Shown: positions 1 to 64,000, counted from the stretch's first letter. The stretch: 64,000 bases of DNA from a virus (IMGVR_UViG_3300021387_000334:9028-73027); one strand, 5' to 3'. The notes: generated by a model from the letters alone, not told the origin. Numbers and translations: made by a program.

Positions 1-1
1 T

Positions 2-328
2 GATGTCGATGCCGTTCTCTGTCAACCAAACCAGCGGATTTTTGTCAGGATTCTCTGCCAGGTCTTGGAACATGGCTGCAATCCAGCGATTCTTATTCAG
101 TGCTTCAGACAACTGACTGCCCGACTTCCTTAGTTTCCTGTAGTTGTCGCGCTCATCAGCCATGCGGCCGTAGCGTGCTTCTTTATCCTCAAAGTCCACG
201 TCGGGATTATCCTCGCCGAACATGGCGGCATAGCGGTCTCTGTTTGGTCGGGCTGGCTGTTCGGCGGGCTGCTGCATTGCAGCGGCTTCCTGAGCCTGTT
301 CTCCGTTTTTCTTCGTTATTTCTGCCAT
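2..328 (-). CDS. 5' part of a probable capsid scaffolding protein (runs off the window edge; not in the ORF track)
   Basis: Open frame from ATG 328: MAEITKKNGEQAQEAAAMQQPAEQPARPNRDRYAAMFGEDNPDVDFEDKEARYGRMADERDNYRK...; acidic/helical; own late promoter; divergent from portal. Confidence 0.6.
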   Translation of the reverse strand, partial: MAEITKKNGEQAQEAAAMQQPAEQPARPNRDRYAAMFGEDNPDVDFEDKEARYGRMADERDNYRKLRKSGSQLSEALNKNRWIAAMFQDLAENPDKNPLVWLTENGIDI

Positions 329-346
329 AATGTAAGATTTATGGCG

Positions 347-389
347 CAAATATCTGAATTATTCGTCCCGCCTCTTCCGTGTTTTCACA
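347..389 (-). promoter_or_regulatory. Late promoter copy 1
   Basis: TGTGAAAACACGG-N22-GATATTTG-CGCC upstream of ATG 328. Confidence 0.7.
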
Positions 390-434
390 ATACCCCAATT
401 TTCGAATGTTAATAAATACTAAATGGCACCTGCA

Positions 435-477
435 TGTGAAAACACGGAAGATAAAGCACTCGCTTTATTTACTTTTG
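435..477 (+). promoter_or_regulatory. Late promoter copy 2 (portal operon)
   Basis: TGTGAAAACACGG-N22-TACTTTTG-CGCC. Confidence 0.8.
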
Positions 478-499
478 CGCCCATAAAGTAAGAGTGAAT

Positions 500-2470
500 A
501 TGGCAAAGATACGAACCCTATCACAGGCTACAGGCCGCATCCACGATTCCGTCAAGAGCCGGCATCGCCGCATGTCTGTGGATATTCCCGTCCGCAGGCG
601 CAGGAGGGTTGACTACGACCTCGTGCTGCGCTGTCAGCAGGCTTGGAACAACCTAGACGATGCCAGAAGAACTCGCGAACGGGTGAAGGAATATGTCTAT
701 GGCGACCAGTGGGGAGATATTATCCACTACCGTCACGGACAAATCACGGAGCGAGAGTATATCCAGCGCAAGGGTAATGTACCATTACAGAACAATATCA
801 TGATCTCCATCCTTGGCTCTGTCACAGGTCTCTACACCAAACAGGCTGGAGAGCCAAACTGCTTTGCCATGCGCAAGGATTCCCAGTGGCTCTCGGATAT
901 GATGTCGGCCACCATTCAGCAGAACTGGCAAAAGACAAAGCAGATGGATGCCCTGAAAGCAGCAATGGAGGACTTCTGTATTGGCGGCATGGCTATTGCC
1001 CGTGAGACCTATGAGGAAAAGATGGGTCGCCGTGTGGCTTGGACGGACTTCCCGAATGTGAATCATGCTTTTTGGGAGGCTGGCACAGACCCGCGCATGT
1101 CAGACCTACGAATGGTTGGTCTGCTACACGATGCCACCAGAGGCGAACTTTACTCCAAGTTCTGCAACGAGAAATACGGCTGGACGGTCGCTGAGATCAA
1201 TGAGGTCTTCAATATCCCGGACCCTCAGGATTATCCGGGCTATCCATCCAGCTCCGGTTATCAGCAGAACGAGCGCGAAAGTCTCTCCGCACTCTCTTTC
1301 GACAAGGCATCAGACAACGGCCTCTACCGTCTGATTGAGGTGTGGACGCAGGAGACCAAGACACGGTATCAATGCTATGACCCATTGGCCACCAAGGCCG
1401 ACGATATAGAATTTCGCGTCGAGGTGAAGGACATATGGCGAATCCAGCAGAAGAACCAAGAGCGCATCCGTCAGTATCAGGAGATGGGAATCCCCGAAGA
1501 GGAATGGGCTCTGATAGAATACGAACTGATTGAGGATTTGTATTGGTACTTCACTTATCTGACTCCCGATGGCACTGTGCTTGCCGAAGGTGAGACTCCA
1601 TACGAATCGAAGACTCACCCCTTCTCCATCAAACTCTATCCTTACGTCAACTCGGAGATACACCCCTTCATGGGTAATATCATCGACCAGCAGCGCTACA
1701 TCAACCGCCTGATTATCATGCACGACATGGCAGCACGCTCGGCTGCAAAGGGTATCATGATTTTCCCAATAGGCAATATCCCCGATGGAATGTCAAAGGA
1801 GGATATAGCCGAAGAGATTACCGAATACGACGGACTTCTATTCTTCGAGACGGATAAGATAAATCCTGCTCTCCGTCCAGAAATCATCACATCGGGAGCC
1901 GTGCAAATCGGTACGCAGGAACTCCTGCAGATGGAGCTTAACCTTGCACGCGACATCACCAACGTCAGCGGGGCACTCCAGGGCAAGACTCCCTCTGCCG
2001 GAACTTCTGCTGCCCGCTACGCACAAGAGACGCAGAACGCTACCACTTCTCTCGCATCCATCCTCCATGACTTCACTTCGTTCATGGAGTCGATTGCACA
2101 GAAGAAGTGCATGATGATCAAGCAGTACTACCGTCACTCAGACCTTGTAGTATCGCGCGACCATACTATCTTCTACGAGTACGACAATCTCTCTGCCCGT
2201 GACGTGGACTTTGAGGTGACTATCAAGGAGTCTGCCGCTACCGCTGCCTACCGTACCTACATCAACGACACCGCTCTCCAGCTCCTACAGATGCAGGCCA
2301 TCAACGTCAAGCAATACCTGGAGGTGGTCAACCTCCCCTATGCCGACGAACTCCTGCAAATCATCCAGCGTGACGAGGCACAGCAAATGGCCATGCAGCA
2401 GGAACTCATGGCGCAGGGGGTCAATCAGCAACAGGTTAATAACGCACAACAAATGTTACAGGCCGCATGA
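500..2470 (+). CDS. Portal protein (P22-like/podovirus type)
   Basis: ~656 aa; YVYGDQW, NIMISILGSVTG, IIDQQRYINRL, TNVSGALQGK, Q-rich C-terminal barrel; ATG 500 preferred over GTG 494. Confidence 0.85.
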   Translation: MAKIRTLSQATGRIHDSVKSRHRRMSVDIPVRRRRRVDYDLVLRCQQAWNNLDDARRTRERVKEYVYGDQWGDIIHYRHGQITEREYIQRKGNVPLQNNIMISILGSVTGLYTKQAGEPNCFAMRKDSQWLSDMMSATIQQNWQKTKQMDALKAAMEDFCIGGMAIARETYEEKMGRRVAWTDFPNVNHAFWEAGTDPRMSDLRMVGLLHDATRGELYSKFCNEKYGWTVAEINEVFNIPDPQDYPGYPSSSGYQQNERESLSALSFDKASDNGLYRLIEVWTQETKTRYQCYDPLATKADDIEFRVEVKDIWRIQQKNQERIRQYQEMGIPEEEWALIEYELIEDLYWYFTYLTPDGTVLAEGETPYESKTHPFSIKLYPYVNSEIHPFMGNIIDQQRYINRLIIMHDMAARSAAKGIMIFPIGNIPDGMSKEDIAEEITEYDGLLFFETDKINPALRPEIITSGAVQIGTQELLQMELNLARDITNVSGALQGKTPSAGTSAARYAQETQNATTSLASILHDFTSFMESIAQKKCMMIKQYYRHSDLVVSRDHTIFYEYDNLSARDVDFEVTIKESAATAAYRTYINDTALQLLQMQAINVKQYLEVVNLPYADELLQIIQRDEAQQMAMQQELMAQGVNQQQVNNAQQMLQAA

Positions 2471-2931
2471 CACTATCATTCTCTACTCTCAAACTGGCGG
2501 TAAAGCGTCACTTGTCAGTCATCGGCAAGCGAACCTATTCGAAGGACGGACAGAATCAGTTCTCGCAGATAACCGTGTCTACCGCCGAAGACCCTATCTT
2601 CGAGCAGTACCTTGCCGCAGCTGCCCAGCAGGTAGAAGCATTGCTGAGACAGTTGGTTAGCACCTTCTCACTGACAAGCACGGGTTTTACCCTGACTCTT
2701 CATAACACCAGAGGTGCAGCTGATTTCGAAGCCCGCTCAGAGGAATTGGTTACTACTTTCTGTGTTCTATACACGGTTGGCGAATACCTGGCCATGACCC
2801 GTCCAGATATGGCACAGAAATATCAGTCGGATGCCACGGGAGCCATGCAGTCGCTTCTCAGCTATGCCTTCTATAAGGAACCGCCAACATCGGTTGCCGA
2901 TCCGTTTGCGGCCAGTACATCAGTATCTTAA
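2467..2931 (+). CDS. Putative head-tail adaptor/ring protein
   Basis: ATGA-coupled to portal; helical; distant similarity to the next three ORFs. Confidence 0.55.
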   Translation: MTLSFSTLKLAVKRHLSVIGKRTYSKDGQNQFSQITVSTAEDPIFEQYLAAAAQQVEALLRQLVSTFSLTSTGFTLTLHNTRGAADFEARSEELVTTFCVLYTVGEYLAMTRPDMAQKYQSDATGAMQSLLSYAFYKEPPTSVADPFAASTSVS

Positions 2932-2943
2932 AATATCGAATAT

Positions 2944-3465
2944 ATGTCAAAGACTATCACTATTACCATCCCAAAGGCCGTTGTGGTTGAAGCCGTAAAG
3001 GGCGATACCACTATCACGGGAAATGTTGACCGTTCGGTTGATGCGGTCAAAAATGCGGGCGTGGCTTACAACGAACAGGCTGGCGATGATACTCATCATG
3101 AAAAGAAGATTGACCGCGCCATCCGTGCTGCCGTGTCGAAGTTTGAGGCAGAGATAGCGGAATTTGCTGATGGATCGGCTGGAAGCATCACTGATTCTTT
3201 CTCTGACAACATCATCATCACGCTCGTTGTGTCAGACCGATACAATGGAGGGCTGGCAAACCCACTCTCAGGCCTGGCGCAGGAGTATATCATCAATATG
3301 GCCCTCTACACATGGTGGATTTCCATCAAGCCCGACTTTGCCAAAGGATTCGCAACACTGGCCAGCGACACGCTGCCCTATGTCCGCAAGTGCTTCTCTA
3401 AGGTGGCCCCGGCCTCTTCCGCTTCATCCTATAACGACGTGACAGGAACCGTAACAGACAATTAA
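2944..3465 (+). CDS. Putative ring/adaptor protein, paralog of 3467-4231
   Basis: MSKTITITIPK..YNEQAGDD..VSDRYNGG..WW..RKCFSKVAP aligns with the next ORF. Confidence 0.6.
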   Translation: MSKTITITIPKAVVVEAVKGDTTITGNVDRSVDAVKNAGVAYNEQAGDDTHHEKKIDRAIRAAVSKFEAEIAEFADGSAGSITDSFSDNIIITLVVSDRYNGGLANPLSGLAQEYIINMALYTWWISIKPDFAKGFATLASDTLPYVRKCFSKVAPASSASSYNDVTGTVTDN

Positions 3466-3466
3466 T

Positions 3467-4231
3467 ATGAGCAAGACTATAACCCTTACACTCGTCAAAG
3501 CCCTGATTATTGAGTCGGTCAAGAATGAGACCTTCTTCCGGGGCAACGTCGATAAAGCCGTAGACCAGAAGGCCATTGCCTTAGCCTATCATGAGCAGGC
3601 TGGGGATGATACCTATCAGGAGAGGATGATGCAGAGAGGACTCTATACCGCTCTTGAAGAGCTGAAGACCCACCTCTCCGACTATCTTTCCACTTCGGGT
3701 TTCTCAGCAGCCGACAACAGTATTGAATCGTCTGACGATGGAGATAATATCGTCGTTCATCTGATTGTGTCAGACCGATTCAACAAAGGCTACACACAGA
3801 GCCTTGCGCGTCTTTCTGCCAAGTACATCGAAGAGTCTATCCTGATGGATTGGTGGAAACCCGTCAATGAGAAACAATCCGCACTTTATGCTCAGTTCGT
3901 TGAGCGTGACCTAGCTTCTATCAGACGATGCTTCAACAAAACCGCACCCACAGTCCCTACCGTACCTTACACTACCTATCTCCGTACCACCGGCTCTGCC
4001 TTCGAACTGGAGATTGGAGAAGAGGCTACCGTGACCTACGAAATATCGGATGGCGCTATCGACGATATTGAGTGCCGGGTGGAGGACAAGACACTGATCG
4101 ACGTTGGCCGCTCAGAAGATGGCTTTACGGTTATAGGCAAGCATCGCGGCCACACATGGATTCAGCTCTACTCCCGCCACAACGAGGAACTGACCCGTAC
4201 CCTCCACGTCTACATCACCGATCACAGTTAA
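3467..4231 (+). CDS. Putative ring/adaptor protein with C-terminal Ig-like domain
   Basis: MSKTITLTLVK..YHEQAGDD..VSDRFNKG..WW..RRCFNKTAP, plus an ~85-aa beta-rich Big_2-like tail. Confidence 0.6.
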   Translation: MSKTITLTLVKALIIESVKNETFFRGNVDKAVDQKAIALAYHEQAGDDTYQERMMQRGLYTALEELKTHLSDYLSTSGFSAADNSIESSDDGDNIVVHLIVSDRFNKGYTQSLARLSAKYIEESILMDWWKPVNEKQSALYAQFVERDLASIRRCFNKTAPTVPTVPYTTYLRTTGSAFELEIGEEATVTYEISDGAIDDIECRVEDKTLIDVGRSEDGFTVIGKHRGHTWIQLYSRHNEELTRTLHVYITDHS

Positions 4232-4255
4232 GTATACTGCGGTATCTCCGCAGTC
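4231..4255. promoter_or_regulatory. Palindrome/hairpin copy A
   Basis: AGTAT-ACTGCGG-TATCT-CCGCAGT-C. Confidence 0.5.
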
Positions 4256-4276
4256 CTTTAATATATAATAAGGTAT

Positions 4277-4906
4277 ATGGATATAAGACACAAAGAAAAA
4301 GGCTACCATCCCTTGCGCTTCGACCGCCCGGAGCCAGACGATAACTGGCCGTACCGCCATCAACCAAACAGTGGCGACGATAGGCAGTACGGCATCAAGT
4401 CCCCCAAGTTCGAACGGCATCTGTTCATCCGTCGAGACCAGATATTCTTTGATATAGATGCACAGCTTGGCATGTTGGCCGATGCCCGCAAGACTCCCGA
4501 TGGCACACAGGACGATACCCTGACGAATGCCACCACCAAGTATCAGCAGATGTTCTACCGCTGGATAGACTCGCACATCGGAGAGGCCAAGACCACAATG
4601 TCGGCTTTTGTTCTCGAAAAATTCCGTGAGTCGGCCATGAACTCCATCAAAGACCGTGATGAGATTGACATCACGCTTCTGATGCCCGAATGGTACGACG
4701 ACACCACATTCCCACAGCTTTGCGACAAGGTGCATGAATACGTGGTTGCTGCCACCCTGGCTGATTTCTGTACCATGCGCCTCACCACGAAAGATCCTGT
4801 GACCATCGACAAGGTAAACCAGAAGATTGAGTCGCAGGCAGAAGTCAAGAAACTCGTCAATGCTGCAAAGCCCGGACGTATCTCAAAACCCTTCAAACCC
4901 TTTTAG
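4277..4906 (+). CDS. Putative structural ring/adaptor protein
   Basis: Same operon; L..EY...L pattern shared with upstream paralogs. Confidence 0.5.
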   Translation: MDIRHKEKGYHPLRFDRPEPDDNWPYRHQPNSGDDRQYGIKSPKFERHLFIRRDQIFFDIDAQLGMLADARKTPDGTQDDTLTNATTKYQQMFYRWIDSHIGEAKTTMSAFVLEKFRESAMNSIKDRDEIDITLLMPEWYDDTTFPQLCDKVHEYVVAATLADFCTMRLTTKDPVTIDKVNQKIESQAEVKKLVNAAKPGRISKPFKPF

Positions 4907-4910
4907 AATC

Positions 4911-5405
4911 ATGGGAGAAATCAAGACATATATCATTATGGTAGTGGGGGCCTTGTTCACGCTCCTTAGTCCGATTCAGAATTTCATGTGGGCAATGGTC
5001 ACTCTTTTCGGAGTCAACTTTCTCTTCGGTCTCGTAGCTGCCATTGTCAACAAGGAGGGATGGAGCACCAAGAAGGCTCTGATGTTCTTTGCCTATTGTT
5101 TCATCTTCTTCGTTACCGCTGCCTCTTTCTTCGTGATAGGCCATTTCATGGACGAAGAAGACCAGGCTGTCGCAGTCGTTAAAATCTTGTGTTATGTTGC
5201 CATTTATATCTTTGGCACCAACATCTGTCGCAACTGGCTCAATATCCTGAGCAAGGGCACGGCATGGTACAAGTTTGTTGATCTTCTATACTACGTCCTT
5301 TCCGTCAAGTTCATCGAGCGTTTCGACATCGTGAAGAAATGGCAGGACGAGCGCAACAACAAGCCCTCAGAAGGCCGCACTATCCTCGACAAAGACGATA
5401 ACTAA
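4911..5405 (+). CDS. Holin
   Basis: Three to four hydrophobic segments, charged C-terminus, directly upstream of endolysin; start reassigned to ATG 4911. Confidence 0.75.
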   Translation: MGEIKTYIIMVVGALFTLLSPIQNFMWAMVTLFGVNFLFGLVAAIVNKEGWSTKKALMFFAYCFIFFVTAASFFVIGHFMDEEDQAVAVVKILCYVAIYIFGTNICRNWLNILSKGTAWYKFVDLLYYVLSVKFIERFDIVKKWQDERNNKPSEGRTILDKDDN

Positions 5406-5410
5406 AGTCC

Positions 5411-5435
5411 AGTACACTGCGATATTATCGCAGTC
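5411..5435. promoter_or_regulatory. Palindrome/hairpin copy B
   Basis: AGTAC-ACTGCGA-TATTA-TCGCAGT-C. Confidence 0.5.
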
Positions 5436-5449
5436 AAATTCCCAGAAGC

Positions 5450-5929
5450 ATGAAAAAAATGACCACCAGCAGGCTCGGCCTGCGCTTAATAAAGGACTTT
5501 GAAGGCTTGCGCCTTGGTGCATACCTCTGTCCCGCCGGAGTGCCTACCATCGGCTACGGCCATACGAAAGGAGTCAAGCTTGGCCAAGTAATCACCCACG
5601 AACAGGCAGATGATTATCTGATAGAGGACATTGCACCATTGGAGAGACATATTAACGCACTCGGCATCAATTTCCGTCAGGAACAGTTCGATGCCCTTGT
5701 GTCGTGGCTCTTCAACCTTGGCGTGGGCAATTTCAAGAAGTCCAACCTTTTGAAGCGCATCCAGGACGATTCCTCAGATCAGTCCATTGCCGCTGAGTTC
5801 ATCAAGTGGATTTACGCAGGCAAGACCCCATTGGCAGGCCTGAAGAAGCGGAGAGTGGCCGAAGCCAATATGTTCGTAGGCTACGAACTCTACTGTCTCG
5901 ACGACAAAAACAACATCAAGAAGAAATGA
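5450..5929 (+). CDS. Endolysin, GH24 lysozyme
   Basis: IKDFEGLRLGAYLCPAGVPTIGYGHT, FDALVSWLFNLG, GLKKRRVAE; Cys at the usual Asp position of E-x8-D-x5-T. Confidence 0.92.
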   Translation: MKKMTTSRLGLRLIKDFEGLRLGAYLCPAGVPTIGYGHTKGVKLGQVITHEQADDYLIEDIAPLERHINALGINFRQEQFDALVSWLFNLGVGNFKKSNLLKRIQDDSSDQSIAAEFIKWIYAGKTPLAGLKKRRVAEANMFVGYELYCLDDKNNIKKK

Positions 5930-6279
5930 GAGACGCAGGAGTACCATCACGACGTGAGAAGGCCAAGCTGGCCAATGCGATGGCCAAGACCGTGCAGGAC
6001 AAGATGATGAACTGGACGGAGGATAACTTCACCTACTTTGAGCAGACGATGGAGATGATACGCGAGGGCGCTCCCGTCCAATGGGTGAAGCTCTACATGG
6101 AGGCCGTCAAACTCGGTATCGTCAAGGAGTCCAACATCAATATCAACATCAACCGCCAGCAAGACCGTGAAAACCTACAGGCCCTCGTGCGTACCCGCAT
6201 CCCGCTACCCGATAACGGTACGTACACACCCTATGAGGAAATCAAGCAGCCCGAGAGAGTAGAGGTGAAGAGGGAATAA
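5926..6279 (+). CDS. Hypothetical helical protein (TerS-like role possible, unsupported)
   Basis: ATGA overlap with lysin stop; 117 aa. Confidence 0.6.
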   Translation: MRDAGVPSRREKAKLANAMAKTVQDKMMNWTEDNFTYFEQTMEMIREGAPVQWVKLYMEAVKLGIVKESNINININRQQDRENLQALVRTRIPLPDNGTYTPYEEIKQPERVEVKRE

Positions 6280-6411
6280 AAAAATCCCCCGACTTTCATT
6301 TATTAAGCAGTACCACCCACTTATATAAACGATACCCTACACAGGTGCGTCGGGGGAGTTATGTCCCGGACACTTGTGTAGGGCTTAGTGCGTCTATGTG
6401 GGGTGGTACGG
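6278..6411 (-). ncRNA. Candidate structured small RNA
   Basis: Minus-strand TAACTTTG at 6415-6422; nested stems 6310-6320/6398-6409 and 6335-6347/6371-6383; ends in a U-run. Confidence 0.45.
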
Positions 6412-6455
6412 GTGCAAAGTTACAAACAAAACTCGAAACAACAAAATTTTGCATC

Positions 6456-6683
6456 ATGAAAGTGGTTGAATTGTTGAAAATCGGTGCCGAAATGTTAAAG
6501 TTGATGTCAAAGAATGACGTCTTGCGGGATGATTGGCGTTTTGTCCCAATGTATGAATCTTATAAGGAGATGCGCTCAAACGGGATCAAATATCGTGAGT
6601 GCATCCGCATGCTATCAGAAGAATATAACGTCAGCCGCGCCACCATCGAACGAGCCATAAGGAGGTTGGAAGGAGAGTGTTAA
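6456..6683 (+). CDS. Small HTH DNA-binding protein
   Basis: C-terminal LSEEYNVSRATIERAIRRL HTH; start ATG 6456. Confidence 0.7.
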   Translation: MKVVELLKIGAEMLKLMSKNDVLRDDWRFVPMYESYKEMRSNGIKYRECIRMLSEEYNVSRATIERAIRRLEGEC

Positions 6684-6719
6684 TTGCCATCAGCTGGTGA
6701 TGTCTGAATGTTACGTATA

Positions 6720-6754
6720 CTGACGTATCACGTCAGTCATTATCCCTATCTTTG
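6720..6754 (+). promoter_or_regulatory. Palindromic operator and -7 promoter element of the cassette
   Basis: CTGACGT-ATC-ACGTCAG (6720-6736) then TATCTTTG (6747-6754). Confidence 0.6.
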
Positions 6755-6819
6755 CCATGTCTTCGCGCAAGGACAAAGAGATAGATATTATTAGTAACAA
6801 CTCAAACACAAATTTCATT

Positions 6820-7827
6820 ATGGCAGAAATTTATCAATTAGATGATCACAACCGGGGGCTTGACACCAACGGCTTGATTGCTGCCGCAGCCCTCGCCAAC
6901 GGCGGTGGCTTTGGTGGCGGTATGAACAATCCTCTTTGGATGATGTTCATGTATCCGTTCATTCTTCCTTTCCTTAGTATGTATGGAGGTGGATTTGGAG
7001 GCTTTGGTGGCTTTGGCGGTGGAGCAGGCAACCTTCTGGGTACTGGATTCATCAGCAATCAGCTGAACAACAACAGCGACAAGGAGACCATTCTCAATGC
7101 CCTGCAGTACAACCGCGAGGCTATCAGTCAGCTGGCTAACCAGTTTGGCACCAGCATCAGTGACGTGCAGAACAACATTGCCATTGCCAACTCTAAGCTG
7201 GCCGACATCGGCGCTCAGATGGGTATGACAGGTATGCATGTTATCAATGCCGTGCAGAACGGTGATGCTGCCATTGCCAAGCAGCTTTGTGAGTGCTGCT
7301 GCAATATGCGCTACGACCTTGCCCAGCAGACCAACACTTTGCAGGCCCAGGCAGCTCAGAACGCCGCACAGGCACAGCTGCAGCTGGCTAACCACGACTC
7401 GAACGTTCGCTTGCAACTGGCACAGAATGAAGCCGCAGACCAGCTGGCCGTCTGTCAGCAGACCAATGCACTCAGCACTCAGGCCGACCGCAACTATAAC
7501 GGTACGCTTGGAGCCATTGCAGCCCTTCAGACCAACATCACGAAGGAGTTCTGTGACATTCGCGAGCGTGAGATGCAGTCGAAGATTGACACACAGGCCG
7601 ACATTATCACTCAGCTTCGTGGTCAGGTGAGCAACGACAAGCAGACGGAGGCCATCGACAAGCGCTTTAATGCACTGGAGAACGCTCTGGCTACGTTTGC
7701 AGCCAAGCAGCCCAACACCGTACCCGTGGTATACCCGAACCTGACGGCAGTAAACCAAACTCCGTATGCAGGCGGCTATGGTTTCCCTTGGGGTAACGGC
7801 TTCGCTGGCGGTGGTGTAGTGTTCTAA
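6820..7827 (+). CDS. Uncharacterised Gly-rich/coiled-coil protein with CECCC motif
   Basis: Gly-rich segments flanking hydrophobic WMMFMYPFILPFL; long Q/N/A helical region; start ATG 6820. Confidence 0.8.
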   Translation: MAEIYQLDDHNRGLDTNGLIAAAALANGGGFGGGMNNPLWMMFMYPFILPFLSMYGGGFGGFGGFGGGAGNLLGTGFISNQLNNNSDKETILNALQYNREAISQLANQFGTSISDVQNNIAIANSKLADIGAQMGMTGMHVINAVQNGDAAIAKQLCECCCNMRYDLAQQTNTLQAQAAQNAAQAQLQLANHDSNVRLQLAQNEAADQLAVCQQTNALSTQADRNYNGTLGAIAALQTNITKEFCDIREREMQSKIDTQADIITQLRGQVSNDKQTEAIDKRFNALENALATFAAKQPNTVPVVYPNLTAVNQTPYAGGYGFPWGNGFAGGGVVF

Positions 7828-7853
7828 CAAAAACGGAATAAGGAGGTGAAAGT

Positions 7854-8189
7854 ATGAATTGCAATCCTATTTTAGCAACGAATGCAGGTGGTATTCCGTA
7901 TATCGTTAGCACTAACACAACCGTTGGCACAGAGACAGTGAACATTGCCCTGGGTCTGCGCAGGATCCAGCCCGTAGGCTACCTGACGGTCATCATCAAC
8001 GATGTAGTACCTACAGGGGCTACGGCAACCCTGCCCGTGACACTCTCGATGGGAGGCACGACAAGAGCCTTGACATTTGCCAACGGTACTCCGGTGACAG
8101 CCGCTGAACTGATTGGCGTTAGCAACATTCAGGTGTTCAACGACAGGACAAGGGGGCTGTTGACTCTGATGTCACGTACAATAGCGTAA
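7854..8189 (+). CDS. Hypothetical beta-rich protein (cassette)
   Basis: 111 aa, T/V/N-rich; AAGGAGGT upstream. Confidence 0.75.
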   Translation: MNCNPILATNAGGIPYIVSTNTTVGTETVNIALGLRRIQPVGYLTVIINDVVPTGATATLPVTLSMGGTTRALTFANGTPVTAAELIGVSNIQVFNDRTRGLLTLMSRTIA

Positions 8190-8217
8190 AGTAAAGAACT
8201 AAAAAAAAGTAATCATT

Positions 8218-8760
8218 ATGAATTTGGATTTTGGAAACTTAGGGAACGGAAGTACGTTCTATATCCTTACACAGTCAAAAGGCCAAAAGCCAACGCTGGA
8301 AGTGGGAACCGTGAAAGAGAAGGCACTTTTGCAGCCTCAGTATCAACTACAAGCAGTGCCAGGTGCCATGAACGGCATCACGCAACAGCAGAACGTCAGG
8401 CTGATAGTCACCATCGACGGAAGCGACAGGCCAATACCCGATATTCCTGCCAATGTAGAGATAGCTCAAAAGGGCGACGTGTTCTACACGGGAAGCCAGC
8501 AGGCCATCATACAAGCCATCGACCAGATGATGCAGGTTTCGAAGGGTGAGATCGAGAGAGATGCCTATAACCACATGGTGATTGATGCAGGAAAGGAAAT
8601 GATGGGCGTGGTGAATCCGCAGTATGCTGCCAGCGTGCAGCAGGAGAAGATCATCCGCGACCTTCAAGACCGCCAGGACGAACAAGGGAAGATGCTGAAG
8701 GACATCCATTCGCTTTTACAGGAGATTGTCGGCTCTGCTCCCAAGTCTCCAAAATCTTAA
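8218..8760 (+). CDS. Hypothetical protein with C-terminal coiled coil (cassette)
   Basis: 180-aa ORF in operon. Confidence 0.75.
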   Translation: MNLDFGNLGNGSTFYILTQSKGQKPTLEVGTVKEKALLQPQYQLQAVPGAMNGITQQQNVRLIVTIDGSDRPIPDIPANVEIAQKGDVFYTGSQQAIIQAIDQMMQVSKGEIERDAYNHMVIDAGKEMMGVVNPQYAASVQQEKIIRDLQDRQDEQGKMLKDIHSLLQEIVGSAPKSPKS

Positions 8761-8780
8761 AATAAAGAAAGGTAAAGACT

Positions 8781-9047
8781 ATGGCAACTTATTTCGTAGA
8801 CCGTGAGAACGAAGGGCAGAGTCCGTTGCGTTCTCAGATGCGCACACACATGCGCAACAACATGGGCGGCAGTCCGGGTGCAAACTCTTCCTCAGAATCC
8901 TATCGCCAAGGCTACAAGCATGGCTATAAGGAAGGCTGGGAAGACAAGGAAAAGGAGAAGATGCAGGAAATGATGAAGGACGACAAACTCATGAAGGAGT
9001 TTGAAGAGTTCCGTCGCCAGCGCGCTGCAAACGGCCAGTTTATGTAG
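8781..9047 (+). CDS. Hypothetical low-complexity charged protein (cassette)
   Basis: 88 aa; YRQGYKHGYKEGWED repeat-like motif. Confidence 0.7.
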   Translation: MATYFVDRENEGQSPLRSQMRTHMRNNMGGSPGANSSSESYRQGYKHGYKEGWEDKEKEKMQEMMKDDKLMKEFEEFRRQRAANGQFM

Positions 9048-9111
9048 ATTTTAAGGGGAGATTGCTATGCGGTTTCCCCTTATTAGATAGAAGACTAAAT
9101 ATTAAGAAGAT

Positions 9112-9510
9112 ATGAAACAGCTTATTTCAGAAGACAGGGCCATTTATGAGGACATGTATCACGGCCAGTTCTCAAAGAAACTCGCTGAGTGGGCTATCTC
9201 GTGCATGAAGAAGAAGGACTTCAACACGGGAGAAATGAAGGCGATACAGAAGATTCCCTTGCAGGAGGTGGAGAAGAAACTAAAGGAGTATGGTGCTGAG
9301 TTGCCGGAGAAAAGCAAATACACGGCTTGGTATCTGTGGCACATGGCACTGGCTGACTACCCAAATGCGCTCCCTACGGACGAACGCCGTGCATATTTTG
9401 TGTACGAAACGATTTGTGACCCTGACGGATGCCCTGCTAACGTGCTTGACTGCTTTGTGACCAAGATGTGTAACGCCGACGAACCCATCTTTTGGGAGGA
9501 AATGGTATGA
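9112..9510 (+). CDS. Hypothetical protein (cassette)
   Basis: 132-aa ORF in operon. Confidence 0.75.
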   Translation: MKQLISEDRAIYEDMYHGQFSKKLAEWAISCMKKKDFNTGEMKAIQKIPLQEVEKKLKEYGAELPEKSKYTAWYLWHMALADYPNALPTDERRAYFVYETICDPDGCPANVLDCFVTKMCNADEPIFWEEMV

Positions 9511-9899
9511 GGACGGAGTATTTCAACATCGGTGATGATGATTGGGGTATCGTACTCTGCTACGACTACGACCTCTTGGACTATGACCGTATATGGTCTA
9601 TCATCCGTGCCACGGGAGTATCTGACGAAAAGGCGCAGTATGCCATGAGTGTACTGAGTCTGCCAGATACGGGCATGACGTTGACAAGCTTCTCGGATAT
9701 GATGTCGTTCCTGTTCGTGAGTCGTTCAAGTTCCGATGAGCAATGGTTTGACACGCTGATCCACGAGCTGAAGCATGTGGTGGAGCATATCAGCGAATTC
9801 TATCGCGTAGACCCCAAAAGCGAACCAGCTGCATACCTTCAAGGAGAAATAGGCAGGCAACTGTTCCCACTGATAATGCAGAAGATGTGCGATTGTTAA
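9507..9899 (+). CDS. Zincin-like metallopeptidase-motif protein (cassette)
   Basis: LIHELKHVVEHI...SEPAAYLQG (HExxH plus downstream Glu); ATGA coupling. Confidence 0.65.
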   Translation: MRTEYFNIGDDDWGIVLCYDYDLLDYDRIWSIIRATGVSDEKAQYAMSVLSLPDTGMTLTSFSDMMSFLFVSRSSSDEQWFDTLIHELKHVVEHISEFYRVDPKSEPAAYLQGEIGRQLFPLIMQKMCDC

Positions 9900-9900
9900 G

Positions 9901-9929
9901 AAGGAGGCGAGCGGCCTCCTTTTTATTTT
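9901..9929 (+). terminator. Intrinsic terminator closing the cassette
   Basis: AAGGAGGC-GAGCG-GCCTCCTT then T-run. Confidence 0.75.
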
Positions 9930-9953
9930 ATTAACCTTCCCCCAAATAGCACT

Positions 9954-9996
9954 TGTAAAAACACGGCGAACACAAGCCTGATATACATTAGCTTTG
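9954..9996 (+). promoter_or_regulatory. Late promoter copy 3 (tail spike)
   Basis: TGTAAAAACACGG-N22-TAGCTTTG-CGCC. Confidence 0.8.
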
Positions 9997-10014
9997 CGCC
10001 ATAAAACGTGTATT

Positions 10015-13000
10015 ATGCCTACATATAGAGACGATGAACATCTAGGCCACAAAGTGCCACTTGTTGAAACAGATGACATACTGAAAGGGGCCGTCACCAC
10101 CGATAAGATTTCGGATGGTGCAGTAACTACCGAAAAGATTGCCGACGGAGCCGTTACCACGGACAAGATTAAGGACGGAGCCGTAACGGGTGACAAAATA
10201 CAAGATCATGCCATCACTCCGCAGCAGCTACCCGAAGACTTTGAGGTGACGGAACGCATGATTGCAGATCAGGCCATCGGAACGGACAAGATTGCTGACA
10301 ATGCCGTGACCACTCCGAAGATAGCCAACCAAGCAGTAACTACCGATAAGATAGCCGACCAGAACGTGACGGAGGAAAAACTGGCTCCCGGTGCTGTCAC
10401 CACGGAGAAGTTGGCTGATGGCATGATAGAGCAGCTACAGACCATTACGGATGCAGAGCCGACACCTGATAGCGTGAAGCCCCTGCAAAGCGGAGGTGCC
10501 GCCAGTGTGTTAGGCCATTACATAGAGAACCCAGAATTTGTGCGTGCAGTCACAGACAATGAGGACAAGGTTCTCTATGGTGTTCAGGCAGATGGTAACT
10601 TTTACTTCGGTGCAGGCTGCCCCCAGCAGGTGAAGGACTATATTCAGAAGCAGATAGACACTATCATGGGAGTTGGTGATGTCACAGAGAAGATAGACAC
10701 CATCAATGAGATGATAGCCTTTTTCGACCAGATAAGCCATGATGATAACATAAAGTCCTTACTTGATACACTCGATGTTAAAAAGGTTGATAAGGAGGAA
10801 GGAAAGAGCCTTATTGATGCAGAGTATGCAGAAGCTGTTCATTATATTGAGTCTCCAGAGTTTGCAGAAATTAAGCTTGATGTTGATGGTAAGATACTTG
10901 AAGCTATTTATAAAGATGGTACTAAGTTACTACCTGCTGGAGTTAAGGTGAATGGTGATGTTGAATATAATGGTGCTACAATTACAACTGTTGACAATCC
11001 TGAGTTTGTAGGAGCATGGATTGATACAGTAGGACATATTCTTATGGCCATTAAAGGTGATGGTGATATATATTATGGTTGTGGTGTTTCCTCACAAATT
11101 AAGGCTTATATTGACGAAAAAATCAAGGAGGTATCTCCAGAGGGTGTGCAGGATATAATAAACTTTATCGGTGAATATCTTGGTAGCACTACTCTTCAGG
11201 AACTTCTTGACAAAAAAGTTAATGGGGAGTATATTGAGAATCCTGAATATATTGATGTAAAGCTTGATGCTGATGGTAAGATACTTGAAGGTATTAACAA
11301 AAACGGAGAAAAAGTATTTGGAATATTACCCCCACAAATAAAGCAAGAAATAGAAAGCAATCCTTTACCTTATACTAATGCAATGAGTACTTATAAAGAG
11401 TCACAGCAGACAGTTTCTCTAAAAAGAGAAGTTGCTGCTTTAACACAAGAATTAAACTCATTGAAATCAATTAAAAATGGTAGCACTCAGGATACTGTTA
11501 TTGTCAATCTGAGAAATACCAATAAAAAGAAATTAATACTGAATCTTCATAAAAGGACTGATACAGGAACTGCTCAAAGTAATGATGTCTTCTTACCTAA
11601 TGCTAGAAATGACTTTAGTGATGTAAGAATATTCTGTAATGAAGAAATGCTTCCGTACAAAGTGATAGCAACAGGTAATTATGACATAATTCCTGCTTCT
11701 GAATTTGGTAATGATGTTACTGGTGAAGTATTGCAAAATTCACATGGTACTTTGTTTACCGTAAGCAGTATATCTTCTTGGAAACCGAGTATATCAGATG
11801 ATAATGGTAAGACATGGAATGCTCTTAGTGACATAGAATCAGGTCTTGTAAATGGCATTATAGTTTCTATTACTCAGAATGACACGCTTCTTGTTTCTAA
11901 AGCAGGTGTCTTATATAGGTCTGAATACCCATATACGTCGAAAGAACAAGTACTCGATATTACTTCTGAAGATGGTGTATCTTATACAGGTTGTTTTATT
12001 CTTAGACAGCATGTATGCCAGCATCCTGATGGTGAACTTTTCCTTGGCAGTTATCAGAACGAACATGCTGTAAGATTCTATAAATCTACAGATGACGGAA
12101 GGACATGGACTAAAATTTTTCATAATGCTAAATATCAGCATTGTCATAGGATAATGTGTGATACAAACCAGACTCCTTCTGTTATTTATGCTGGTGCCGA
12201 TGAAACTAATGGACTGTATTATTCTACTGATAAAGGAGAAACTTGGATTGATTTGAATGAAAACGGGAATCTGCCAGGAGCTATAGACCAAGGAATCATT
12301 TATGCTGGAAACGGATTTAGACTGCTTGGTGGTGAGACTACTGTTATTGGAGGTCATTCTATTATCAGGACAACGGATGATATAAATTTCTATCCAGTAC
12401 TCTCTGTTGGAGAAGGTAGTTATCAAGTAGGTAAACTGCCTCATTCTAACGTATTGTTTGCAAGTACAAGTAGTTGTCAAAGTTTTCTTACTACGCAAAT
12501 ATTGGTGTCTTATGATAATGGTATGTCTTGGAAGTCTACCTATAATACTATGAGAGTAAAAAGTGGTGGAACTTCTGATGGTTTTAGGTTTTTAAGTAAT
12601 CTTGTCGATGTAGATACAAATAAGCCTTATTTACTATTTGGATGTCAAAATAACCCACAATTCAAACAAAAAAGCCTAAAGGTTATCTCTGATTCAGATA
12701 CTTATTTTGCAGAAATAGTGGTTGATGTTCCTGATAATATCAGTTCAATTAGGGTTGAAAGCGGATATTTGGTCAGTGATAACAGGACTGTTTTTAATGA
12801 TTCTGAACCAGAGCAGGGTAGTATATTGTTTAAACTTGAACCAATAAACAATAATTTACTTTGTAATAAGTCCAACCAATCTTTTTATAAGGGTAGCTTT
12901 AATCTTGCAGAACCTATAAAGAAGTTAGGTAATATCTATCCGCCTATAACTAGCGGAGGTTTTGCACTTTCTTTGGATTCTGACTTGCCTTTGACAGGTA

Positions 13001-13461
13001 TTGATTTAGATATATCCCGTTATAATGCAATTACCATAAGTTTTTGGGCTTTATTTAAAGGAAATTGTGAGTTTAACATTGTTAATGGTATCAGATTTAA
13101 GCATTTAGCTGTTAAAAGAGCTGATGGTTCAATGGCTACTTCCGAATGTGCAGTATTCTATATTTTTGATGATGTTGTTGGTTTTCATTCAGAAGGGCCA
13201 ACTTTAGATGTTGCAAAAAAATTCGATATTGTCTTGGATTTTAACAATAATGAAATGACTGTATTTGTCAATGGAGGAGGTTATCCTGTAAAAAAGCCAG
13301 TTAATTTGAGTAATTACAGACATATTCAATCTTGGAAGATACTTGAACCGATACAATATGCTGATAATGTAAGAATATCGGAATTTATTATTAAAAATGG
13401 TATTAGTAGTATAGATGAGTTAGACTTTGAATATTCTAATTTAGATGACAATAATAATTAA
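10015..13461 (+). CDS. Tail fibre/spike with Asp-box (BNR) beta-propeller and LamG-like C-terminus
   Basis: 10-aa DGAVTTxKIA repeats; four NPE(F/Y) modules; Asp boxes SDDNGKTW, STDDGRTW, STDKGETW, SYDNGMSW. Confidence 0.8.
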   Translation: MPTYRDDEHLGHKVPLVETDDILKGAVTTDKISDGAVTTEKIADGAVTTDKIKDGAVTGDKIQDHAITPQQLPEDFEVTERMIADQAIGTDKIADNAVTTPKIANQAVTTDKIADQNVTEEKLAPGAVTTEKLADGMIEQLQTITDAEPTPDSVKPLQSGGAASVLGHYIENPEFVRAVTDNEDKVLYGVQADGNFYFGAGCPQQVKDYIQKQIDTIMGVGDVTEKIDTINEMIAFFDQISHDDNIKSLLDTLDVKKVDKEEGKSLIDAEYAEAVHYIESPEFAEIKLDVDGKILEAIYKDGTKLLPAGVKVNGDVEYNGATITTVDNPEFVGAWIDTVGHILMAIKGDGDIYYGCGVSSQIKAYIDEKIKEVSPEGVQDIINFIGEYLGSTTLQELLDKKVNGEYIENPEYIDVKLDADGKILEGINKNGEKVFGILPPQIKQEIESNPLPYTNAMSTYKESQQTVSLKREVAALTQELNSLKSIKNGSTQDTVIVNLRNTNKKKLILNLHKRTDTGTAQSNDVFLPNARNDFSDVRIFCNEEMLPYKVIATGNYDIIPASEFGNDVTGEVLQNSHGTLFTVSSISSWKPSISDDNGKTWNALSDIESGLVNGIIVSITQNDTLLVSKAGVLYRSEYPYTSKEQVLDITSEDGVSYTGCFILRQHVCQHPDGELFLGSYQNEHAVRFYKSTDDGRTWTKIFHNAKYQHCHRIMCDTNQTPSVIYAGADETNGLYYSTDKGETWIDLNENGNLPGAIDQGIIYAGNGFRLLGGETTVIGGHSIIRTTDDINFYPVLSVGEGSYQVGKLPHSNVLFASTSSCQSFLTTQILVSYDNGMSWKSTYNTMRVKSGGTSDGFRFLSNLVDVDTNKPYLLFGCQNNPQFKQKSLKVISDSDTYFAEIVVDVPDNISSIRVESGYLVSDNRTVFNDSEPEQGSILFKLEPINNNLLCNKSNQSFYKGSFNLAEPIKKLGNIYPPITSGGFALSLDSDLPLTGIDLDISRYNAITISFWALFKGNCEFNIVNGIRFKHLAVKRADGSMATSECAVFYIFDDVVGFHSEGPTLDVAKKFDIVLDFNNNEMTVFVNGGGYPVKKPVNLSNYRHIQSWKILEPIQYADNVRISEFIIKNGISSIDELDFEYSNLDDNNN

Positions 13462-13488
13462 TAATTAATAATATAAAATAATAAAAAT

Positions 13489-14343
13489 ATGAGTACAAAT
13501 TGTTTAGTTACAAAGCTTAAGGGTATTGTTAATAACCCTTCTCTTGAGAAATTAGGAGTAATTAACGTTGAGTTTGTAGAAGGCGGTGCTGTTCTTTTCT
13601 CTGAAGAGCAAGAAGTAACTCTTCTAAATGGTACGTTTAAGAGTACTGGAAATAACAAAATAACCATTTCTGCAAATACCATGTTCTATTTCACTACAAA
13701 CACTTGTATATTGAATACTGGTGAAACAATTTATAATGTTGAAGTTCCGAAATATCATTTATGTGGTGCAAGGGGAATTGCAAGCAATATAGTTGACTTA
13801 AATAAACTCTACAAATGGAGTGACGCACCTTATGTTGAATTGTATTTTCTTAGTGGAACACATACTATTAAAGGAATTAATGACTATACAGGAAAGTTTG
13901 GAGGACAGTTAGTCACTACTTCTGGTCAGTTTGTGCCAACTGAAAAATGGAATGTAAATAACCTCGGCATTAATGGTAGATTGACAAGACTGTATATCAG
14001 TCATTTTGCAAATGGTTGGATGGAAGGTAATTTTGATAACTTAGGATGTAGTCCTTTGACAGAGATTGTATTCCCTGGCGGACTTGCAGAAAATTGCTCT
14101 TTTAACATTGAGAGTTTCGTAAGAAATAATGTTGCAAATGGAAGAGCTACATACAGTATTTCTAACTTTGCTCATCCTGGTGCTGTAAATGCTATGTTTA
14201 AGGAAAATCTTTTGACTTCAGATGTTAATAAAAACTATAGTATATCTTGGACTCCAAGTGCGACAGCAGGAAGTACAGATATAGTCCTCACTGACAAGAG
14301 CACAGGCACTTCTCAAACAGAGACGATTACCAATGTCGGTTAA
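13489..14343 (+). CDS. Tail-fibre-associated protein (low GC)
   Basis: N-terminus CLVTKLKG resembles ORFs typically following Bacteroidales phage fibres (recollection). Confidence 0.6.
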   Translation: MSTNCLVTKLKGIVNNPSLEKLGVINVEFVEGGAVLFSEEQEVTLLNGTFKSTGNNKITISANTMFYFTTNTCILNTGETIYNVEVPKYHLCGARGIASNIVDLNKLYKWSDAPYVELYFLSGTHTIKGINDYTGKFGGQLVTTSGQFVPTEKWNVNNLGINGRLTRLYISHFANGWMEGNFDNLGCSPLTEIVFPGGLAENCSFNIESFVRNNVANGRATYSISNFAHPGAVNAMFKENLLTSDVNKNYSISWTPSATAGSTDIVLTDKSTGTSQTETITNVG

Positions 14344-14390
14344 GTATGGATCCATACAAAGGCACATAGTTATTGTAATAACTCAATACA

Positions 14391-14420
14391 AAAGGCAGTC
14401 ACTTCGGTGGCTGTCTTTTT
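14391..14420 (+). terminator. Intrinsic terminator
   Basis: AAAGGCAGTCAC-TTCG-GTGGCTGTCTTTTT. Confidence 0.8.
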
Positions 14421-14428
14421 GTATAAAT

Positions 14429-14459
14429 AAAAAGGTAGAAGCCTTTTAACTTCTACCTT
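14429..14459 (-). terminator. Probable terminator for minus-strand transcription
   Basis: AAGGTAGAAG...CTTCTACCTT with upstream A-run. Confidence 0.55.
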
Positions 14460-14643
14460 CTCCTCTGCTTTCCGTCAAATATATTACTGACAAGGTTTGC
14501 AAGGACGTTCCTGTTAAAGTCATCCTCATTCTCCTGATGGTGCCTGCTGAGATAAGTATTGACTACCTGACACAGCTGATGGAGCATGACATTGTTCTCA
14601 TGCACCTCAGAGTTAACTCTACCAATTCATGTAGCTTGGCCTT

Positions 14644-17600
14644 TCAATCCTTCCCTACTCCATCAAGCAAGTCCACCACGGCCTTCACCTGCTCATTGTA
14701 GAGCCTCCGCAGTTCCTTGCGCTCCCTGCCTTCGGCCTTGTTTGCAGCCTTGTTAATCTTTGATAGTTGCTTGTCGGCCTCACGAACGATTTCCATCCTT
14801 ACATAGTCTTCGCCCGTGACGATGTTCTCCAGTTTCATCAGAGCCATCGGGTCTTCGGCGGCGGCACCCTCATAGCCTTTGACCGCATCGTGAAGCTTCT
14901 CAGCATCAGCCTTGTACTTGCGGTACTTGGCCTGCGTGCGGTAGTACTGAGTCCTGTCATCGCCCTGCTGCACGAAGGCTTTCACGCCCTCAATCTTTCG
15001 GATATTGAAGTCGGGAGCCTCACCCTCTACGAGGAGGTCTTTCAGGTCTTTTCCTGCACCTACGAGCGTGTTGCCGAGGAACTTGCCGGGGCCACCGCTG
15101 TACTGCTCCCACAGATACTGCACGATGGCGGGGTTCACCTCCAGCTTGCCTCTCACGATGTCATCACCTCCACCAAGCTCATGCAGGAGCTTTGAGGCAT
15201 TCACCAGAGCGGGATTCGTACCAGAGTACACCATCTGATACTCAGGGGTGAACTGGTCGTTCTGGAACTTGTCTTCCCGGTAGATAGGCCTGCCCGTCCA
15301 GCCGAGGTTCTGCCCGACGGCCACCAATGGAGCCAGTACGGAGAAGGTGCGGCCTACCAACTCGTCAACGGGGTCTTCCATCAGTCCTCCCTTGGTTATC
15401 TTGGTGTCGATGTCTACAGGCGAGAAGGTGTTCATGATGCCCACCATCTCCTCGTCGATGCTGCGGTCTACGGGCTTCAGGTTCGGGGCGTAGGTAAGTC
15501 CGGCAAACATATCGCCAAGGGCGAGGAAGGCTGCAAGTTCCTGTCCGATAGGTATGGTAATGAAGTTGTTATTGCCGATATAGATACAGATATTCTTCCG
15601 TCGGGTCCACTCCGGCAGATTGGCGTATGGATCATCATCGTCGCCCCCAAAGGCTGCGGCCAATGCCTGATTGATCATCGGCAGCGCAAGTCCGAAAGCA
15701 AACGGAGGCAGGGCATACCTGGCTGCCCACTTGGCGATATATCCCTTGTTCAAAGAGCCATCGGCCTTCTGGAAGTTCTTAAACGTGGTAGCGATAGCCT
15801 GCACGGTGGCATTGAAGAATATTCTGCCCTCACCGAGTATCTGCGAGGTCACACCGAATGCCTTGGCTGCATCCTCAACCACCTTGTTCTGGCTCTTGAA
15901 TCCTGCTGTCTTACTGCCTGCACCCTTCTTGTTGAAGTTCACAGTTATCTCCTTGGCATCGTAGGCAGCGCGAGCCTTAGTCCGTCCGGCATAGTGTCTC
16001 GATGCACGGAAGGTGGCAAAGCGGGCATTGTTCTCGATACCCTCATTCAGCGCTTCGATGGCTCCCAGGGTGTATTCCCATACCTTATTATTAAGTCTGA
16101 CGGGCTTACCATCCTTCTGCTGCTTATACAGTTTCTCCATCTGCTTCTGAATATCGTCTATCTTCTGCATCTGTACGAAACCCGTGATACCGCCGTTATC
16201 CATGAAATCCTTGAAGTCGCGCTCCATTTCATTATCCATATTGAGCGTTCCCTCACGATATTTCCTGAACAGGCCAACCATCTTGAAGAGCGACTGACGG
16301 TAGTACTTGTTGGCACGCTTTGCATAGCCACGTCCCTCCCTCACGCCAAGCATCGTCCTGAAGTGAGTCCAGTCGCGGAACATATTCCTCAGAGCGAACG
16401 TAGGAGAGTAAGAGGTGAATACTGAGGCCATGAAGTTCTTGACGGCATTGTTCCACTTCGAGAACACATTCTTGCCACGCTCAAACCTCAGCTGACCATT
16501 CAGAGCCTGCGCCATTCTCGGGTTGCCGACAACTATCATCCGTTTCTGCTGGCCGTTGATCCTCACCTCAATCACATGCTCCGACTTCTTTTTCTTATCC
16601 ATCGGCACATAGTCGAACTTCTCCTTACCCCTTATCTTGATGGCCTTGTTCTCCTTGGCGAGTTCCTTCATCTCCTCTTCAAAGGCAACAACGGCCTGCC
16701 GGATCTCCTCTTCATCCATATCGTCGTTGATGTCGGGATAGGCTTCCTCAAACTCTCCAGTGGCCTCATTCAGTTTTGCCCAAGTGTCACTCAGCACCAC
16801 CAAGTCGTTCGGATTGGTCTGGCACAGCCTGTAGAGCTTCTGATTCACAAGGTTCTGATTGCAGTCAGAGATAGCCTTATACGTCATGGCAAAGATAGTC
16901 GAGATAGGATAGTTTGCCTCAGAGCCACGTCCTTTGGCGTGCTTCAAGAGCCCTCCGATATAGGATTTCTCCTTGCCCTTGGCCGTGAAGTACTGATACA
17001 TATCCTCTCCCGTGTCGTTCTTGAATCCCCGCATGGGCACGTACCAGTGGAACATTTGTTCTATCTTGTCTATCTGCTCGTCGCTGCGCATGCCGCTCTC
17101 CCGATAACGCTCCAAACCATAACGGGTGCAGTTCTGTATCTGCTCCCATAAGGTATCCACATTCTCTGCCTCGATAGCATCCTCAGTATCCATCAATTCT
17201 GCGATAATCTCGTCTTCGTCATATTTTCCGTCCTCGTCACCATACATAGCTCTGAATCCAGAATAGTCATTCTCTGAAGGATTATACGCTCCATCTATGT
17301 TGTCAAGAATGAAATTAGTCAGTCCGGCAAGATAGTCGGCAAAGTTAATATCTCCTGTTTGTAGGTCGAGATAATTCTTCTGCTTCAAGGCAACCAATCG
17401 TTCTTCTATGCTGTCAATATACTCTTTGTGTGCCTCCTGCAAAGCTTTGGCAAGTTCCTTCTCCTTCTGTTCTTCGGTCTCAATATCGCCATCCTCAAAC
17501 AGGGTCTCGATAACCTCTGCCTTGTGGTCGAAGATGTCCTGCTCTTCGGGGTTCAAGTCCTCATACTTACGGATATTCTTGTTACGCTCCCGCTCTAACC

Positions 17601-20600
17601 AGTCTCTTACGAAGAACTCCCTGTTACGCTCCAAGCCGCTCTTGGTGTAGACGTATCTGTCAACGTCACCCCAATTCATGCCAGTGCGGTTCATAATCTT
17701 GTTGATGGTGTCGATCAACGGGTCACGCAGCATGGAGTTGAACAAGTCCTGCTCATTCTTGTTCTTGCCGTGCATCAGATTCTCAGCCATATAAGCATTC
17801 TGACTGTCTGGAATAGCCTTGTCATGCGCGATAGCGTTCTGTGCCGTCTTTAGCGCAATCATACTGTCCTGATAAGCCTCAGTAAACACAGTCTCTACTC
17901 TGTTCAGACGCTCGTCATAGACTGCCTTCTCGCTATACTCCATCGGGTCATCAATATCCTCGCTATAACCTGCGTCCATATCTGAGCCTCGTTTTGTAGA
18001 CCGCTGTAGTACAGCGGTTCTATTCTCCCGCTCCAACCGATGCAAGAAGGCAGCTCTCTTGATGGCACTCATAGGCTCACCCTCTCGCAGTTGATTCTCA
18101 CTCAACCAGAACAGATAGCGAACATCAGTAATGGTCGGGTTAGTCCTATAGCCTATCTCCCTGAGTATGTCGCCTACCCATCCGGCAAGCTTCTGCCAAA
18201 GGGTGCGTCTCTCCTGTCGCTCTGCCACAACCTTCTCGGCTTCTCTTGCCAACCACTCGTCGATGGCTTTGTGCAGACTCCAGCCGTTGACCTGCATCCT
18301 GCGGGTTACCCAATCACCCATTTCTCCGTCCTTGTGCTGCATCCATAGACGGTTGAGCAACTTTCCGTAGTTATCTGCTCCAAGCAGTTCTCGGAGTCCT
18401 ACGTGGGCTACTGTCTCATGCCAGATGGTTTGCTCTGCCTTATAGATGGAGTCGATGTCGGGCAGATAGAGGTAGATACGACCGTTCTCAAACCATCCAT
18501 ACACCTTCTTGCCTTGCTTGTGCATATTCTCGATATGCTCACGGCGTGCCTTATTTCTTACTCCGTTGATGGAGGTGATGACTGTTGTGCGGTTACGTGT
18601 ACCAAGCTTGTTCAGAAGGTTCTCCACATGCTTGCGGATATTCTCCTTGTGTCTGGTAGACTGAGGCTTTGCCTTTGCTTCTCCCTCCGAATAGCCGCTG
18701 TTCTTGGCTTTCTTGCCATAAACAGAGGAATAGGTCTTTCCCTTGTTGGGGCCATCAACTATCTTGCCTCGGTTGTCGGTTTCTACAAACTTCACACCTT
18801 CCTTCTCCAAGGCTTCACGCTGGGCAGGGGTAACGACATTGGTAGGCATTACCTCTACCTTGCAATTGATCTGCTTGGCTATGCTCTTGGCTACTTCCTC
18901 AGTAGGCACAATCCTTACTGGCTTATCCCATCTTGAAAGAATTACTTCGCGGGTTCCTGTCAACTGCCCCTGGATGATACCTGCCTTCCACTCCAAACGG
19001 CCTACGGCATCCTTGGCTTTCTCTGCCTTATAGCCGCTGGTCAGTTCGCTTTCGGGTACTTCCACCTCTACAACAACGAGGTTCGGACGGTTCTGCGCCT
19101 CGCTGAACTGGTCGTTGAGCATGGTGGTGGAGGTATGGATATAGGGGTTGTAGGCTGCAAACAGACTCTTGCCGTTGTCCTTGGTCAACTTGAATACCCA
19201 CTTGCCGTTTCTCTTCACGGCTTTCTCTGGGTGCTCGTCTGACTTCTCCCACTTGCCTAACTCTATTGGCTCACGCAACTGTCCGTCCTGCTTGGTGGCC
19301 ATCGGGGGATAGAGCTTGCCGTCAATAAGACTCATGGCACGGTACACCTTTATCTTTGGCTCTCTCTCCAGTCGCTCAATGACTTCTTCATCGGTCTCTT
19401 CACTATATCCACCCTCTAAAGTGTTCAGTTCATCCTCTTCAATATCCTCCGAATAGCCGGAGTCAATATCGTTGTTGGTATCTTCTTTCTTCGACTGCAC
19501 GGTAACGCCTAACTCGTCCAAACGCTTCAATACCTTATCAAGATTCTCTTCCTTGAAGTCGGCTTTCAATGCTGAACTACCCTCAAACTGTCCGTCCATC
19601 AAACTCAACAACACTTTGTCGTTAAAGTACTTCTCGCCCTTCTTCTTCGACTTCGGTACTTTCAGGGTATAGCTCATCCAGCTGCCATAACCATCAGCCT
19701 TGATGGTCACGTCACCGTCCGCAGAGGTGATCTTCCTGTCTTTACCCCAATCATCCAAGTCTGCCTTGGCAGAGGAAATAGGATTCTGACTGGTCAATGC
19801 ACCTGGATCAAATCTTTCTCCCATCAGCACGCCTTGACGAATTTCACCCGTGTCGGTGGTATAAGAAATGAGTTTGCCACCTTGCCTCTGCTTCTGGAGT
19901 GAGGTTAATGCTTTAAGCAAATTGCCGGTAATGATATAGCCTTTCTTCCTCGTGGCGGTAGAGGTCAGCTTATCCCAATTATCCACATTCTGCTCCAGCA
20001 CCTTCATCATATTGGCAATATTACTGCCAAAGAATCCACTACGCGATTGTGCGCTCTGCTGAACAATGATGGGCTTGATGTCTCTCTTCTCACCATTGCT
20101 CTGCTTCACCATACCGCTGATAGGAATGGTTATCTTCCTGCGACCGTCCAAGGTGGCAAAGGAAATCGTACTGGCGGCAGTAGAGAAGTTGTCGCTTATC
20201 TTGATGTCTATCACTTTACCAAATGATGGTTCAAAACTCAACTCGCCTAAGTCGTAGATGTCGGTAGGCAGCGCATATACCCCATCGGTAGTGAAGGTCT
20301 CCAAGGCATCCACAAAGGCTTGTTTCTGCTTGTCAACGGCATCCAGAGCGGCCTGCAGTTTCTCCATTTCCTCCTTATAGAAATGGTCGTACTGATACTG
20401 ACCGTTCTTCTCTATCTCAGCATCGGTCATTCCGTTCTTTTCCTGCGCTTTCTTGGCTCCCTTGATATACTTCTCTTTCTCGGCCTGCGCTTTCTTCTCG
20501 GCTCTGGCGGTAATGGTGTCGGTGGCATCCTTCTTCTTCTCTGCCTCCCACTTATCCAGCCTCTCCAGCACGCCCTGCTTGTATTCATCCCAGGTCTTGC

Positions 20601-23600
20601 CGCCAAGGAGTCTCGACTGGCTCTTCTTTAACTCTTCTGCCTTCATGGGCTTCTTCAAAATATCCATTTCCACTTCCTCCACGTAGGAGTTATCGGCAAA
20701 CGGATTCTTGCCACCCGGCTCAACACCCTCTTCCCATACTTTCTTACCAAGGGTCTTGGCTCTCAATGGCATTTCGGTAATTTCCAAGTCGTTCTCGCCC
20801 ATTTCATTTAAGCGGTCTATCTCGGCTTGATACAGGTCGCCGATTTCGGCGAGCATCTTCTCCTGCTCGGCTACCTTCAACAGGGCCATTCTTCCCAATA
20901 CCTTGCTGGCAGTCTTGCCTGCCTCACCATCCTTTGTAGCATTGGCGATAAGCGTCTCAGCGGGCATCGTCTCAAAGCCTTCTCCCCATTTCAGCGGGTC
21001 AACCATCTTCGCGGCAAGGTCGGTATGTTCTGCCAAATACTGGATAACAATGTCATCACCATACTTGTTGATGATGTCCTGCACCTGCATTTCGTTGAAC
21101 TTCGACTTCTGCGAACTGGTGGTATTGGCATCCAGCGAACGGAGTTTTGCTTTCAGCATCATCAACAGACGCTGCTCACTCGGTATCTGAGAAACCACGT
21201 ACTCATACATACCTCGCAACACCTGTCCCGTGCGGTCGATACGTCCACGTATCTGTACCTCATCGTTCACGTCACCTTGTGCCTGGGCGACAATCATCAC
21301 GCGCTGACGCTGGTCATCAAACTTGCTCGAAGCATGAAGCGAGATACCTGTGCCTGCGCTCTTGTTCAGTATCAGCACATCAAGCTTTCCATTGTTGAAG
21401 TCTGCGGCGGTACGTTTCTTGTCGCTATCTTGACGCTTCACACGCTTCACAGTGCCATCTTCATTGTAGACGAACTCCTGCTTTCTACCTGTAAGCTCTC
21501 CAACTTTGTAGCCTGCTTTCTTTAACTCGTTCTTGATAACGTCAATCGGGCTGAGGCTCAATCCAGAAGAAGCATTCTCAATGGCATCCATGATTTCACG
21601 ATACCTTGCCTGCCCAGCCTCGCTCAACTCGTCGAAGGGTATCATTTCGTTGGTGCTGTTACCAAAGGCATCTTTCTTGGTGATACGGAGCGTGCCTTGC
21701 AGACCTTTCTTTAGGTTCACACTCAGGTCGGGCATTTCCATATCTTCACCTGTAGACACTTCATCGGCTGCTCCTTCATTGGTGTTTGCCAATGCAATAA
21801 CGGGCTTATGACCTTGCTTCAAGTGCTCAATGGCTCGCTTGGCTGTCTCTTCGGCTTTCAGAGAGAGTAGTACCTGCTGCACCATGTTATATGTACGTGA
21901 GGCGAATGGGGTGTTGTTGATGCCCATATCCCTTGTGCCTGGAGTGTGGTCAACCTCACCCTGCTCGTCTGCGGCTTCGTCATTCTTCTTATTGACGATG
22001 GGGTCTACATACCTGCGCTGGAAGTCGATGATGTCATTGAAGAGTCCTATAATGGTATCATACTGCTGACGCTGCTTCTCAATCACGGCTTCGTCCTCGA
22101 TACCCTTCCAGTCGATAGTAACACCTGTCATGTCTCGCTCACGGCGTATCATCTGTCCTGCCTCGGTCAAGGCTTTTGACATAATCTCTTGGAACGTAGC
22201 ACCGCCTTGTTTCACAGCATCAATCAACTCGCCTATCTTCACTCCTGCCTTGGCAATGGCGGTCTTTAGTGAATAGATAGGCATATTGCCTGGACGCTTG
22301 GCAAAGGTGGCAGAAAGGAAGGTTACACCTTTGGCCTTTGTGGTGATATATTGCAGATAGCCACTCACGGCACTTGTCTCACCTCCTGCATTGTGGCTTT
22401 CGTCCATAATCACATAACTATTCTCTGCAAGACGTTCAAGGGCATCGCGTTTAGCCTGCGAGTTATAGGCTCCCGTTGTCGGACTCTTCTTGCCGAAGTT
22501 ACGTGCCTTCTTCTGCCCTTCCTCATAGACCATCGTACCCCCCTTGAAGCTATCGTAGGTAGTGACAATATAGTCGTACTCAGGGGGTAACTTCCCGTAT
22601 TTATTGATGTAGTCAACTACTCGCTTCTGCTCCTTGTCGCTCGGCCGCTTATAGACTACATTGCCATTCTTATCCGTCACATCGGCTGAATGTTCTTCAT
22701 CGTCTGCACTCCAGATGAAGGGTCTTAATCCAGGACTACCGATGTCGCAAAGGTCGCGGTACATGTCGGAGAACAGTCCCTTCTTCACGGTTATGAATAC
22801 AGGGCAACCACCCTTCTTTACACCGTAGCGAATAAGAGCTGCTGCCTGTCTGCCTTTACCGATACCTGTCTGGTCGCCAATGATAAAGGCATTGCCTTCG
22901 TTCATCTGATGGATAGCCATTGCCACAGAGTCTATTTGCTCTGCTGCCAATCCTCCATGCTTTTCAGGTGATTGAGAGCCGTGATGCAAATCTTCAACAG
23001 AAGAATATCCAAGTTCTTTAACTAAGAACTCATCTACATCGCCTAATTCTTCAAGTGCTTTCTTTACAACCTCTGCCTGTTCTGCGGGCATCTGAGACTG
23101 CAAAGAATATGGATTCTTGCTTTGTTGTCTATATGGAACTTTCTCAGTACCTAATCGTCGTACTTCGACACTTGGCCGTGATCCCCCTCCGACGGATACG
23201 TCCACCCTTCCATCAGGTCGCTCAGTGTCGTTTCGTCTGTTAGGTACGTTTCCTCCTTGCTCTGCTGATGAAGGGGTGCTCCCACCTGGCTGCGAAGCCG
23301 TTGACCCGGTTCCGTGAACCACATCACCTCGTTCGCCCACGCTTGTATCTGTTCCTGTGTCGGCTCCCTTTGAGGTACTTCCGACACCTCCCGATACAGA
23401 CTGTCCGCCTGAATCCAGTAGTTGACGTTGCTTGCTGCCTCCTTCGCTTCGTACATTTCGTACTCCCGTCTGAGTAGTGTTTCCAGCATGTCCGTTATCA
23501 TGCTTTCCGTCACTCTCTCCGCTTTCTGTGTCGTGAACACTAGCGGGCTTGTTGCTGTCAGATAATATGTCATCGTTTACTCGTTTATATAATTCGTCAT

Positions 23601-26600
23601 AACTGTTAACTCTCTCCGCTCTTGCCTTCTGAATGGTAGGTGCAAAGCTTCTCGGATTGAACTCCTTGCGTCCGTTGATGAGTATCATCCGCACGGGGAA
23701 TCCCGTTCCCTGACGTGAGTAGAGCGTCTTGCCGTCCATGTTGATCACGTCTACCACGTTGTAGTGGGCATAGAGGTAGTTGAAGAAGGCTCTGTCCTTA
23801 CCCTTGATGCTGCCGTTCTGATTGTACTCGGTATTGCCTCCAATGATAATCGCGGCTCGCCCATCATCCTTCATCGACTCCAGGGCGTTGATGGCCATCT
23901 GGTGCTCCAACCCCGAAATCTCATACAGACCGTCGTAGGTCTTTGCAGGTACGTTGCCAAATGGAGGATTAGTTACCACCACGTCGTACTTCTTCTCACC
24001 GAATGGCTGTGTTCCGTCTTGGCTCGTCACCTCCGCAAATCCCTGCTTGGCAAGATTCGACAGACGCATCTCGTCAATATCGTTGACGTGCATTGCCTCC
24101 TTTGGCAGGTTGAGTGTCAGCATACCGTTTCCGGCACTTGGCTCCAGTCCGCTCTTAACTTCCTTGCCCTCTTTGAGGAACTTACCCATGAGGAATGCCA
24201 TAGGCGCAGGGGTCGAATACTGCTGCTTGTTGATGCGGTCATTGTCCCTTGCGTTGAGGCTGGGCTGACCCTCATACAACTTCACTATCTTCAGGAACTT
24301 CTTCTCGTCCGTCAGACCTTCCTTGTTGGCTATCTCACGGGCAAGGTTCACAACCTCTGTTTCAATCAGCTCCTGCAGGTCGGTGTCCGAAAGGTTCTCT
24401 ATCCCAAGTTCCTTCGCTATCTGCTTATAGGCACTCAGCGGCTTCGGTTGGTCGCCCCAGTTGACAATGCCTTGCAACTTTGCACGTATTTTCTTGGTCA
24501 GTTGTGTAAGTTTATGCTGCCTCTCGGCAAACTCCGCTGAGTCACCTTCCAACTTACTTGCTGGTTTCTGCTGCGAAGATACAACATTTTCCGGATCGTT
24601 GTTCTCGTCTTTGTGTTCGTTAACAGTCTGGTCGGTAGAATTACCATTCTTTAACCTCTCGGCATGCTCACTGAGCCTCATACGCTGTCCGTCAACGGTG
24701 TATTTCTGCTGCCATACCTCATCGACAAACTCACCGATAATGTCATCCTCCCAACCAAGCACTTCTTTGAGTTTCTGTCCAATGCTATCGGACATCTTCT
24801 TGCTCCACGTCTGCACATCATGCACACCGCTCTTGATATAGGCATAACCCACCTTTGAAGCCAGTCGTAACAGGTCTTTGAGGAACATTCTCTGCGCCTC
24901 GTTGGTAAGGGTAAAGGCATCAAGCAAACTGGCCTGTGCCTTATCGTTACCCTCCAGCCCCTTGCGCATGAACTTGTCAAGGACGTTTGAGCCCTTGGCA
25001 TTATCAAGGAAGTCGTTAAACTCCTTCAATGCATCGTCAATGTCCTTCTGGTCTTGTGACTTCTGCTCTTCACGGAATGACTGTGCTGCCTGCTCAATAG
25101 CGGCCATTGGGTCATTTTCTGCTCCCTTTTCAGCCATATACCTTTCCATAATTCGGGTAGCCTTATGGTAGCCGATTTTAAACTTCCTCTGTAATGCAGA
25201 ACTGTATGGTTTCTCCTGCTGGTCAAGCCAATCTTTTGCCACTGGGTAAAATTCTTCATCGGTAGCACTCTGCCAACTGTCTCTTTCTTCTTTCTTTTCT
25301 TTTGCTGGCTCGTTTCCTTCTTTTTTCTGCCGGTTTTCAGAAGAAGTTTTCTGTGCCCTCTCATAGATAGAGTCATAGTAGAAGCGGGAGATGGCACTAT
25401 CATCCTCGCCACGAAGGAAGTCGATGGCGTTCAGCTTCTCGTCCTCAAGAGCCCCCATGTCAGCCATGATCTGCTCTTCCGTCAACGGATGGGATGCCAG
25501 ATATTCCTCACGGCTCTGGGGCTGTCCAGTCACCGTACCTGTAGCGTCAGCTGCGGGTGTAAAACTAGTCTGCCGCCTTTCATTATCCAAGGCTCCACGA
25601 ATACGGCTTTTCCGCTCTGCCTCTGATTGCAGTTGGTCAAGCTTCTTCTGAGCATCTTGCAATGCCTTGCGCTCTGCGGCGGTACGACGATTGACACCCT
25701 CTTTGGTTCTGTCAGTACCACCCATATCATCAAAGGAGAATAATTGCCCTGGCTCTTGGAATGCCTCATCGTCTGAAAACATATCCGTTGCCCGGTCACT
25801 CTCCTTGGCTTGTGCCTTCTGTAGGTCGCTTGCTGCCTTGTCACGTTCCTTGATGGCTGCATCAATCTCTTGCTGCAACTGCGCTATGACATCGGCGATA
25901 ATCTGCTCCTCCTTCTCATTACGAGGCTGGAGGTATTCGTCTCGTTCAGTACCCTGCGGTACTTCCGCAGGTGTCTCGGTTACTACTGGCTCAGTACTTC
26001 CTTGGCTTTCTGTGCCTGCTGCTCCCGCTGCTGCTGGAGTCTCTGGTTTCTGCTCTTGTGGAGTTTTTGTCTCAGTTCGTTCCACGATAGTATCTCGCCC
26101 ATCGTTCCGTCCTTCTTCTTGTAAGGTATTGGCATAATCTAATATTGTTTGAATTTTACTTTTTACATCTTCTGGTGTCTGACTATCAGAGAATACGAGA
26201 ATTGTTCCATCATCATCACGAATAACGCCAGTTGTAAGGGCATAATCACGGACCTCGTTAACAGTCTCTTCATCAACGAAATCGCCACCATACACCTGAG
26301 AAGTGAGGTCAATCCACTCGTCATCGCTCATGCGGTCGGTGTCTACCAACTTGATTTGTGGCATACCCTCCTGCTGCATCAACTCTTGAACGAGTTTCAT
26401 CAGCTGGGTAATGGGCGAATCGGGAATATCCTCACCCTCAACAGGTGCTGCAAATGGCAGATTGGCTTCCATCTGAGCTATTTCCTCATCGGTAAGTGGT
26501 GCTACCTCTACCTCGGCTGGCTGCTGCGCTGCTGCCTCCTGCTCCATCTGTTGCTGGGCTTCAGGGGCTACACGTGCTGCCTGCTCTCTGCTGTTGACGG

Positions 26601-29600
26601 CATAGTCCACAACATCACTCTTGCTCTGTGCCGACTTCAACAGGTCAAGCAATGCCTCCTTGATTTCCTCGGTAGTCCACCGCTTTTCCTCTCCGACGCT
26701 GTTCTCAGGACTCTCCCATACCATGTGAACAAACTCGTCAACTCCAATACCTTCGCCTTTCTTGGCCAGCAGGGTCTCGATATACTTGGTGTCGCCACCA
26801 ATCATGCGGGTCCATCCCAATTCCTTCTGGAGTCCACGTTTGCCATTCACATCATCCCATGCAAGGTTACGCTTACGCCCTATCCACATCGAAACGAGTT
26901 CATAGACATCGTTGGCCTTGGTAAAGTCATCATCAAACAACTCGCCCAACTCCGCTTTCAGAGCCTTAATGCGCTCCTGCTTCTGCTCTTCAACGGTCTG
27001 TCCCGGTTGCGAAGGTACAACATTTTTTCCACTTTCATGCTGTCCGGTCTGATTATTTACGTTTTCTTCACCATTGGCAGGTGCTTCTTCCGTTCCCTGC
27101 GATAGCATCGCAGCCCTTTCCTTCAAAGCCTGATAGTAGTCAATAACACCTTGTGCCTTCTTTCTATCTATCAAGTCCTTGCGGGTCTTGGTAGCTTTGC
27201 CGTTAATCTTGTCGATAGTCTGCTGTGCTTCTGCAATAGAGGCATCAGCCACCTCACCGACATCAAAACCGTCGTTCTGAATATCCGCAATGGCATCGTC
27301 TACACTTACACCATTCTCATACCGCTTGATACCGTCCTTATCTATCACGCTTTCAATGCTGACAGCAGGTGTGCCTGCGGTATTTCCTGATGTGTCCGCC
27401 ACTGTTCCCGTTGCGTTAGCTGCAGGTGGGGTAGGAGTGGCAGGAGCGGTCGCCGACGGGGCGTTTCCTCCGGGCAAAGTCCCACTTTCCTCCGGGGAAA
27501 GTCCAGGTTTGCCCGGAGCAGACTGCGGCTGACTCAACGTCCCGTTGGGGTCGGACACCATTGTAACGCCCTGCCCCAGCCTTTCTACCTCCTGTGCTTC
27601 CCAGGCATCAAGTGTTACCCCGGAGGGGATGACACTATATCCCGACGCATCACTCAGCTGCACCATTTCGCCCGCTGCCTCATCAAAAGCAATGATAAGA
27701 CCCGAATCTGAGCCTGTGATACGTCCGTCGTTGGAGGTCTGTACGTTTCCGCTGACAAGGACATAGGTATTCGTGCCGTCCGTGATATTGACAATATTGG
27801 AAGTGTCGGGGTTGCCGTTGATGGTTCCCTTGAACGTTCTGCGCTGCCTGCCCATATTGGCAGCTTCCGCTATCTTTCTCTGAGCCTCAGCCATGTAGGC
27901 ATTGAACTTGGCTTGCGCATTGTAGTAGTCGATGACGGTCTGGCGATCCTGCGGAGAGAAGCTATCGAGTGAAGAGACGATTTCCTGCGGGAAGAATCCC
28001 TGCTGCTCCATCCTCTCTACCTCCTGCATCAAGTCCTCGTTGCGGGAGAACAACTGCTGACGTGCGGCCTGCGCTGCTGCCCACCCTTCGGTTATCTCCT
28101 TGCCTGCATTGTTTTGTGGGTCAATGGCATCCTCAGTACTCGTCACCTGATTGACCACGCCTTCTGCTGCCTCCGCACCCTCTTGGGCTGACACCTCGGT
28201 ATGCACTTCTGTATTGGGGTATGCAAGACCCTTCAGGAACTCGCGAGCCTGGTCGGCCATCTGCAACTCTTCTTGGGAAAGCTGCATGGGGTCGGCCTCA
28301 GAAAGTTCCCTTATTGTTCCGGCTTCCCAGCCGTTCTCCTCTTCGAAGGCTGCTATGGCCTCACGGGTGGCACGCGCTTTCTCTATGACACGCTGGTTCT
28401 TGCGCTCCTGGAACTGACGGCCAATCTCCGTTTCGGGGTTCTGTATGTCGGCAAGCTGCTCCGGAGTGGGGTCTTCGCCAAGAAATTCAGCCACAAGATC
28501 GGAACTCTCCGGGTAAGACATGCCCACCGACAGTTGCAGATAGTCCTTCATGTCCTGCGACTGCTGACGCATCTTCAACTCTCCCTGATAAGCCTTGGCC
28601 TCGTCTTCCGTCTCGAACGACTGTTGCCCAATGACATTCCCGAAGGCATCAAGCGAGGCGACAGAGAAACTGCCATCATCATTCTTCTTGATTGAACTAC
28701 TGTTCATCCTTGGCTGATACTCGGCCATTACCGCACCTTTCCTCTCCAACACCTTCCCAGCATAGTCGAGGACAACCTTTCTCTCATCCTGCGACATATT
28801 GGCATTGTTGATGTAGGCTGTTATGGTGGAGTTAAGGGCAATAGGATCGTCTGCTACTGACTGAATGACGGTCTTCATATCATCCCAGTCGGCAAAGAAC
28901 TTATTCCCTTTCTCGTCAATCTTACTCATGCGGTTGTTCCACTTGTCCCAGGCGTAGGCCTTTGTGTGGAGGGCTGATATAAAACCGCCCATCAGAGCCA
29001 CGCCTGCGAAAGTGTCAATGTGCTGCTGGAGATTGAAGATACCCGTGTCCTCGGCATTATCAAAAGTCATATCGCCAACGGTAGCGGCATTGGCCAGATT
29101 TCCAAGTTCCTCTTCAATATACTCACTAAACACACCGTGCCACTGGGTCTTTTTCAGGAAGTTGTCAAGTCCCTGACTGATGGCACCAAGACCACGCTGA
29201 CTTGTCACGTCGAAGATAAAACGCTGGGCCTTGTTAAGACTTACGTCACCAAGACGGCCTGTCAGATTAAGTGCTTCACGCCCAGCCTTTCCTATTACGG
29301 CCTTGCCAATAGCATTACGGAGAATACCCGTCACGGGGGCAAGATACTCACCCCACATCTCGGAAGAGTTCCCTATGCCGTTGGCTACCCATGCCTTGGT
29401 GAAGGCTTCCATAGGGCTGATTCGTTTCTCCTTATCCTTGAAGATGATGTTACCCTGCTGGTCAACATTCTCCACCATGCCCTCGGAATATCTCTTGGCG
29501 GCATCGGCAGAGGTTCTTACCAAGCCTGTAGTCGCTGCCATTATCTGACCGCCAAGCACGTCACCCGCTACCCTTGTGGCAATCTTGCTGGCAAGCACTC

Positions 29601-30834
29601 CCTTGGCATGGTCTTTCACCCATTTCTTGCCATACTTCTGCATAGCATATTTCACCAGACCCTTCTGTGCTGACTGCCCAAGGCCTGAAGCGGGGTTGAT
29701 AGCCATTTCAAGCATGAAGGGGAGGGATTCGCCCGTCACCTGTCCTGCTTTTGCCCAACCGCTTAACTGTTTGCCATATTGTGAGGAGACGGCATTATTC
29801 AGAGCCCAGTCGCTCAGCAATTCTCTTTCATCCTCAGTAATCTGCTCGCCGTTATCCATGCGAATGATGGCCTCCATCAACTTTGTCTGCGTGTTGATGT
29901 CAGTGGCTCCGAAATCCCATGTGGACTTCTTGAAGGTAGAGTTGGCTACGTTTCTTGCTGCCTGTTTCAGACCGCCAAGGATGTCTACATCGCCCTCTCT
30001 ATTCTCAATCTTCACCTCGTCGATGATACGCTTGCCCTCAGAAAGCAGATGCTGACGGGCCTCCAGCAGTTTGCGGTTCTCTGTCTCATTGTTGGCCATC
30101 ATCATATTCACACCAGCATAAGGGCTTGCAGCCATATTGATAGCGTTGGCAAGAAAGAGCGATGGACTCTGGTCGTACATCTTGGCCAATTCTCTCAGCT
30201 CGCGCTCCTGCGACTTGGCCAGTTTCTTGTTCACCTCGTCGAGACGCTGCTGATTCTGCTGCTCCAAAGTCGGACTATTCCTCGACTCTCTCAGATAGCG
30301 GTCATAAGCCACCTCCTGCGGCTCTATGGGGGTGATGACATTCTCCTTTACCACATTCCCATTCTCGTCAACATATTGCTGAACACCGGGAGTGACCTTT
30401 GTATTATGTCGCGCCTCCTGAATATCCTCGCTAACTTTCCTGCGCTTGCCATTACCCACCTCATAAGAGGCTTCGAAGTCGGGCGTTCCGATAAATGCCT
30501 GGTGTGCGCCTTCGCCCGTCAGATAATGGGAAAGCGGCTTGCCAGTCAGCGGGTCTTTAGTAGGCTGCTTGGCGGCGGGATGTGGTGTCGGCTGTGGTAC
30601 AACCTGTGGTTGTGCCGTAGGTTGCGGCTCTGTCACAGCGGTTGGCTGTTCAGGTCTTAGCTTTCCGAAAAATTCATCCCTGCTGCCTAGCTTGTACCCG
30701 TCTGCGGTAAGGTTCTGATACAATTTGTCGGCTTTCGTACTGTCCGACATGTTCTTGGCGAACTGTTCCATCGAGCCGAGGTTATAGCCGTCGGCCTTCA
30801 AGTTCTGGTATAGTCTCTCTATGTTGTTCGGCAT
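14644..30834 (-). CDS. Giant polyvalent virion ejection protein (DarB-like: N6-MTase, Strawberry-notch SF2 helicase, ART-like, zincin-like, LPD38-like)
   Basis: LEPSAGNG and NPPF (~24150-23959); GDQTGIGKG, DESH, GISLHA, QIRGRIDRTGQ (~22880-21220); HETVAH (18403-18420); C-terminal AKEITVNFNKKG..YANLPEWTRRKN..IPIG. Confidence 0.88.
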   Translation of the reverse strand: MPNNIERLYQNLKADGYNLGSMEQFAKNMSDSTKADKLYQNLTADGYKLGSRDEFFGKLRPEQPTAVTEPQPTAQPQVVPQPTPHPAAKQPTKDPLTGKPLSHYLTGEGAHQAFIGTPDFEASYEVGNGKRRKVSEDIQEARHNTKVTPGVQQYVDENGNVVKENVITPIEPQEVAYDRYLRESRNSPTLEQQNQQRLDEVNKKLAKSQERELRELAKMYDQSPSLFLANAINMAASPYAGVNMMMANNETENRKLLEARQHLLSEGKRIIDEVKIENREGDVDILGGLKQAARNVANSTFKKSTWDFGATDINTQTKLMEAIIRMDNGEQITEDERELLSDWALNNAVSSQYGKQLSGWAKAGQVTGESLPFMLEMAINPASGLGQSAQKGLVKYAMQKYGKKWVKDHAKGVLASKIATRVAGDVLGGQIMAATTGLVRTSADAAKRYSEGMVENVDQQGNIIFKDKEKRISPMEAFTKAWVANGIGNSSEMWGEYLAPVTGILRNAIGKAVIGKAGREALNLTGRLGDVSLNKAQRFIFDVTSQRGLGAISQGLDNFLKKTQWHGVFSEYIEEELGNLANAATVGDMTFDNAEDTGIFNLQQHIDTFAGVALMGGFISALHTKAYAWDKWNNRMSKIDEKGNKFFADWDDMKTVIQSVADDPIALNSTITAYINNANMSQDERKVVLDYAGKVLERKGAVMAEYQPRMNSSSIKKNDDGSFSVASLDAFGNVIGQQSFETEDEAKAYQGELKMRQQSQDMKDYLQLSVGMSYPESSDLVAEFLGEDPTPEQLADIQNPETEIGRQFQERKNQRVIEKARATREAIAAFEEENGWEAGTIRELSEADPMQLSQEELQMADQAREFLKGLAYPNTEVHTEVSAQEGAEAAEGVVNQVTSTEDAIDPQNNAGKEITEGWAAAQAARQQLFSRNEDLMQEVERMEQQGFFPQEIVSSLDSFSPQDRQTVIDYYNAQAKFNAYMAEAQRKIAEAANMGRQRRTFKGTINGNPDTSNIVNITDGTNTYVLVSGNVQTSNDGRITGSDSGLIIAFDEAAGEMVQLSDASGYSVIPSGVTLDAWEAQEVERLGQGVTMVSDPNGTLSQPQSAPGKPGLSPEESGTLPGGNAPSATAPATPTPPAANATGTVADTSGNTAGTPAVSIESVIDKDGIKRYENGVSVDDAIADIQNDGFDVGEVADASIAEAQQTIDKINGKATKTRKDLIDRKKAQGVIDYYQALKERAAMLSQGTEEAPANGEENVNNQTGQHESGKNVVPSQPGQTVEEQKQERIKALKAELGELFDDDFTKANDVYELVSMWIGRKRNLAWDDVNGKRGLQKELGWTRMIGGDTKYIETLLAKKGEGIGVDEFVHMVWESPENSVGEEKRWTTEEIKEALLDLLKSAQSKSDVVDYAVNSREQAARVAPEAQQQMEQEAAAQQPAEVEVAPLTDEEIAQMEANLPFAAPVEGEDIPDSPITQLMKLVQELMQQEGMPQIKLVDTDRMSDDEWIDLTSQVYGGDFVDEETVNEVRDYALTTGVIRDDDGTILVFSDSQTPEDVKSKIQTILDYANTLQEEGRNDGRDTIVERTETKTPQEQKPETPAAAGAAGTESQGSTEPVVTETPAEVPQGTERDEYLQPRNEKEEQIIADVIAQLQQEIDAAIKERDKAASDLQKAQAKESDRATDMFSDDEAFQEPGQLFSFDDMGGTDRTKEGVNRRTAAERKALQDAQKKLDQLQSEAERKSRIRGALDNERRQTSFTPAADATGTVTGQPQSREEYLASHPLTEEQIMADMGALEDEKLNAIDFLRGEDDSAISRFYYDSIYERAQKTSSENRQKKEGNEPAKEKKEERDSWQSATDEEFYPVAKDWLDQQEKPYSSALQRKFKIGYHKATRIMERYMAEKGAENDPMAAIEQAAQSFREEQKSQDQKDIDDALKEFNDFLDNAKGSNVLDKFMRKGLEGNDKAQASLLDAFTLTNEAQRMFLKDLLRLASKVGYAYIKSGVHDVQTWSKKMSDSIGQKLKEVLGWEDDIIGEFVDEVWQQKYTVDGQRMRLSEHAERLKNGNSTDQTVNEHKDENNDPENVVSSQQKPASKLEGDSAEFAERQHKLTQLTKKIRAKLQGIVNWGDQPKPLSAYKQIAKELGIENLSDTDLQELIETEVVNLAREIANKEGLTDEKKFLKIVKLYEGQPSLNARDNDRINKQQYSTPAPMAFLMGKFLKEGKEVKSGLEPSAGNGMLTLNLPKEAMHVNDIDEMRLSNLAKQGFAEVTSQDGTQPFGEKKYDVVVTNPPFGNVPAKTYDGLYEISGLEHQMAINALESMKDDGRAAIIIGGNTEYNQNGSIKGKDRAFFNYLYAHYNVVDVINMDGKTLYSRQGTGFPVRMILINGRKEFNPRSFAPTIQKARAERVNSYDELYKRVNDDILSDSNKPASVHDTESGESDGKHDNGHAGNTTQTGVRNVRSEGGSKQRQLLDSGGQSVSGGVGSTSKGADTGTDTSVGERGDVVHGTGSTASQPGGSTPSSAEQGGNVPNRRNDTERPDGRVDVSVGGGSRPSVEVRRLGTEKVPYRQQSKNPYSLQSQMPAEQAEVVKKALEELGDVDEFLVKELGYSSVEDLHHGSQSPEKHGGLAAEQIDSVAMAIHQMNEGNAFIIGDQTGIGKGRQAAALIRYGVKKGGCPVFITVKKGLFSDMYRDLCDIGSPGLRPFIWSADDEEHSADVTDKNGNVVYKRPSDKEQKRVVDYINKYGKLPPEYDYIVTTYDSFKGGTMVYEEGQKKARNFGKKSPTTGAYNSQAKRDALERLAENSYVIMDESHNAGGETSAVSGYLQYITTKAKGVTFLSATFAKRPGNMPIYSLKTAIAKAGVKIGELIDAVKQGGATFQEIMSKALTEAGQMIRRERDMTGVTIDWKGIEDEAVIEKQRQQYDTIIGLFNDIIDFQRRYVDPIVNKKNDEAADEQGEVDHTPGTRDMGINNTPFASRTYNMVQQVLLSLKAEETAKRAIEHLKQGHKPVIALANTNEGAADEVSTGEDMEMPDLSVNLKKGLQGTLRITKKDAFGNSTNEMIPFDELSEAGQARYREIMDAIENASSGLSLSPIDVIKNELKKAGYKVGELTGRKQEFVYNEDGTVKRVKRQDSDKKRTAADFNNGKLDVLILNKSAGTGISLHASSKFDDQRQRVMIVAQAQGDVNDEVQIRGRIDRTGQVLRGMYEYVVSQIPSEQRLLMMLKAKLRSLDANTTSSQKSKFNEMQVQDIINKYGDDIVIQYLAEHTDLAAKMVDPLKWGEGFETMPAETLIANATKDGEAGKTASKVLGRMALLKVAEQEKMLAEIGDLYQAEIDRLNEMGENDLEITEMPLRAKTLGKKVWEEGVEPGGKNPFADNSYVEEVEMDILKKPMKAEELKKSQSRLLGGKTWDEYKQGVLERLDKWEAEKKKDATDTITARAEKKAQAEKEKYIKGAKKAQEKNGMTDAEIEKNGQYQYDHFYKEEMEKLQAALDAVDKQKQAFVDALETFTTDGVYALPTDIYDLGELSFEPSFGKVIDIKISDNFSTAASTISFATLDGRRKITIPISGMVKQSNGEKRDIKPIIVQQSAQSRSGFFGSNIANMMKVLEQNVDNWDKLTSTATRKKGYIITGNLLKALTSLQKQRQGGKLISYTTDTGEIRQGVLMGERFDPGALTSQNPISSAKADLDDWGKDRKITSADGDVTIKADGYGSWMSYTLKVPKSKKKGEKYFNDKVLLSLMDGQFEGSSALKADFKEENLDKVLKRLDELGVTVQSKKEDTNNDIDSGYSEDIEEDELNTLEGGYSEETDEEVIERLEREPKIKVYRAMSLIDGKLYPPMATKQDGQLREPIELGKWEKSDEHPEKAVKRNGKWVFKLTKDNGKSLFAAYNPYIHTSTTMLNDQFSEAQNRPNLVVVEVEVPESELTSGYKAEKAKDAVGRLEWKAGIIQGQLTGTREVILSRWDKPVRIVPTEEVAKSIAKQINCKVEVMPTNVVTPAQREALEKEGVKFVETDNRGKIVDGPNKGKTYSSVYGKKAKNSGYSEGEAKAKPQSTRHKENIRKHVENLLNKLGTRNRTTVITSINGVRNKARREHIENMHKQGKKVYGWFENGRIYLYLPDIDSIYKAEQTIWHETVAHVGLRELLGADNYGKLLNRLWMQHKDGEMGDWVTRRMQVNGWSLHKAIDEWLAREAEKVVAERQERRTLWQKLAGWVGDILREIGYRTNPTITDVRYLFWLSENQLREGEPMSAIKRAAFLHRLERENRTAVLQRSTKRGSDMDAGYSEDIDDPMEYSEKAVYDERLNRVETVFTEAYQDSMIALKTAQNAIAHDKAIPDSQNAYMAENLMHGKNKNEQDLFNSMLRDPLIDTINKIMNRTGMNWGDVDRYVYTKSGLERNREFFVRDWLERERNKNIRKYEDLNPEEQDIFDHKAEVIETLFEDGDIETEEQKEKELAKALQEAHKEYIDSIEERLVALKQKNYLDLQTGDINFADYLAGLTNFILDNIDGAYNPSENDYSGFRAMYGDEDGKYDEDEIIAELMDTEDAIEAENVDTLWEQIQNCTRYGLERYRESGMRSDEQIDKIEQMFHWYVPMRGFKNDTGEDMYQYFTAKGKEKSYIGGLLKHAKGRGSEANYPISTIFAMTYKAISDCNQNLVNQKLYRLCQTNPNDLVVLSDTWAKLNEATGEFEEAYPDINDDMDEEEIRQAVVAFEEEMKELAKENKAIKIRGKEKFDYVPMDKKKKSEHVIEVRINGQQKRMIVVGNPRMAQALNGQLRFERGKNVFSKWNNAVKNFMASVFTSYSPTFALRNMFRDWTHFRTMLGVREGRGYAKRANKYYRQSLFKMVGLFRKYREGTLNMDNEMERDFKDFMDNGGITGFVQMQKIDDIQKQMEKLYKQQKDGKPVRLNNKVWEYTLGAIEALNEGIENNARFATFRASRHYAGRTKARAAYDAKEITVNFNKKGAGSKTAGFKSQNKVVEDAAKAFGVTSQILGEGRIFFNATVQAIATTFKNFQKADGSLNKGYIAKWAARYALPPFAFGLALPMINQALAAAFGGDDDDPYANLPEWTRRKNICIYIGNNNFITIPIGQELAAFLALGDMFAGLTYAPNLKPVDRSIDEEMVGIMNTFSPVDIDTKITKGGLMEDPVDELVGRTFSVLAPLVAVGQNLGWTGRPIYREDKFQNDQFTPEYQMVYSGTNPALVNASKLLHELGGGDDIVRGKLEVNPAIVQYLWEQYSGGPGKFLGNTLVGAGKDLKDLLVEGEAPDFNIRKIEGVKAFVQQGDDRTQYYRTQAKYRKYKADAEKLHDAVKGYEGAAAEDPMALMKLENIVTGEDYVRMEIVREADKQLSKINKAANKAEGRERKELRRLYNEQVKAVVDLLDGVGKD

Positions 30835-30840
30835 ATTCTT

Positions 30841-32091
30841 TTAGCTAAATGGATCGTCTTTGTGATTCGTCTTTGTCTGTGCGGGCTTATTTCGGTCGGC
30901 GAACGGATCGCCCTTTGTCTTGTCGTTAGGTATCTGTTCGTTCCATTGCCACCCATATTTTGAGTGCATACGGACGGCTGCATCATCATGCTCCATTAGC
31001 ATCTTGTCAACGGCTCTCTCTTTGATGTTCTGCGAGATTGCAGCTGAGCCTCCGATGCTATATCCTCCGTAGTTCATCTGTCCTTTGAGTTCGGCTTCGT
31101 CAATATAAGGTCGCCCTGTACGCGGGTCTTTCATTTTCTTGCCCCACTCATACATCTGGTGATAAGTGTTCTTTATCTCGCCTGCGGTTGCTCCTTTTTT
31201 CGTCAGATAGCCTCGGCGGGTGTCTCTCCGTTCCACCTTGCCGCTACCACCACCGCCACCATTCAGGCGATTGATATAGGCTGCGGCCCTGCGTTCGTTG
31301 GTGCGGGCATTCCTGTCAGCGATACCAGCCATCGTGTTCTGATAACTCGTCTGTTGTTTCAGCCTGGCTTCCCCAAGGGCTTTTGCATCATCGGCTCTGC
31401 GATTACCGAGGTCAAGCTGGCCTTGCTGATAAGCTTTCTGCTGCGCCAGCCTGTCCTGCATATTCTTGATCTGCGCCTCTGTATAGCCAGCCTTCCTTGC
31501 AGCGTCGGCCACCTTCAATCCATAGTCTGCCTCCCACTGCCTCTGCTTGGCATCCTGCGCGGCCTTGGCCTGCTGGTAGGCACTATATTTCAGATTGGCG
31601 GCATCACGGAGAGCCTTGCCCCTCTCGTATCGCTGTTCCTCTTCCAGGACGGGAGAGTTGAACTGCTGAGGCGGGGCATAGTTCACGGTGTGGATAATGT
31701 TGCCGATATGTCTGGCGGCATCGGCAAATGCCAGGATGCGACGGTTGGCCATGCTTGCCCTCCTCATACGCTCCTCATCCTCGGGACTGGTGTACATCTG
31801 TGCCAGTGCGTTCATGCCCGAAGCGGGATTGCTCGGGTCGATGGGAGGCTGATAGGTGACGGGGGGCTGAACGGGGTTGTTCGTGTTCCTTGGCGGGACG
31901 GCCTGCGCCGTACTCTGTGGCGCTGGCTTCGGAGTTTGATAATTGCGGAACATGTTGGGGTTCTGCTTGCCTGCTGCGAACTGCTCCGGCGTCTCGCCCG
32001 CCACCTGTCCGGGCGTTCTCTGCTGCGCCATCTGCTGCCCTTGGGCTATCCCCGCAAGCTTCTGTTGCTGCAATAATAGATTATCTGCCAT
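30841..32091 (-). CDS. Q/A-rich internal virion (ejection) protein
   Basis: 416 aa, low-complexity helical, upstream of the giant protein under a late promoter. Confidence 0.65.
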   Translation of the reverse strand: MADNLLLQQQKLAGIAQGQQMAQQRTPGQVAGETPEQFAAGKQNPNMFRNYQTPKPAPQSTAQAVPPRNTNNPVQPPVTYQPPIDPSNPASGMNALAQMYTSPEDEERMRRASMANRRILAFADAARHIGNIIHTVNYAPPQQFNSPVLEEEQRYERGKALRDAANLKYSAYQQAKAAQDAKQRQWEADYGLKVADAARKAGYTEAQIKNMQDRLAQQKAYQQGQLDLGNRRADDAKALGEARLKQQTSYQNTMAGIADRNARTNERRAAAYINRLNGGGGGSGKVERRDTRRGYLTKKGATAGEIKNTYHQMYEWGKKMKDPRTGRPYIDEAELKGQMNYGGYSIGGSAAISQNIKERAVDKMLMEHDDAAVRMHSKYGWQWNEQIPNDKTKGDPFADRNKPAQTKTNHKDDPFS

Positions 32092-32114
32092 AAAAATAAC
32101 GTTATTTCTGCGGG

Positions 32115-32157
32115 CAAAAATAGCGTGAATGCCGTTTCTGTCTCCCGTGTTTTTACA
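32115..32157 (-). promoter_or_regulatory. Late promoter copy 4 (ejection proteins)
   Basis: TGTAAAAACACGG-N22-TATTTTTG-CCCG. Confidence 0.8.
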
Positions 32158-32266
32158 TGTGGAATTGTTAGAATTCCTTAATTTGATTTGCTATCATTTG
32201 CTATCATTTGTCGCCGATTCCATGAAATTTGCAAAACACGGAAAGATTCTCTATATTTGCAGCATT

Positions 32267-32770
32267 ATGAAGAATGACTACGACATAGAAAAACAGAAGC
32301 AGGACGATCTGATAAATGCGTACAATCAGGTTGCTCCCCACTGCCTGATGCAGGATGATGCCTACAGGAAGGCGGTAAAACAGCCCGCACCAAGATATTA
32401 CATATCGGCAAAGCAGGCTGCACAGGTTCTCTCCCCGATGGTCAGAGGCGACTTCACGAGGGTAGACATGATGATACCCAACAGGAGGCGCATGTACTAC
32501 TCTCTCTTCGAGAAGGTGCTGGAACTGTCAGAGAAGCGGGCGTTCGTAGGGAAGTCGCTCCTTTACATCACTCGGTTTGCGGTATTATCCCCTGCGCCGG
32601 AGTTCTTTATCGGTGGCGACTCTTTCAGAGTGCTACGCTCGTATCTGAAGAACGGGCACTATGACGATGACGGAAGGACGTGCGGACTCCCTGGCAGACA
32701 GAGGGCCTACGAGAAACTGAAGAGGAAACGGGAGAGAATCAAGGCGCTCAAATCCTCGCTTCGGTCATAG
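32267..32770 (+). CDS. Basic putative DNA-binding regulator (candidate late activator)
   Basis: Start ATG 32267 after TATATTTG (32252-32259); K/R-rich; lone plus-strand gene divergent from late promoter 4. Confidence 0.6.
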   Translation: MKNDYDIEKQKQDDLINAYNQVAPHCLMQDDAYRKAVKQPAPRYYISAKQAAQVLSPMVRGDFTRVDMMIPNRRRMYYSLFEKVLELSEKRAFVGKSLLYITRFAVLSPAPEFFIGGDSFRVLRSYLKNGHYDDDGRTCGLPGRQRAYEKLKRKRERIKALKSSLRS

Positions 32771-34907
32771 GCTCAAAGGTCTTCTCCTTCTTTTCCTCAC
32801 GTCTCCATGAGGGCTTGTAGATGGATTCATGGAAGGCGATCCACAGTCCGATGGCCGTAGACATGAGTACGTCGTCATGCTTTCCGGATCCCGGCTCGTT
32901 ACCCATCCTGTTCGTCTCAGGGTCGCGCTGATACCAGCCTAATTCCTGGTACATGTTCTCGTCGGGCTCTTCCCAGAGCTTGTCATCCACACACGCAATC
33001 AGATTATCAATGAGCCATATCTTCGTCTGCACATTGGTATGAAAACCATATATCGGCTTGATTCCCTCGGTAGTGCTCTCCGGCTCCTTCACTCTCTGAT
33101 AGAGATTAGGATAATACCCCGCAATCTCGGTGATGATAGTACCGAAGTGGTCGCCCTCGGTATTGTTGTCCTTCTCGCGGTCTGCCGTGTTTTTCTCAAT
33201 GACCAATAAAGCATCGTCATAGAAATGTGCCAAGGCCGCTGCCGTCCAAGCGAGTATATCATGTCTGATATGCCCCCTCCATCGGGCTACTACTCTCGGC
33301 CTGCCCTTCACCTCGGGAACCATACCCATCAAATCAAAGACTGTCATCACGGTATAGTCACTCGTCTGGCTCTTTCCTCCAATATCCACAGATACCAGAT
33401 ACCGATTCCTGACTTTCAGTATCTGATTATTGGGCATCGACCATATCTTCAGCTCTCCCGCCTTGTCATTCCGGATTTTTATATCCGCATTGAGGAACAC
33501 CTTGCGGCTCTTCTGCTCGAACGGGGGAAGGTTGATGTTGGCATAGTAGAGTGGAGACTTTGGGGCCTGACAGTCCTCCTTCAGATCATCAATGGCATAC
33601 GGGTCGAAGACTGCATTACCCGCATTACGGAATGCCTCAACGGGGTCGATAGGAGCCTCGGAGGCCATGTAGCCGTGCGCCTTGTGCTCATTACGTCTGT
33701 ATCTGTACCAGTTGATAGCCTCAAAGCATGCACCCATCTTCCATAGCCTCCAGAAGAACTTACCGCTCTCACGGAATCCCGCAGGGCACTGCTCGTAGTC
33801 TTTATTCTCCCATAGCCAAGTGGCAAATTCCTCCTCTTCCTTCTCAGAAAAACCTTCCTTTCCCATCGGCTTCATGTCATTCTCAATCAGGAAGAAGGCG
33901 ATAAACAGGAAATGGTAGGCCGAAGTGGAATCTTCCTTCATGGCATCCTGACAGAGGTCATAGAAGAATCCGCTGTTCTTCTTACCCGTACTCTCAAAGA
34001 CGGCCAGCTCGTCGGGCAGTCCAAGGAATCCACCCTGCAGGTTGGAGATAACCTCGTCGGGGTCGTGTTCGGGGGTCTTCTTCCACGATGCCACCTCGGA
34101 GTAGTGTACCATCTTGTAGTTGTCGCCACGGCACTTCTCAAATGAGTTGAAAGAGGCGATACTCAAAAGCGAGGTACGCGCCAAGAATTTACCGTCGGTA
34201 ATCTGAAAGTCGGAGTCTGAACGCTCGTATGGGGTCATCTGCAGCTTACTGCCTGGCATCCCTATCGTCCATCCCGGCTGCTTCTCCACGGCCTTTCTGT
34301 ACATGGCCTTGATCTTCTTGGAGGTAGAGTCTGCCTGAGTGATTACCGCTGCATTCCATCCGTGGGGGTGACGGAACTCCTGCATCCACTTGATGTACAT
34401 CTGTGTCAATGTTGAACCTCCCCACTGGCGGGCTTTCAGCAAGACCACAAGGATAGGCTTGTTCGCCCTTCGCAGGTCTTCGAAGAGTCCAAGCAGCTTT
34501 CTCTGTGCATATCTCAGACGGAAGGGTATCATGCCGCCCGTCACCTTATCCACAATCTGGTCTACCAACACAAATGCAAACTCGGGATCGTCATAGCACC
34601 TCGCCTGGAAAAGGGCTTCCTCCACGTCCTGATGATACCATTCATCATAAGTCCCGTTGACCTGCCCGCTCTCTTCTATAAACCTACGGATAGTGCCGTA
34701 TTTCAAGACCTCATGCCATATCGTACTCTCCATGGTCTCTCTCGGAATCCACATTTCGGGGATGATGCAGTCGGGAATGACCACATGAACCCTCATTCCC
34801 TCCTTGAAACCATAGCACCCCAGCCCCGTCAGCTGGTCGTAAGGCCCGAATATCTCCTGCCTTCTGCTATGATTCTCCGCTATCAGCTCCCTTATCTCTT
34901 CCTTCAT
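32748..34907 (-). CDS. terL: Terminase large subunit
   Basis: LKARQWGGST (Walker A), VHYSEVASW (Walker B), VSVDIGG and HDDVLMS nuclease motifs; start ATG 34907. Confidence 0.92.
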   Translation of the reverse strand: MKEEIRELIAENHSRRQEIFGPYDQLTGLGCYGFKEGMRVHVVIPDCIIPEMWIPRETMESTIWHEVLKYGTIRRFIEESGQVNGTYDEWYHQDVEEALFQARCYDDPEFAFVLVDQIVDKVTGGMIPFRLRYAQRKLLGLFEDLRRANKPILVVLLKARQWGGSTLTQMYIKWMQEFRHPHGWNAAVITQADSTSKKIKAMYRKAVEKQPGWTIGMPGSKLQMTPYERSDSDFQITDGKFLARTSLLSIASFNSFEKCRGDNYKMVHYSEVASWKKTPEHDPDEVISNLQGGFLGLPDELAVFESTGKKNSGFFYDLCQDAMKEDSTSAYHFLFIAFFLIENDMKPMGKEGFSEKEEEEFATWLWENKDYEQCPAGFRESGKFFWRLWKMGACFEAINWYRYRRNEHKAHGYMASEAPIDPVEAFRNAGNAVFDPYAIDDLKEDCQAPKSPLYYANINLPPFEQKSRKVFLNADIKIRNDKAGELKIWSMPNNQILKVRNRYLVSVDIGGKSQTSDYTVMTVFDLMGMVPEVKGRPRVVARWRGHIRHDILAWTAAALAHFYDDALLVIEKNTADREKDNNTEGDHFGTIITEIAGYYPNLYQRVKEPESTTEGIKPIYGFHTNVQTKIWLIDNLIACVDDKLWEEPDENMYQELGWYQRDPETNRMGNEPGSGKHDDVLMSTAIGLWIAFHESIYKPSWRREEKKEKTFEPMTEARI

Positions 34908-35398
34908 AGCCAGTCCCTCGTTCCGTGCGGTGCGATATTGTCGCGCCAGAAATAACCCACCAAATATCCCGCCATCAGACAATAGATATGCAGCAAGGCG
35001 TTCACATGGGGAATGAACATCGGGATTATCAGAAACCACTTATTCCTCCAAAGCATATCCCTGAACCGCTTCACACGACCCCAGCTCATGCCCACAATGG
35101 CAAAAAGTACACCGCTGAAACCGCAAGTAGCCTCACCAATAAAGCAAGGCAGGAAAGAGCAGAGCGCCGCTATCAGATAGGAGACGGACAGATGCAGTCC
35201 GCATGGAATCATCCAAAGGCAAAGGATATTCGCCATCAGATGCCACACATTGGCATGACTCAGCGGATATAACACATGACCCGTCCAGTATGTTGCGGTA
35301 TTTCCGCAACCCCCACCGAAAGCAAACTGCGGCATAGCAAAATACCACACCACCAATACAAGGCTCACTATGATCTTAGCAAGGGAATACTTCATCAT
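34904..35398 (-). CDS. Rhomboid-family intramembrane serine protease
   Basis: HANVWHLMAN, GFSG nucleophile motif, HIYCLMAG (catalytic His); multi-TM. Confidence 0.82.
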   Translation of the reverse strand: MMKYSLAKIIVSLVLVVWYFAMPQFAFGGGCGNTATYWTGHVLYPLSHANVWHLMANILCLWMIPCGLHLSVSYLIAALCSFLPCFIGEATCGFSGVLFAIVGMSWGRVKRFRDMLWRNKWFLIIPMFIPHVNALLHIYCLMAGYLVGYFWRDNIAPHGTRDWL

Positions 35399-35877
35399 AT
35401 CAGGCAGAAGGAGAAGGTGTTGGAAAAGCACACCATCTCACCCCAGAAAATCATCGTCTCCCATTTCTTCCAGCCGATGATGAAACCCGCTATGACATAC
35501 GGAATCCACAACAGCAGAAGAAGCGGACAGTTAAACACTAAGACCAGCTGGCTGCAGGAGGCACAGACGATGGCACCCCACTCATGAACCTTGAACTGCA
35601 TGGCATCATCCCTGTACTTCACCAAAGGGGCGGCACCGACAAACGCCAACCCCGCTATGGCAAGGAAGGCAAGGAACTGGGTGTTCTCCGTAGTCCTCCC
35701 GATATACACGGGAATACAGAGATAGCAGACCGCCAGAATGACAAGCGACCAGACATACCTCAGCTTCTCGGGAATCCAGAACACACTGGCAGAAAGAGAG
35801 GACGGGACACGGCCTATCTCACGGATCATGTAAAGCGTGTAGGCCAACAGAATAAGGATTGCTATTACGATACTCAT
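35395..35877 (-). CDS. Multi-pass membrane protein
   Basis: Five to six hydrophobic segments; ATGA-coupled to rhomboid. Confidence 0.75.
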   Translation of the reverse strand: MSIVIAILILLAYTLYMIREIGRVPSSLSASVFWIPEKLRYVWSLVILAVCYLCIPVYIGRTTENTQFLAFLAIAGLAFVGAAPLVKYRDDAMQFKVHEWGAIVCASCSQLVLVFNCPLLLLLWIPYVIAGFIIGWKKWETMIFWGEMVCFSNTFSFCLI

Positions 35878-36440
35878 TTCACCTTGATATATTTGTTGTA
35901 CTCAATCTTGCAGCGTGGATTATGACTCACCACATAGACATTATACCCCTTCGTCCCCCAACGGAACCAGAGAAACCTATGCTTATACTCCCTGGTGACA
36001 TAGGTCGTTAAAGAGTCCCGGACTTCACAATCAAGGACTCTTGACTTTAATTCGTATGAAAAAGAAAACCACTTATCACTATAAGCGAGTATAGAGTCAT
36101 TCAAAGGCTGAAGGACAACAGTGTCACGGGTAGAGAGAAGAGTCTGATTCTCCGACTCTATCTGACTTACCCTTAACCTCAAGTCCCTGATCAGTTCCTT
36201 GTCGGCCAAAAGCTTCTTATAGTCCGTCCTGTCAACCTCAACGACACGCTCCTTCCAAACAGGAATACTGTCGTGAATGTAAAAGGTGTCTGCTCTCTGC
36301 CGGCTCTGAGCCAGCTGAACCTGCAAATCGCGAATCTCAGACCTCAAAGAACGGTTGGCCCTGTTCTCACAACAAGACCAACCAAGTAGTACAAAAACTA
36401 AAACTAAACTAACTACTAACCAAAAACTAAGCTTATTCAT
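35874..36440 (-). CDS. N-terminally anchored coiled-coil protein (i-spanin/DUF6549-like)
   Basis: TM helix, coiled coil, C-terminal FLWFRWG; start ATG 36440. Confidence 0.55.
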   Translation of the reverse strand: MNKLSFWLVVSLVLVFVLLGWSCCENRANRSLRSEIRDLQVQLAQSRQRADTFYIHDSIPVWKERVVEVDRTDYKKLLADKELIRDLRLRVSQIESENQTLLSTRDTVVLQPLNDSILAYSDKWFSFSYELKSRVLDCEVRDSLTTYVTREYKHRFLWFRWGTKGYNVYVVSHNPRCKIEYNKYIKVK

Positions 36441-36450
36441 ATAACTATAA

Positions 36451-36810
36451 CTAAAACTTCTTAACGTACCCAATAACAAAGTCTATCGACTTCAAAATCT
36501 CTTCAACGTCCATATCACGATTATCCAGATTACGCAGACACCTCTGACACTTGCGCAACATCGCCAGATGGTGACGATTCTCCTGCACTGACACAAACTT
36601 ATCCGTTGTACACAAGTCCGAACAGTGCATTACACCGCTGGAATCACCTACGGCAGCACAAGAGCAATAACCCCAACCGTCAGTATCTTCAAACTTGAAC
36701 CAGCAACAGGCACCACAGACCTTCTCTATGCTATCTCCTTGTTCCATCTGCCACTCTCGTTGTTCTTGTAATTCCTCACATACCTCCCAGTGTAACTTCT
36801 CTGACACCAA
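36451..36810 (-). CDS. Cys-rich hypothetical protein
   Basis: CGACCW...YC...CSDLC; start uncertain. Confidence 0.6.
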   Translation of the reverse strand: MVSEKLHWEVCEELQEQREWQMEQGDSIEKVCGACCWFKFEDTDGWGYCSCAAVGDSSGVMHCSDLCTTDKFVSVQENRHHLAMLRKCQRCLRNLDNRDMDVEEILKSIDFVIGYVKKF

Positions 36811-37145
36811 GACTTTGACTTCTTCAATCCCAAAGACCTCGCCTTGTTGTGAACCAATGTATTGCTCACGCCAAGATGATCGGCAATGTCACAACCTGCC
36901 ATCGTACCATAATTATCCATCAGGTACTTCAACTCAGCATCAGTCCACATATGACCGGAACGACGAGGAGTCTTTGACAAGCCCAAAGACCGTGCCTTGG
37001 CACTCACCGCTGGAGCGGAAATGCCAAAATGTCTCGCTATGTCATCATTCGAATCGGTACAGAAATGCTCACACAAGTAACGAATGTCATCGTCACTCCA
37101 AACTAACTTACTATTCATGCCCTTACGGCGCGTATCTCTTGTCAT
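36726..37145 (-). CDS. Tandem HTH (Myb/GcrA-like) repeat protein
   Basis: Two W(S/T)DxxxxYL...DIAxHxGxS...KARSLGLxK repeats. Confidence 0.7.
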   Translation of the reverse strand: MTRDTRRKGMNSKLVWSDDDIRYLCEHFCTDSNDDIARHFGISAPAVSAKARSLGLSKTPRRSGHMWTDAELKYLMDNYGTMAGCDIADHLGVSNTLVHNKARSLGLKKSKSWCQRSYTGRYVRNYKNNESGRWNKEIA

Positions 37146-37287
37146 TTTCTAAATTTTATGGTGGTCAATGTTACTGAAAAGGGTGGTCAGTACCCCGGGG
37201 GTCGGGAAAAATCGTCGATGTGTCTGTACCTTTCTCTGCTGTACCTTGCGCGGGTGGTCGAGGCCCCGCCCCCCTTGGGGTCGCACC

Positions 37288-38040
37288 TCACCCCCCAATC
37301 ACACCCCTTGCACGCCTGCGTTCCTCTGCGGTAGCGGCTTCCGAAATCTTCCCCAATACACCATCACCGCCAAATACATCGCTCGAAATGTTAGGCTTCA
37401 CGCCCATGTCGGTGTCTATCTGCTCGGTTGTCTTCGGTATCTCCGTACCTTTATTATCTCCACCCGTGAGGGAGGTTGCTCCGTCAAGTGCGCTTCCTGC
37501 CTGCATGATGGCGTTAGATGCGTTCTGCGCTGCGGTTGTGATGTTCTGTGCCCTTTGCATCTCCCTATTCATATCCATCTGTGCATATTGCTGCTGCGCC
37601 CTTTGGTGCATTATGTCGGCATTACTTTTCCGTGCTTGGTCTGTGGCGGCTATATTGGCTATGGTGTCACCGACCATCTTATTTCCCGCATCCTTGGCCA
37701 TCTGTGCGGCTGATGCAGTGCCACCGCTGACCGCCTGCGCACCAGCAGCCTTGCGCCATTGCTCCTTCGCATAGTCCTTGGCACGTCTGACAAGGTTCTG
37801 CCCTGCTGCGGTATCAACATAGTCTTCATTATACCTCTTATTATACCATGCATCGTCCCTCGCTTCCTGCTTCCTCTGTCTTCTCTCTGCTGCGTTCGCT
37901 GCGGCAGAAGCCTTTGCACCGCCAAAGAGAGACGAGGCAAGTGCGCCTGCCGCACTGATGGCAGAGATAATCCATTGTTTGTGTGAAGGAGCAAAACTGA
38001 TGCCCATTCCTAACGGCTGATTTAATGCTTTTATGTTCAT
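37288..38040 (-). CDS. DNA pilot/ejection-type internal virion protein
   Basis: Hydrophobic Ala/Gly-rich N-terminus (ISAISAAGALASSLFGG) then A/Q helical region. Confidence 0.65.
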   Translation of the reverse strand: MNIKALNQPLGMGISFAPSHKQWIISAISAAGALASSLFGGAKASAAANAAERRQRKQEARDDAWYNKRYNEDYVDTAAGQNLVRRAKDYAKEQWRKAAGAQAVSGGTASAAQMAKDAGNKMVGDTIANIAATDQARKSNADIMHQRAQQQYAQMDMNREMQRAQNITTAAQNASNAIMQAGSALDGATSLTGGDNKGTEIPKTTEQIDTDMGVKPNISSDVFGGDGVLGKISEAATAEERRRARGVIGG

Positions 38041-38169
38041 AATGTTACCTATTTGTTACTTTTTCTGTTAGTAAATGACCGAAAACCCTTTGTGACAGGG
38101 CGTTTCAGCGCATTTTGACTAATCCCACAAGGATTCGAACCCATGACGCTGACGGCCTTTTCATGCGGG

Positions 38170-38212
38170 CAAAGATAGATGGTTTTTGAAAATGTTGCTC
38201 CGTGTCGTTACA
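38170..38212 (-). promoter_or_regulatory. Late promoter copy 5
   Basis: TGTAACGACACGG-N22-TATCTTTG-CCCG. Confidence 0.75.
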
Positions 38213-38496
38213 TAACACTTTTTAACTAAAATGTGTTATCGTAGCGGAATGGCGCTCCTTTATGCAATCGTTTGCACACTATACACTTTGTCTTATTCGC
38301 TTACTTTTGTCCGTTTTTCGGAACAAATTAATTTACAGAAAGTTAGTCTAAAACGTCCACTATGGTCTATACAAAATTTCTGTCATATTATTTTATTTTC
38401 CAACAATAAATGTTAATGAATGTTGATATAACGTTTTCAAATGCAAATTTAAATTAAATCTTTAATGATTTTGGTATAACGTATTCAATTAATATA

Positions 38497-38504
38497 TATC
38501 TTTG
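38497..38504 (+). promoter_or_regulatory. Early-region promoter -7 element
   Basis: TATCTTTG in AT-rich context upstream of a long leader. Confidence 0.6.
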
Positions 38505-38942
38505 CAAACGAAAAGCAGGGTCGGCTGCTTGAACAACGAGAACGGGGAACACCCCACCCACCTCCCAAAATAAGAGGTATTCTTTGACAGACTGACAAGA
38601 AAGGATGATGCAGGGGACACCCACCCGCAGACGGAAACGGGAGACAAGCCCTAAGAGAGTTGGGCAGGAATACGGGAAACGTGAGAGACAAGGTTTGGGC
38701 ATTAATGGAGATTGATACGGATTTCCGCATCTTAGTAAGGTTATAGCGAACGGGCAACGGATAGAGGATAATGCAGCGACAAGGGAGCAAGAGACATGGT
38801 GTTGAGCATTAAAAGTCCTGGGGTTTCCTCTTCCTCTGTTGTAATGCGGCCAACTTATATAATAATAGGTTGAGAGTTCAAAGCCGTCTATAAACGCAGA
38901 TGACAACAAGGATTTTTTATTCACTTTTAAATATTTACCAAT

Positions 38943-39092
38943 ATGAAAGATGTTATTATCAGTTATCGCCACACTCTGGGCGATGTTGTTCTTCCCTGCT
39001 ATGGTTGGGAGGTTGGTGCTATCTTAAGGAATCTTCTTTGTATGGCTATGAATGGTCACAAGTTCAGTAACGTAACGATTTCGAGAGTATGA
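38943..39092 (+). CDS. Small early protein (49 aa)
   Basis: MKDVIISYRH...; A-rich leader; coupled to next ORF; not in ORF track. Confidence 0.5.
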   Translation: MKDVIISYRHTLGDVVLPCYGWEVGAILRNLLCMAMNGHKFSNVTISRV

Positions 39093-39262
39093 GCACGGAG
39101 ATTTACAAGGGCGTTGAGATACGCAGATACGGCACAGAGCCGGGCGAGGGCGTTTATCCTTTATGCTTCACCGATGATTTGAGCGGCAGGAAATCTGTTA
39201 ATTGTCAGATTCACGATGATTTATTTTCTGCTATGGCCTATATAGATTCATTTAAGGGTTAA
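39089..39262 (+). CDS. Small early protein (57 aa)
   Basis: MSTEIYKGVEIRRY...; ATGA overlap. Confidence 0.55.
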   Translation: MSTEIYKGVEIRRYGTEPGEGVYPLCFTDDLSGRKSVNCQIHDDLFSAMAYIDSFKG

Positions 39263-39266
39263 GGAT

Positions 39267-39407
39267 ATGAAGAACGATTTGAAGAGACAAGTAGAGCGGG
39301 GAGAGGTTTCTCTCCGTTCTGCTGCATACAGACTGATGCGTGCAGGCAAATGCACTTTCCTGCCGAATGACAGAGAGGTTATAAGATTGTTACACATTGT
39401 TATATAA
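39267..39407 (+). CDS. Small early protein (46 aa)
   Basis: MKNDLKRQVERGEVSLRSAAYRL... Confidence 0.5.
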   Translation: MKNDLKRQVERGEVSLRSAAYRLMRAGKCTFLPNDREVIRLLHIVI

Positions 39408-39427
39408 TTATAGGAGATTAACAGATT

Positions 39428-39571
39428 ATGAGTGACAGAAAATGGCTTATATTGGGATGGGCACTGATGATTATCGGTGCAATCCTTTTTATTGTGGGTG
39501 TTATCGGGATGGTTCATCACTTTTCGGGTTCTCCATCCCTTGTTTATCAGTTTTTATCAAATAGGTTATGA
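39428..39571 (+). CDS. Small single-TM early protein (47 aa)
   Basis: WLILGWALMIIGAILFIVGVIG. Confidence 0.5.
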   Translation: MSDRKWLILGWALMIIGAILFIVGVIGMVHHFSGSPSLVYQFLSNRL

Positions 39572-39723
39572 GACTGACAAAGAAAGAGAAAGAGCAGGTT
39601 TATGAGGCGGTTGCGTATTATGATGATTTGGCACAAGCCAACAAGACAGACCGCACACCCGATGAGATTGAAGTGATTCACCAGGCATTTCTTAAATTGC
39701 GAATGGAGGTGAAAGGATATTAG
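39568..39723 (+). CDS. Small early protein (51 aa)
   Basis: MRLTKKEKEQVYEAV...; ATGA overlap. Confidence 0.55.
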   Translation: MRLTKKEKEQVYEAVAYYDDLAQANKTDRTPDEIEVIHQAFLKLRMEVKGY

Positions 39724-39737
39724 GGCAAATCCGTTAA

Positions 39738-39771
39738 AGGCGGTCAAGGGAGGTTCGATGCTTCCCTGCCT
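39738..39771 (+). ncRNA. tRNA-like minihelix 1
   Basis: AGGCGG-TCAAG-GGAGG-TTCGATG-CTTCC-CTGCCT. Confidence 0.4.
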
Positions 39772-39806
39772 GCAAATTTTAAGTTTAACTAATATTATTT
39801 TGAGTT

Positions 39807-40490
39807 ATGAAGAATTTACCTATTAGTTGTTGGGCGGCTGAAGATATTCCATCCAACAAGGCCGGAAATCTTGGCTACGATGCGTTAAGCAATGCGGAGT
39901 TACTTTCTATCATCATCGGTAGCGGCAATCGTGATTTGAACGCAGTTGAGTTGTCACGGCACATTCTTTCTTTGTGCGACAATAATCTCAACTCCCTTGC
40001 ACGCATTAATCAGCGTGATTTGCTTTGCCTTTCGGGGATGGGTCAAGTCAAGGTGGCAAGGATTATGGCTGCTATGGAATTGGGCAGGAGAAGAAAGGAC
40101 GAGAAAGAGCAGGAGAAGCCAAGACTTAATAATGCTCTGTCGATTTATAATCATTTCTCGTTTTTGGGCGATGTTGATATAGAAGAGTTTCATATTAGTC
40201 TCTTAAATCAGAATTGCAATGTGATAAAGGACGTTAGAATATCATACGGGGGACTTACAGAGACCGCAGTTGACGTGCGAATCATCATGAGGGAGTGTGT
40301 TGTCAATAACGCTACAACCTTGGTCTGTGTTCACAATCATCCGTCAGGATCTCTGTCACCATCAAAGGTCGATTGCGATTTAACCAATGTTATCGGGAAA
40401 GCATGTGACATTATGCGCATCAGATTGCTTGACCATGTTATCATAGGTCACGGGAACTATTATTCATTTCACGAAAATGGCAGAATTTAA
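39807..40490 (+). CDS. radC: RadC/JAB-domain protein
   Basis: LSNAELLSIII, HhH region, E..., HNHPSGSLSPSKVD, LLDHVIIG. Confidence 0.92.
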   Translation: MKNLPISCWAAEDIPSNKAGNLGYDALSNAELLSIIIGSGNRDLNAVELSRHILSLCDNNLNSLARINQRDLLCLSGMGQVKVARIMAAMELGRRRKDEKEQEKPRLNNALSIYNHFSFLGDVDIEEFHISLLNQNCNVIKDVRISYGGLTETAVDVRIIMRECVVNNATTLVCVHNHPSGSLSPSKVDCDLTNVIGKACDIMRIRLLDHVIIGHGNYYSFHENGRI

Positions 40491-40508
40491 ATTATAGGAG
40501 GTTTTATT

Positions 40509-40727
40509 ATGGCAATGACAAACAGAGAAATGTTAGAGAGTGCGTTGAAGAGAGTAAACGCAAAAGCAGGAACTAACGGCAAATTGTATCACGACAACAC
40601 TGGATGGTTTATCCGTAATCTTCCTTATAAGGAATCAAGATTATTTGATGAATCGTCCATGAGCGCAGGCGAGTTGCTTGCGTATCTGCATGGGATAGAG
40701 GATGCACTAAATTTCAAGGAGGTGTGA
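40509..40727 (+). CDS. Hypothetical early protein
   Basis: 72-aa ORF in coupled array. Confidence 0.65.
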   Translation: MAMTNREMLESALKRVNAKAGTNGKLYHDNTGWFIRNLPYKESRLFDESSMSAGELLAYLHGIEDALNFKEV

Positions 40728-40981
40728 TTATGATTACAAAGAATTTTATTCTAACAGACAAAGGTCGTAAGGCTGGGTATACTATTGATAATATCGTTCG
40801 TGAGGTTGACCATATAGTGTGTGCAACCGAGTATGACATTTACGGGCAAAGTTCGCTTTACGCAAATAGTTATTTTAAAGATAACTGCCTTGTTGGTGTA
40901 CGTATTTCTGCTGATGACGAAAGAGAAATTGATGCTTTTGTTAAGCATATGGTTAAACATGAATATTTAAAGGAGGATTGA
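40724..40981 (+). CDS. Hypothetical early protein
   Basis: 85-aa ORF, overlapping start/stop. Confidence 0.65.
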   Translation: MIMITKNFILTDKGRKAGYTIDNIVREVDHIVCATEYDIYGQSSLYANSYFKDNCLVGVRISADDEREIDAFVKHMVKHEYLKED

Positions 40982-41163
40982 TTATGGCACGTACATTCTA
41001 CGGAGAACAGATAAAGGTCTTGACAAAGGCTGTGGAGTTATGCAAAGAAGGGGGCTGTGATGGAGCAGTTCCCTTTATCATCAATCGTATAAGATGGATG
41101 CAGCGTAACGATTGGGAAATGTCAGAACCGAGTAATAAACCATCAAATTATGTAAGATTATGA
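40978..41163 (+). CDS. Hypothetical early protein
   Basis: 61-aa ORF, overlapping start/stop. Confidence 0.6.
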   Translation: MIMARTFYGEQIKVLTKAVELCKEGGCDGAVPFIINRIRWMQRNDWEMSEPSNKPSNYVRL

Positions 41164-41296
41164 TTTACAGAGATTTTAATGTCCGTATAGATAATTCGTT
41201 TTATCGTGATGGGCAACACGCAGTCAGTATCAGCAGAAGTGGCTGCAAACATTGGTTTGACACATTTACAATGGCAATTAAATTTATTAGAGCATT

Positions 41297-41713
41297 ATGA
41301 GCACAGAAGTATTAGAAAAGACCAACGCAGTTGACCTGCAACCATTGGCAGAGTTCATCAACGATGAGATTTTAGACATCGTTGACGAAGAGAGTATGAC
41401 CGCAGAGAGATTTGCTCAAATAGTACAGATTATCGGGAACAGAGTTCGTTTCTGTTCCCGTAACAAGGTGACCGATTTCTCTTTTAAGATGGGCGGCAAG
41501 GAATATGCAGTCCGAGTTAATAACCATCACAAAGGCTTTGTTTCTGTCACCAACGAGGACGGAGACACGGGGTTGAGCGAAACGGAGTTCTATCCGTTCT
41601 TTGAGAACGAAGACGGATGGTTCGCAGGTCTCTGCAACCTTGCACAGATGATAAACGAAGCGTGGTATCTTTGTACGGATAAAGGCGACAATCTTGGAGG
41701 AAGAGTGATATGA
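41297..41713 (+). CDS. Hypothetical acidic early protein
   Basis: 138 aa, D/E-rich. Confidence 0.7.
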   Translation: MSTEVLEKTNAVDLQPLAEFINDEILDIVDEESMTAERFAQIVQIIGNRVRFCSRNKVTDFSFKMGGKEYAVRVNNHHKGFVSVTNEDGDTGLSETEFYPFFENEDGWFAGLCNLAQMINEAWYLCTDKGDNLGGRVI

Positions 41714-41958
41714 AAATAGAGATTAAGTATATCTTCGAGTGTAAGGATGGCTTTAAGTTCGTCCGTGACACATTTGACGAGATTAGGCAGATTGTTGACG
41801 ATAATTACAGAGCCTTGCAGGATATGGCGAGGAATGGTGATTCAGTTAACATGACGATGGACTATAACAACAAGTATTTTCCCAAGGCAAGTATTTCGGC
41901 TTGCATTGGGGGAACTTGGAAGTATTACGAACTCCGCACAGAAGTTACGGAGATTTAA
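41710..41958 (+). CDS. Hypothetical early protein
   Basis: 82 aa; ATGA overlap. Confidence 0.65.
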   Translation: MKIEIKYIFECKDGFKFVRDTFDEIRQIVDDNYRALQDMARNGDSVNMTMDYNNKYFPKASISACIGGTWKYYELRTEVTEI

Positions 41959-41960
41959 TG

Positions 41961-42003
41961 ACCCTGCATGGTGCTTGCGTAGGTTCGACTCCTGCGCAGG
42001 GTA
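41961..42003 (+). ncRNA. tRNA-like minihelix 2
   Basis: ACCCTGC-11 nt-GTAGG-TTCGACT-CCTGC-GCAGGGT-A: 7-bp acceptor plus 5-bp T stem. Confidence 0.55.
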
Positions 42004-42035
42004 CGATTTATTGTTTAATTTTAAGTATATCAGTT

Positions 42036-42365
42036 ATGGACTACAATCAGTTTCAACCCGTAGAGGACATGAGCGAGGTAACTCATATCTTCAAGCAGAT
42101 TTTCGATGGAAAGAAATCATTTGGCACAGACACCGCCAAGATGGGATTCTTCCATGAACAGATGATGGCGGCAAAGGTCGAGGGCAATCAGATTATCTTC
42201 GCCCTGCCGTTCAATGGCCCTATGCTCAAGTTACGTGAGATTCTTGAAAAGGCTCACTACAACAAGACCGACTCTATCATGGTCACTTGTGATGTCAATG
42301 ACGACAACACGATTCTGACCGCTACGTTCTATTCCAAGGAGTACAAACTATTCATGGATTTTTAA
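42036..42365 (+). CDS. Hypothetical early protein
   Basis: Start ATG 42036 (MDYNQFQP). Confidence 0.65.
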   Translation: MDYNQFQPVEDMSEVTHIFKQIFDGKKSFGTDTAKMGFFHEQMMAAKVEGNQIIFALPFNGPMLKLREILEKAHYNKTDSIMVTCDVNDDNTILTATFYSKEYKLFMDF

Positions 42366-42367
42366 TT

Positions 42368-42748
42368 ATGAGTTTCAAGGAGATTATCAAAGCCCATCTT
42401 GATAAGATGGCAGAGCAGGACGAGGCATTTGCAGCCCGCTATGCTCTTGAAAGTAAGAGTTTGGACGCTTGCGTCAAGTATATCTTTTCCGAGGCACAGA
42501 AGCAGAAGTCAGGCAATTGTGCCGCTATCGAGGATGTAGTCGTGTATGGCTGGGCAGTCCACTACTACCAAGAGGATAACTTGATGATAGATGATGTCAA
42601 GGCCAAGGTTAAACATTCGTCCGACACCAAGCCAAAGGCAGAGAAGAAGCCCAAGGAGGTTAAGGAGATTAAGCCCATCAAGGCTCTTGTCAAGGATAAG
42701 AAGCATGATGACAAGTGTGTTCAGTTGGATTTATTTGGAGAATTCTGA
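42368..42748 (+). CDS. PcfK-like protein
   Basis: IKAHLDKMAEQD..KSLDACVKYI..VYGWAVHYYQED. Confidence 0.85.
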   Translation: MSFKEIIKAHLDKMAEQDEAFAARYALESKSLDACVKYIFSEAQKQKSGNCAAIEDVVVYGWAVHYYQEDNLMIDDVKAKVKHSSDTKPKAEKKPKEVKEIKPIKALVKDKKHDDKCVQLDLFGEF

Positions 42749-42750
42749 TT

Positions 42751-43935
42751 ATGAAAGCAAGAAACAAGTTTGAAAAGAGGGCTGCAGAGGTTAATGCCGT
42801 CCTCTCCGAGGATATTGCAGTCGCTGATTTGGAGTGGGCAAAGCATCTTGATTTGGATGGCTCTCCCTACGTCTACTTTACCATCTTCAGCAATATCTGT
42901 GAGTTTGAGGTTAATAGGGTCTATCGTCTGTATCGATACGATGATAAGTCCACCTCGCATTTCTTCTGCGTGGAGATTCTGCGAGAGTTCTCTGATGGCG
43001 AGAAGAAAGCCTATTTCAGCAAGAACCGCTTCGGAATGGGTGTCAGCTACTACGATTGCTTCTCGTTCGGCTCAGACATTGTTCTGAAAGACAATCGGAA
43101 GAACTATGCCGGCAATATGCTTTCCTATCTGATGGACTACTCCGTCGGCTCCCATGCTGAGAGTGACGGCAGTAGGGTGAAGTGCGAGCATAGAGACCCC
43201 AAGGAACTTGCACGCATCATCTGCAACAACCCCGTGGCCGAGACCATGTATAAGGAGAATAACCCGATGTTCCGCCATCTGATGCACCGCACATATCTGA
43301 AAGAGACCTGCCGAGCATACACCATAGCCAGGAGGCACGGCTTCGTGTTCGATGATTACTCCATCCCCCTTTGGCTCGATATGGTCTACGCCATCATCAT
43401 CTGCAAGAAAGATTGGCACAATCCTGTCTACATAGCCCCCAAGGATTTGTTGGCTAACCATGACCGATTCATCCGCATGATGATACGCAAGGAGCAGGAG
43501 AACAAGCTGGCCAAGGAGTACCGTAGACTCGAAAATGAGCGCAAGCAGCATAAGGCTTTGGACGAGCTTTACGTGGAGAAGCGGAAGAAGTTCTTCGGCA
43601 TGATTCTCGAAAGCGGAAGTCTGAGGATCCATGTTCTGCAAAGCGTTGACGAGTTCATGGATGAGGGCACACAGATGGAGCATTGCGTCTACAAGTGCCG
43701 CTATTGGGACATGAAGCAGCACCCTCATTCGCTGATTATGTCGGCCACCATCGGAGGCAACAGATGTGAGACAATTGAGGTTGACTTGAAAACCTACACG
43801 ATTGCCCAGTGCTACGGCAAGCATGACCTATTCACCAACTACCATCAGCAGATTGTTGATTTCGTCAACTCTCAGATGGACGTTATCAAGGCATATAACG
43901 AGAACAGAAAACGACAACTTAAAAAGGTAGCATGA
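42751..43935 (+). CDS. PcfJ-domain protein
   Basis: EGTQMEHCV...ETIEVDLKTYTIAQCYGKHD; follows PcfK. Confidence 0.85.
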   Translation: MKARNKFEKRAAEVNAVLSEDIAVADLEWAKHLDLDGSPYVYFTIFSNICEFEVNRVYRLYRYDDKSTSHFFCVEILREFSDGEKKAYFSKNRFGMGVSYYDCFSFGSDIVLKDNRKNYAGNMLSYLMDYSVGSHAESDGSRVKCEHRDPKELARIICNNPVAETMYKENNPMFRHLMHRTYLKETCRAYTIARRHGFVFDDYSIPLWLDMVYAIIICKKDWHNPVYIAPKDLLANHDRFIRMMIRKEQENKLAKEYRRLENERKQHKALDELYVEKRKKFFGMILESGSLRIHVLQSVDEFMDEGTQMEHCVYKCRYWDMKQHPHSLIMSATIGGNRCETIEVDLKTYTIAQCYGKHDLFTNYHQQIVDFVNSQMDVIKAYNENRKRQLKKVA

Positions 43936-44005
43936 CTATGAAGCGACTCATTATGACCATCCTCATCATCCTCTTTTTCCTCATCGGACTATTGAGCTGA
44001 ACTGA

Positions 44006-44045
44006 TAGCGATAAATAGCGATTAATATACGGCTATTTATCGCTA
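44006..44045. repeat. 14-bp perfect inverted repeat
   Basis: TAGCGATAAATAGC-N12-GCTATTTATCGCTA. Confidence 0.8.
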
Positions 44046-44104
44046 CCTATACAATAAATTGAAATCGTTATACGTTATTTAAATGGTATGAAACAATTCT
44101 GAAT

Positions 44105-44503
44105 ATGGAAGAAAATAAAGTATTCTCCAAGTCCGTCCTCATGAAGGATGGCACGGAACAATCGATCGAAGCAACCCGAAACGATATGGAAGCTTGGCTG
44201 AAAGAACACCGGAAGGCCAAGTACATCTGTCCTGACGATAAAGAACTATTTGAGCGTTATGCACACCTCTACGAAATGTACTACAACAAGACCCACCCCA
44301 AGCCAAAGGGTACAAGGGGTGGAGCGCGTGAGGGAGCAGGACGCAAGCCGAAAGGCGTTACAGAAAGACTACACTACGGATGGCGCGTCAGCCGTGACGT
44401 TTGGGAAATCCTGCAAAGACAGGATAACAAGACAGACTTTATCGAGAGTGCCATAAGAGCCTACGACAGAGCCATGCGTAACAGAAGAGGGGATGGTATC
44501 TAA
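44105..44503 (+). CDS. DNA-binding protein (GGxRxGAGRK motif plus RHH-like C-terminus)
   Basis: RGGAREGAGRKPK; WRVSRDVWEILQRQDNKTDFIESAIR. Confidence 0.7.
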   Translation: MEENKVFSKSVLMKDGTEQSIEATRNDMEAWLKEHRKAKYICPDDKELFERYAHLYEMYYNKTHPKPKGTRGGAREGAGRKPKGVTERLHYGWRVSRDVWEILQRQDNKTDFIESAIRAYDRAMRNRRGDGI

Positions 44504-44518
44504 GCCATCCCCTTTTTT
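44488..44518 (+). terminator. Intrinsic terminator of early operon
   Basis: AGGGGATGG-N8-CCATCCCCT-TTTTT. Confidence 0.75.
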
Positions 44519-44524
44519 GTGCCT

Positions 44525-44552
44525 ATCATTTTCGTGACCTTACGAAAATGAT
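44525..44552. repeat. 11-bp perfect inverted repeat
   Basis: ATCATTTTCGT-GACCTT-ACGAAAATGAT. Confidence 0.75.
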
Positions 44553-44674
44553 TCAAATACTTTTAAAGAATCTTAAAAGATTGCACAGAATGATGTAACT
44601 TACTGATTTTCTGTGTATCTTTGCACCATCCTAATTTTATCGTAAATGAAACAGAACAATTTTTTAATCAACAT

Positions 44675-44745
44675 TGCACGGCTGGTGTGGGTATCGGAAA
44701 CGACCCAATGCGCCACGATAACGCATAGGACACCTGTGCCGTGCA
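44675..44745 (+). ncRNA. Candidate multi-stem leader RNA
   Basis: After TATCTTTG (44616-44623): TGCACGGC/GCCGTGCA encloses a GAAA-capped hairpin and an ATGCG/CGCAT hairpin. Confidence 0.45.
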
Positions 44746-44775
44746 TATTTTATTCATCCTTTAATTTATCGTATT

Positions 44776-45078
44776 ATGTTAAGTTCAAAGTTAATCATCG
44801 CTCTTTGCGACACTGACGAAGAAGTCAACAAGTTCGTCCACATCAATCATCACGATTCCTTAGTCCCCTACATGAGGGATTTCTGCCTTGGCTACGACCA
44901 TCTGTGCGGAACACCTATTGCGGAAGGGAAGTATCTCATGACTGACGTTTCACTTGCAGGCATCACGCCCGATGTCCTCTTCGAGCGCACCCGCAAGGCT
45001 CATGGCCGAACCTACACAGACCGCTATTACGGCTATCTAATGGAGGACATGCAGCCGAAGAACTTGTTTGAAAAGTAG
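44776..45078 (+). CDS. Hypothetical protein in a stand-alone transcription unit
   Basis: 100 aa; own promoter and terminator. Confidence 0.65.
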   Translation: MLSSKLIIALCDTDEEVNKFVHINHHDSLVPYMRDFCLGYDHLCGTPIAEGKYLMTDVSLAGITPDVLFERTRKAHGRTYTDRYYGYLMEDMQPKNLFEK

Positions 45079-45124
45079 TACCACCCACTTGATTAAGACC
45101 CATTATGCAGAGTGCAGTCGGGAT

Positions 45125-45158
45125 GGGGGGCTGAGAGAAATCTCCGTCCCCCTTTTTT
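45125..45158 (+). terminator. Intrinsic terminator
   Basis: G-rich/C-rich stem with GAAA loop then T6. Confidence 0.65.
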
Positions 45159-45240
45159 GTGTCCCAATGCCAAAGTTTACGGAGCGATTCCAAGATTTTA
45201 CGACTTCCGGCATCTCCGTAAACTTTTTCTTTACGATGAC

Positions 45241-46386
45241 CTATTTTGCCGTAAACTTTCCATAGCTGACCATTGCCTCGACTATCGACTCGTCCATCAG
45301 CTTCGCATAGGTCTTCTCCGTTTCCCTAATCGATGCGTGCCCCAAGATGTGCTGAATGATGTGCATCGGCATCTTACCCTCGTTCAATAGCATCGTGGCT
45401 CCCGTGTGCCTTGCCCAGTGGGTCGTGACGGGCTTGTCTATCTTCGCATACATGACCGCTGCCTTCAGATAGGCATTGTATTTCACGTTGCTGATGATGG
45501 GAAGCTTGTACTTGTACCGCTTCAAGACGGCCAAGGCTGGCTCCATCAAGACAATCGTGAATTCCTGCCCGGTCTTCTGACGCTTGGACTTGTAGACAGT
45601 CTGACCTTTGACCTTTACACAATCCTTGTAGTCAAACTTGGCCAAGTCCGAATAGCTCATCATCGTGTAGGTCTGAAAGATGAACAAGTCCCTTACCCTG
45701 CGCAGGCTTTCGCTCGGAATGATGCACGACTCGAACTGATGGAACTCCTGCGGTGTGAGGAATCGCGTCAGTCCGTCCTCGTTGCCTTTCTTGATGTCGA
45801 GACGGGAATACGGGTTACGCTTGATGAGTCCGTCCTCCAAGGCTTGCAGGACAAAGGTCTTGACCAGCTTGTGGTAGTTCCACCTCGAACACTCCTTCAG
45901 ACCTCTGCGCTCCAGTTCCTCATCCATCTTCATGATATTCTTCTCCGTCACATCTGAGAAATACACAATCCCCTTCCATTGCTCCAGGAACTTGAACATC
46001 TGTTCGTAGTGCTGACGTGTGCCATCCGTGATGTTCTTGTACCTGCGCCCTGCCAACTCCCTTGCATAGGATATGAAGGTGTCGCTCTGCATTATCTCCC
46101 CTTTCAAGAGCCGTGGCACTGCGTTTAGATCCAAACAACCCTCGTCCATCATCCTGTTGATGATTTCAGAGCACTTGCGCTTCAGTATCTGAAGCTGGTC
46201 GTTGACCTCCTTCCAATCCCTGCGGCCAATTACAGAGCCGTTAGACCACTCCTTGGGGAGCAGCTTCACACCCGTTGAGATGTACTTCCTTACATTGTCT
46301 GCCGTGATTCTCAACTCTACCACGCCAGCCTTGGTCTTCGTACTCTGACCCTTTCGGTCAAATACTAATGTTAAATTTACTTTCAT
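45241..46386 (-). CDS. int: Tyrosine integrase (Bacteroidales type)
   Basis: N-terminal arm-binding RKYISTGVKL; RDLFIFQTYTMMSYSD; HWARHT; LGHAS...TYA. Confidence 0.93.
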   Translation of the reverse strand: MKVNLTLVFDRKGQSTKTKAGVVELRITADNVRKYISTGVKLLPKEWSNGSVIGRRDWKEVNDQLQILKRKCSEIINRMMDEGCLDLNAVPRLLKGEIMQSDTFISYARELAGRRYKNITDGTRQHYEQMFKFLEQWKGIVYFSDVTEKNIMKMDEELERRGLKECSRWNYHKLVKTFVLQALEDGLIKRNPYSRLDIKKGNEDGLTRFLTPQEFHQFESCIIPSESLRRVRDLFIFQTYTMMSYSDLAKFDYKDCVKVKGQTVYKSKRQKTGQEFTIVLMEPALAVLKRYKYKLPIISNVKYNAYLKAAVMYAKIDKPVTTHWARHTGATMLLNEGKMPMHIIQHILGHASIRETEKTYAKLMDESIVEAMVSYGKFTAK

Positions 46387-46431
46387 ATCACTTAAAATTT
46401 GTTTAAAACTATCTCGTTAACATTTTTTTAT

Positions 46432-46781
46432 GTTACCATTTTACTCTCTGAAAAATTTTGGTAACGGATTGGTAACAGATTGGTAACAAAAGATAGCAGT
46501 TGATAGCAGATGATAACAACCGATAACAAATGATGCCAAATCCATCCAAAACCGCTGGATAGCCTTGGTAAAATACTGAAAAACAAAAGTTTACGTGATA
46601 AGATACTCTTTTCCAAAGAATTAGAGAGGTTCGTTTCTCAACTAACCTCTCCACTCTCATTGTGATTCCGGCGGGATTCAGACCTTTGGGAATCATAGAG
46701 AGTGTAAGTCTTTGACTATCACTATGTTTCAGCTTTACCATGACTGGGTTCGATTTTACGTTGGTAACAGAAAAGTAACAG
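46432..46781. other. Putative attP (tRNA 3'-end core flanked by arm-type repeats)
   Basis: Core 46660-46679 reads GAATCCCGCCGGAATCACAA on minus; TTGGTAAC at 46458, 46469, 46480, 46761 and inverted at 46432; five 10-bp-periodic GATRRCA-like repeats 46492-46539. Confidence 0.7.
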
Positions 46782-47318
46782 TCCGTTTTCTTCTTAATTT
46801 ACAATTTTCATTTTTCATTACTAATGCACGTTTTAATTAAACTTAATGAGTTTTGCAACCTCAAATATTATTCCCTAACTTTGCACCCGTCAAGTTCGGA
46901 TTGACAAGTGAAATAGCACGTCGTTTCATACCGACATATTGCATCATTTCCACCGATGCATGGTCCCCAAAGGTTATCCGAACTATCCTGCGGGGACTTT
47001 TTGTTTTCACACCATTTCGCGGCAAGCAGTTAATCACCGTACTGCGTCGAACTTACCAATCGACAGATAAACAACGGCAGTCTTTTTGAACACGGAGCAC
47101 CAAATCCTGAAATGAGTCCACCCAATAGCAGGTCTGTAAGGTCGAAAGACAAACTCAAACTCCGATAAAAGCTGTTCAGAATCAGTGGTTCCTATAAGGC
47201 TTAGCAGGTAGAAGATAACTTAGCAATAAGAGGTAGACAATATTCTTCGACTGCTCCCCCTGTAACCCCCATCTTACAGAATTGGGTGGATCGTGTACAT
47301 CATTAAACAAAGATAGTT

Positions 47319-47534
47319 ATGACTTACAAAGGACAAGAAATCGGTATTCCGACATTAGAACTCATCCAAGAGTGCATCACCCAATGGAAGCTTCGCGTAT
47401 CAGCGCAGGAGGTCTACGACTATTGGACTTCAAGGAACTGGCTTACTAAGAAAGGTCAGCCAATCAAGACTATAGAATCAGCCTGCAATGTAGCCAATAG
47501 TTTATTCGTTCAGCGTCAGCGGAAAGAGGTGTGA
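47319..47534 (+). CDS. Hypothetical protein
   Basis: 71 aa, A-rich leader. Confidence 0.6.
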   Translation: MTYKGQEIGIPTLELIQECITQWKLRVSAQEVYDYWTSRNWLTKKGQPIKTIESACNVANSLFVQRQRKEV

Positions 47535-47726
47535 ACAACAATATTTCAAAGAGCGATAGTTAATCTATGAAGTCGGTAATAGGCTTAAATGTCTGAGTCC
47601 ACGTGTCAAACATTGTACCTTGATCTCCAACACTTATATACCTGCATTCACAGAGATACAACCATCCGTAGATGATAAGCACCGCCAAAACTATGACGGC
47701 ATACCATTGTTTAAATGTCAGCTTCT

Positions 47727-48377
47727 TCATTGTCCCATTCTGATTAATCCGACAATCCTGTAGATACCGAAGATGTCGTCTCCGGCAACTTCGAAATCGG
47801 GGTATTCGGGATTATAGGAAACGCATCTCACTCCATTCTCCTTAGGATATAGCCTTTTCAGTACGTTACCATCCCTTGTGGCGAGAACATAGGCCTTACC
47901 CCACTCAATAACATTCTCCACCTTCTTGCAGGCCACCTCGTCGCCTCCTTCAAACTTTGGCTCCATGCTATCCCCTTTGATTAACATGGTGAAGTCATAG
48001 TCTGGCATGGATCGCATCTTGGGGAGCATTTCGCATTCGTGTACCAGCACGCCGTCTATGTAGTCGGACAATACTCCTGCAGCAGCGGTAATAGGGAGCC
48101 GAGGGCGTAGGTCTGATTTGGAATTATTATCCAGCAATTCCAAGTCTACCTCCATCTTACCTTCTCCTGCATACAACCATTCTCTGTTAATCTCAGGGAA
48201 TGCATCTGCCACTTTGTTCACAAGAGAACGCGGAACGCCCCGGTTACCTTTTAATATCTGACCGAGGTTCTGGGGGGCAAAACCGATTCTTTTGGCGAAT
48301 TGGCTCTGATTTTCGCTAACATAGTCCATAATGCGCTTTATGCGCTCCAACATTCCTTTTTCCTCCATAACAGACAA
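47727..48377 (-). CDS. CI/LexA-like repressor (HTH plus S24 peptidase)
   Basis: HTH QSQFAKRIG..NLGQI..INREWL; AAAG cleavage-like site; GDSMEP...LKRL catalytic Ser/Lys. Confidence 0.9.
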   Translation of the reverse strand: MSVMEEKGMLERIKRIMDYVSENQSQFAKRIGFAPQNLGQILKGNRGVPRSLVNKVADAFPEINREWLYAGEGKMEVDLELLDNNSKSDLRPRLPITAAAGVLSDYIDGVLVHECEMLPKMRSMPDYDFTMLIKGDSMEPKFEGGDEVACKKVENVIEWGKAYVLATRDGNVLKRLYPKENGVRCVSYNPEYPDFEVAGDDIFGIYRIVGLIRMGQ

Positions 48378-48429
48378 TCGTTTATAATCTTAATATAATC
48401 AAAAATAATCAAAAAAGCTATAAAAATTG

Positions 48430-48469
48430 AATCAAAATATCTCATATTGAGAATATTTGATTATCTTTG
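48430..48469. promoter_or_regulatory. Genetic-switch operator/promoter region
   Basis: Imperfect palindrome AATCAAAATATCTCA-T-ATTGAGAATATTTGATT overlapping TATCTTTG (48462-48469). Confidence 0.55.
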
Positions 48470-48621
48470 CACTCGATTTTGATAGATAAATAAGTGCATT
48501 AAGCAGGCCGATGAATCGAAATCCGGGTCAGACCACACTTTTCTGTGGCAAAGATAGGGAAAATATTTCAAAGGTGCAAATTAATGGCACAAGATTTAGG
48601 AATAATTAAATAAATAAAATA

Positions 48622-48825
48622 ATGAACGTAACAGTTAAAGACATTAAATCGATTAAGCCAGGAGAGACCAAGCCTTTCCTCTGTGAGAGTGAGAAGGCTT
48701 GTAGGAACGCGAGCGTCCTTGTGTCTGTCGTGCAGAGGACTGACAAGCCCGATGGTGTCAGCCATTACTCTCGTAAGATAGACTTCGACCAGAAGATTAT
48801 CAATATCACAGCTCACAGATTATAA
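48622..48825 (+). CDS. Small protein in Cro position
   Basis: First gene divergent from CI; 67 aa. Confidence 0.55.
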   Translation: MNVTVKDIKSIKPGETKPFLCESEKACRNASVLVSVVQRTDKPDGVSHYSRKIDFDQKIINITAHRL

Positions 48826-48838
48826 AATTATATAAGGT

Positions 48839-49168
48839 ATGAACAACGAAGATTTATTATCAAGAGAGTTTCTTATCAGTGCTTTTGGGGCGCTAAAGAA
48901 AACCAAAAAGCAGTATAAAACCTATATTCTTTTGGATAACGCATCCAAACTATATAAAATAGGTAGGGCAACTGATGTCGAAAAACGGCTATCTTCTTTG
49001 ACCGTGGCTAACCCAAGCCTCTCTATTATCCTTGTTATTGACGCAAACGTAGAGAACCGTCTTCATAAGGAATACGCGAGTAACCGAGTTAAGTCTGAGT
49101 GGTTTAAGTTATCAGAAGATGATATTAGAAGTATTAATGACAAATATAACAATGAGGTCTATGAATAA
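48839..49168 (+). CDS. GIY-YIG-like (T5orf172/MUG113) nuclease-domain protein
   Basis: TYILL..YKIGRATDVEKRL..ENRLHKEY..EWF; low GC. Confidence 0.8.
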   Translation: MNNEDLLSREFLISAFGALKKTKKQYKTYILLDNASKLYKIGRATDVEKRLSSLTVANPSLSIILVIDANVENRLHKEYASNRVKSEWFKLSEDDIRSINDKYNNEVYE

Positions 49169-49961
49169 TGCTTTAGTTTTCCAAGGAAGCAACGGCCAAC
49201 CGCTTACTAATAGCGTACTTGTTGCCAAAAAGTTCGGAAAGTCACACGACAATGTGCTCAAGTCTATTCGAGCCATCCTAAATGGGGGTGTCCTCAAAAA
49301 TAACGAGACCCCGATGTTTGAGGAAGCGACCTATGTGAACGAACAAAACGGACAAACCTATCCAATGTTTATCATGAACCGCGACGGCTTTACTCTTTTG
49401 GCTATGGGGTTCACTGGTAACAAGGCAATGGAGTTTAAGATTGACTACATCGGAGCCTTCAATAAGATGGAAGAGCAGATAAAGCACACCACCATGACCG
49501 CACTCCCCGACTTCACCAATCCTGCCGAAGCTGCCCGTGCGTGGGCTCACGAATACGAGCAGAAACAACTTGAAGCCCGTCGTGCTGATGCAGCAGAGCA
49601 GCAGGTCTATGCGCTCTCGCAGGAAATAGAGTCAATGCAGCCGAAGGTGTCCTACTACGACATGATTCTCAATAATCACTCAACCGTCCTGACCACACAG
49701 ATAGCTCTCGACTATGGATTGTCAGCCAAGACACTCAACAAGAAGCTTTATGAAATGAGGATCCAGCACAAGGTTGGCGACCAATGGATTCTTTATGCGC
49801 CATATCTCCCTATGGGTTACATGCACTCCAAGCCCGTTGAGATTACCCACAACAACGGCACTCGGTCTATCAAGTATAATTCAGAGTGGACTCAGAAGGG
49901 CCGTCTCTTCCTCTACGAAGAACTGAAGAAGCACAATATCCTCCCATTAATCGAACAATAG
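49161..49961 (+). CDS. Rha-domain plus ANT/KilAC antirepressor
   Basis: VAKKFGKSHDNVL..MNRDGFTLLAMGFTG; PKVSYYD..WTQKGRLFL. Confidence 0.9.
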   Translation: MNNALVFQGSNGQPLTNSVLVAKKFGKSHDNVLKSIRAILNGGVLKNNETPMFEEATYVNEQNGQTYPMFIMNRDGFTLLAMGFTGNKAMEFKIDYIGAFNKMEEQIKHTTMTALPDFTNPAEAARAWAHEYEQKQLEARRADAAEQQVYALSQEIESMQPKVSYYDMILNNHSTVLTTQIALDYGLSAKTLNKKLYEMRIQHKVGDQWILYAPYLPMGYMHSKPVEITHNNGTRSIKYNSEWTQKGRLFLYEELKKHNILPLIEQ

Positions 49962-49983
49962 AATCTATAAAAACAAATAAGGT

Positions 49984-51186
49984 ATGAGCAAACAGAAAAC
50001 CATTAAAGCCTACAAAGGCTTCGACAAGGATTTGAAGTGCAGAGGTTTCCAGTATGAGGTTGGCAAGGAGTATGAGCAGAAAGGCAAGATTATTGCTTGC
50101 GAGAACGGCTTTCATGCCTGCGAAAATCCATTCGATGTAACAGACTATTATAATGACATATTAAATGACCGATATTGTGAGGTCGAACAGTCTGGCGACA
50201 TCGATGAAAGAGAAAACAAAAAAGCTTCGTCTCGCATTAGGATCAAGGCCGAGATTGGTTTTACAGGACTTTTCAAGGCGGGCATCGAGTGGCTGAAAGA
50301 GATTACGAACCCAGTAAAGGTCATTGAGGGCACGAAGGATGCGCTCGCATTGACTAATGATAACGGTTACTATGCTAAGATTGGGTCAAGTGGTATCTAT
50401 GCTAAGATTGGGTCAAGTGGTAGCTCTGCTCAGATTGGGTCAAGTGGTAGCTCTGCTCAGATTGGGTCAAGTGGTAGCTCTGCTCAGATTGGGTCAAGTG
50501 GTATCTCTGCTAAGATTGGGTCAAGTGGTATCTCTGCTAAGATTGGGTCAAGTGGTGACTATGCTCAGATTGGGTCAAGTGGTATCTCTGCTCAGATTGG
50601 GTCAAGTGGTTACTATGCTAAGATTGGGTCAAGTGGTAACTCTGCTCAGATTGGGTCAAGTGGTATCTATGCTAAGATTGGGTCAAGTGGTGACTATGCT
50701 CAGATTGGGTCAAGTGGTAGCTCTGCTCAGATTGGGTCAAGTGGTATCTATGCTAAGATTGGGTCAAGTGGTAGCTCTGCTCAGATTGGGTCAAGTGGTA
50801 ACTATGCTCAGATTGGGTCAAGTGGTGACTATGCTAAGATTGGGTCAAGTGGTAGCTCTGCTCAGATTGGGTCAAGTGGTATCTATGCTAAGATTGGGTC
50901 AAGTGGTGACTATGCTAAGATTGGGTCAAGTGGTGACTATGCTAAGATAGATTCTACTGGCGAGGATTCCGTCATCTGCTGCGCGGGACATAACTCGGCT
51001 GTTAAAGCAAAAAAAGGTTCCTGGATAACACTAGCCGAATGGATTTATTCAGACGAGAAAAACCGCTGGATTCCAAAGTGTGTCAAGACAGAGTATGTAG
51101 ACGGCGAACGAATAAAGGCTGATACATGGTATAAACTTGTTGATGGGGAATTTAAAGAAAAGAAGTATGAAAGAACAATGGTATGA
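49984..51186 (+). CDS. Phage protein with N-terminal KAYKGFD domain and 9-aa repeat solenoid
   Basis: AYKGFDKDLKCRGFQYEVG..GFHACENP; 21 xxA(K/Q)IGSSG repeats; C-terminal IKADTWYKL. Confidence 0.85.
   Translation: MSKQKTIKAYKGFDKDLKCRGFQYEVGKEYEQKGKIIACENGFHACENPFDVTDYYNDILNDRYCEVEQSGDIDERENKKASSRIRIKAEIGFTGLFKAGIEWLKEITNPVKVIEGTKDALALTNDNGYYAKIGSSGIYAKIGSSGSSAQIGSSGSSAQIGSSGSSAQIGSSGISAKIGSSGISAKIGSSGDYAQIGSSGISAQIGSSGYYAKIGSSGNSAQIGSSGIYAKIGSSGDYAQIGSSGSSAQIGSSGIYAKIGSSGSSAQIGSSGNYAQIGSSGDYAKIGSSGSSAQIGSSGIYAKIGSSGDYAKIGSSGDYAKIDSTGEDSVICCAGHNSAVKAKKGSWITLAEWIYSDEKNRWIPKCVKTEYVDGERIKADTWYKLVDGEFKEKKYERTMV
50368..50948 (+). repeat. 27-bp coding tandem repeat, 21 full units plus 1 partial
   Basis: NNC-TMT-GCT-MAG-ATT-GGG-TCA-AGT-GGT. 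Confidence 0.97.
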
Positions 51187-51280
51187 AAACGACTGGTTCC
51201 TCTCGTTCATGGCGGCTCTGTCACTCTTCATGGCCGCAGTAGCCAACTACTACATTCACGGAGGACACATACAATGGTGA
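51167..51280 (+). CDS. Small hydrophobic peptide (37 aa)
   Basis: WFLSFMAALSLFMAAVANYY; overlaps both neighbours. Confidence 0.5.
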   Translation: MKEQWYENDWFLSFMAALSLFMAAVANYYIHGGHIQW

Positions 51281-51456
51281 AGGACGGCAATGGTGACGTG
51301 TGGCTCTCACCGCAGGAAGCAGCAGACACCCTCGGTATCAGCGTCAGCAGGATATACCACATCAAGAATCAGCTGACACACCGTAAGGGAAACACTTCTC
51401 GGGCGAGGGTGTTCTTTCTCGAAAGCACTCTCTTTGACGACTACATGAATATATGA
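51274..51456 (+). CDS. Excisionase/AlpA-like HTH protein
   Basis: WLSPQEAADTLGISVSRIYH. Confidence 0.75.
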   Translation: MVKDGNGDVWLSPQEAADTLGISVSRIYHIKNQLTHRKGNTSRARVFFLESTLFDDYMNI

Positions 51457-51581
51457 CATAATTGCATTTAGGTTTTTAGTTATTGGTAAAATTCCCCAAG
51501 CGTGGGGTCTGTAACTCAAAGGTGAATGAGAAATTCTTTTCAGCCAGCCTGCCTCATGTGAATGCCGCAGGTTTTTCAAGA

Positions 51582-51686
51582 GGGAATGTAGCTCAGTGGC
51601 AAGAGCTTGGAGAAATAAGACTTTGGTGTAAGTCTCTCCGTAAAAGTACATCATCGAGAGCATGGGTTCGACCCCCGTCATTCCCA
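51582..51686 (+). tRNA. Non-canonical tRNA-like element (no assignable anticodon)
   Basis: GGGAATG/CATTCCC-A acceptor; GCTC-AGTGGCAA-GAGC D arm; ATGGG-TTCGACC-CCCGT T arm; 23-nt anticodon-loop region; 21-nt variable region. Confidence 0.65.
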
Positions 51687-51979
51687 CTTCTTTTCAGCAC
51701 TCCAAGTCCCAATAGTGCGAATGGGGATATATAGAAGGTGTAGTGGCTTACACCAGCTTGGACGAAAGTTGATACTGTTCTTTGACTTATTGGAAACATA
51801 GACGAACGTGGAAAAGGCCACGTATGGAGAACCCCCACCCCCACGAATAGGCAATGGTGCTGAAAAGGTGGATAACAGGGTGGCAGGCTCCTACACTCGT
51901 ATCTGTAAAGCTGCCGTAGTCCGAAGGTCAAGCCGGATTGAGAGAAGCTGAGGCCAGATACTAAAAAAAATCCATCATC

Positions 51980-52192
51980 ATGATACAACTCCCGACCAAA
52001 CAACGATTACGCACGCGAATAGACAGGGTTTACGACCACCTGCACCGCGATTGCAGTATTATGAGCGTCCATCAGTTCGAGGACGCTATGCGATACATTC
52101 ACATCTTAACGCTTAAAATCAAATCTTATGGCTTTACTCCGCAGAAAAAAACCGTTGAAATCTTCGACACCGATCAAGAAGTCGAAGTTTGA
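51980..52192 (+). CDS. Hypothetical protein
   Basis: 70 aa; overlaps NinG start. Confidence 0.45.
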   Translation: MIQLPTKQRLRTRIDRVYDHLHRDCSIMSVHQFEDAMRYIHILTLKIKSYGFTPQKKTVEIFDTDQEVEV

Positions 52193-52625
52193 AATCAGCG
52201 AAATTAAGACTCCGACACGGAAGGCCAGCCGCTCTACGCTGATGCGAAAGGCCGATGATGCCTTCTCCTTATATATACGTACGCGCGATAGTCAGGAATA
52301 CGAAGGCAGGGCTTTCCGATGTATCTCATGTGGCAGGGTCCTGCCGATAGAGCAGTGTGACAATGGCCACTACGTTAACCGTAGCCACATGTCGCTACGC
52401 TTCTCCGAATTAAACTGCAACGCCCAGTGCAGGCTCTGCAACAGATTCCAGGAAGGGAATATACAAGACTACCGCAAGGGTCTCATCTTGAAGATAGGCG
52501 AGCAGAAAGTTCTCCTGCTCGAAGCTCAGAAGAATATTACCAACAAGATTTCAAACTTTGAACTGGAACTACTTGCCAAACACTACAAAGCAGAAACAAA
52601 GAAATTTAAATACCAAATCAAATGA
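52128..52625 (+). CDS. ninG: NinG/Rap-like HNH-fold junction endonuclease
   Basis: YIRTRD..CISCG..DNGHY..NCNAQCRLCNR. Confidence 0.88.
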   Translation: MALLRRKKPLKSSTPIKKSKFEISEIKTPTRKASRSTLMRKADDAFSLYIRTRDSQEYEGRAFRCISCGRVLPIEQCDNGHYVNRSHMSLRFSELNCNAQCRLCNRFQEGNIQDYRKGLILKIGEQKVLLLEAQKNITNKISNFELELLAKHYKAETKKFKYQIK

Positions 52626-52768
52626 AGAAGCTAGTAAATAATCTATGTAAGTTCCGCTCCGACAAAGAGACGGAGGTGTATGTCGGTTCTGCATTCTGCA
52701 AACGCTGCCGATACTTCAACGGAATGATTAACAAAAAGACGATCTCGTGTTTAATTCCTAAATATTAA
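52622..52768 (+). CDS. Small Cys-rich protein (48 aa)
   Basis: C..VGSAFCKRC..C; ATGA overlap. Confidence 0.5.
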   Translation: MKKLVNNLCKFRSDKETEVYVGSAFCKRCRYFNGMINKKTISCLIPKY

Positions 52769-52773
52769 TCGTT

Positions 52774-53040
52774 ATGAATTTCAGAAATTTACTAAACCAT
52801 GTCTGGCGCAAGCCGGAGTCGAAGCCCGTCAAGGGTAGTGAGAAGAAGAAGGAGGCCGTAGACCTCACAGTGCTGGAACACCGCTATGTGATGAACGTAG
52901 GAGCAGGCCGCAAGTGTGACTTCTGCAAGAAGGAAACGCTCAACTGCGCCAAGGTAGACATTGCAGGATGGCAGTTGTGTATCTGTCCGCTGGAGGACGC
53001 GTGTCCCTTTCGTCGAGCCAAGAAATCAACAAAGAAATAA
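52774..53040 (+). CDS. Zn-finger-like hypothetical protein
   Basis: CDFC..C..C.CP...CP. Confidence 0.6.
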   Translation: MNFRNLLNHVWRKPESKPVKGSEKKKEAVDLTVLEHRYVMNVGAGRKCDFCKKETLNCAKVDIAGWQLCICPLEDACPFRRAKKSTKK

Positions 53041-53059
53041 CCCTCAAAAGCATGTCGGT

Positions 53060-53911
53060 ATGAAAATCAATGAGATTGCAATCTTTAAGCGGTTCATGGT
53101 AGACAACACCGTGCGCGATATTTTCATCAGGAAGTATAACGGAGAGAGAAGTGAGACGAAGAATCCTACCTGGATTGAAGACTATCTGAGCAACGTAGAT
53201 CACACCGAGGTCATCAAGAAGGCTTTCGTCCGCTACAAGATGAACTCTGCATTCGGCTTCGACTTTTGGGATAGGTTGAATGAGGACTGGCTGGTCTATT
53301 ACAATAAGAAGGTCAAAAACCACGACTATAGCGACACAGAGAAGCTTCTGACGCTTACTGGCTTCTTCAGTATCCTTCGCGAGAATTGGAATAGCACCAA
53401 GCCTTGGGTATATGAATCCGTGGGTGATGCCCTCGCCCGATTGGCACTGACCCCACAGGCTTATACTCCAAAGGAGGCTGACAATATCGAACCAAAACCC
53501 GCTGATCCACCAACGGAGAAGCCAGAAGAAAAGGATGACCTCGATATTGACTTCATCGAAGTCGCTCCCTCCCGCAAGACTTACAAGCTGAAGAGCGGGA
53601 TGATGTCTGTCAACATCAGGAAAAAATCCACCCGATGCCTCGTCAACCATATTGACTCCCAAAACCTCATAAATAAGAACCTCGACTATGTAAGGATGGG
53701 AAAGACTAGCAACGATGTTGTGATTCAGTTCAACAATAAGCAGGGAATAAACTGCAATGTGACCTCCGATGCCTACGTTAGCATCGGAAATTCCGACTTC
53801 ACACGACAACTGCACAATCTTCTTTCACTCTCAGGAGATCTCAACTATGTCCGCATAGAGAAGATTTCAGAAAACCTAGATTCAGTAACATACAGAATTA
53901 TCAAGCTATGA
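53060..53911 (+). CDS. Hypothetical protein
   Basis: Start ATG 53060; coupled to ATPase. Confidence 0.7.
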   Translation: MKINEIAIFKRFMVDNTVRDIFIRKYNGERSETKNPTWIEDYLSNVDHTEVIKKAFVRYKMNSAFGFDFWDRLNEDWLVYYNKKVKNHDYSDTEKLLTLTGFFSILRENWNSTKPWVYESVGDALARLALTPQAYTPKEADNIEPKPADPPTEKPEEKDDLDIDFIEVAPSRKTYKLKSGMMSVNIRKKSTRCLVNHIDSQNLINKNLDYVRMGKTSNDVVIQFNNKQGINCNVTSDAYVSIGNSDFTRQLHNLLSLSGDLNYVRIEKISENLDSVTYRIIKL

Positions 53912-55938
53912 TTATCAAGATTAACAGTTTAGAAATTACCAACTTCAAGTGCTTCCGTCACAAGGAGTTTACATTCGACTCCGATGTTACCACCATCCGG
54001 GGACGTAACGGTGCAGGAAAGACTACCATCGCCGATGCCATCCTTTTCTGTCTCTTCGGAAAGAACACCGCAGGACAGTCCGACCTCGAAATCTTCAAGA
54101 CCATGGAGGACGGCAAGGTAATCCCCAATATCGACCACTCTGTGGAAATGGAGATAGAAGTAAAAGCAAGATTAGGAGAAGCTATCGGCGTTTCTAATGT
54201 TACCCTGAAACGCTCCATCAAGGAGGTGTGGGTAAAGAAGCGCGGCTCTGATGAATCCGTCTTCAAGAACAATACCTGCGAATACTTCGTCAACGGCGAT
54301 TCTTACACCAAGGCCGACTTCGAGAAATATGTTGGCTCCCTTATCACCGAAGACACTTTCAAGGCTATCACCAACCCTGTCTATTTCCCATCCATAAAAT
54401 GGCAGACCCAGCGTCATTTCCTCGCACAGATGGTAGGCAGCATAGAGCCGGAGGCCATCGCCGACACGGACGAACTGGCTGCTCTCGTCCGTCAACTTGA
54501 CGATTCCAACGATGATATAGTCAGTTACCGCAAGCATCTCTCCTATCAGATCAAGCAGATTAAGGACAAACTCGATAAGATTCCCGTCCGATTGGAGGAA
54601 CAGCACAAGGCCCTGCCCGAGAAGTTGGATTGGGATGCCCTGCAGGTCAAGTATACTGACGTATCACGTCAGTCAGAAGAGGTCAATGCCAAGATTATTG
54701 CCATCAAGTCCGGCAACGGCGGCGACGTGCTCCGAGAGGAAATCCGCAAGGAAATCAATACCATCCGCACCGACATGGAGAAGATAGAGGTGGAACAAAG
54801 ACAGCTTCTTCGCATCCGTCAGGACGAACACGACCGCGCCATCAATACCGCCCGTCAGCAGTTCAACCAGCTCGTCGCAACCCAGCGCGACCTCGAAACT
54901 TCTCTCCCCTCTTTCGACACCCTTATCTTCCGCTGCAGGGAGACACTTGCCAAGTGCGAGCAGGATGCCGAGAAAATCCGTCTGTCATGGGCTGAGAACA
55001 ATGCCCGCAAACTGGATTGGAGCGACGACGACAACATCTGCCCTACCTGCGGACAATACCTCCCTGCCGAACTGATAGCCGAGAGAAGGCAGAAAGCCAT
55101 CTCAGACCTCAACGCCAAGAAGGCCTTACGCAAACAGGCACTTATCGAGGAAGCCGACAGAGTTAAAGCCATCCGTGAGGGAGCCAATCAGGAGATAGAA
55201 CAGAACGAGCAGCGCAAGGCTGAGAAGGAGAAAGCACTTGCCGACATCAAGGAGCAGATCAATACCGCATTCTCCGAAAAACAGAAGCTGGAGAAGATGC
55301 AGCTCCCCACCATCGACTCCATCCTCTCAGAAAACGCCCAGTATGTTGCTTTATCAAAGCAACTCTCCGAATCCCAGGCCAAGCTCGAATCTGTCTCCAT
55401 CGACGAGGACACCACCAAGAAACTCGCCGACCTCGAATCCGCAAAGTCCGAGTATACTGCGATAGTATCGGAGTTAACCACCCAACTCGCCACCAAGGCT
55501 CAGTACGACAAGATCCTCTCCCTCATCGCAGACATTGAGCAGGAGCAGAAAGACCTCATATCGCAGCTCTCCGACTTGGAGCGCAAGGAGGATGTCGCCC
55601 GGCAGTATCAAGACCGCCAGAACGCTATCCTCGAAAAGCGCGTCAATCAGCACTTCTCCCTCGTGAAATGGAAGATGTTCCGCACCGTCAACAATGGTGG
55701 CGATCCGTTCGACGAGCCCTACTGTGAGTGTTATGTAGATGGAGTGGCCTATCACGGCGGACTCAACCAAGCCGCCAGGCTCAATGCCGGACTGGATATT
55801 TGCAATGCTTTATGCAATCATTACAATATATCAGCACCGATATTGATTGATAACGCTGAGTCAACCATTAATATCCTTCAGACCGTCGGACAGCAGATCA
55901 GGTTCCAAGTATCAGACACAGATTTACAGACGCTATGA
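53908..55938 (+). CDS. Rad50/SbcC-like ATPase
   Basis: GRNGAGKTT, long coiled coil with CPTCG hook, LNQAAR signature, ILIDNAES. Confidence 0.88.
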   Translation: MIIKINSLEITNFKCFRHKEFTFDSDVTTIRGRNGAGKTTIADAILFCLFGKNTAGQSDLEIFKTMEDGKVIPNIDHSVEMEIEVKARLGEAIGVSNVTLKRSIKEVWVKKRGSDESVFKNNTCEYFVNGDSYTKADFEKYVGSLITEDTFKAITNPVYFPSIKWQTQRHFLAQMVGSIEPEAIADTDELAALVRQLDDSNDDIVSYRKHLSYQIKQIKDKLDKIPVRLEEQHKALPEKLDWDALQVKYTDVSRQSEEVNAKIIAIKSGNGGDVLREEIRKEINTIRTDMEKIEVEQRQLLRIRQDEHDRAINTARQQFNQLVATQRDLETSLPSFDTLIFRCRETLAKCEQDAEKIRLSWAENNARKLDWSDDDNICPTCGQYLPAELIAERRQKAISDLNAKKALRKQALIEEADRVKAIREGANQEIEQNEQRKAEKEKALADIKEQINTAFSEKQKLEKMQLPTIDSILSENAQYVALSKQLSESQAKLESVSIDEDTTKKLADLESAKSEYTAIVSELTTQLATKAQYDKILSLIADIEQEQKDLISQLSDLERKEDVARQYQDRQNAILEKRVNQHFSLVKWKMFRTVNNGGDPFDEPYCECYVDGVAYHGGLNQAARLNAGLDICNALCNHYNISAPILIDNAESTINILQTVGQQIRFQVSDTDLQTL

Positions 55939-56138
55939 AGTTCATCTCTATCAACGAAACTCAGGTTGTCCCCTTAGATAAGGTTGACTTCTATGGCATA
56001 GACAGTATCGACAAGACGAAACTGATAGTGCATACCATCGGTGGCTATACTGTGGAAGTCAGATACAATGACAAAGAGACATGCAAAAGTGAATTTGAAT
56101 CAATTGACGAAATAATAAGAGGTAAATCAAACAACTAA
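55935..56138 (+). CDS. Hypothetical protein
   Basis: 67 aa; ATGA overlap. Confidence 0.6.
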   Translation: MKFISINETQVVPLDKVDFYGIDSIDKTKLIVHTIGGYTVEVRYNDKETCKSEFESIDEIIRGKSNN

Positions 56139-56142
56139 AATT

Positions 56143-57030
56143 ATGGCAGAAAATCAATTGCAAGTACAACAGAGCAATCCCCAGCTCGTAGCCATTCAGA
56201 ATGCGCTCAAAGGGGCTAACAAGTCCATCCAGGCAGCGCTCAAAGAGAATGCCGGAACGTTCAACACCTCACTCATGGAGCTTATCACTTCCGACCCTAA
56301 GCTCCTTGCCTGCGACCCGCAGAAACTCATGGCCGAGGCCATCAAGGCTGCATCCATCAAACTTCCACTCAACAAGCAGCTGGGTTATGCCTACCTCGTT
56401 CCCTACGGCACCACGCCCAACATGATAATCGGCTATCGCGGCTATATCCAGCTGGCCATGCGCACAGGACAGTACCGCTACATCAATGCCGACATAGTGT
56501 ACGAAGGCGAACTTACCCACAAGGACAAGCTCACGGGTGCTATCTCCCTTGATGGCGACAAGACCTCTGAGACCGTCATCGGCTACTTCGCCCACTTCGA
56601 ACTGCTCAACGGATGCACCAAGACGCTCTACATGACAATCGAAGAAATGGCCAACTATGCCCTTACCTTCTCTGGCACATGGGCAAAGAAGAAAGCCAAC
56701 GAGAAACCTTCCGCTCAGACCCTCATGGATAGAGCGCAGGCACAGGCTCAGAACGGACCCGAACCGGGTGTTGGCTGGTATGCCAACTTCAACGCTATGG
56801 CCCGCAAGACCGTCCTCCGTCGCCTACTCTCTCAGTACGGCTACCTCTCCATCGAAATGATGCAGGCTCTCGCCTCCGACGAACAGCCCCAGTACATTCA
56901 GGCCGAAGCAATCCGCAACGAAGAGAACGCTGCCCCCAAGAAGGTAGTCAACGCCTCACAGATGATGCAGGATGCAGATGCCACCGAGGTCAAGGAAGAG
57001 CAGCCCAAGACAGACGAGCCGCCAATCTGA
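56143..57030 (+). CDS. recT: RecT-family single-strand annealing protein
   Basis: AYLVPY..IIGYRGYIQLAMRTGQY..MARKTVLRRLL. Confidence 0.92.
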   Translation: MAENQLQVQQSNPQLVAIQNALKGANKSIQAALKENAGTFNTSLMELITSDPKLLACDPQKLMAEAIKAASIKLPLNKQLGYAYLVPYGTTPNMIIGYRGYIQLAMRTGQYRYINADIVYEGELTHKDKLTGAISLDGDKTSETVIGYFAHFELLNGCTKTLYMTIEEMANYALTFSGTWAKKKANEKPSAQTLMDRAQAQAQNGPEPGVGWYANFNAMARKTVLRRLLSQYGYLSIEMMQALASDEQPQYIQAEAIRNEENAAPKKVVNASQMMQDADATEVKEEQPKTDEPPI

Positions 57031-57048
57031 TAGATATTCACGTGTCCC

Positions 57049-57112
57049 GGGGAGGTGTGGCTTACGTGAAGCCCACATATTGCAGTAGGTGTTGCAGACA
57101 CCTCCCCCTTTT
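57049..57112 (+). terminator. Branched hairpin/terminator-like structure
   Basis: GGGGAGGTGT/ACACCTCCCC stem enclosing two small hairpins, then TTTT. Confidence 0.5.
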
Positions 57113-57152
57113 ATTCTCATTATAACATCATTTTAATTATGAAAGAATTATT

Positions 57153-57695
57153 ATGAGCAAAGAAGAACTTATCGACAAGATGGTGACGGCGGTCATGGAA
57201 AACTTCGACTTCGACCGCGTACACCTGGTAATGGTGAACCTCGACTGGAAGTGAAACATCGGCAACGGCGAAATGACCGTGCCCAACTCCTACCGACTGA
57301 CAAGGTATGCCGAAAGACTACTGCGAGAGGTCGCACAGCATTACGGTGACAAAGAGTTTTATTCATGCGGAAGCGGTGGCTTCATGGCTCGTCTCGACGG
57401 CGAAACGCTCACCCTTCAATTCATTTTGACGGAAATGACATCTTTTGCCAGCGACTTCACCGACATCAACGAACCCGATCCCAAGGCAGACATCAAGGCA
57501 AAGCGCATCGAGGATTGCAACCTGAGCGTCCGCACCATGAACATCTGTAAGGCTGGCGGCATCGACACGATGGGCGACCTTTGCCAACTCCACAAGACCG
57601 ACTGGCTGAAGTTCCGCAACAGTGGCAAGAAGTCACTCTTCGAACTTGATGACCTGCTGCATGACAACGGCCTCGATTGGGCTGAGTGGCGGTAG
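57153..57695 (+). pseudogene. Two-domain gene ending in an RNA polymerase alpha-CTD-like domain, interrupted by in-frame TGA at 57252-57254
   Basis: ATG 57153 in frame with ORF 57273-57695; C-terminus IEDCNLSVRTMNICKAGGIDTMGDL..FRNSGKKSLFEL. Confidence 0.65.
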
Positions 57696-57735
57696 CAAAT
57701 TCTTCACTCTTCACTTCTATTATTATAACAAAAAT

Positions 57736-58488
57736 ATGGAAAACAATAGTGTAAAATTACGGGTGATTTCATCATCAAGTGCTGGCAACGCTTACGCCCT
57801 CGACTCCGGCACGGAAATCCTCCTGCTCGAAGCGGGCATTCGTCACTCTGTCATGACCCGTGACGTGGGATTTCGGGACGACAAGGTAGTAGGATGCCTC
57901 ATTAGTCATTGTCATGGCGACCACGCCAAGTATGCCGAGGAATACGCCAAACGGGGAATCCACATCTATTGTAATAAAGACGTACGCGAGAAGAAGCGTT
58001 TCCCCTACGGCTCTTACACTGAGGTACAGGTCATGAAGACGTACAATGTCGGCTCCTTCCGCATCTGTCCGTTCCCGCTTCATCATGACGTACCGAACTT
58101 TGCCTATCTCATTCATCAACCTCAGATGGGCACATGTCTCTTCGCGCTCGACACCTACAAGTTCGATTTCTCTCTGGAGAATGTTGACCATTTTCTCATA
58201 GAGGCCAACTACGATGATAAGATACTCAAAGCGAACATACAGGACGGCAGGATAGACCGTGCCCAGGCCAATCGGCTCATGCTCTCTCACCTCTCCCTCG
58301 ACAACACCATCCATTATCTCCACATGTGCGAGGCCGAGAAAAGCCGCACCATCACCCTCTGCCACCTCTCCGAGCGCAACTCATGCCCGAAGCTCTTTGC
58401 CGACCGCGTGGCAGGAGAGTTTGGAGTCCCCACACAAGTCGCCGACAAAGGCGTTATCGTTGAACTTTATAAAAACGAACCGATATGA
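57736..58488 (+). CDS. MBL-fold metallo-hydrolase (YycJ/PhnP-like nuclease)
   Basis: SHCHGDH, HHDVP, EANYD, HLSLD, HLSERN. Confidence 0.9.
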   Translation: MENNSVKLRVISSSSAGNAYALDSGTEILLLEAGIRHSVMTRDVGFRDDKVVGCLISHCHGDHAKYAEEYAKRGIHIYCNKDVREKKRFPYGSYTEVQVMKTYNVGSFRICPFPLHHDVPNFAYLIHQPQMGTCLFALDTYKFDFSLENVDHFLIEANYDDKILKANIQDGRIDRAQANRLMLSHLSLDNTIHYLHMCEAEKSRTITLCHLSERNSCPKLFADRVAGEFGVPTQVADKGVIVELYKNEPI

Positions 58489-58637
58489 ACAAAGAAATAC
58501 AAGGTTGCATCACCCGCTCCGTCACCGACATTGCCCGAAAGTGCCACTGCAAGGAGAATGAGGTATGGGCAGAAATGAGCGATATATCAACCCTTAAAGC
58601 AATGGAATATGAACGAAGAAATATGGAAACCCATTAA
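58485..58637 (+). CDS. Small hypothetical protein (50 aa)
   Basis: ATGA overlap; overlaps HNH start. Confidence 0.45.
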   Translation: MNKEIQGCITRSVTDIARKCHCKENEVWAEMSDISTLKAMEYERRNMETH

Positions 58638-59181
58638 AGGGTTAGAAGGTTACTATGAGGTGTCTAATATCGGTAGAGTCCGTTCTGTTGATAGGGTAAC
58701 TGTACGGCATAATAAAAACCACGAATGGAAAGCCATGTTAAAAGGAAAGATTATCGCTCCACACATAAGACATGATGGCTACCCTTTTGTGGATTTATAC
58801 AAAGAACATAAAAGACATTCTTTTGTTGTACACCGCCTTGTTGCTATGTCATTTGTTCCAAATCCAAGTAACAGACCGGAAGTAGATCATATCAACACGG
58901 ATAGAACTGACGCAAGAGCATGTAACCTCCGATGGGTAAATAGGAGTGAAAACAACCTAAACCCCATTACAAATAAACGAATGTCAGAAGCAGGCAAAAG
59001 AAGAGGTGGCAAACCCGTTGTGCAATATGACAAATCAGGAAATTTTATCGCAGAATACCCGTCTTTTAGAGCGGCATCTAAAGCCACTGGTTATCATGCT
59101 ATGACTATCAGTAATAACACTAAAGGAATACATATAAACTCTAAATTTAATTGGAAATATGGCAAGATACAGACCAAATGA
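58609..59181 (+). CDS. NUMOD4-HNH-NUMOD1 homing endonuclease
   Basis: EIWKPIKGLEGYYEVSNIGRVRS; VHRLVA..VDHINTDRTD..NLRWV..N; KPVVQYD..EYPS; low GC. Confidence 0.9.
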   Translation: MNEEIWKPIKGLEGYYEVSNIGRVRSVDRVTVRHNKNHEWKAMLKGKIIAPHIRHDGYPFVDLYKEHKRHSFVVHRLVAMSFVPNPSNRPEVDHINTDRTDARACNLRWVNRSENNLNPITNKRMSEAGKRRGGKPVVQYDKSGNFIAEYPSFRAASKATGYHAMTISNNTKGIHINSKFNWKYGKIQTK

Positions 59182-59599
59182 TGCAAGAGATTATTTGGAA
59201 GCCCTCGACTTCATCAACCAAGCCAAGGATCAAGGCTTCGACATCGAACTGAAACGCTATTATAAGAAGCGTACCAATCCCCAGAATGCCTACCTGCATA
59301 TGGCACTCTCTTACTTTGCCCACTGCTACGGCTGCACGCTGCTGGAGGTTAAGGAAATCTACTTCAAACAATATGCCTGCCGTGACATCTTCCTCGTTGA
59401 GACCACCGATAAGATCGGCAGACCCGTAAAGTACTTCCGCTCCACCGCCGACCTCAACACCGTGGAAATGAGCAATGCCATCAACAACTTTATCGCCTAT
59501 GCCCACTGTAACGGCATCGAGATTCCCCAACCCAATGACGAACTCGGCATAAGGTATTGTGAACGACAAATCGAAAAAACAACTGCATACGGTACTTAA
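59159..59599 (+). CDS. NinB/Orf-like recombination mediator
   Basis: KRTNPQNAYLH..RSTADLNTVEMS. Confidence 0.7.
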   Translation: MARYRPNDARDYLEALDFINQAKDQGFDIELKRYYKKRTNPQNAYLHMALSYFAHCYGCTLLEVKEIYFKQYACRDIFLVETTDKIGRPVKYFRSTADLNTVEMSNAINNFIAYAHCNGIEIPQPNDELGIRYCERQIEKTTAYGT

Positions 59600-59614
59600 A
59601 GAATTATAATCATT

Positions 59615-60013
59615 ATGGAAGCAATAGGAACAATCATCGTGGTACACCCGCTAACATCGGGAGTATCACAGCGCACAGGCAACACCTGGCACAACCAAGA
59701 GTACGTCCTTCAGACAGAAGAGCAATATCCCAAGAAGATACCCTTCGAGGTCTTCGGAGAGGACAGGATTAACCGCTTTGCCATTCGTCAAGGTGAAAGG
59801 ATCACCATTCACTTCGATATTGATGCCAACGAGTATCAAGGCAAGTACTATCCCAAAATACGCTGCTACAACGTTACCCGTCCGCAGGCATCCCAGCCAG
59901 CCACACCGCCCGCTCAGCCTGCTACCGCATCACAGCAGCCCGTGACATCCCAACCTCCTCTGTTCCCTCCAGAACAACCTGCTCAGGGAGAACCCGACGA
60001 CCTGCCATTCTAA
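59615..60013 (+). CDS. DUF3127-type single-stranded DNA-binding protein
   Basis: W..QEYVL..YPKKI.FEVFGED..FDIDANEYQGKYY; C-terminal DDLPF. Confidence 0.85.
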   Translation: MEAIGTIIVVHPLTSGVSQRTGNTWHNQEYVLQTEEQYPKKIPFEVFGEDRINRFAIRQGERITIHFDIDANEYQGKYYPKIRCYNVTRPQASQPATPPAQPATASQQPVTSQPPLFPPEQPAQGEPDDLPF

Positions 60014-60016
60014 CCT

Positions 60017-60208
60017 ATGGCAAAACATCACGTTATCCTCCACCGCTGCGGAGACTGTGCAAACGTGACTCCCGTCACCGACAAGCACCATCTGCTCGAT
60101 CTGAAAGGCAATCCCACTATGGGAACATGCCCCTACTGGCGCGAGTCACGCTGCACTCTCCTAAGCTGGTTGAGTAATTGCAAACATTTTAAACAGAAAA
60201 TGGTATGA
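60017..60208 (+). CDS. Small Cys-rich protein
   Basis: CGDC..C..C..C. Confidence 0.6.
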   Translation: MAKHHVILHRCGDCANVTPVTDKHHLLDLKGNPTMGTCPYWRESRCTLLSWLSNCKHFKQKMV

Positions 60209-60435
60209 AAACGATACAACAACTACGTGCTCAATACAGAGCCAGGAAGAGAACAAAGAACTACCACGAACTGCTCGAACGTTCTTGCGACCTCTTCCAG
60301 CTGAAAGAGTATTTGAGCGAAATATGGCTCACTTATGACGGCAATCTCATTTGCCCCGTGAGTTGCCTGAAGGGCGAGCCCGTCAGTGCATTACAAGAAA
60401 TCCGCAAACTATATGTTCAACGAAATCAAAAGTAG
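60205..60435 (+). CDS. Hypothetical protein
   Basis: 76 aa; ATGA overlap. Confidence 0.6.
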   Translation: MKTIQQLRAQYRARKRTKNYHELLERSCDLFQLKEYLSEIWLTYDGNLICPVSCLKGEPVSALQEIRKLYVQRNQK

Positions 60436-60961
60436 CGATATGACAAAATCAGAAATAAACAGAGCTTTCGAGAATCGGTGGCGCTTCAAGGGCGAACCGC
60501 TCGACTTCATCCCCGACGTGAAAGAGTTGTGCCGCGACTTCTTCGAGGCTGGTATACTCTTAGGAGAAGGATTCCAAGTGGCAGAGATATTCGATGATGA
60601 AGGTAAGCCTACAGGCCAGACCGTGATATACAAGCATGACCCCATCTTTGACACCGCAGACTCAGGCTTCTCCGAATGGTGGGACATGTACGGCAAGAAG
60701 ATTGACCGCGCCAAGTGTTTTAAGAAATGGCAGAAGATGACAGATGCAGAACGTCGTGCCTGCATTGCCGCCACCCCTGCCTATGTAGCATCCACACCCG
60801 ACCTGCAATACCGCCGCCACCCGGCCACCTACCTCAACAACAAATCTTGGGAAAACCAAATTATACCTCGCAACAATGGAACTGATAAACAAGCCCAACA
60901 ACAACAACGCTTTGCAAAAGTCGCAGAACGCATTGCCGAGTACACCAAAGACGCTGAGTAA
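60413..60961 (+). CDS. Replication initiator-like protein
   Basis: FSEWWDMYGKK..RAKCFKKW..HPATYLNNKSW. Confidence 0.65.
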   Translation: MFNEIKSSDMTKSEINRAFENRWRFKGEPLDFIPDVKELCRDFFEAGILLGEGFQVAEIFDDEGKPTGQTVIYKHDPIFDTADSGFSEWWDMYGKKIDRAKCFKKWQKMTDAERRACIAATPAYVASTPDLQYRRHPATYLNNKSWENQIIPRNNGTDKQAQQQQRFAKVAERIAEYTKDAE

Positions 60962-61499
60962 CTATCCCACCTTCTCCAGCTTTGCGGCCAAGTTCTCTCC
61001 AGATAACTGGGAAGCTGGATCTCGTAAGCCGACAAAGTGCGTCACCTGCAATGCGCCTTCATTGGTCGAAATCAATCTCGCCTATGGCGAAGGACGATCG
61101 GTTGCCTGGCTGATGGCACAACTGCAAACCTTTCAGGAGAAACTGAACGTACCAAACAAGATGTCTGTCTATGAAGTAGAAACATGTGCGCAGACCATCC
61201 ACGACCATTTCTATCACCTGAAGACTACCGAACTGATGCTATTCTTCGCCCGTCTGCTTGGCGGTATGTATCCCGTAGAGTGGCATGGCTACGTCACGCC
61301 GACAAAGATCGTCTCTGCCCTCAGAGAACATTTTCTGCCTTGGAGGGGAGACCTGCTTCATAAGATAGAGCTACAGGAACAAAAGCGACACGCCCAGCAA
61401 GAGGCCAGCAAGCCAACTGTTTCATTTGAAGAATACCTCGCGATGAAAGGAGAAGATAACAGAGAGAGTCCATTAGAACGAATTTTAAAACAAAAGTAA
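60876..61499 (+). CDS. Replication-associated protein (helicase-loader position)
   Basis: APSL..IN.AYG..WL..QL..HLKTTELMLFF; follows initiator. Confidence 0.6.
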   Translation: MELINKPNNNNALQKSQNALPSTPKTLSNYPTFSSFAAKFSPDNWEAGSRKPTKCVTCNAPSLVEINLAYGEGRSVAWLMAQLQTFQEKLNVPNKMSVYEVETCAQTIHDHFYHLKTTELMLFFARLLGGMYPVEWHGYVTPTKIVSALREHFLPWRGDLLHKIELQEQKRHAQQEASKPTVSFEEYLAMKGEDNRESPLERILKQK

Positions 61500-61503
61500 G
61501 AAC

Positions 61504-61692
61504 ATGACACCAGAAGATTATCGCGCCCGCAGGGCAGAACTTATAAATGAATACTACCGTCTGAGGAATCTCCGGCTCAACCGCTGTGCAGCAGCCAGAG
61601 TCCGGACGATTGCTAAACTGGATTTTGAATACGATGGCACTGATCCCGAAAAGACCAAACGTGCCTTCCACTATGACGAACTTGGAATATAA
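61504..61692 (+). CDS. Hypothetical protein
   Basis: 62 aa. Confidence 0.55.
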   Translation: MTPEDYRARRAELINEYYRLRNLRLNRCAAARVRTIAKLDFEYDGTDPEKTKRAFHYDELGI

Positions 61693-61703
61693 AGACAATA
61701 ACT

Positions 61704-62093
61704 ATGGCAACAATTAAGAGTTATACAGACCTTTCTCAGAGCAAGACTTTGAATAAGATACTTCCGCTTGAAAGTGCGGATATGCACTATTCAAAAGATT
61801 TCGATGGTAGCTGGTTTGTTGATTTAGATGAATATACTTCAGTCAAAATACCTAAATATGTGGTCAATATAGAAGAGCATTTACTGCCTTGTTGGTCACT
61901 TGCAAGTTTGCTTGACATAATAAAGAAAACCATTGGATATACTTTACAAACAACCTACAATAAAGACCCAAAAGTTTTTATAGTATGCGAGTTAGATGAG
62001 AAGCCATATTCTATTGCATCATTAGAATGCGATAATGAAGTTGATGCTTGTGTGGCTATGATTGAGAAATTACATGAATTAAATTTATTGTGA
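61704..62093 (+). CDS. Hypothetical phage protein
   Basis: SYTDLSQSK..LPLESADM..PCWSLASLLD; low GC. Confidence 0.7.
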   Translation: MATIKSYTDLSQSKTLNKILPLESADMHYSKDFDGSWFVDLDEYTSVKIPKYVVNIEEHLLPCWSLASLLDIIKKTIGYTLQTTYNKDPKVFIVCELDEKPYSIASLECDNEVDACVAMIEKLHELNLL

Positions 62094-62095
62094 TT

Positions 62096-62242
62096 ATGAC
62101 TGAAAAAGAATGGGTAGAAGCAGAGAAAAGAGCAGCGCAACTTCGTAAAGAAGGGTTGTCTTTGTTTGACATCTATGACGAAGAGTTTAATTATACAAAT
62201 TGTATGTTAAGTTCTCATTTATCAGAAGAAATTCATTGGTAA
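62096..62242 (+). CDS. Small hypothetical protein (48 aa)
   Basis: MTEKEWVEAEKRAAQLR... Confidence 0.45.
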   Translation: MTEKEWVEAEKRAAQLRKEGLSLFDIYDEEFNYTNCMLSSHLSEEIHW

Positions 62243-62258
62243 TATAAATAGTAAAATT

Positions 62259-62450
62259 ATGAAAGAAATATTTTTTAGGGGATGGTTTAAATGGATACCA
62301 TTTCACTTAATATTTTTCAGAAATGCGGATTGGGCGATTATTCCAAGTGGTATATTTTTAGAGAAAGATAAAGTAAATAACAAAGGTTCTGAGATTATAT
62401 TTGGATTCTTGCGTTGGCGGATGAGTATATATTTTCATAACTGGGATTAA
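62259..62450 (+). CDS. Small hypothetical protein
   Basis: 63 aa, aromatic-rich. Confidence 0.45.
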   Translation: MKEIFFRGWFKWIPFHLIFFRNADWAIIPSGIFLEKDKVNNKGSEIIFGFLRWRMSIYFHNWD

Positions 62451-62555
62451 CGTAAATAAGTAAAATAATGAAAGAACTTAATACAACTATTACAAGAGAA
62501 GAAGTACTTGTGTGCAAATGATTATACATTTACATGAACTTAAAATGTTGTGATT

Positions 62556-62678
62556 ATGATAACAAATTTATTATTATTGATTATAGCATCCTGTTTAATA
62601 TTTACTGCCAGTTCTCTTATCTCAATAGCAAATACATTATGGAGTATTTTACAAGAACTTAAAAAGAAACAATTATGA
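62556..62678 (+). CDS. Small TM peptide (40 aa)
   Basis: LLLLIIASCLIFTASSLISIA; ATGA overlap with next ORF. Confidence 0.45.
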   Translation: MITNLLLLIIASCLIFTASSLISIANTLWSILQELKKKQL

Positions 62679-63895
62679 AAGAACTATCAATAGAAGAAAA
62701 AGCCCAAAAATATGATGAAGCTTTTAGAATTGCACAAGAATTGTATAATAACCCTAATTCAAGTAATATTGGAAAAGGGTATGTTTGTACTATCTTCCCA
62801 AAACTCAAAGAAAGTGAGGACGAGAAAATAAGGAAAGAACTTATAGAGCATTGTAAGAATCAAGCTAAACCATATATTCAAACAGGAAATAAATGTCCTC
62901 AAATTCAATCTTGGATTGCTTGGCTTGAAAAGCAAGGTCAACCTACGGATATTAATCCAAGTGAATTTGATTTACGACTCAACAGACTTTTAAAAGAGTT
63001 TGAATCCCTTCCAAAAGAAGAGCTTACAAGTAGTCTCAGTTTCTATCTCAATGCAGTTCAGAATAATGGAACTTATGTAGAAGAAAAACAAGATGAACAA
63101 AATCCTGCTACTGACAAGGTTGAGCCAAAGTTTCATGAAGGAGAATGGGTTATATTGACGGCAGGAGAATTGTCAACTACGCTTCAAATAGTCAAAGTTG
63201 ATACAAACAAAAGACTATATTGGTTCAATGATAGCAGCTATTTGCCTATCGTGGATGAAGAATGCTTGCAGCTTTGGACTATCCAAGATGCAAAGGATGG
63301 TGATGTGCTTGCCTTTTATAGTGAATATAGAGGCAATAAAATGGTACAGGTAGGGATAATTGAAAAATATGTGGGTAAACACGGCGGTTGTTCTAACACA
63401 TTTAAAATATACGTTGGTGTGAATTGGGATAACAATTTACAAATAGGTGAATATATGGGATGCTCTGATATACGACCTGCCACAAAAGAACAGCGTGATG
63501 CTCTGATGAAAGCAATGACCGATGCTGGATACACCTTTGACTTTGAGAAGAAAGAGCTGAAGAAGATTGAAAAGAAGCCGCAGTGTATTGTTTCAGTAGA
63601 AGCAAAGGAAGCAATGTATGACAAGACTGCTTGGAGCAAAGAAGATGAAAAGATGCTTGAATATGCTCTTGATATGATAGAATGGTATGGTGGTAAAAAT
63701 GCTGATAAATCAAGACTTGTTAGTGATTGGCTCAAATCCATCAGACCTCAAAAGCAGTGGAAGCCGAGTGAAGAAATGCTTGAAGCTTTGTATAGAGTAA
63801 TCCCTGAAAATGTGATGGAGAAATCAGAAGATGAAATTCTTTTGGATAAATTGTATCAAGGCTTGAAATATGGCAGAGTATTAAGTAAAAATTAA
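62675..63895 (+). CDS. Mosaic hypothetical phage protein
   Basis: EEKAQKYDEA, SEDEKIRKELI, IAWLEKQG, EPKFHEGEW, WTIQDAKDGDVL, WSKEDE, WKPSEE modules. Confidence 0.75.
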   Translation: MKELSIEEKAQKYDEAFRIAQELYNNPNSSNIGKGYVCTIFPKLKESEDEKIRKELIEHCKNQAKPYIQTGNKCPQIQSWIAWLEKQGQPTDINPSEFDLRLNRLLKEFESLPKEELTSSLSFYLNAVQNNGTYVEEKQDEQNPATDKVEPKFHEGEWVILTAGELSTTLQIVKVDTNKRLYWFNDSSYLPIVDEECLQLWTIQDAKDGDVLAFYSEYRGNKMVQVGIIEKYVGKHGGCSNTFKIYVGVNWDNNLQIGEYMGCSDIRPATKEQRDALMKAMTDAGYTFDFEKKELKKIEKKPQCIVSVEAKEAMYDKTAWSKEDEKMLEYALDMIEWYGGKNADKSRLVSDWLKSIRPQKQWKPSEEMLEALYRVIPENVMEKSEDEILLDKLYQGLKYGRVLSKN

Positions 63896-63913
63896 AAAAA
63901 ACAACTTTGAATT

Positions 63914-64000
63914 ATGACACAAGAGGATATAAAATTAATTTTGACAGACCTTTGTGGAAGAATACCATACCATCCAAAAGGTCTTGTGGTTAATGCTTGC
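63914..64000 (+). CDS. 5' end of hypothetical protein (truncated)
   Basis: MTQEDIKLILTDLCGRIPY... Confidence 0.55.
   Translation, partial: MTQEDIKLILTDLCGRIPYHPKGLVVNAC

Follow-up and report, generated by a model that had tools for sequence, protein, structure and literature searches.

Candidate activator-dependent late promoters with a phage-specific box at fixed spacing in a temperate phage of Prevotellaceae

The promoters of Bacteroidales hosts, which are of the −33/−7 type and are associated with sigma ABfr, are unlike those of the E. coli model, and late-gene timing in the phages of these bacteria is essentially unknown. At T4 middle promoters, the MotA box replaces the −35 element while a host −10-type element is kept, with sigma appropriation by AsiA. 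MarA, SoxS and Rob are monomeric activators that act at class II promoters from an asymmetric, oriented site overlapping the −35 region. Small late regulators include RinA, ArpU and LtrC of Gram-positive phages, B of phage 186 and Ogr of P2. In phage Mu, the C protein alone switches on the late promoters lys, I, P and mom (PMC4461284), and the Mor site is centred at −43.5 (PMC4390567).

A canonical Bacteroidota promoter consists of a −33 TTTG and a −7 TAnnTTTG (PMC6847099). Here we describe a promoter class in a temperate, podovirus-like phage of gut and rumen Prevotellaceae that has the same −7 element, but in which the −33 TTTG is swapped for a 13-mer located exactly 22 nt upstream. The motif had been regarded as undescribed in the initial annotation of this DNA, and our literature search likewise found no prior account of it or of late regulation in these phages, nor any activator-dependent promoter described for Bacteroidales phages. 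The window analyzed is a stretch of 64,000 nt, corresponding to positions 9028-73027 of a 73,027-nt virus record; coordinates below are those of the window unless marked as record positions.

Late promoters of the source genome

The window contains five copies of the 13-mer TGTRAMRACACGG and likewise five matches to the full pattern TGTRAMRACACGG-N22-KANNTTTG, while neither was matched in 100 dinucleotide-preserving shuffles. All five sites lie exactly where the initial annotation had located them, but its count falls short for the genome, which contains a sixth copy (CGTGAAAACACGG-N22-TAATTTTG, record 685-727, + strand) in the ~9 kb preceding the window, upstream of a 901-aa gene. ACACGG hexamers occur 35 times genome-wide, against ~36 expected; in 7 of the 35, a −7 box is no more than 40 nt away, and the distance is exactly 22 nt for six of them and 10 nt for the seventh, which belongs to the promoter of ORF 32267. 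In an unbiased scan of all [TG]ANNTTTG boxes for 7-mers at a fixed offset, the word that recurred most was AACACGG, located at offset 22 in five exact copies; in 29 of 30 runs on shuffled genomes, the maximum was two copies.

All late copies end in a KANNTTTG −7 element, which starts with TA in four of the five window copies and in the sixth copy, and with GA in copy 1. No TTTG was found 19–21 nt upstream of the −7 box at any late copy; the −33 position is occupied by CGG followed by purine-rich sequence, and the CGCC or CCCG noted after the box in the initial annotation is present as described. Each copy is oriented toward a gene, with a conserved CATAAA-like initiator and an ATG usually 18–30 nt beyond the −7 box; among the window copies the ATG follows at 18–25 nt, the exception being copy 5 with its 129-nt leader. 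In the −7 numbering of PMC6847099, the box would span about −47 to −35 with its centre near −41, a predicted geometry that is that of an activator site overlapping the −35 region (class II).

Copy 1 (347-389, − strand) comprises the box TGTGAAAACACGG at 377-389, a 22-nt spacer and the −7 box GATATTTG at 347-354, and heads a unit containing a 263-aa scaffold-like gene (phrog_22323) and a capsid gene, which runs off the start of the window. Divergent from it, copy 2 (435-477, + strand; box 435-447, −7 box TACTTTTG at 470-477) precedes a P22-like portal gene (500-2470), followed by same-strand genes that continue via holin-like and lysozyme genes to 6279. Copy 3 (9954-9996, + strand; box 9954-9966, −7 box TAGCTTTG at 9989-9996) heads genes for a 1148-aa tail fibre/BNR protein (10015-13461) and a 284-aa product, and is situated 29 nt beyond a terminator-like hairpin (9897-9925, + strand; 12 pairs and a T run) that closes the preceding cassette unit. 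Copy 4 (32115-32157, − strand; box 32145-32157, −7 box TATTTTTG at 32115-32122) heads a 416-aa gene (30841-32091) and the gene for a 5396-aa polyvalent protein (14644-30834). Copy 5 (38170-38212, − strand; box TGTAACGACACGG at 38200-38212, −7 box TATCTTTG at 38170-38177) is followed by its leader, which neither folds significantly (z = −1.7) nor contains a tRNA, then by a 250-aa T7-gp14-like gene (37288-38040) and, distally, by same-strand genes up to a rhomboid gene and a gene for a 719-aa putative large terminase (TerL, 32748-34907).

Every site in the window therefore heads a virion-gene unit, as the initial annotation had claimed: scaffold-like/capsid, portal to lysis, tail fibre, 416-aa protein plus giant polyvalent protein, and gp14-like protein to TerL. 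Its further observation that the motif is missing from the CI, early and cassette promoters of this genome was borne out by motif searches. This gene content is the basis on which the promoters are presumed to be late and their probable transcription start sites are placed, which in a promoter of the −33/−7 type would lie 5–8 nt downstream of the −7 element.

Constant layout and changing box in related phages

Relatives were picked via the portal protein, at 52–91% portal identity. In more than 20 related phages, the same late genes, namely those for the portal, scaffold/capsid, tail fibre, giant injected protein and gp14-like protein, have a box of 11–13 bases that precedes TAnnTTTG by exactly 22 nt, and in the portal-selected relatives both divergent portal/scaffold promoters retain it at exactly N22. 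The 22-nt spacing reported as invariant for the window copies thus extends to the sixth copy and to these genomes, and the same genes show the same architecture in every relative examined. The box itself is identical within one genome and different between genomes, containing for example ACACGG, GACGAGG, ACAAGG or GATTCGG. The forms found by genome are TCCGAGACGAGG, CCGAAACAAGG, GGGTCGGATTCGG, TTCGGAnnCGG, TTCAAATACGG and TTGGAACACCG, among others. The late promoters of a genome co-vary in this respect: orthologous late genes of relatives bear their own genome's box, as in G005, where the promoter orthologous to copy 3 holds the box of G005, and the box ranks top in each genome in the fixed-offset word scan. 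A TGT-N4-ACA dyad is limited to genomes like the source genome (G000), and the boxes of relatives are asymmetric.

The layout extends to distant phage groups that carry a 25–30% identical homologue of ORF 32267. There, TGTGTTAAGAAATAAAA-N22 (5 copies) or GTAAAAAGATAAA-N23 (5–6 copies) heads the portal gene, the phrog_22323 gene and others. Detection of these boxes needed whole genomes, and an exact 7-mer scan of 20-kb loci around distant ORF homologues gave nothing with at least 3 copies. The distant Bacteroides phages with N22/N23 boxes include one closely resembling the cultured Bacteroides phage BKO1-TP3; in BKO1-TP3 itself, at the one site examined, the same N23 intergenic element adjoins the gene for the ORF homologue gp49.

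Two readings of the repeat other than an activator site were weighed against this pattern. Although the copies are intergenic, where many types of site occur, a role in recombination, packaging or replication, with intergenic placement by chance, is very improbable, since the copies are gene-oriented and locked 22 nt from a −7 box, with the ATG usually a short distance on, and since relatives, although their genomes have been rearranged, have the block in front of the same late genes. It is also improbable, if less so, that box and −7 element together form a promoter for an alternative sigma factor, phage-encoded or an exploited host factor of ECF type, with the box as its −35 element. Such a promoter would share the strictly fixed distance to a downstream element, the CGG at the 3′ end of the box directly adjoins the −33 position, and some of the weak structural matches to the ORF 32267 product are chains of sigma region 4. 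The downstream element is, however, the housekeeping-sigma −7 consensus in the copies and in the relatives, apart from the GA start of copy 1 (PMC6847099), no Sigma70 r2 or r4 domain was found in ~75 ORFs scanned, and a box of at least 13 bp that differs between close relatives is unlike a −35 element.

Because the layout is kept while the box is altered among relatives, a phage-encoded activator of the late genes is indicated. The proposal of the initial annotation that the 13-mer substitutes for the −33 element and is read by a phage factor is supported by this comparison, given the lack of TTTG at the −33 spacing and the uniform, genome-specific boxes.

ORF 32267-32770 as the candidate activator

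The candidate late activator is encoded by ORF 32267-32770 (+ strand), a gene for 167 aa whose start codon was set by homologues. It is divergent from copy 4 and its product is net basic (33 K+R vs 19 D+E), both in agreement with earlier description. In the confident predicted model (pLDDT 91.8), a pair of helical repeats in tandem (..PAPRYY..helix and ..PAPEFF..helix) is accompanied by a C-terminal helix of basic character, and an internal repeat alignment scored 38, compared with 21 ± 4 in shuffles. No Pfam or NCBIfam hit was obtained at E ≤ 0.01, and neither a PHROG function nor a PDB sequence was matched; searches with a PDB profile and in the ESM Atlas returned nothing named, and Foldseek against PDB and BFVD returned nothing. 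The best structural matches, all weak, were small HTH/Myb-type DNA-binding domains, with VIA-align Z values of 4–6.3 that are within background for helical proteins. ToxT was the sole AraC-family structural match (weak, Z 4.4), and no AraC/HTH_18 sequence signature was found with Pfam. Clustering at 50% identity gives 739 representatives of the family, which has no known domain.

The ORF has its own promoter at 32228-32259 (+ strand), which is fully of the canonical Bacteroidota type (TTTG-N20-TATATTTG), with the −33 TTTG at 32228-32231, a 20-nt spacer and the −7 box at 32252-32259. The spacer includes the core of the late box, AAAACACGG (32233-32241), at a distance of 10 nt from the −7 box; this copy, which the initial annotation had overlooked, is a predicted operator and in its position would give negative feedback. 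A match to the own-genome box is present 8–12 nt upstream of the −7 box of the ORF at 8–9 of 9 bases in G000, G002, G005, G008 and G009, and at 7 of 9 in G006, and foreign boxes equalled the own-genome match in ≤5% of comparisons. The box is clear at this promoter in only about 6 of 26 genomes; others have unrelated palindromes there. In G020 and G021, the single element overlaps the ORF's own promoter. Between the divergent promoters of the source genome, the tandem direct repeat TTGCTATCATTTG (two copies, 32188-32210, + strand, 10-bp period) is kept in near relatives.

A homologue of ORF 32267 is present in all five relatives selected through the portal. It is usually back to back with a late promoter, yet is under an N22/N23 late promoter in none of the genomes examined, and among the genes shared by BLASTP with the distant groups it is the only one with its own non-late promoter. 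Conservation in all relatives, the lack of a late-type promoter and, in several lineages, a genome-specific box in its own promoter bear out its earlier nomination as the best candidate, and the product of ORF 32267-32770 is somewhat more likely than not to be the factor that reads the box. Residue-to-base co-variation independent of phylogeny was not demonstrable, the mutual information being dominated by phylogeny and singletons. Same-box phages differ considerably in the second-repeat helices of their homologues, and for the single-base change in the box of G002 no counterpart is obvious in the first-repeat helix.

The two other activators suggested in the initial annotation are not conserved in relatives. 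The alpha-CTD protein (57273-57695; Pfam RNA_pol_A_CTD, 5e-13) was attractive as a box reader because the proximal UP-element site is also near −42, but protein search did not find it in any of G001-G005, nor did the Pfam model in G001-G004, and it was therefore rejected as the conserved factor. The HTH/HNH-like protein 36726-37145 was rejected since, of five relatives, a single one has a match to it, and that match is partial. Among other conserved products, a 146-aa early protein is a NinB/Orf recombination mediator, and the 250-aa protein encoded under copy 5, whose homologues carry Pfam T7_gp14, is by this assignment an ejection protein; neither was retained as a candidate.

A less likely but serious reading accepts the promoter class and assigns ORF 32267 to a small terminase or other morphogenetic protein, leaving the box to a fast-evolving phage protein without recognisable conservation, or to a host transcription factor that is not the same in Prevotellaceae and Bacteroides hosts. 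In G020-G023 and BKO1-TP3, the order ORF-rhomboid-TerL with overlapping genes corresponds to the classic small terminase position, no small terminase was recognised elsewhere in the genomes scanned, and clean co-variation of protein and box is absent. The source genome also encodes accessory DNA-binding proteins, namely HTH 36726-37145, HTH 6396-6683, Rha/ANT and the alpha-CTD protein. However, the position next to TerL does not hold in G000-G005; a long distance separates the ORF from TerL in G002, and the two genes are uncoupled in G003 and G004. In these last two genomes, a 117–123-aa protein whose gene precedes TerL by 3 nt is another candidate for the terminase (the 117-aa protein gave a low-confidence model, pLDDT 62, with meaningless structural matches). 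Unlike every other conserved morphogenetic gene, the ORF is not driven by an N22 late promoter in any genome examined; its own promoter is canonical or has a palindromic operator, rather than being of the late type that would be expected for a small terminase gene. The other DNA-binding proteins of the source genome are absent from relatives that retain the promoter architecture, and the specificity of a host factor would have to shift between phages with ~70% identical portals. Small terminases were not among the structural matches listed for ORF 32267, and the 250-aa and 209-aa proteins, examined as small terminase candidates, had no hits in PDB sequence searches.

Proposed mechanism and comparison with known systems

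We favour, with a probability of about 0.6, activator-dependent late promoters served by a phage-encoded box-binding protein, most likely the ORF 32267 product. Each late promoter would consist of a host housekeeping-sigma −7 element (TAnnTTTG, −12 to −5) without the −33 TTTG, and of the asymmetric, phage-specific 13-bp box 22 nt from it, to which the sequence-specific protein would bind. Positioned as a class II activator, the bound protein would recruit host RNA polymerase or stabilise it and in this way make up for the −33 contact that is missing, so that the six virion and lysis operons would be switched on together. The ORF 32267 product would be made from its own canonical −33/−7 promoter and would repress it through the box copy in the spacer. 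From sequence comparison we infer that the box mediates activation, which protein binds it, and that this protein regulates its own gene. A broader claim, which we advance tentatively and at slightly less than even odds, is that the proteins of the ORF 32267 family may form a new class of DNA-binding activators, monomeric and built from tandem repeats, which reprogram the housekeeping-sigma holoenzyme of Bacteroidota on promoters with no −33 element, the specificity of these activators having diversified with the box across gut and rumen Bacteroidales phages.

The promoter grammar of box, 22 nt and −7 element is shared by an abundant lineage of temperate phages of Prevotella, Segatella and Bacteroides, and is precise enough to be tested. 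A single protein stands out as a strong candidate, and a cultured system for the test is available in phage BKO1-TP3, with its gp49, and the host Bacteroides koreensis HM3. If the mechanism is true, late regulons could be annotated in many uncultured gut phage genomes, and orthogonal inducible promoter/activator pairs would become available for Bacteroidales engineering, where such parts are scarce. A new activator class would provide dozens of mutually orthogonal natural pairs with a built-in autoregulatory operator.

Like RinA, ArpU, LtrC, B and Ogr, the candidate is a small protein that would activate late operons and is encoded next to packaging and morphogenesis genes under its own, separately controlled promoter. 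It has no sequence similarity to them (no NCBIfam or Pfam hit), and differs in the several dispersed promoters, the fixed-spacing box and the Bacteroidota promoter context. As at T4 middle promoters, a phage box takes the place of the −35 element and the host downstream element is retained, but the late boxes are centred near −41 and not −30. The MotA-box distance is instead resembled by the box copy in the ORF promoter, 8–12 nt from the −7 box, and no MotA or AsiA homologue was detected in the ORFs scanned. One polypeptide with two tandem helical modules would suit a 13-bp asymmetric box, as in MarA, SoxS and Rob; unlike for these, no AraC/HTH_18 signature was found in the candidate with Pfam, and its PAPRYY/PAPEFF repeats are a private duplication.

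A close parallel in promoter design is with Mor and C of Mu, in which a host primary-sigma holoenzyme acts, as predicted here, without a usable −35 element and a phage site abuts or overlaps the −35 region. The box centre at ~−41, in six promoters, compares with −43.5 for Mor (PMC4390567). No Mor-like ORF was found elsewhere in ORF scans of the source genome, and ORF 32267 has no Pfam hit, Mor included. Mor and C bind dyad-symmetric sites as dimers, whereas the box described here is asymmetric and strictly oriented, and the core promoter is of the Bacteroidota −7 type.

Putative late promoters of the phage genome

The initial annotation had described a 13-mer, TGTRAMRACACGG, followed 22 nt later by a −7 box (KANNTTTG), at five sites in the window. 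Both the 13-mer alone and the 13-mer-N22-KANNTTTG composite were recovered at exactly these sites, with 0 matches in 100 shuffles for either, and the CGCC or CCCG after the motif and the close-by ATG are present as described. A sixth copy lies outside the window at record 685-727 (+), heading a 901-aa and a 258-aa gene. The ACACGG hexamer is not enriched in the genome (35 seen, about 36 expected). Seven of these hexamers have a −7 box at most 40 nt away, at exactly 22 nt in six and 10 nt in one, and this linkage is the only unusual feature of ACACGG. In a motif-free scan, every [TG]ANNTTTG box was taken and 7-mers were tabulated per offset; the top word was AACACGG at offset 22 with 5 exact copies, while 29 of 30 runs on shuffled genomes peaked at 2 copies. 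The motif is absent from the promoters of the CI-like repressor, the 6757 cassette, the lipocalin-like gene and the early operon, though −7 boxes are present there.

The Bacteroidota −7 element spans T−12 to G−5 (PMC6847099); the 22-nt spacer therefore corresponds to −34 to −13, and the 13-mer, centred near −41, to −47 to −35. The −33 position of the late promoters has no TTTG. The box is asymmetric and always oriented to its gene; a TGT-N4-ACA dyad is present in this genome and not conserved elsewhere. By these coordinates, the late box is placed as a class II activator site would be.

Copy 1 (347-389, −) heads the gene for a 263-aa phrog_22323 protein and the capsid gene, and copy 2 (435-477, +) heads the portal and the genes from there through a holin-like gene and the lysozyme. 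Directly before copy 3 (9954-9996, +), which heads the tail fibre, is a strong terminator-like hairpin. Copy 4 (32115-32157, −) heads a 416-aa protein and a giant polyvalent protein. Copy 5 (38170-38212, −) is followed by a 129-nt leader and then by a 250-aa protein, which has homologues with a Pfam T7_gp14 domain; the genes after it extend as far as the rhomboid and a putative large terminase (TerL). The copy 5 leader (38041-38169, −) contains a T-loop-like GGTTCGAATCC and shows no significant fold (z = −1.7); long leaders also occur at the orthologous promoters of the related genomes G001 and G002.

The source record is 73,027 nt long, with an IMG/VR completeness rating of 100%, and the window is its bases 9028-73027. 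Structural and lysis genes in the window include a P22-like portal, a BNR tail fibre, a lysozyme and a holin-like protein; regulatory and recombination genes include an integrase, an S24 CI-like repressor, Rha/ANT, RecT, NinB and NinG. Assemblies of Prevotella sp., Segatella copri and Leyella stercorea contain relatives of one window gene, in one case on a 254-kb Prevotella contig, so the element is a temperate phage of Prevotellaceae. The polyvalent protein is a single ORF (14644-30834, −) of 5396 aa with LPD14, LPD38, Strawberry-notch (Sno)-type helicase, methyltransferase and FtsK-gamma domains; its counterpart in the Bacteroides phage BKO1-TP3 is annotated as DarB-like antirestriction. G+C is 0.33 at 12001-14000 and 62001-64000, against about 0.50 elsewhere in the genome. 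The first segment spans the tail-fibre C-terminus and a 284-aa gene, the second a 406-aa gene at the end of the record, and both have the look of modules exchanged recently. A c4-2 RNA (Rfam), a c4-type antisense regulatory RNA, lies at 44674-44748 (+) between a PcfJ-like region and the integrase; its 53.2 bits exceed the gathering score of 41. An Rfam tRNA model match at 51582-51686 (+), with 42.5 bits across 105 nt and no ARAGORN call, may represent a tRNA-like element that is interrupted or has degenerated.

Box variation among related and distant phages

Twenty-seven portal relatives (52-91% identity) were fetched, followed by further whole genomes or loci, G001-G019. In every relative examined, the two divergent promoters between the scaffold/capsid genes and the portal genes each have a box of 11-13 nt upstream of the −7 box, with a spacing of exactly 22 nt. 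The box is uniform among the copies within one genome and different between genomes: TCCGAGACGAGG in G001, CCGAAACAAGG in G002, GGACGAAACACGG in G003 and G004, GGGTCGGATTCGG in G005, TTCGGAnnCGG in G006 and G007, TTCAAATACGG in G008, CAGACACGG in G009, TTGGAATACGr in G011, TTGGAACACCG in G012, GGTGAAAkTACkA in G016, GTTAAAACACGG in G019 and TTTTCGCTrrTCrG at the further locus L011. A genome's own box is also found ahead of its orthologues of the 416-aa, tail-fibre and gp14-like genes, and the gp14-like orthologue once more has a long leader. In each genome, the motif-free scan returned the own box as the top fixed-offset word. This pattern, uniform within genomes and variable between them with the position kept to the base, is the hallmark of a cis element whose trans-acting reader co-evolves with it. 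We put the probability that this is a real promoter class with a dedicated trans factor at about 85-90%.

The arrangement extends to four complete genomes of distant phages, G020-G023, whose homologues of ORF 32267-32770 (+), the gene divergent from copy 4, are 25-30% identical. G022 has five copies of TGTGTTAAGAAATAAAA-N22-box, and the other three have five or six copies of GTAAA(A/T)AG(A/T)TAAA-N23-box. Among the genes headed by these promoters are the portal (phrog_156) and the phrog_22323 gene. In all four, the ORF homologue is back to back with one boxed promoter. In G020 and G021, whose intergenic sequence was read, this one element also extends over the promoter of the ORF homologue itself, at 9-11 nt from its −7 box. 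The intergenic region of G021 recurs in the cultured Bacteroides phage BKO1-TP3 (PQ571269.1; ORF homologue gp49), which can be grown with Bacteroides koreensis HM3; promoters are not mentioned in the paper describing it. By BLASTP, only ten morphogenetic or injected proteins and the ORF are shared by the genome under study with at least three of the four distant genomes. In the genome under study and G001-G005, each of the ten other shared genes has a late-type promoter upstream of it on its own strand, and the ORF never does.

ORF 32267-32770 as candidate reader of the box

This ORF had been named the best candidate for the late activator, and it keeps that standing: it is retained in relatives, lies off the late promoters and, in several genomes, has a box variant in its own promoter. 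The two other factors proposed in the initial annotation, the 36726 HTH protein and an alpha-CTD protein, fell away as box readers, both being missing in relatives that keep the promoter architecture. The alpha-CTD protein (57273-57695, +; 140 aa), not found in four close complete relatives, matches RNA_pol_A_CTD in its C-terminal half (Pfam 5e-13; NCBIfam rpoA models) and may influence host transcription as a decoy or adaptor. Among about 75 ORFs scanned with Pfam, PHROG and NCBIfam, no sigma factor was detected.

The start codon of the ORF is fixed by homologues, giving 167 aa, and the gene is present in 5/5 portal-chosen relatives. Its own promoter in the window is a fully canonical TTTG-N20-TATATTTG, whose spacer contains the late-box core AAAACACGG at a distance of 10 nt from the −7 box. 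The ORF promoters of G002, G005, G008 and G009 carry their own genome's box variant 8-11 nt from the −7 box, matching at 8-9 of 9 bases, and that of G006 matches its own variant at 7/9; foreign boxes equal the own-box match in at most 5% of comparisons. Other relatives have unrelated palindromes at the box position, suggesting that a different repressor controls their ORF promoters. In the human-gut clade of Segatella/Leyella phages (L158, L073-L137), a perfect palindrome, in place of the late box, covers the −7 box of the promoter of the ORF-rhomboid operon (e.g. ACGCAAACTTG..CAAGTTTGCGT) and occurs nowhere else in the genome.

Just upstream of the ORF promoter, TTGCTATCATTTG occurs twice in tandem with a 10-bp period (32188-32210, +), and this is kept in near relatives. 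Three degenerate copies with a 20-bp period adjoin the integrase gene (46487-46539, −). The match count, 6 against 2.5 expected, is not significant alone; the repeats may be second-regulator sites or arm-type sites.

A profile search placed the ORF in a family of 739 cluster representatives, nearly all stand-alone, 130-180 aa long and without a Pfam domain. The AlphaFold2 model is confident (pLDDT 91.8) and all-helical, with two tandem repeats (..PAPRYY-helix, ..PAPEFF-helix) and then a basic C-terminal helix; the internal repeat alignment scores 38, against 21 ± 4 for shuffled sequence, and the net charge is about +14. Foldseek gave no match in PDB or BFVD. An exhaustive structural aligner reached only Z 4-6.3, its list consisting mostly of small three-helix DNA-binding domains, including TnpE, the NtrC1 DNA-binding domain, Myb/TRF, Mu transposase I-beta, ToxT and sigma region 4. 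These weak matches, which alone are no evidence, are compatible with a predicted two-module monomer on an asymmetric 13-bp site.

The distant groups have the ORF as first gene of an operon of overlapping genes that continues with the rhomboid and TerL. A small terminase would be expected in this position, which favours the main rival reading, that the protein is the small terminase and not the box reader. However, 35 kb separate the ORF from TerL in G002; in G003 and G004 its only partner is the rhomboid, and TerL is in the portal operon behind a 123-aa gene; and the ORF is under a late promoter in no genome examined. The 123-aa product, encoded 3 nt upstream of TerL in these two genomes and elsewhere in other relatives, is a homologue of a 117-aa helical protein (5926-6279, +; low-confidence model, pLDDT 62), a possible small terminase. 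Residue-to-base co-variation between ORF and box that is free of phylogeny was not demonstrated. We consider the odds slightly in favour of ORF 32267-32770 being the factor of the late promoters.

Relation to known promoter systems

A full-text literature search (the −7 consensus with phage, late promoters of Bacteroides and Prevotella phages, and the motif) returned nothing relevant. For phage Mu, PMC4390567 places the Mor site, at a promoter without a −35 element, with its centre at −43.5. The late box centre (about −41) is close to this, and both promoters do without a −35-type element. A phage activator in place of the −35 contact at late promoters is a classical type of mechanism. New in this case are its setting in a Bacteroidota promoter, the strictness of the N22/N23 grammar, a box that has diversified across the whole family and a candidate protein from an unrelated family.
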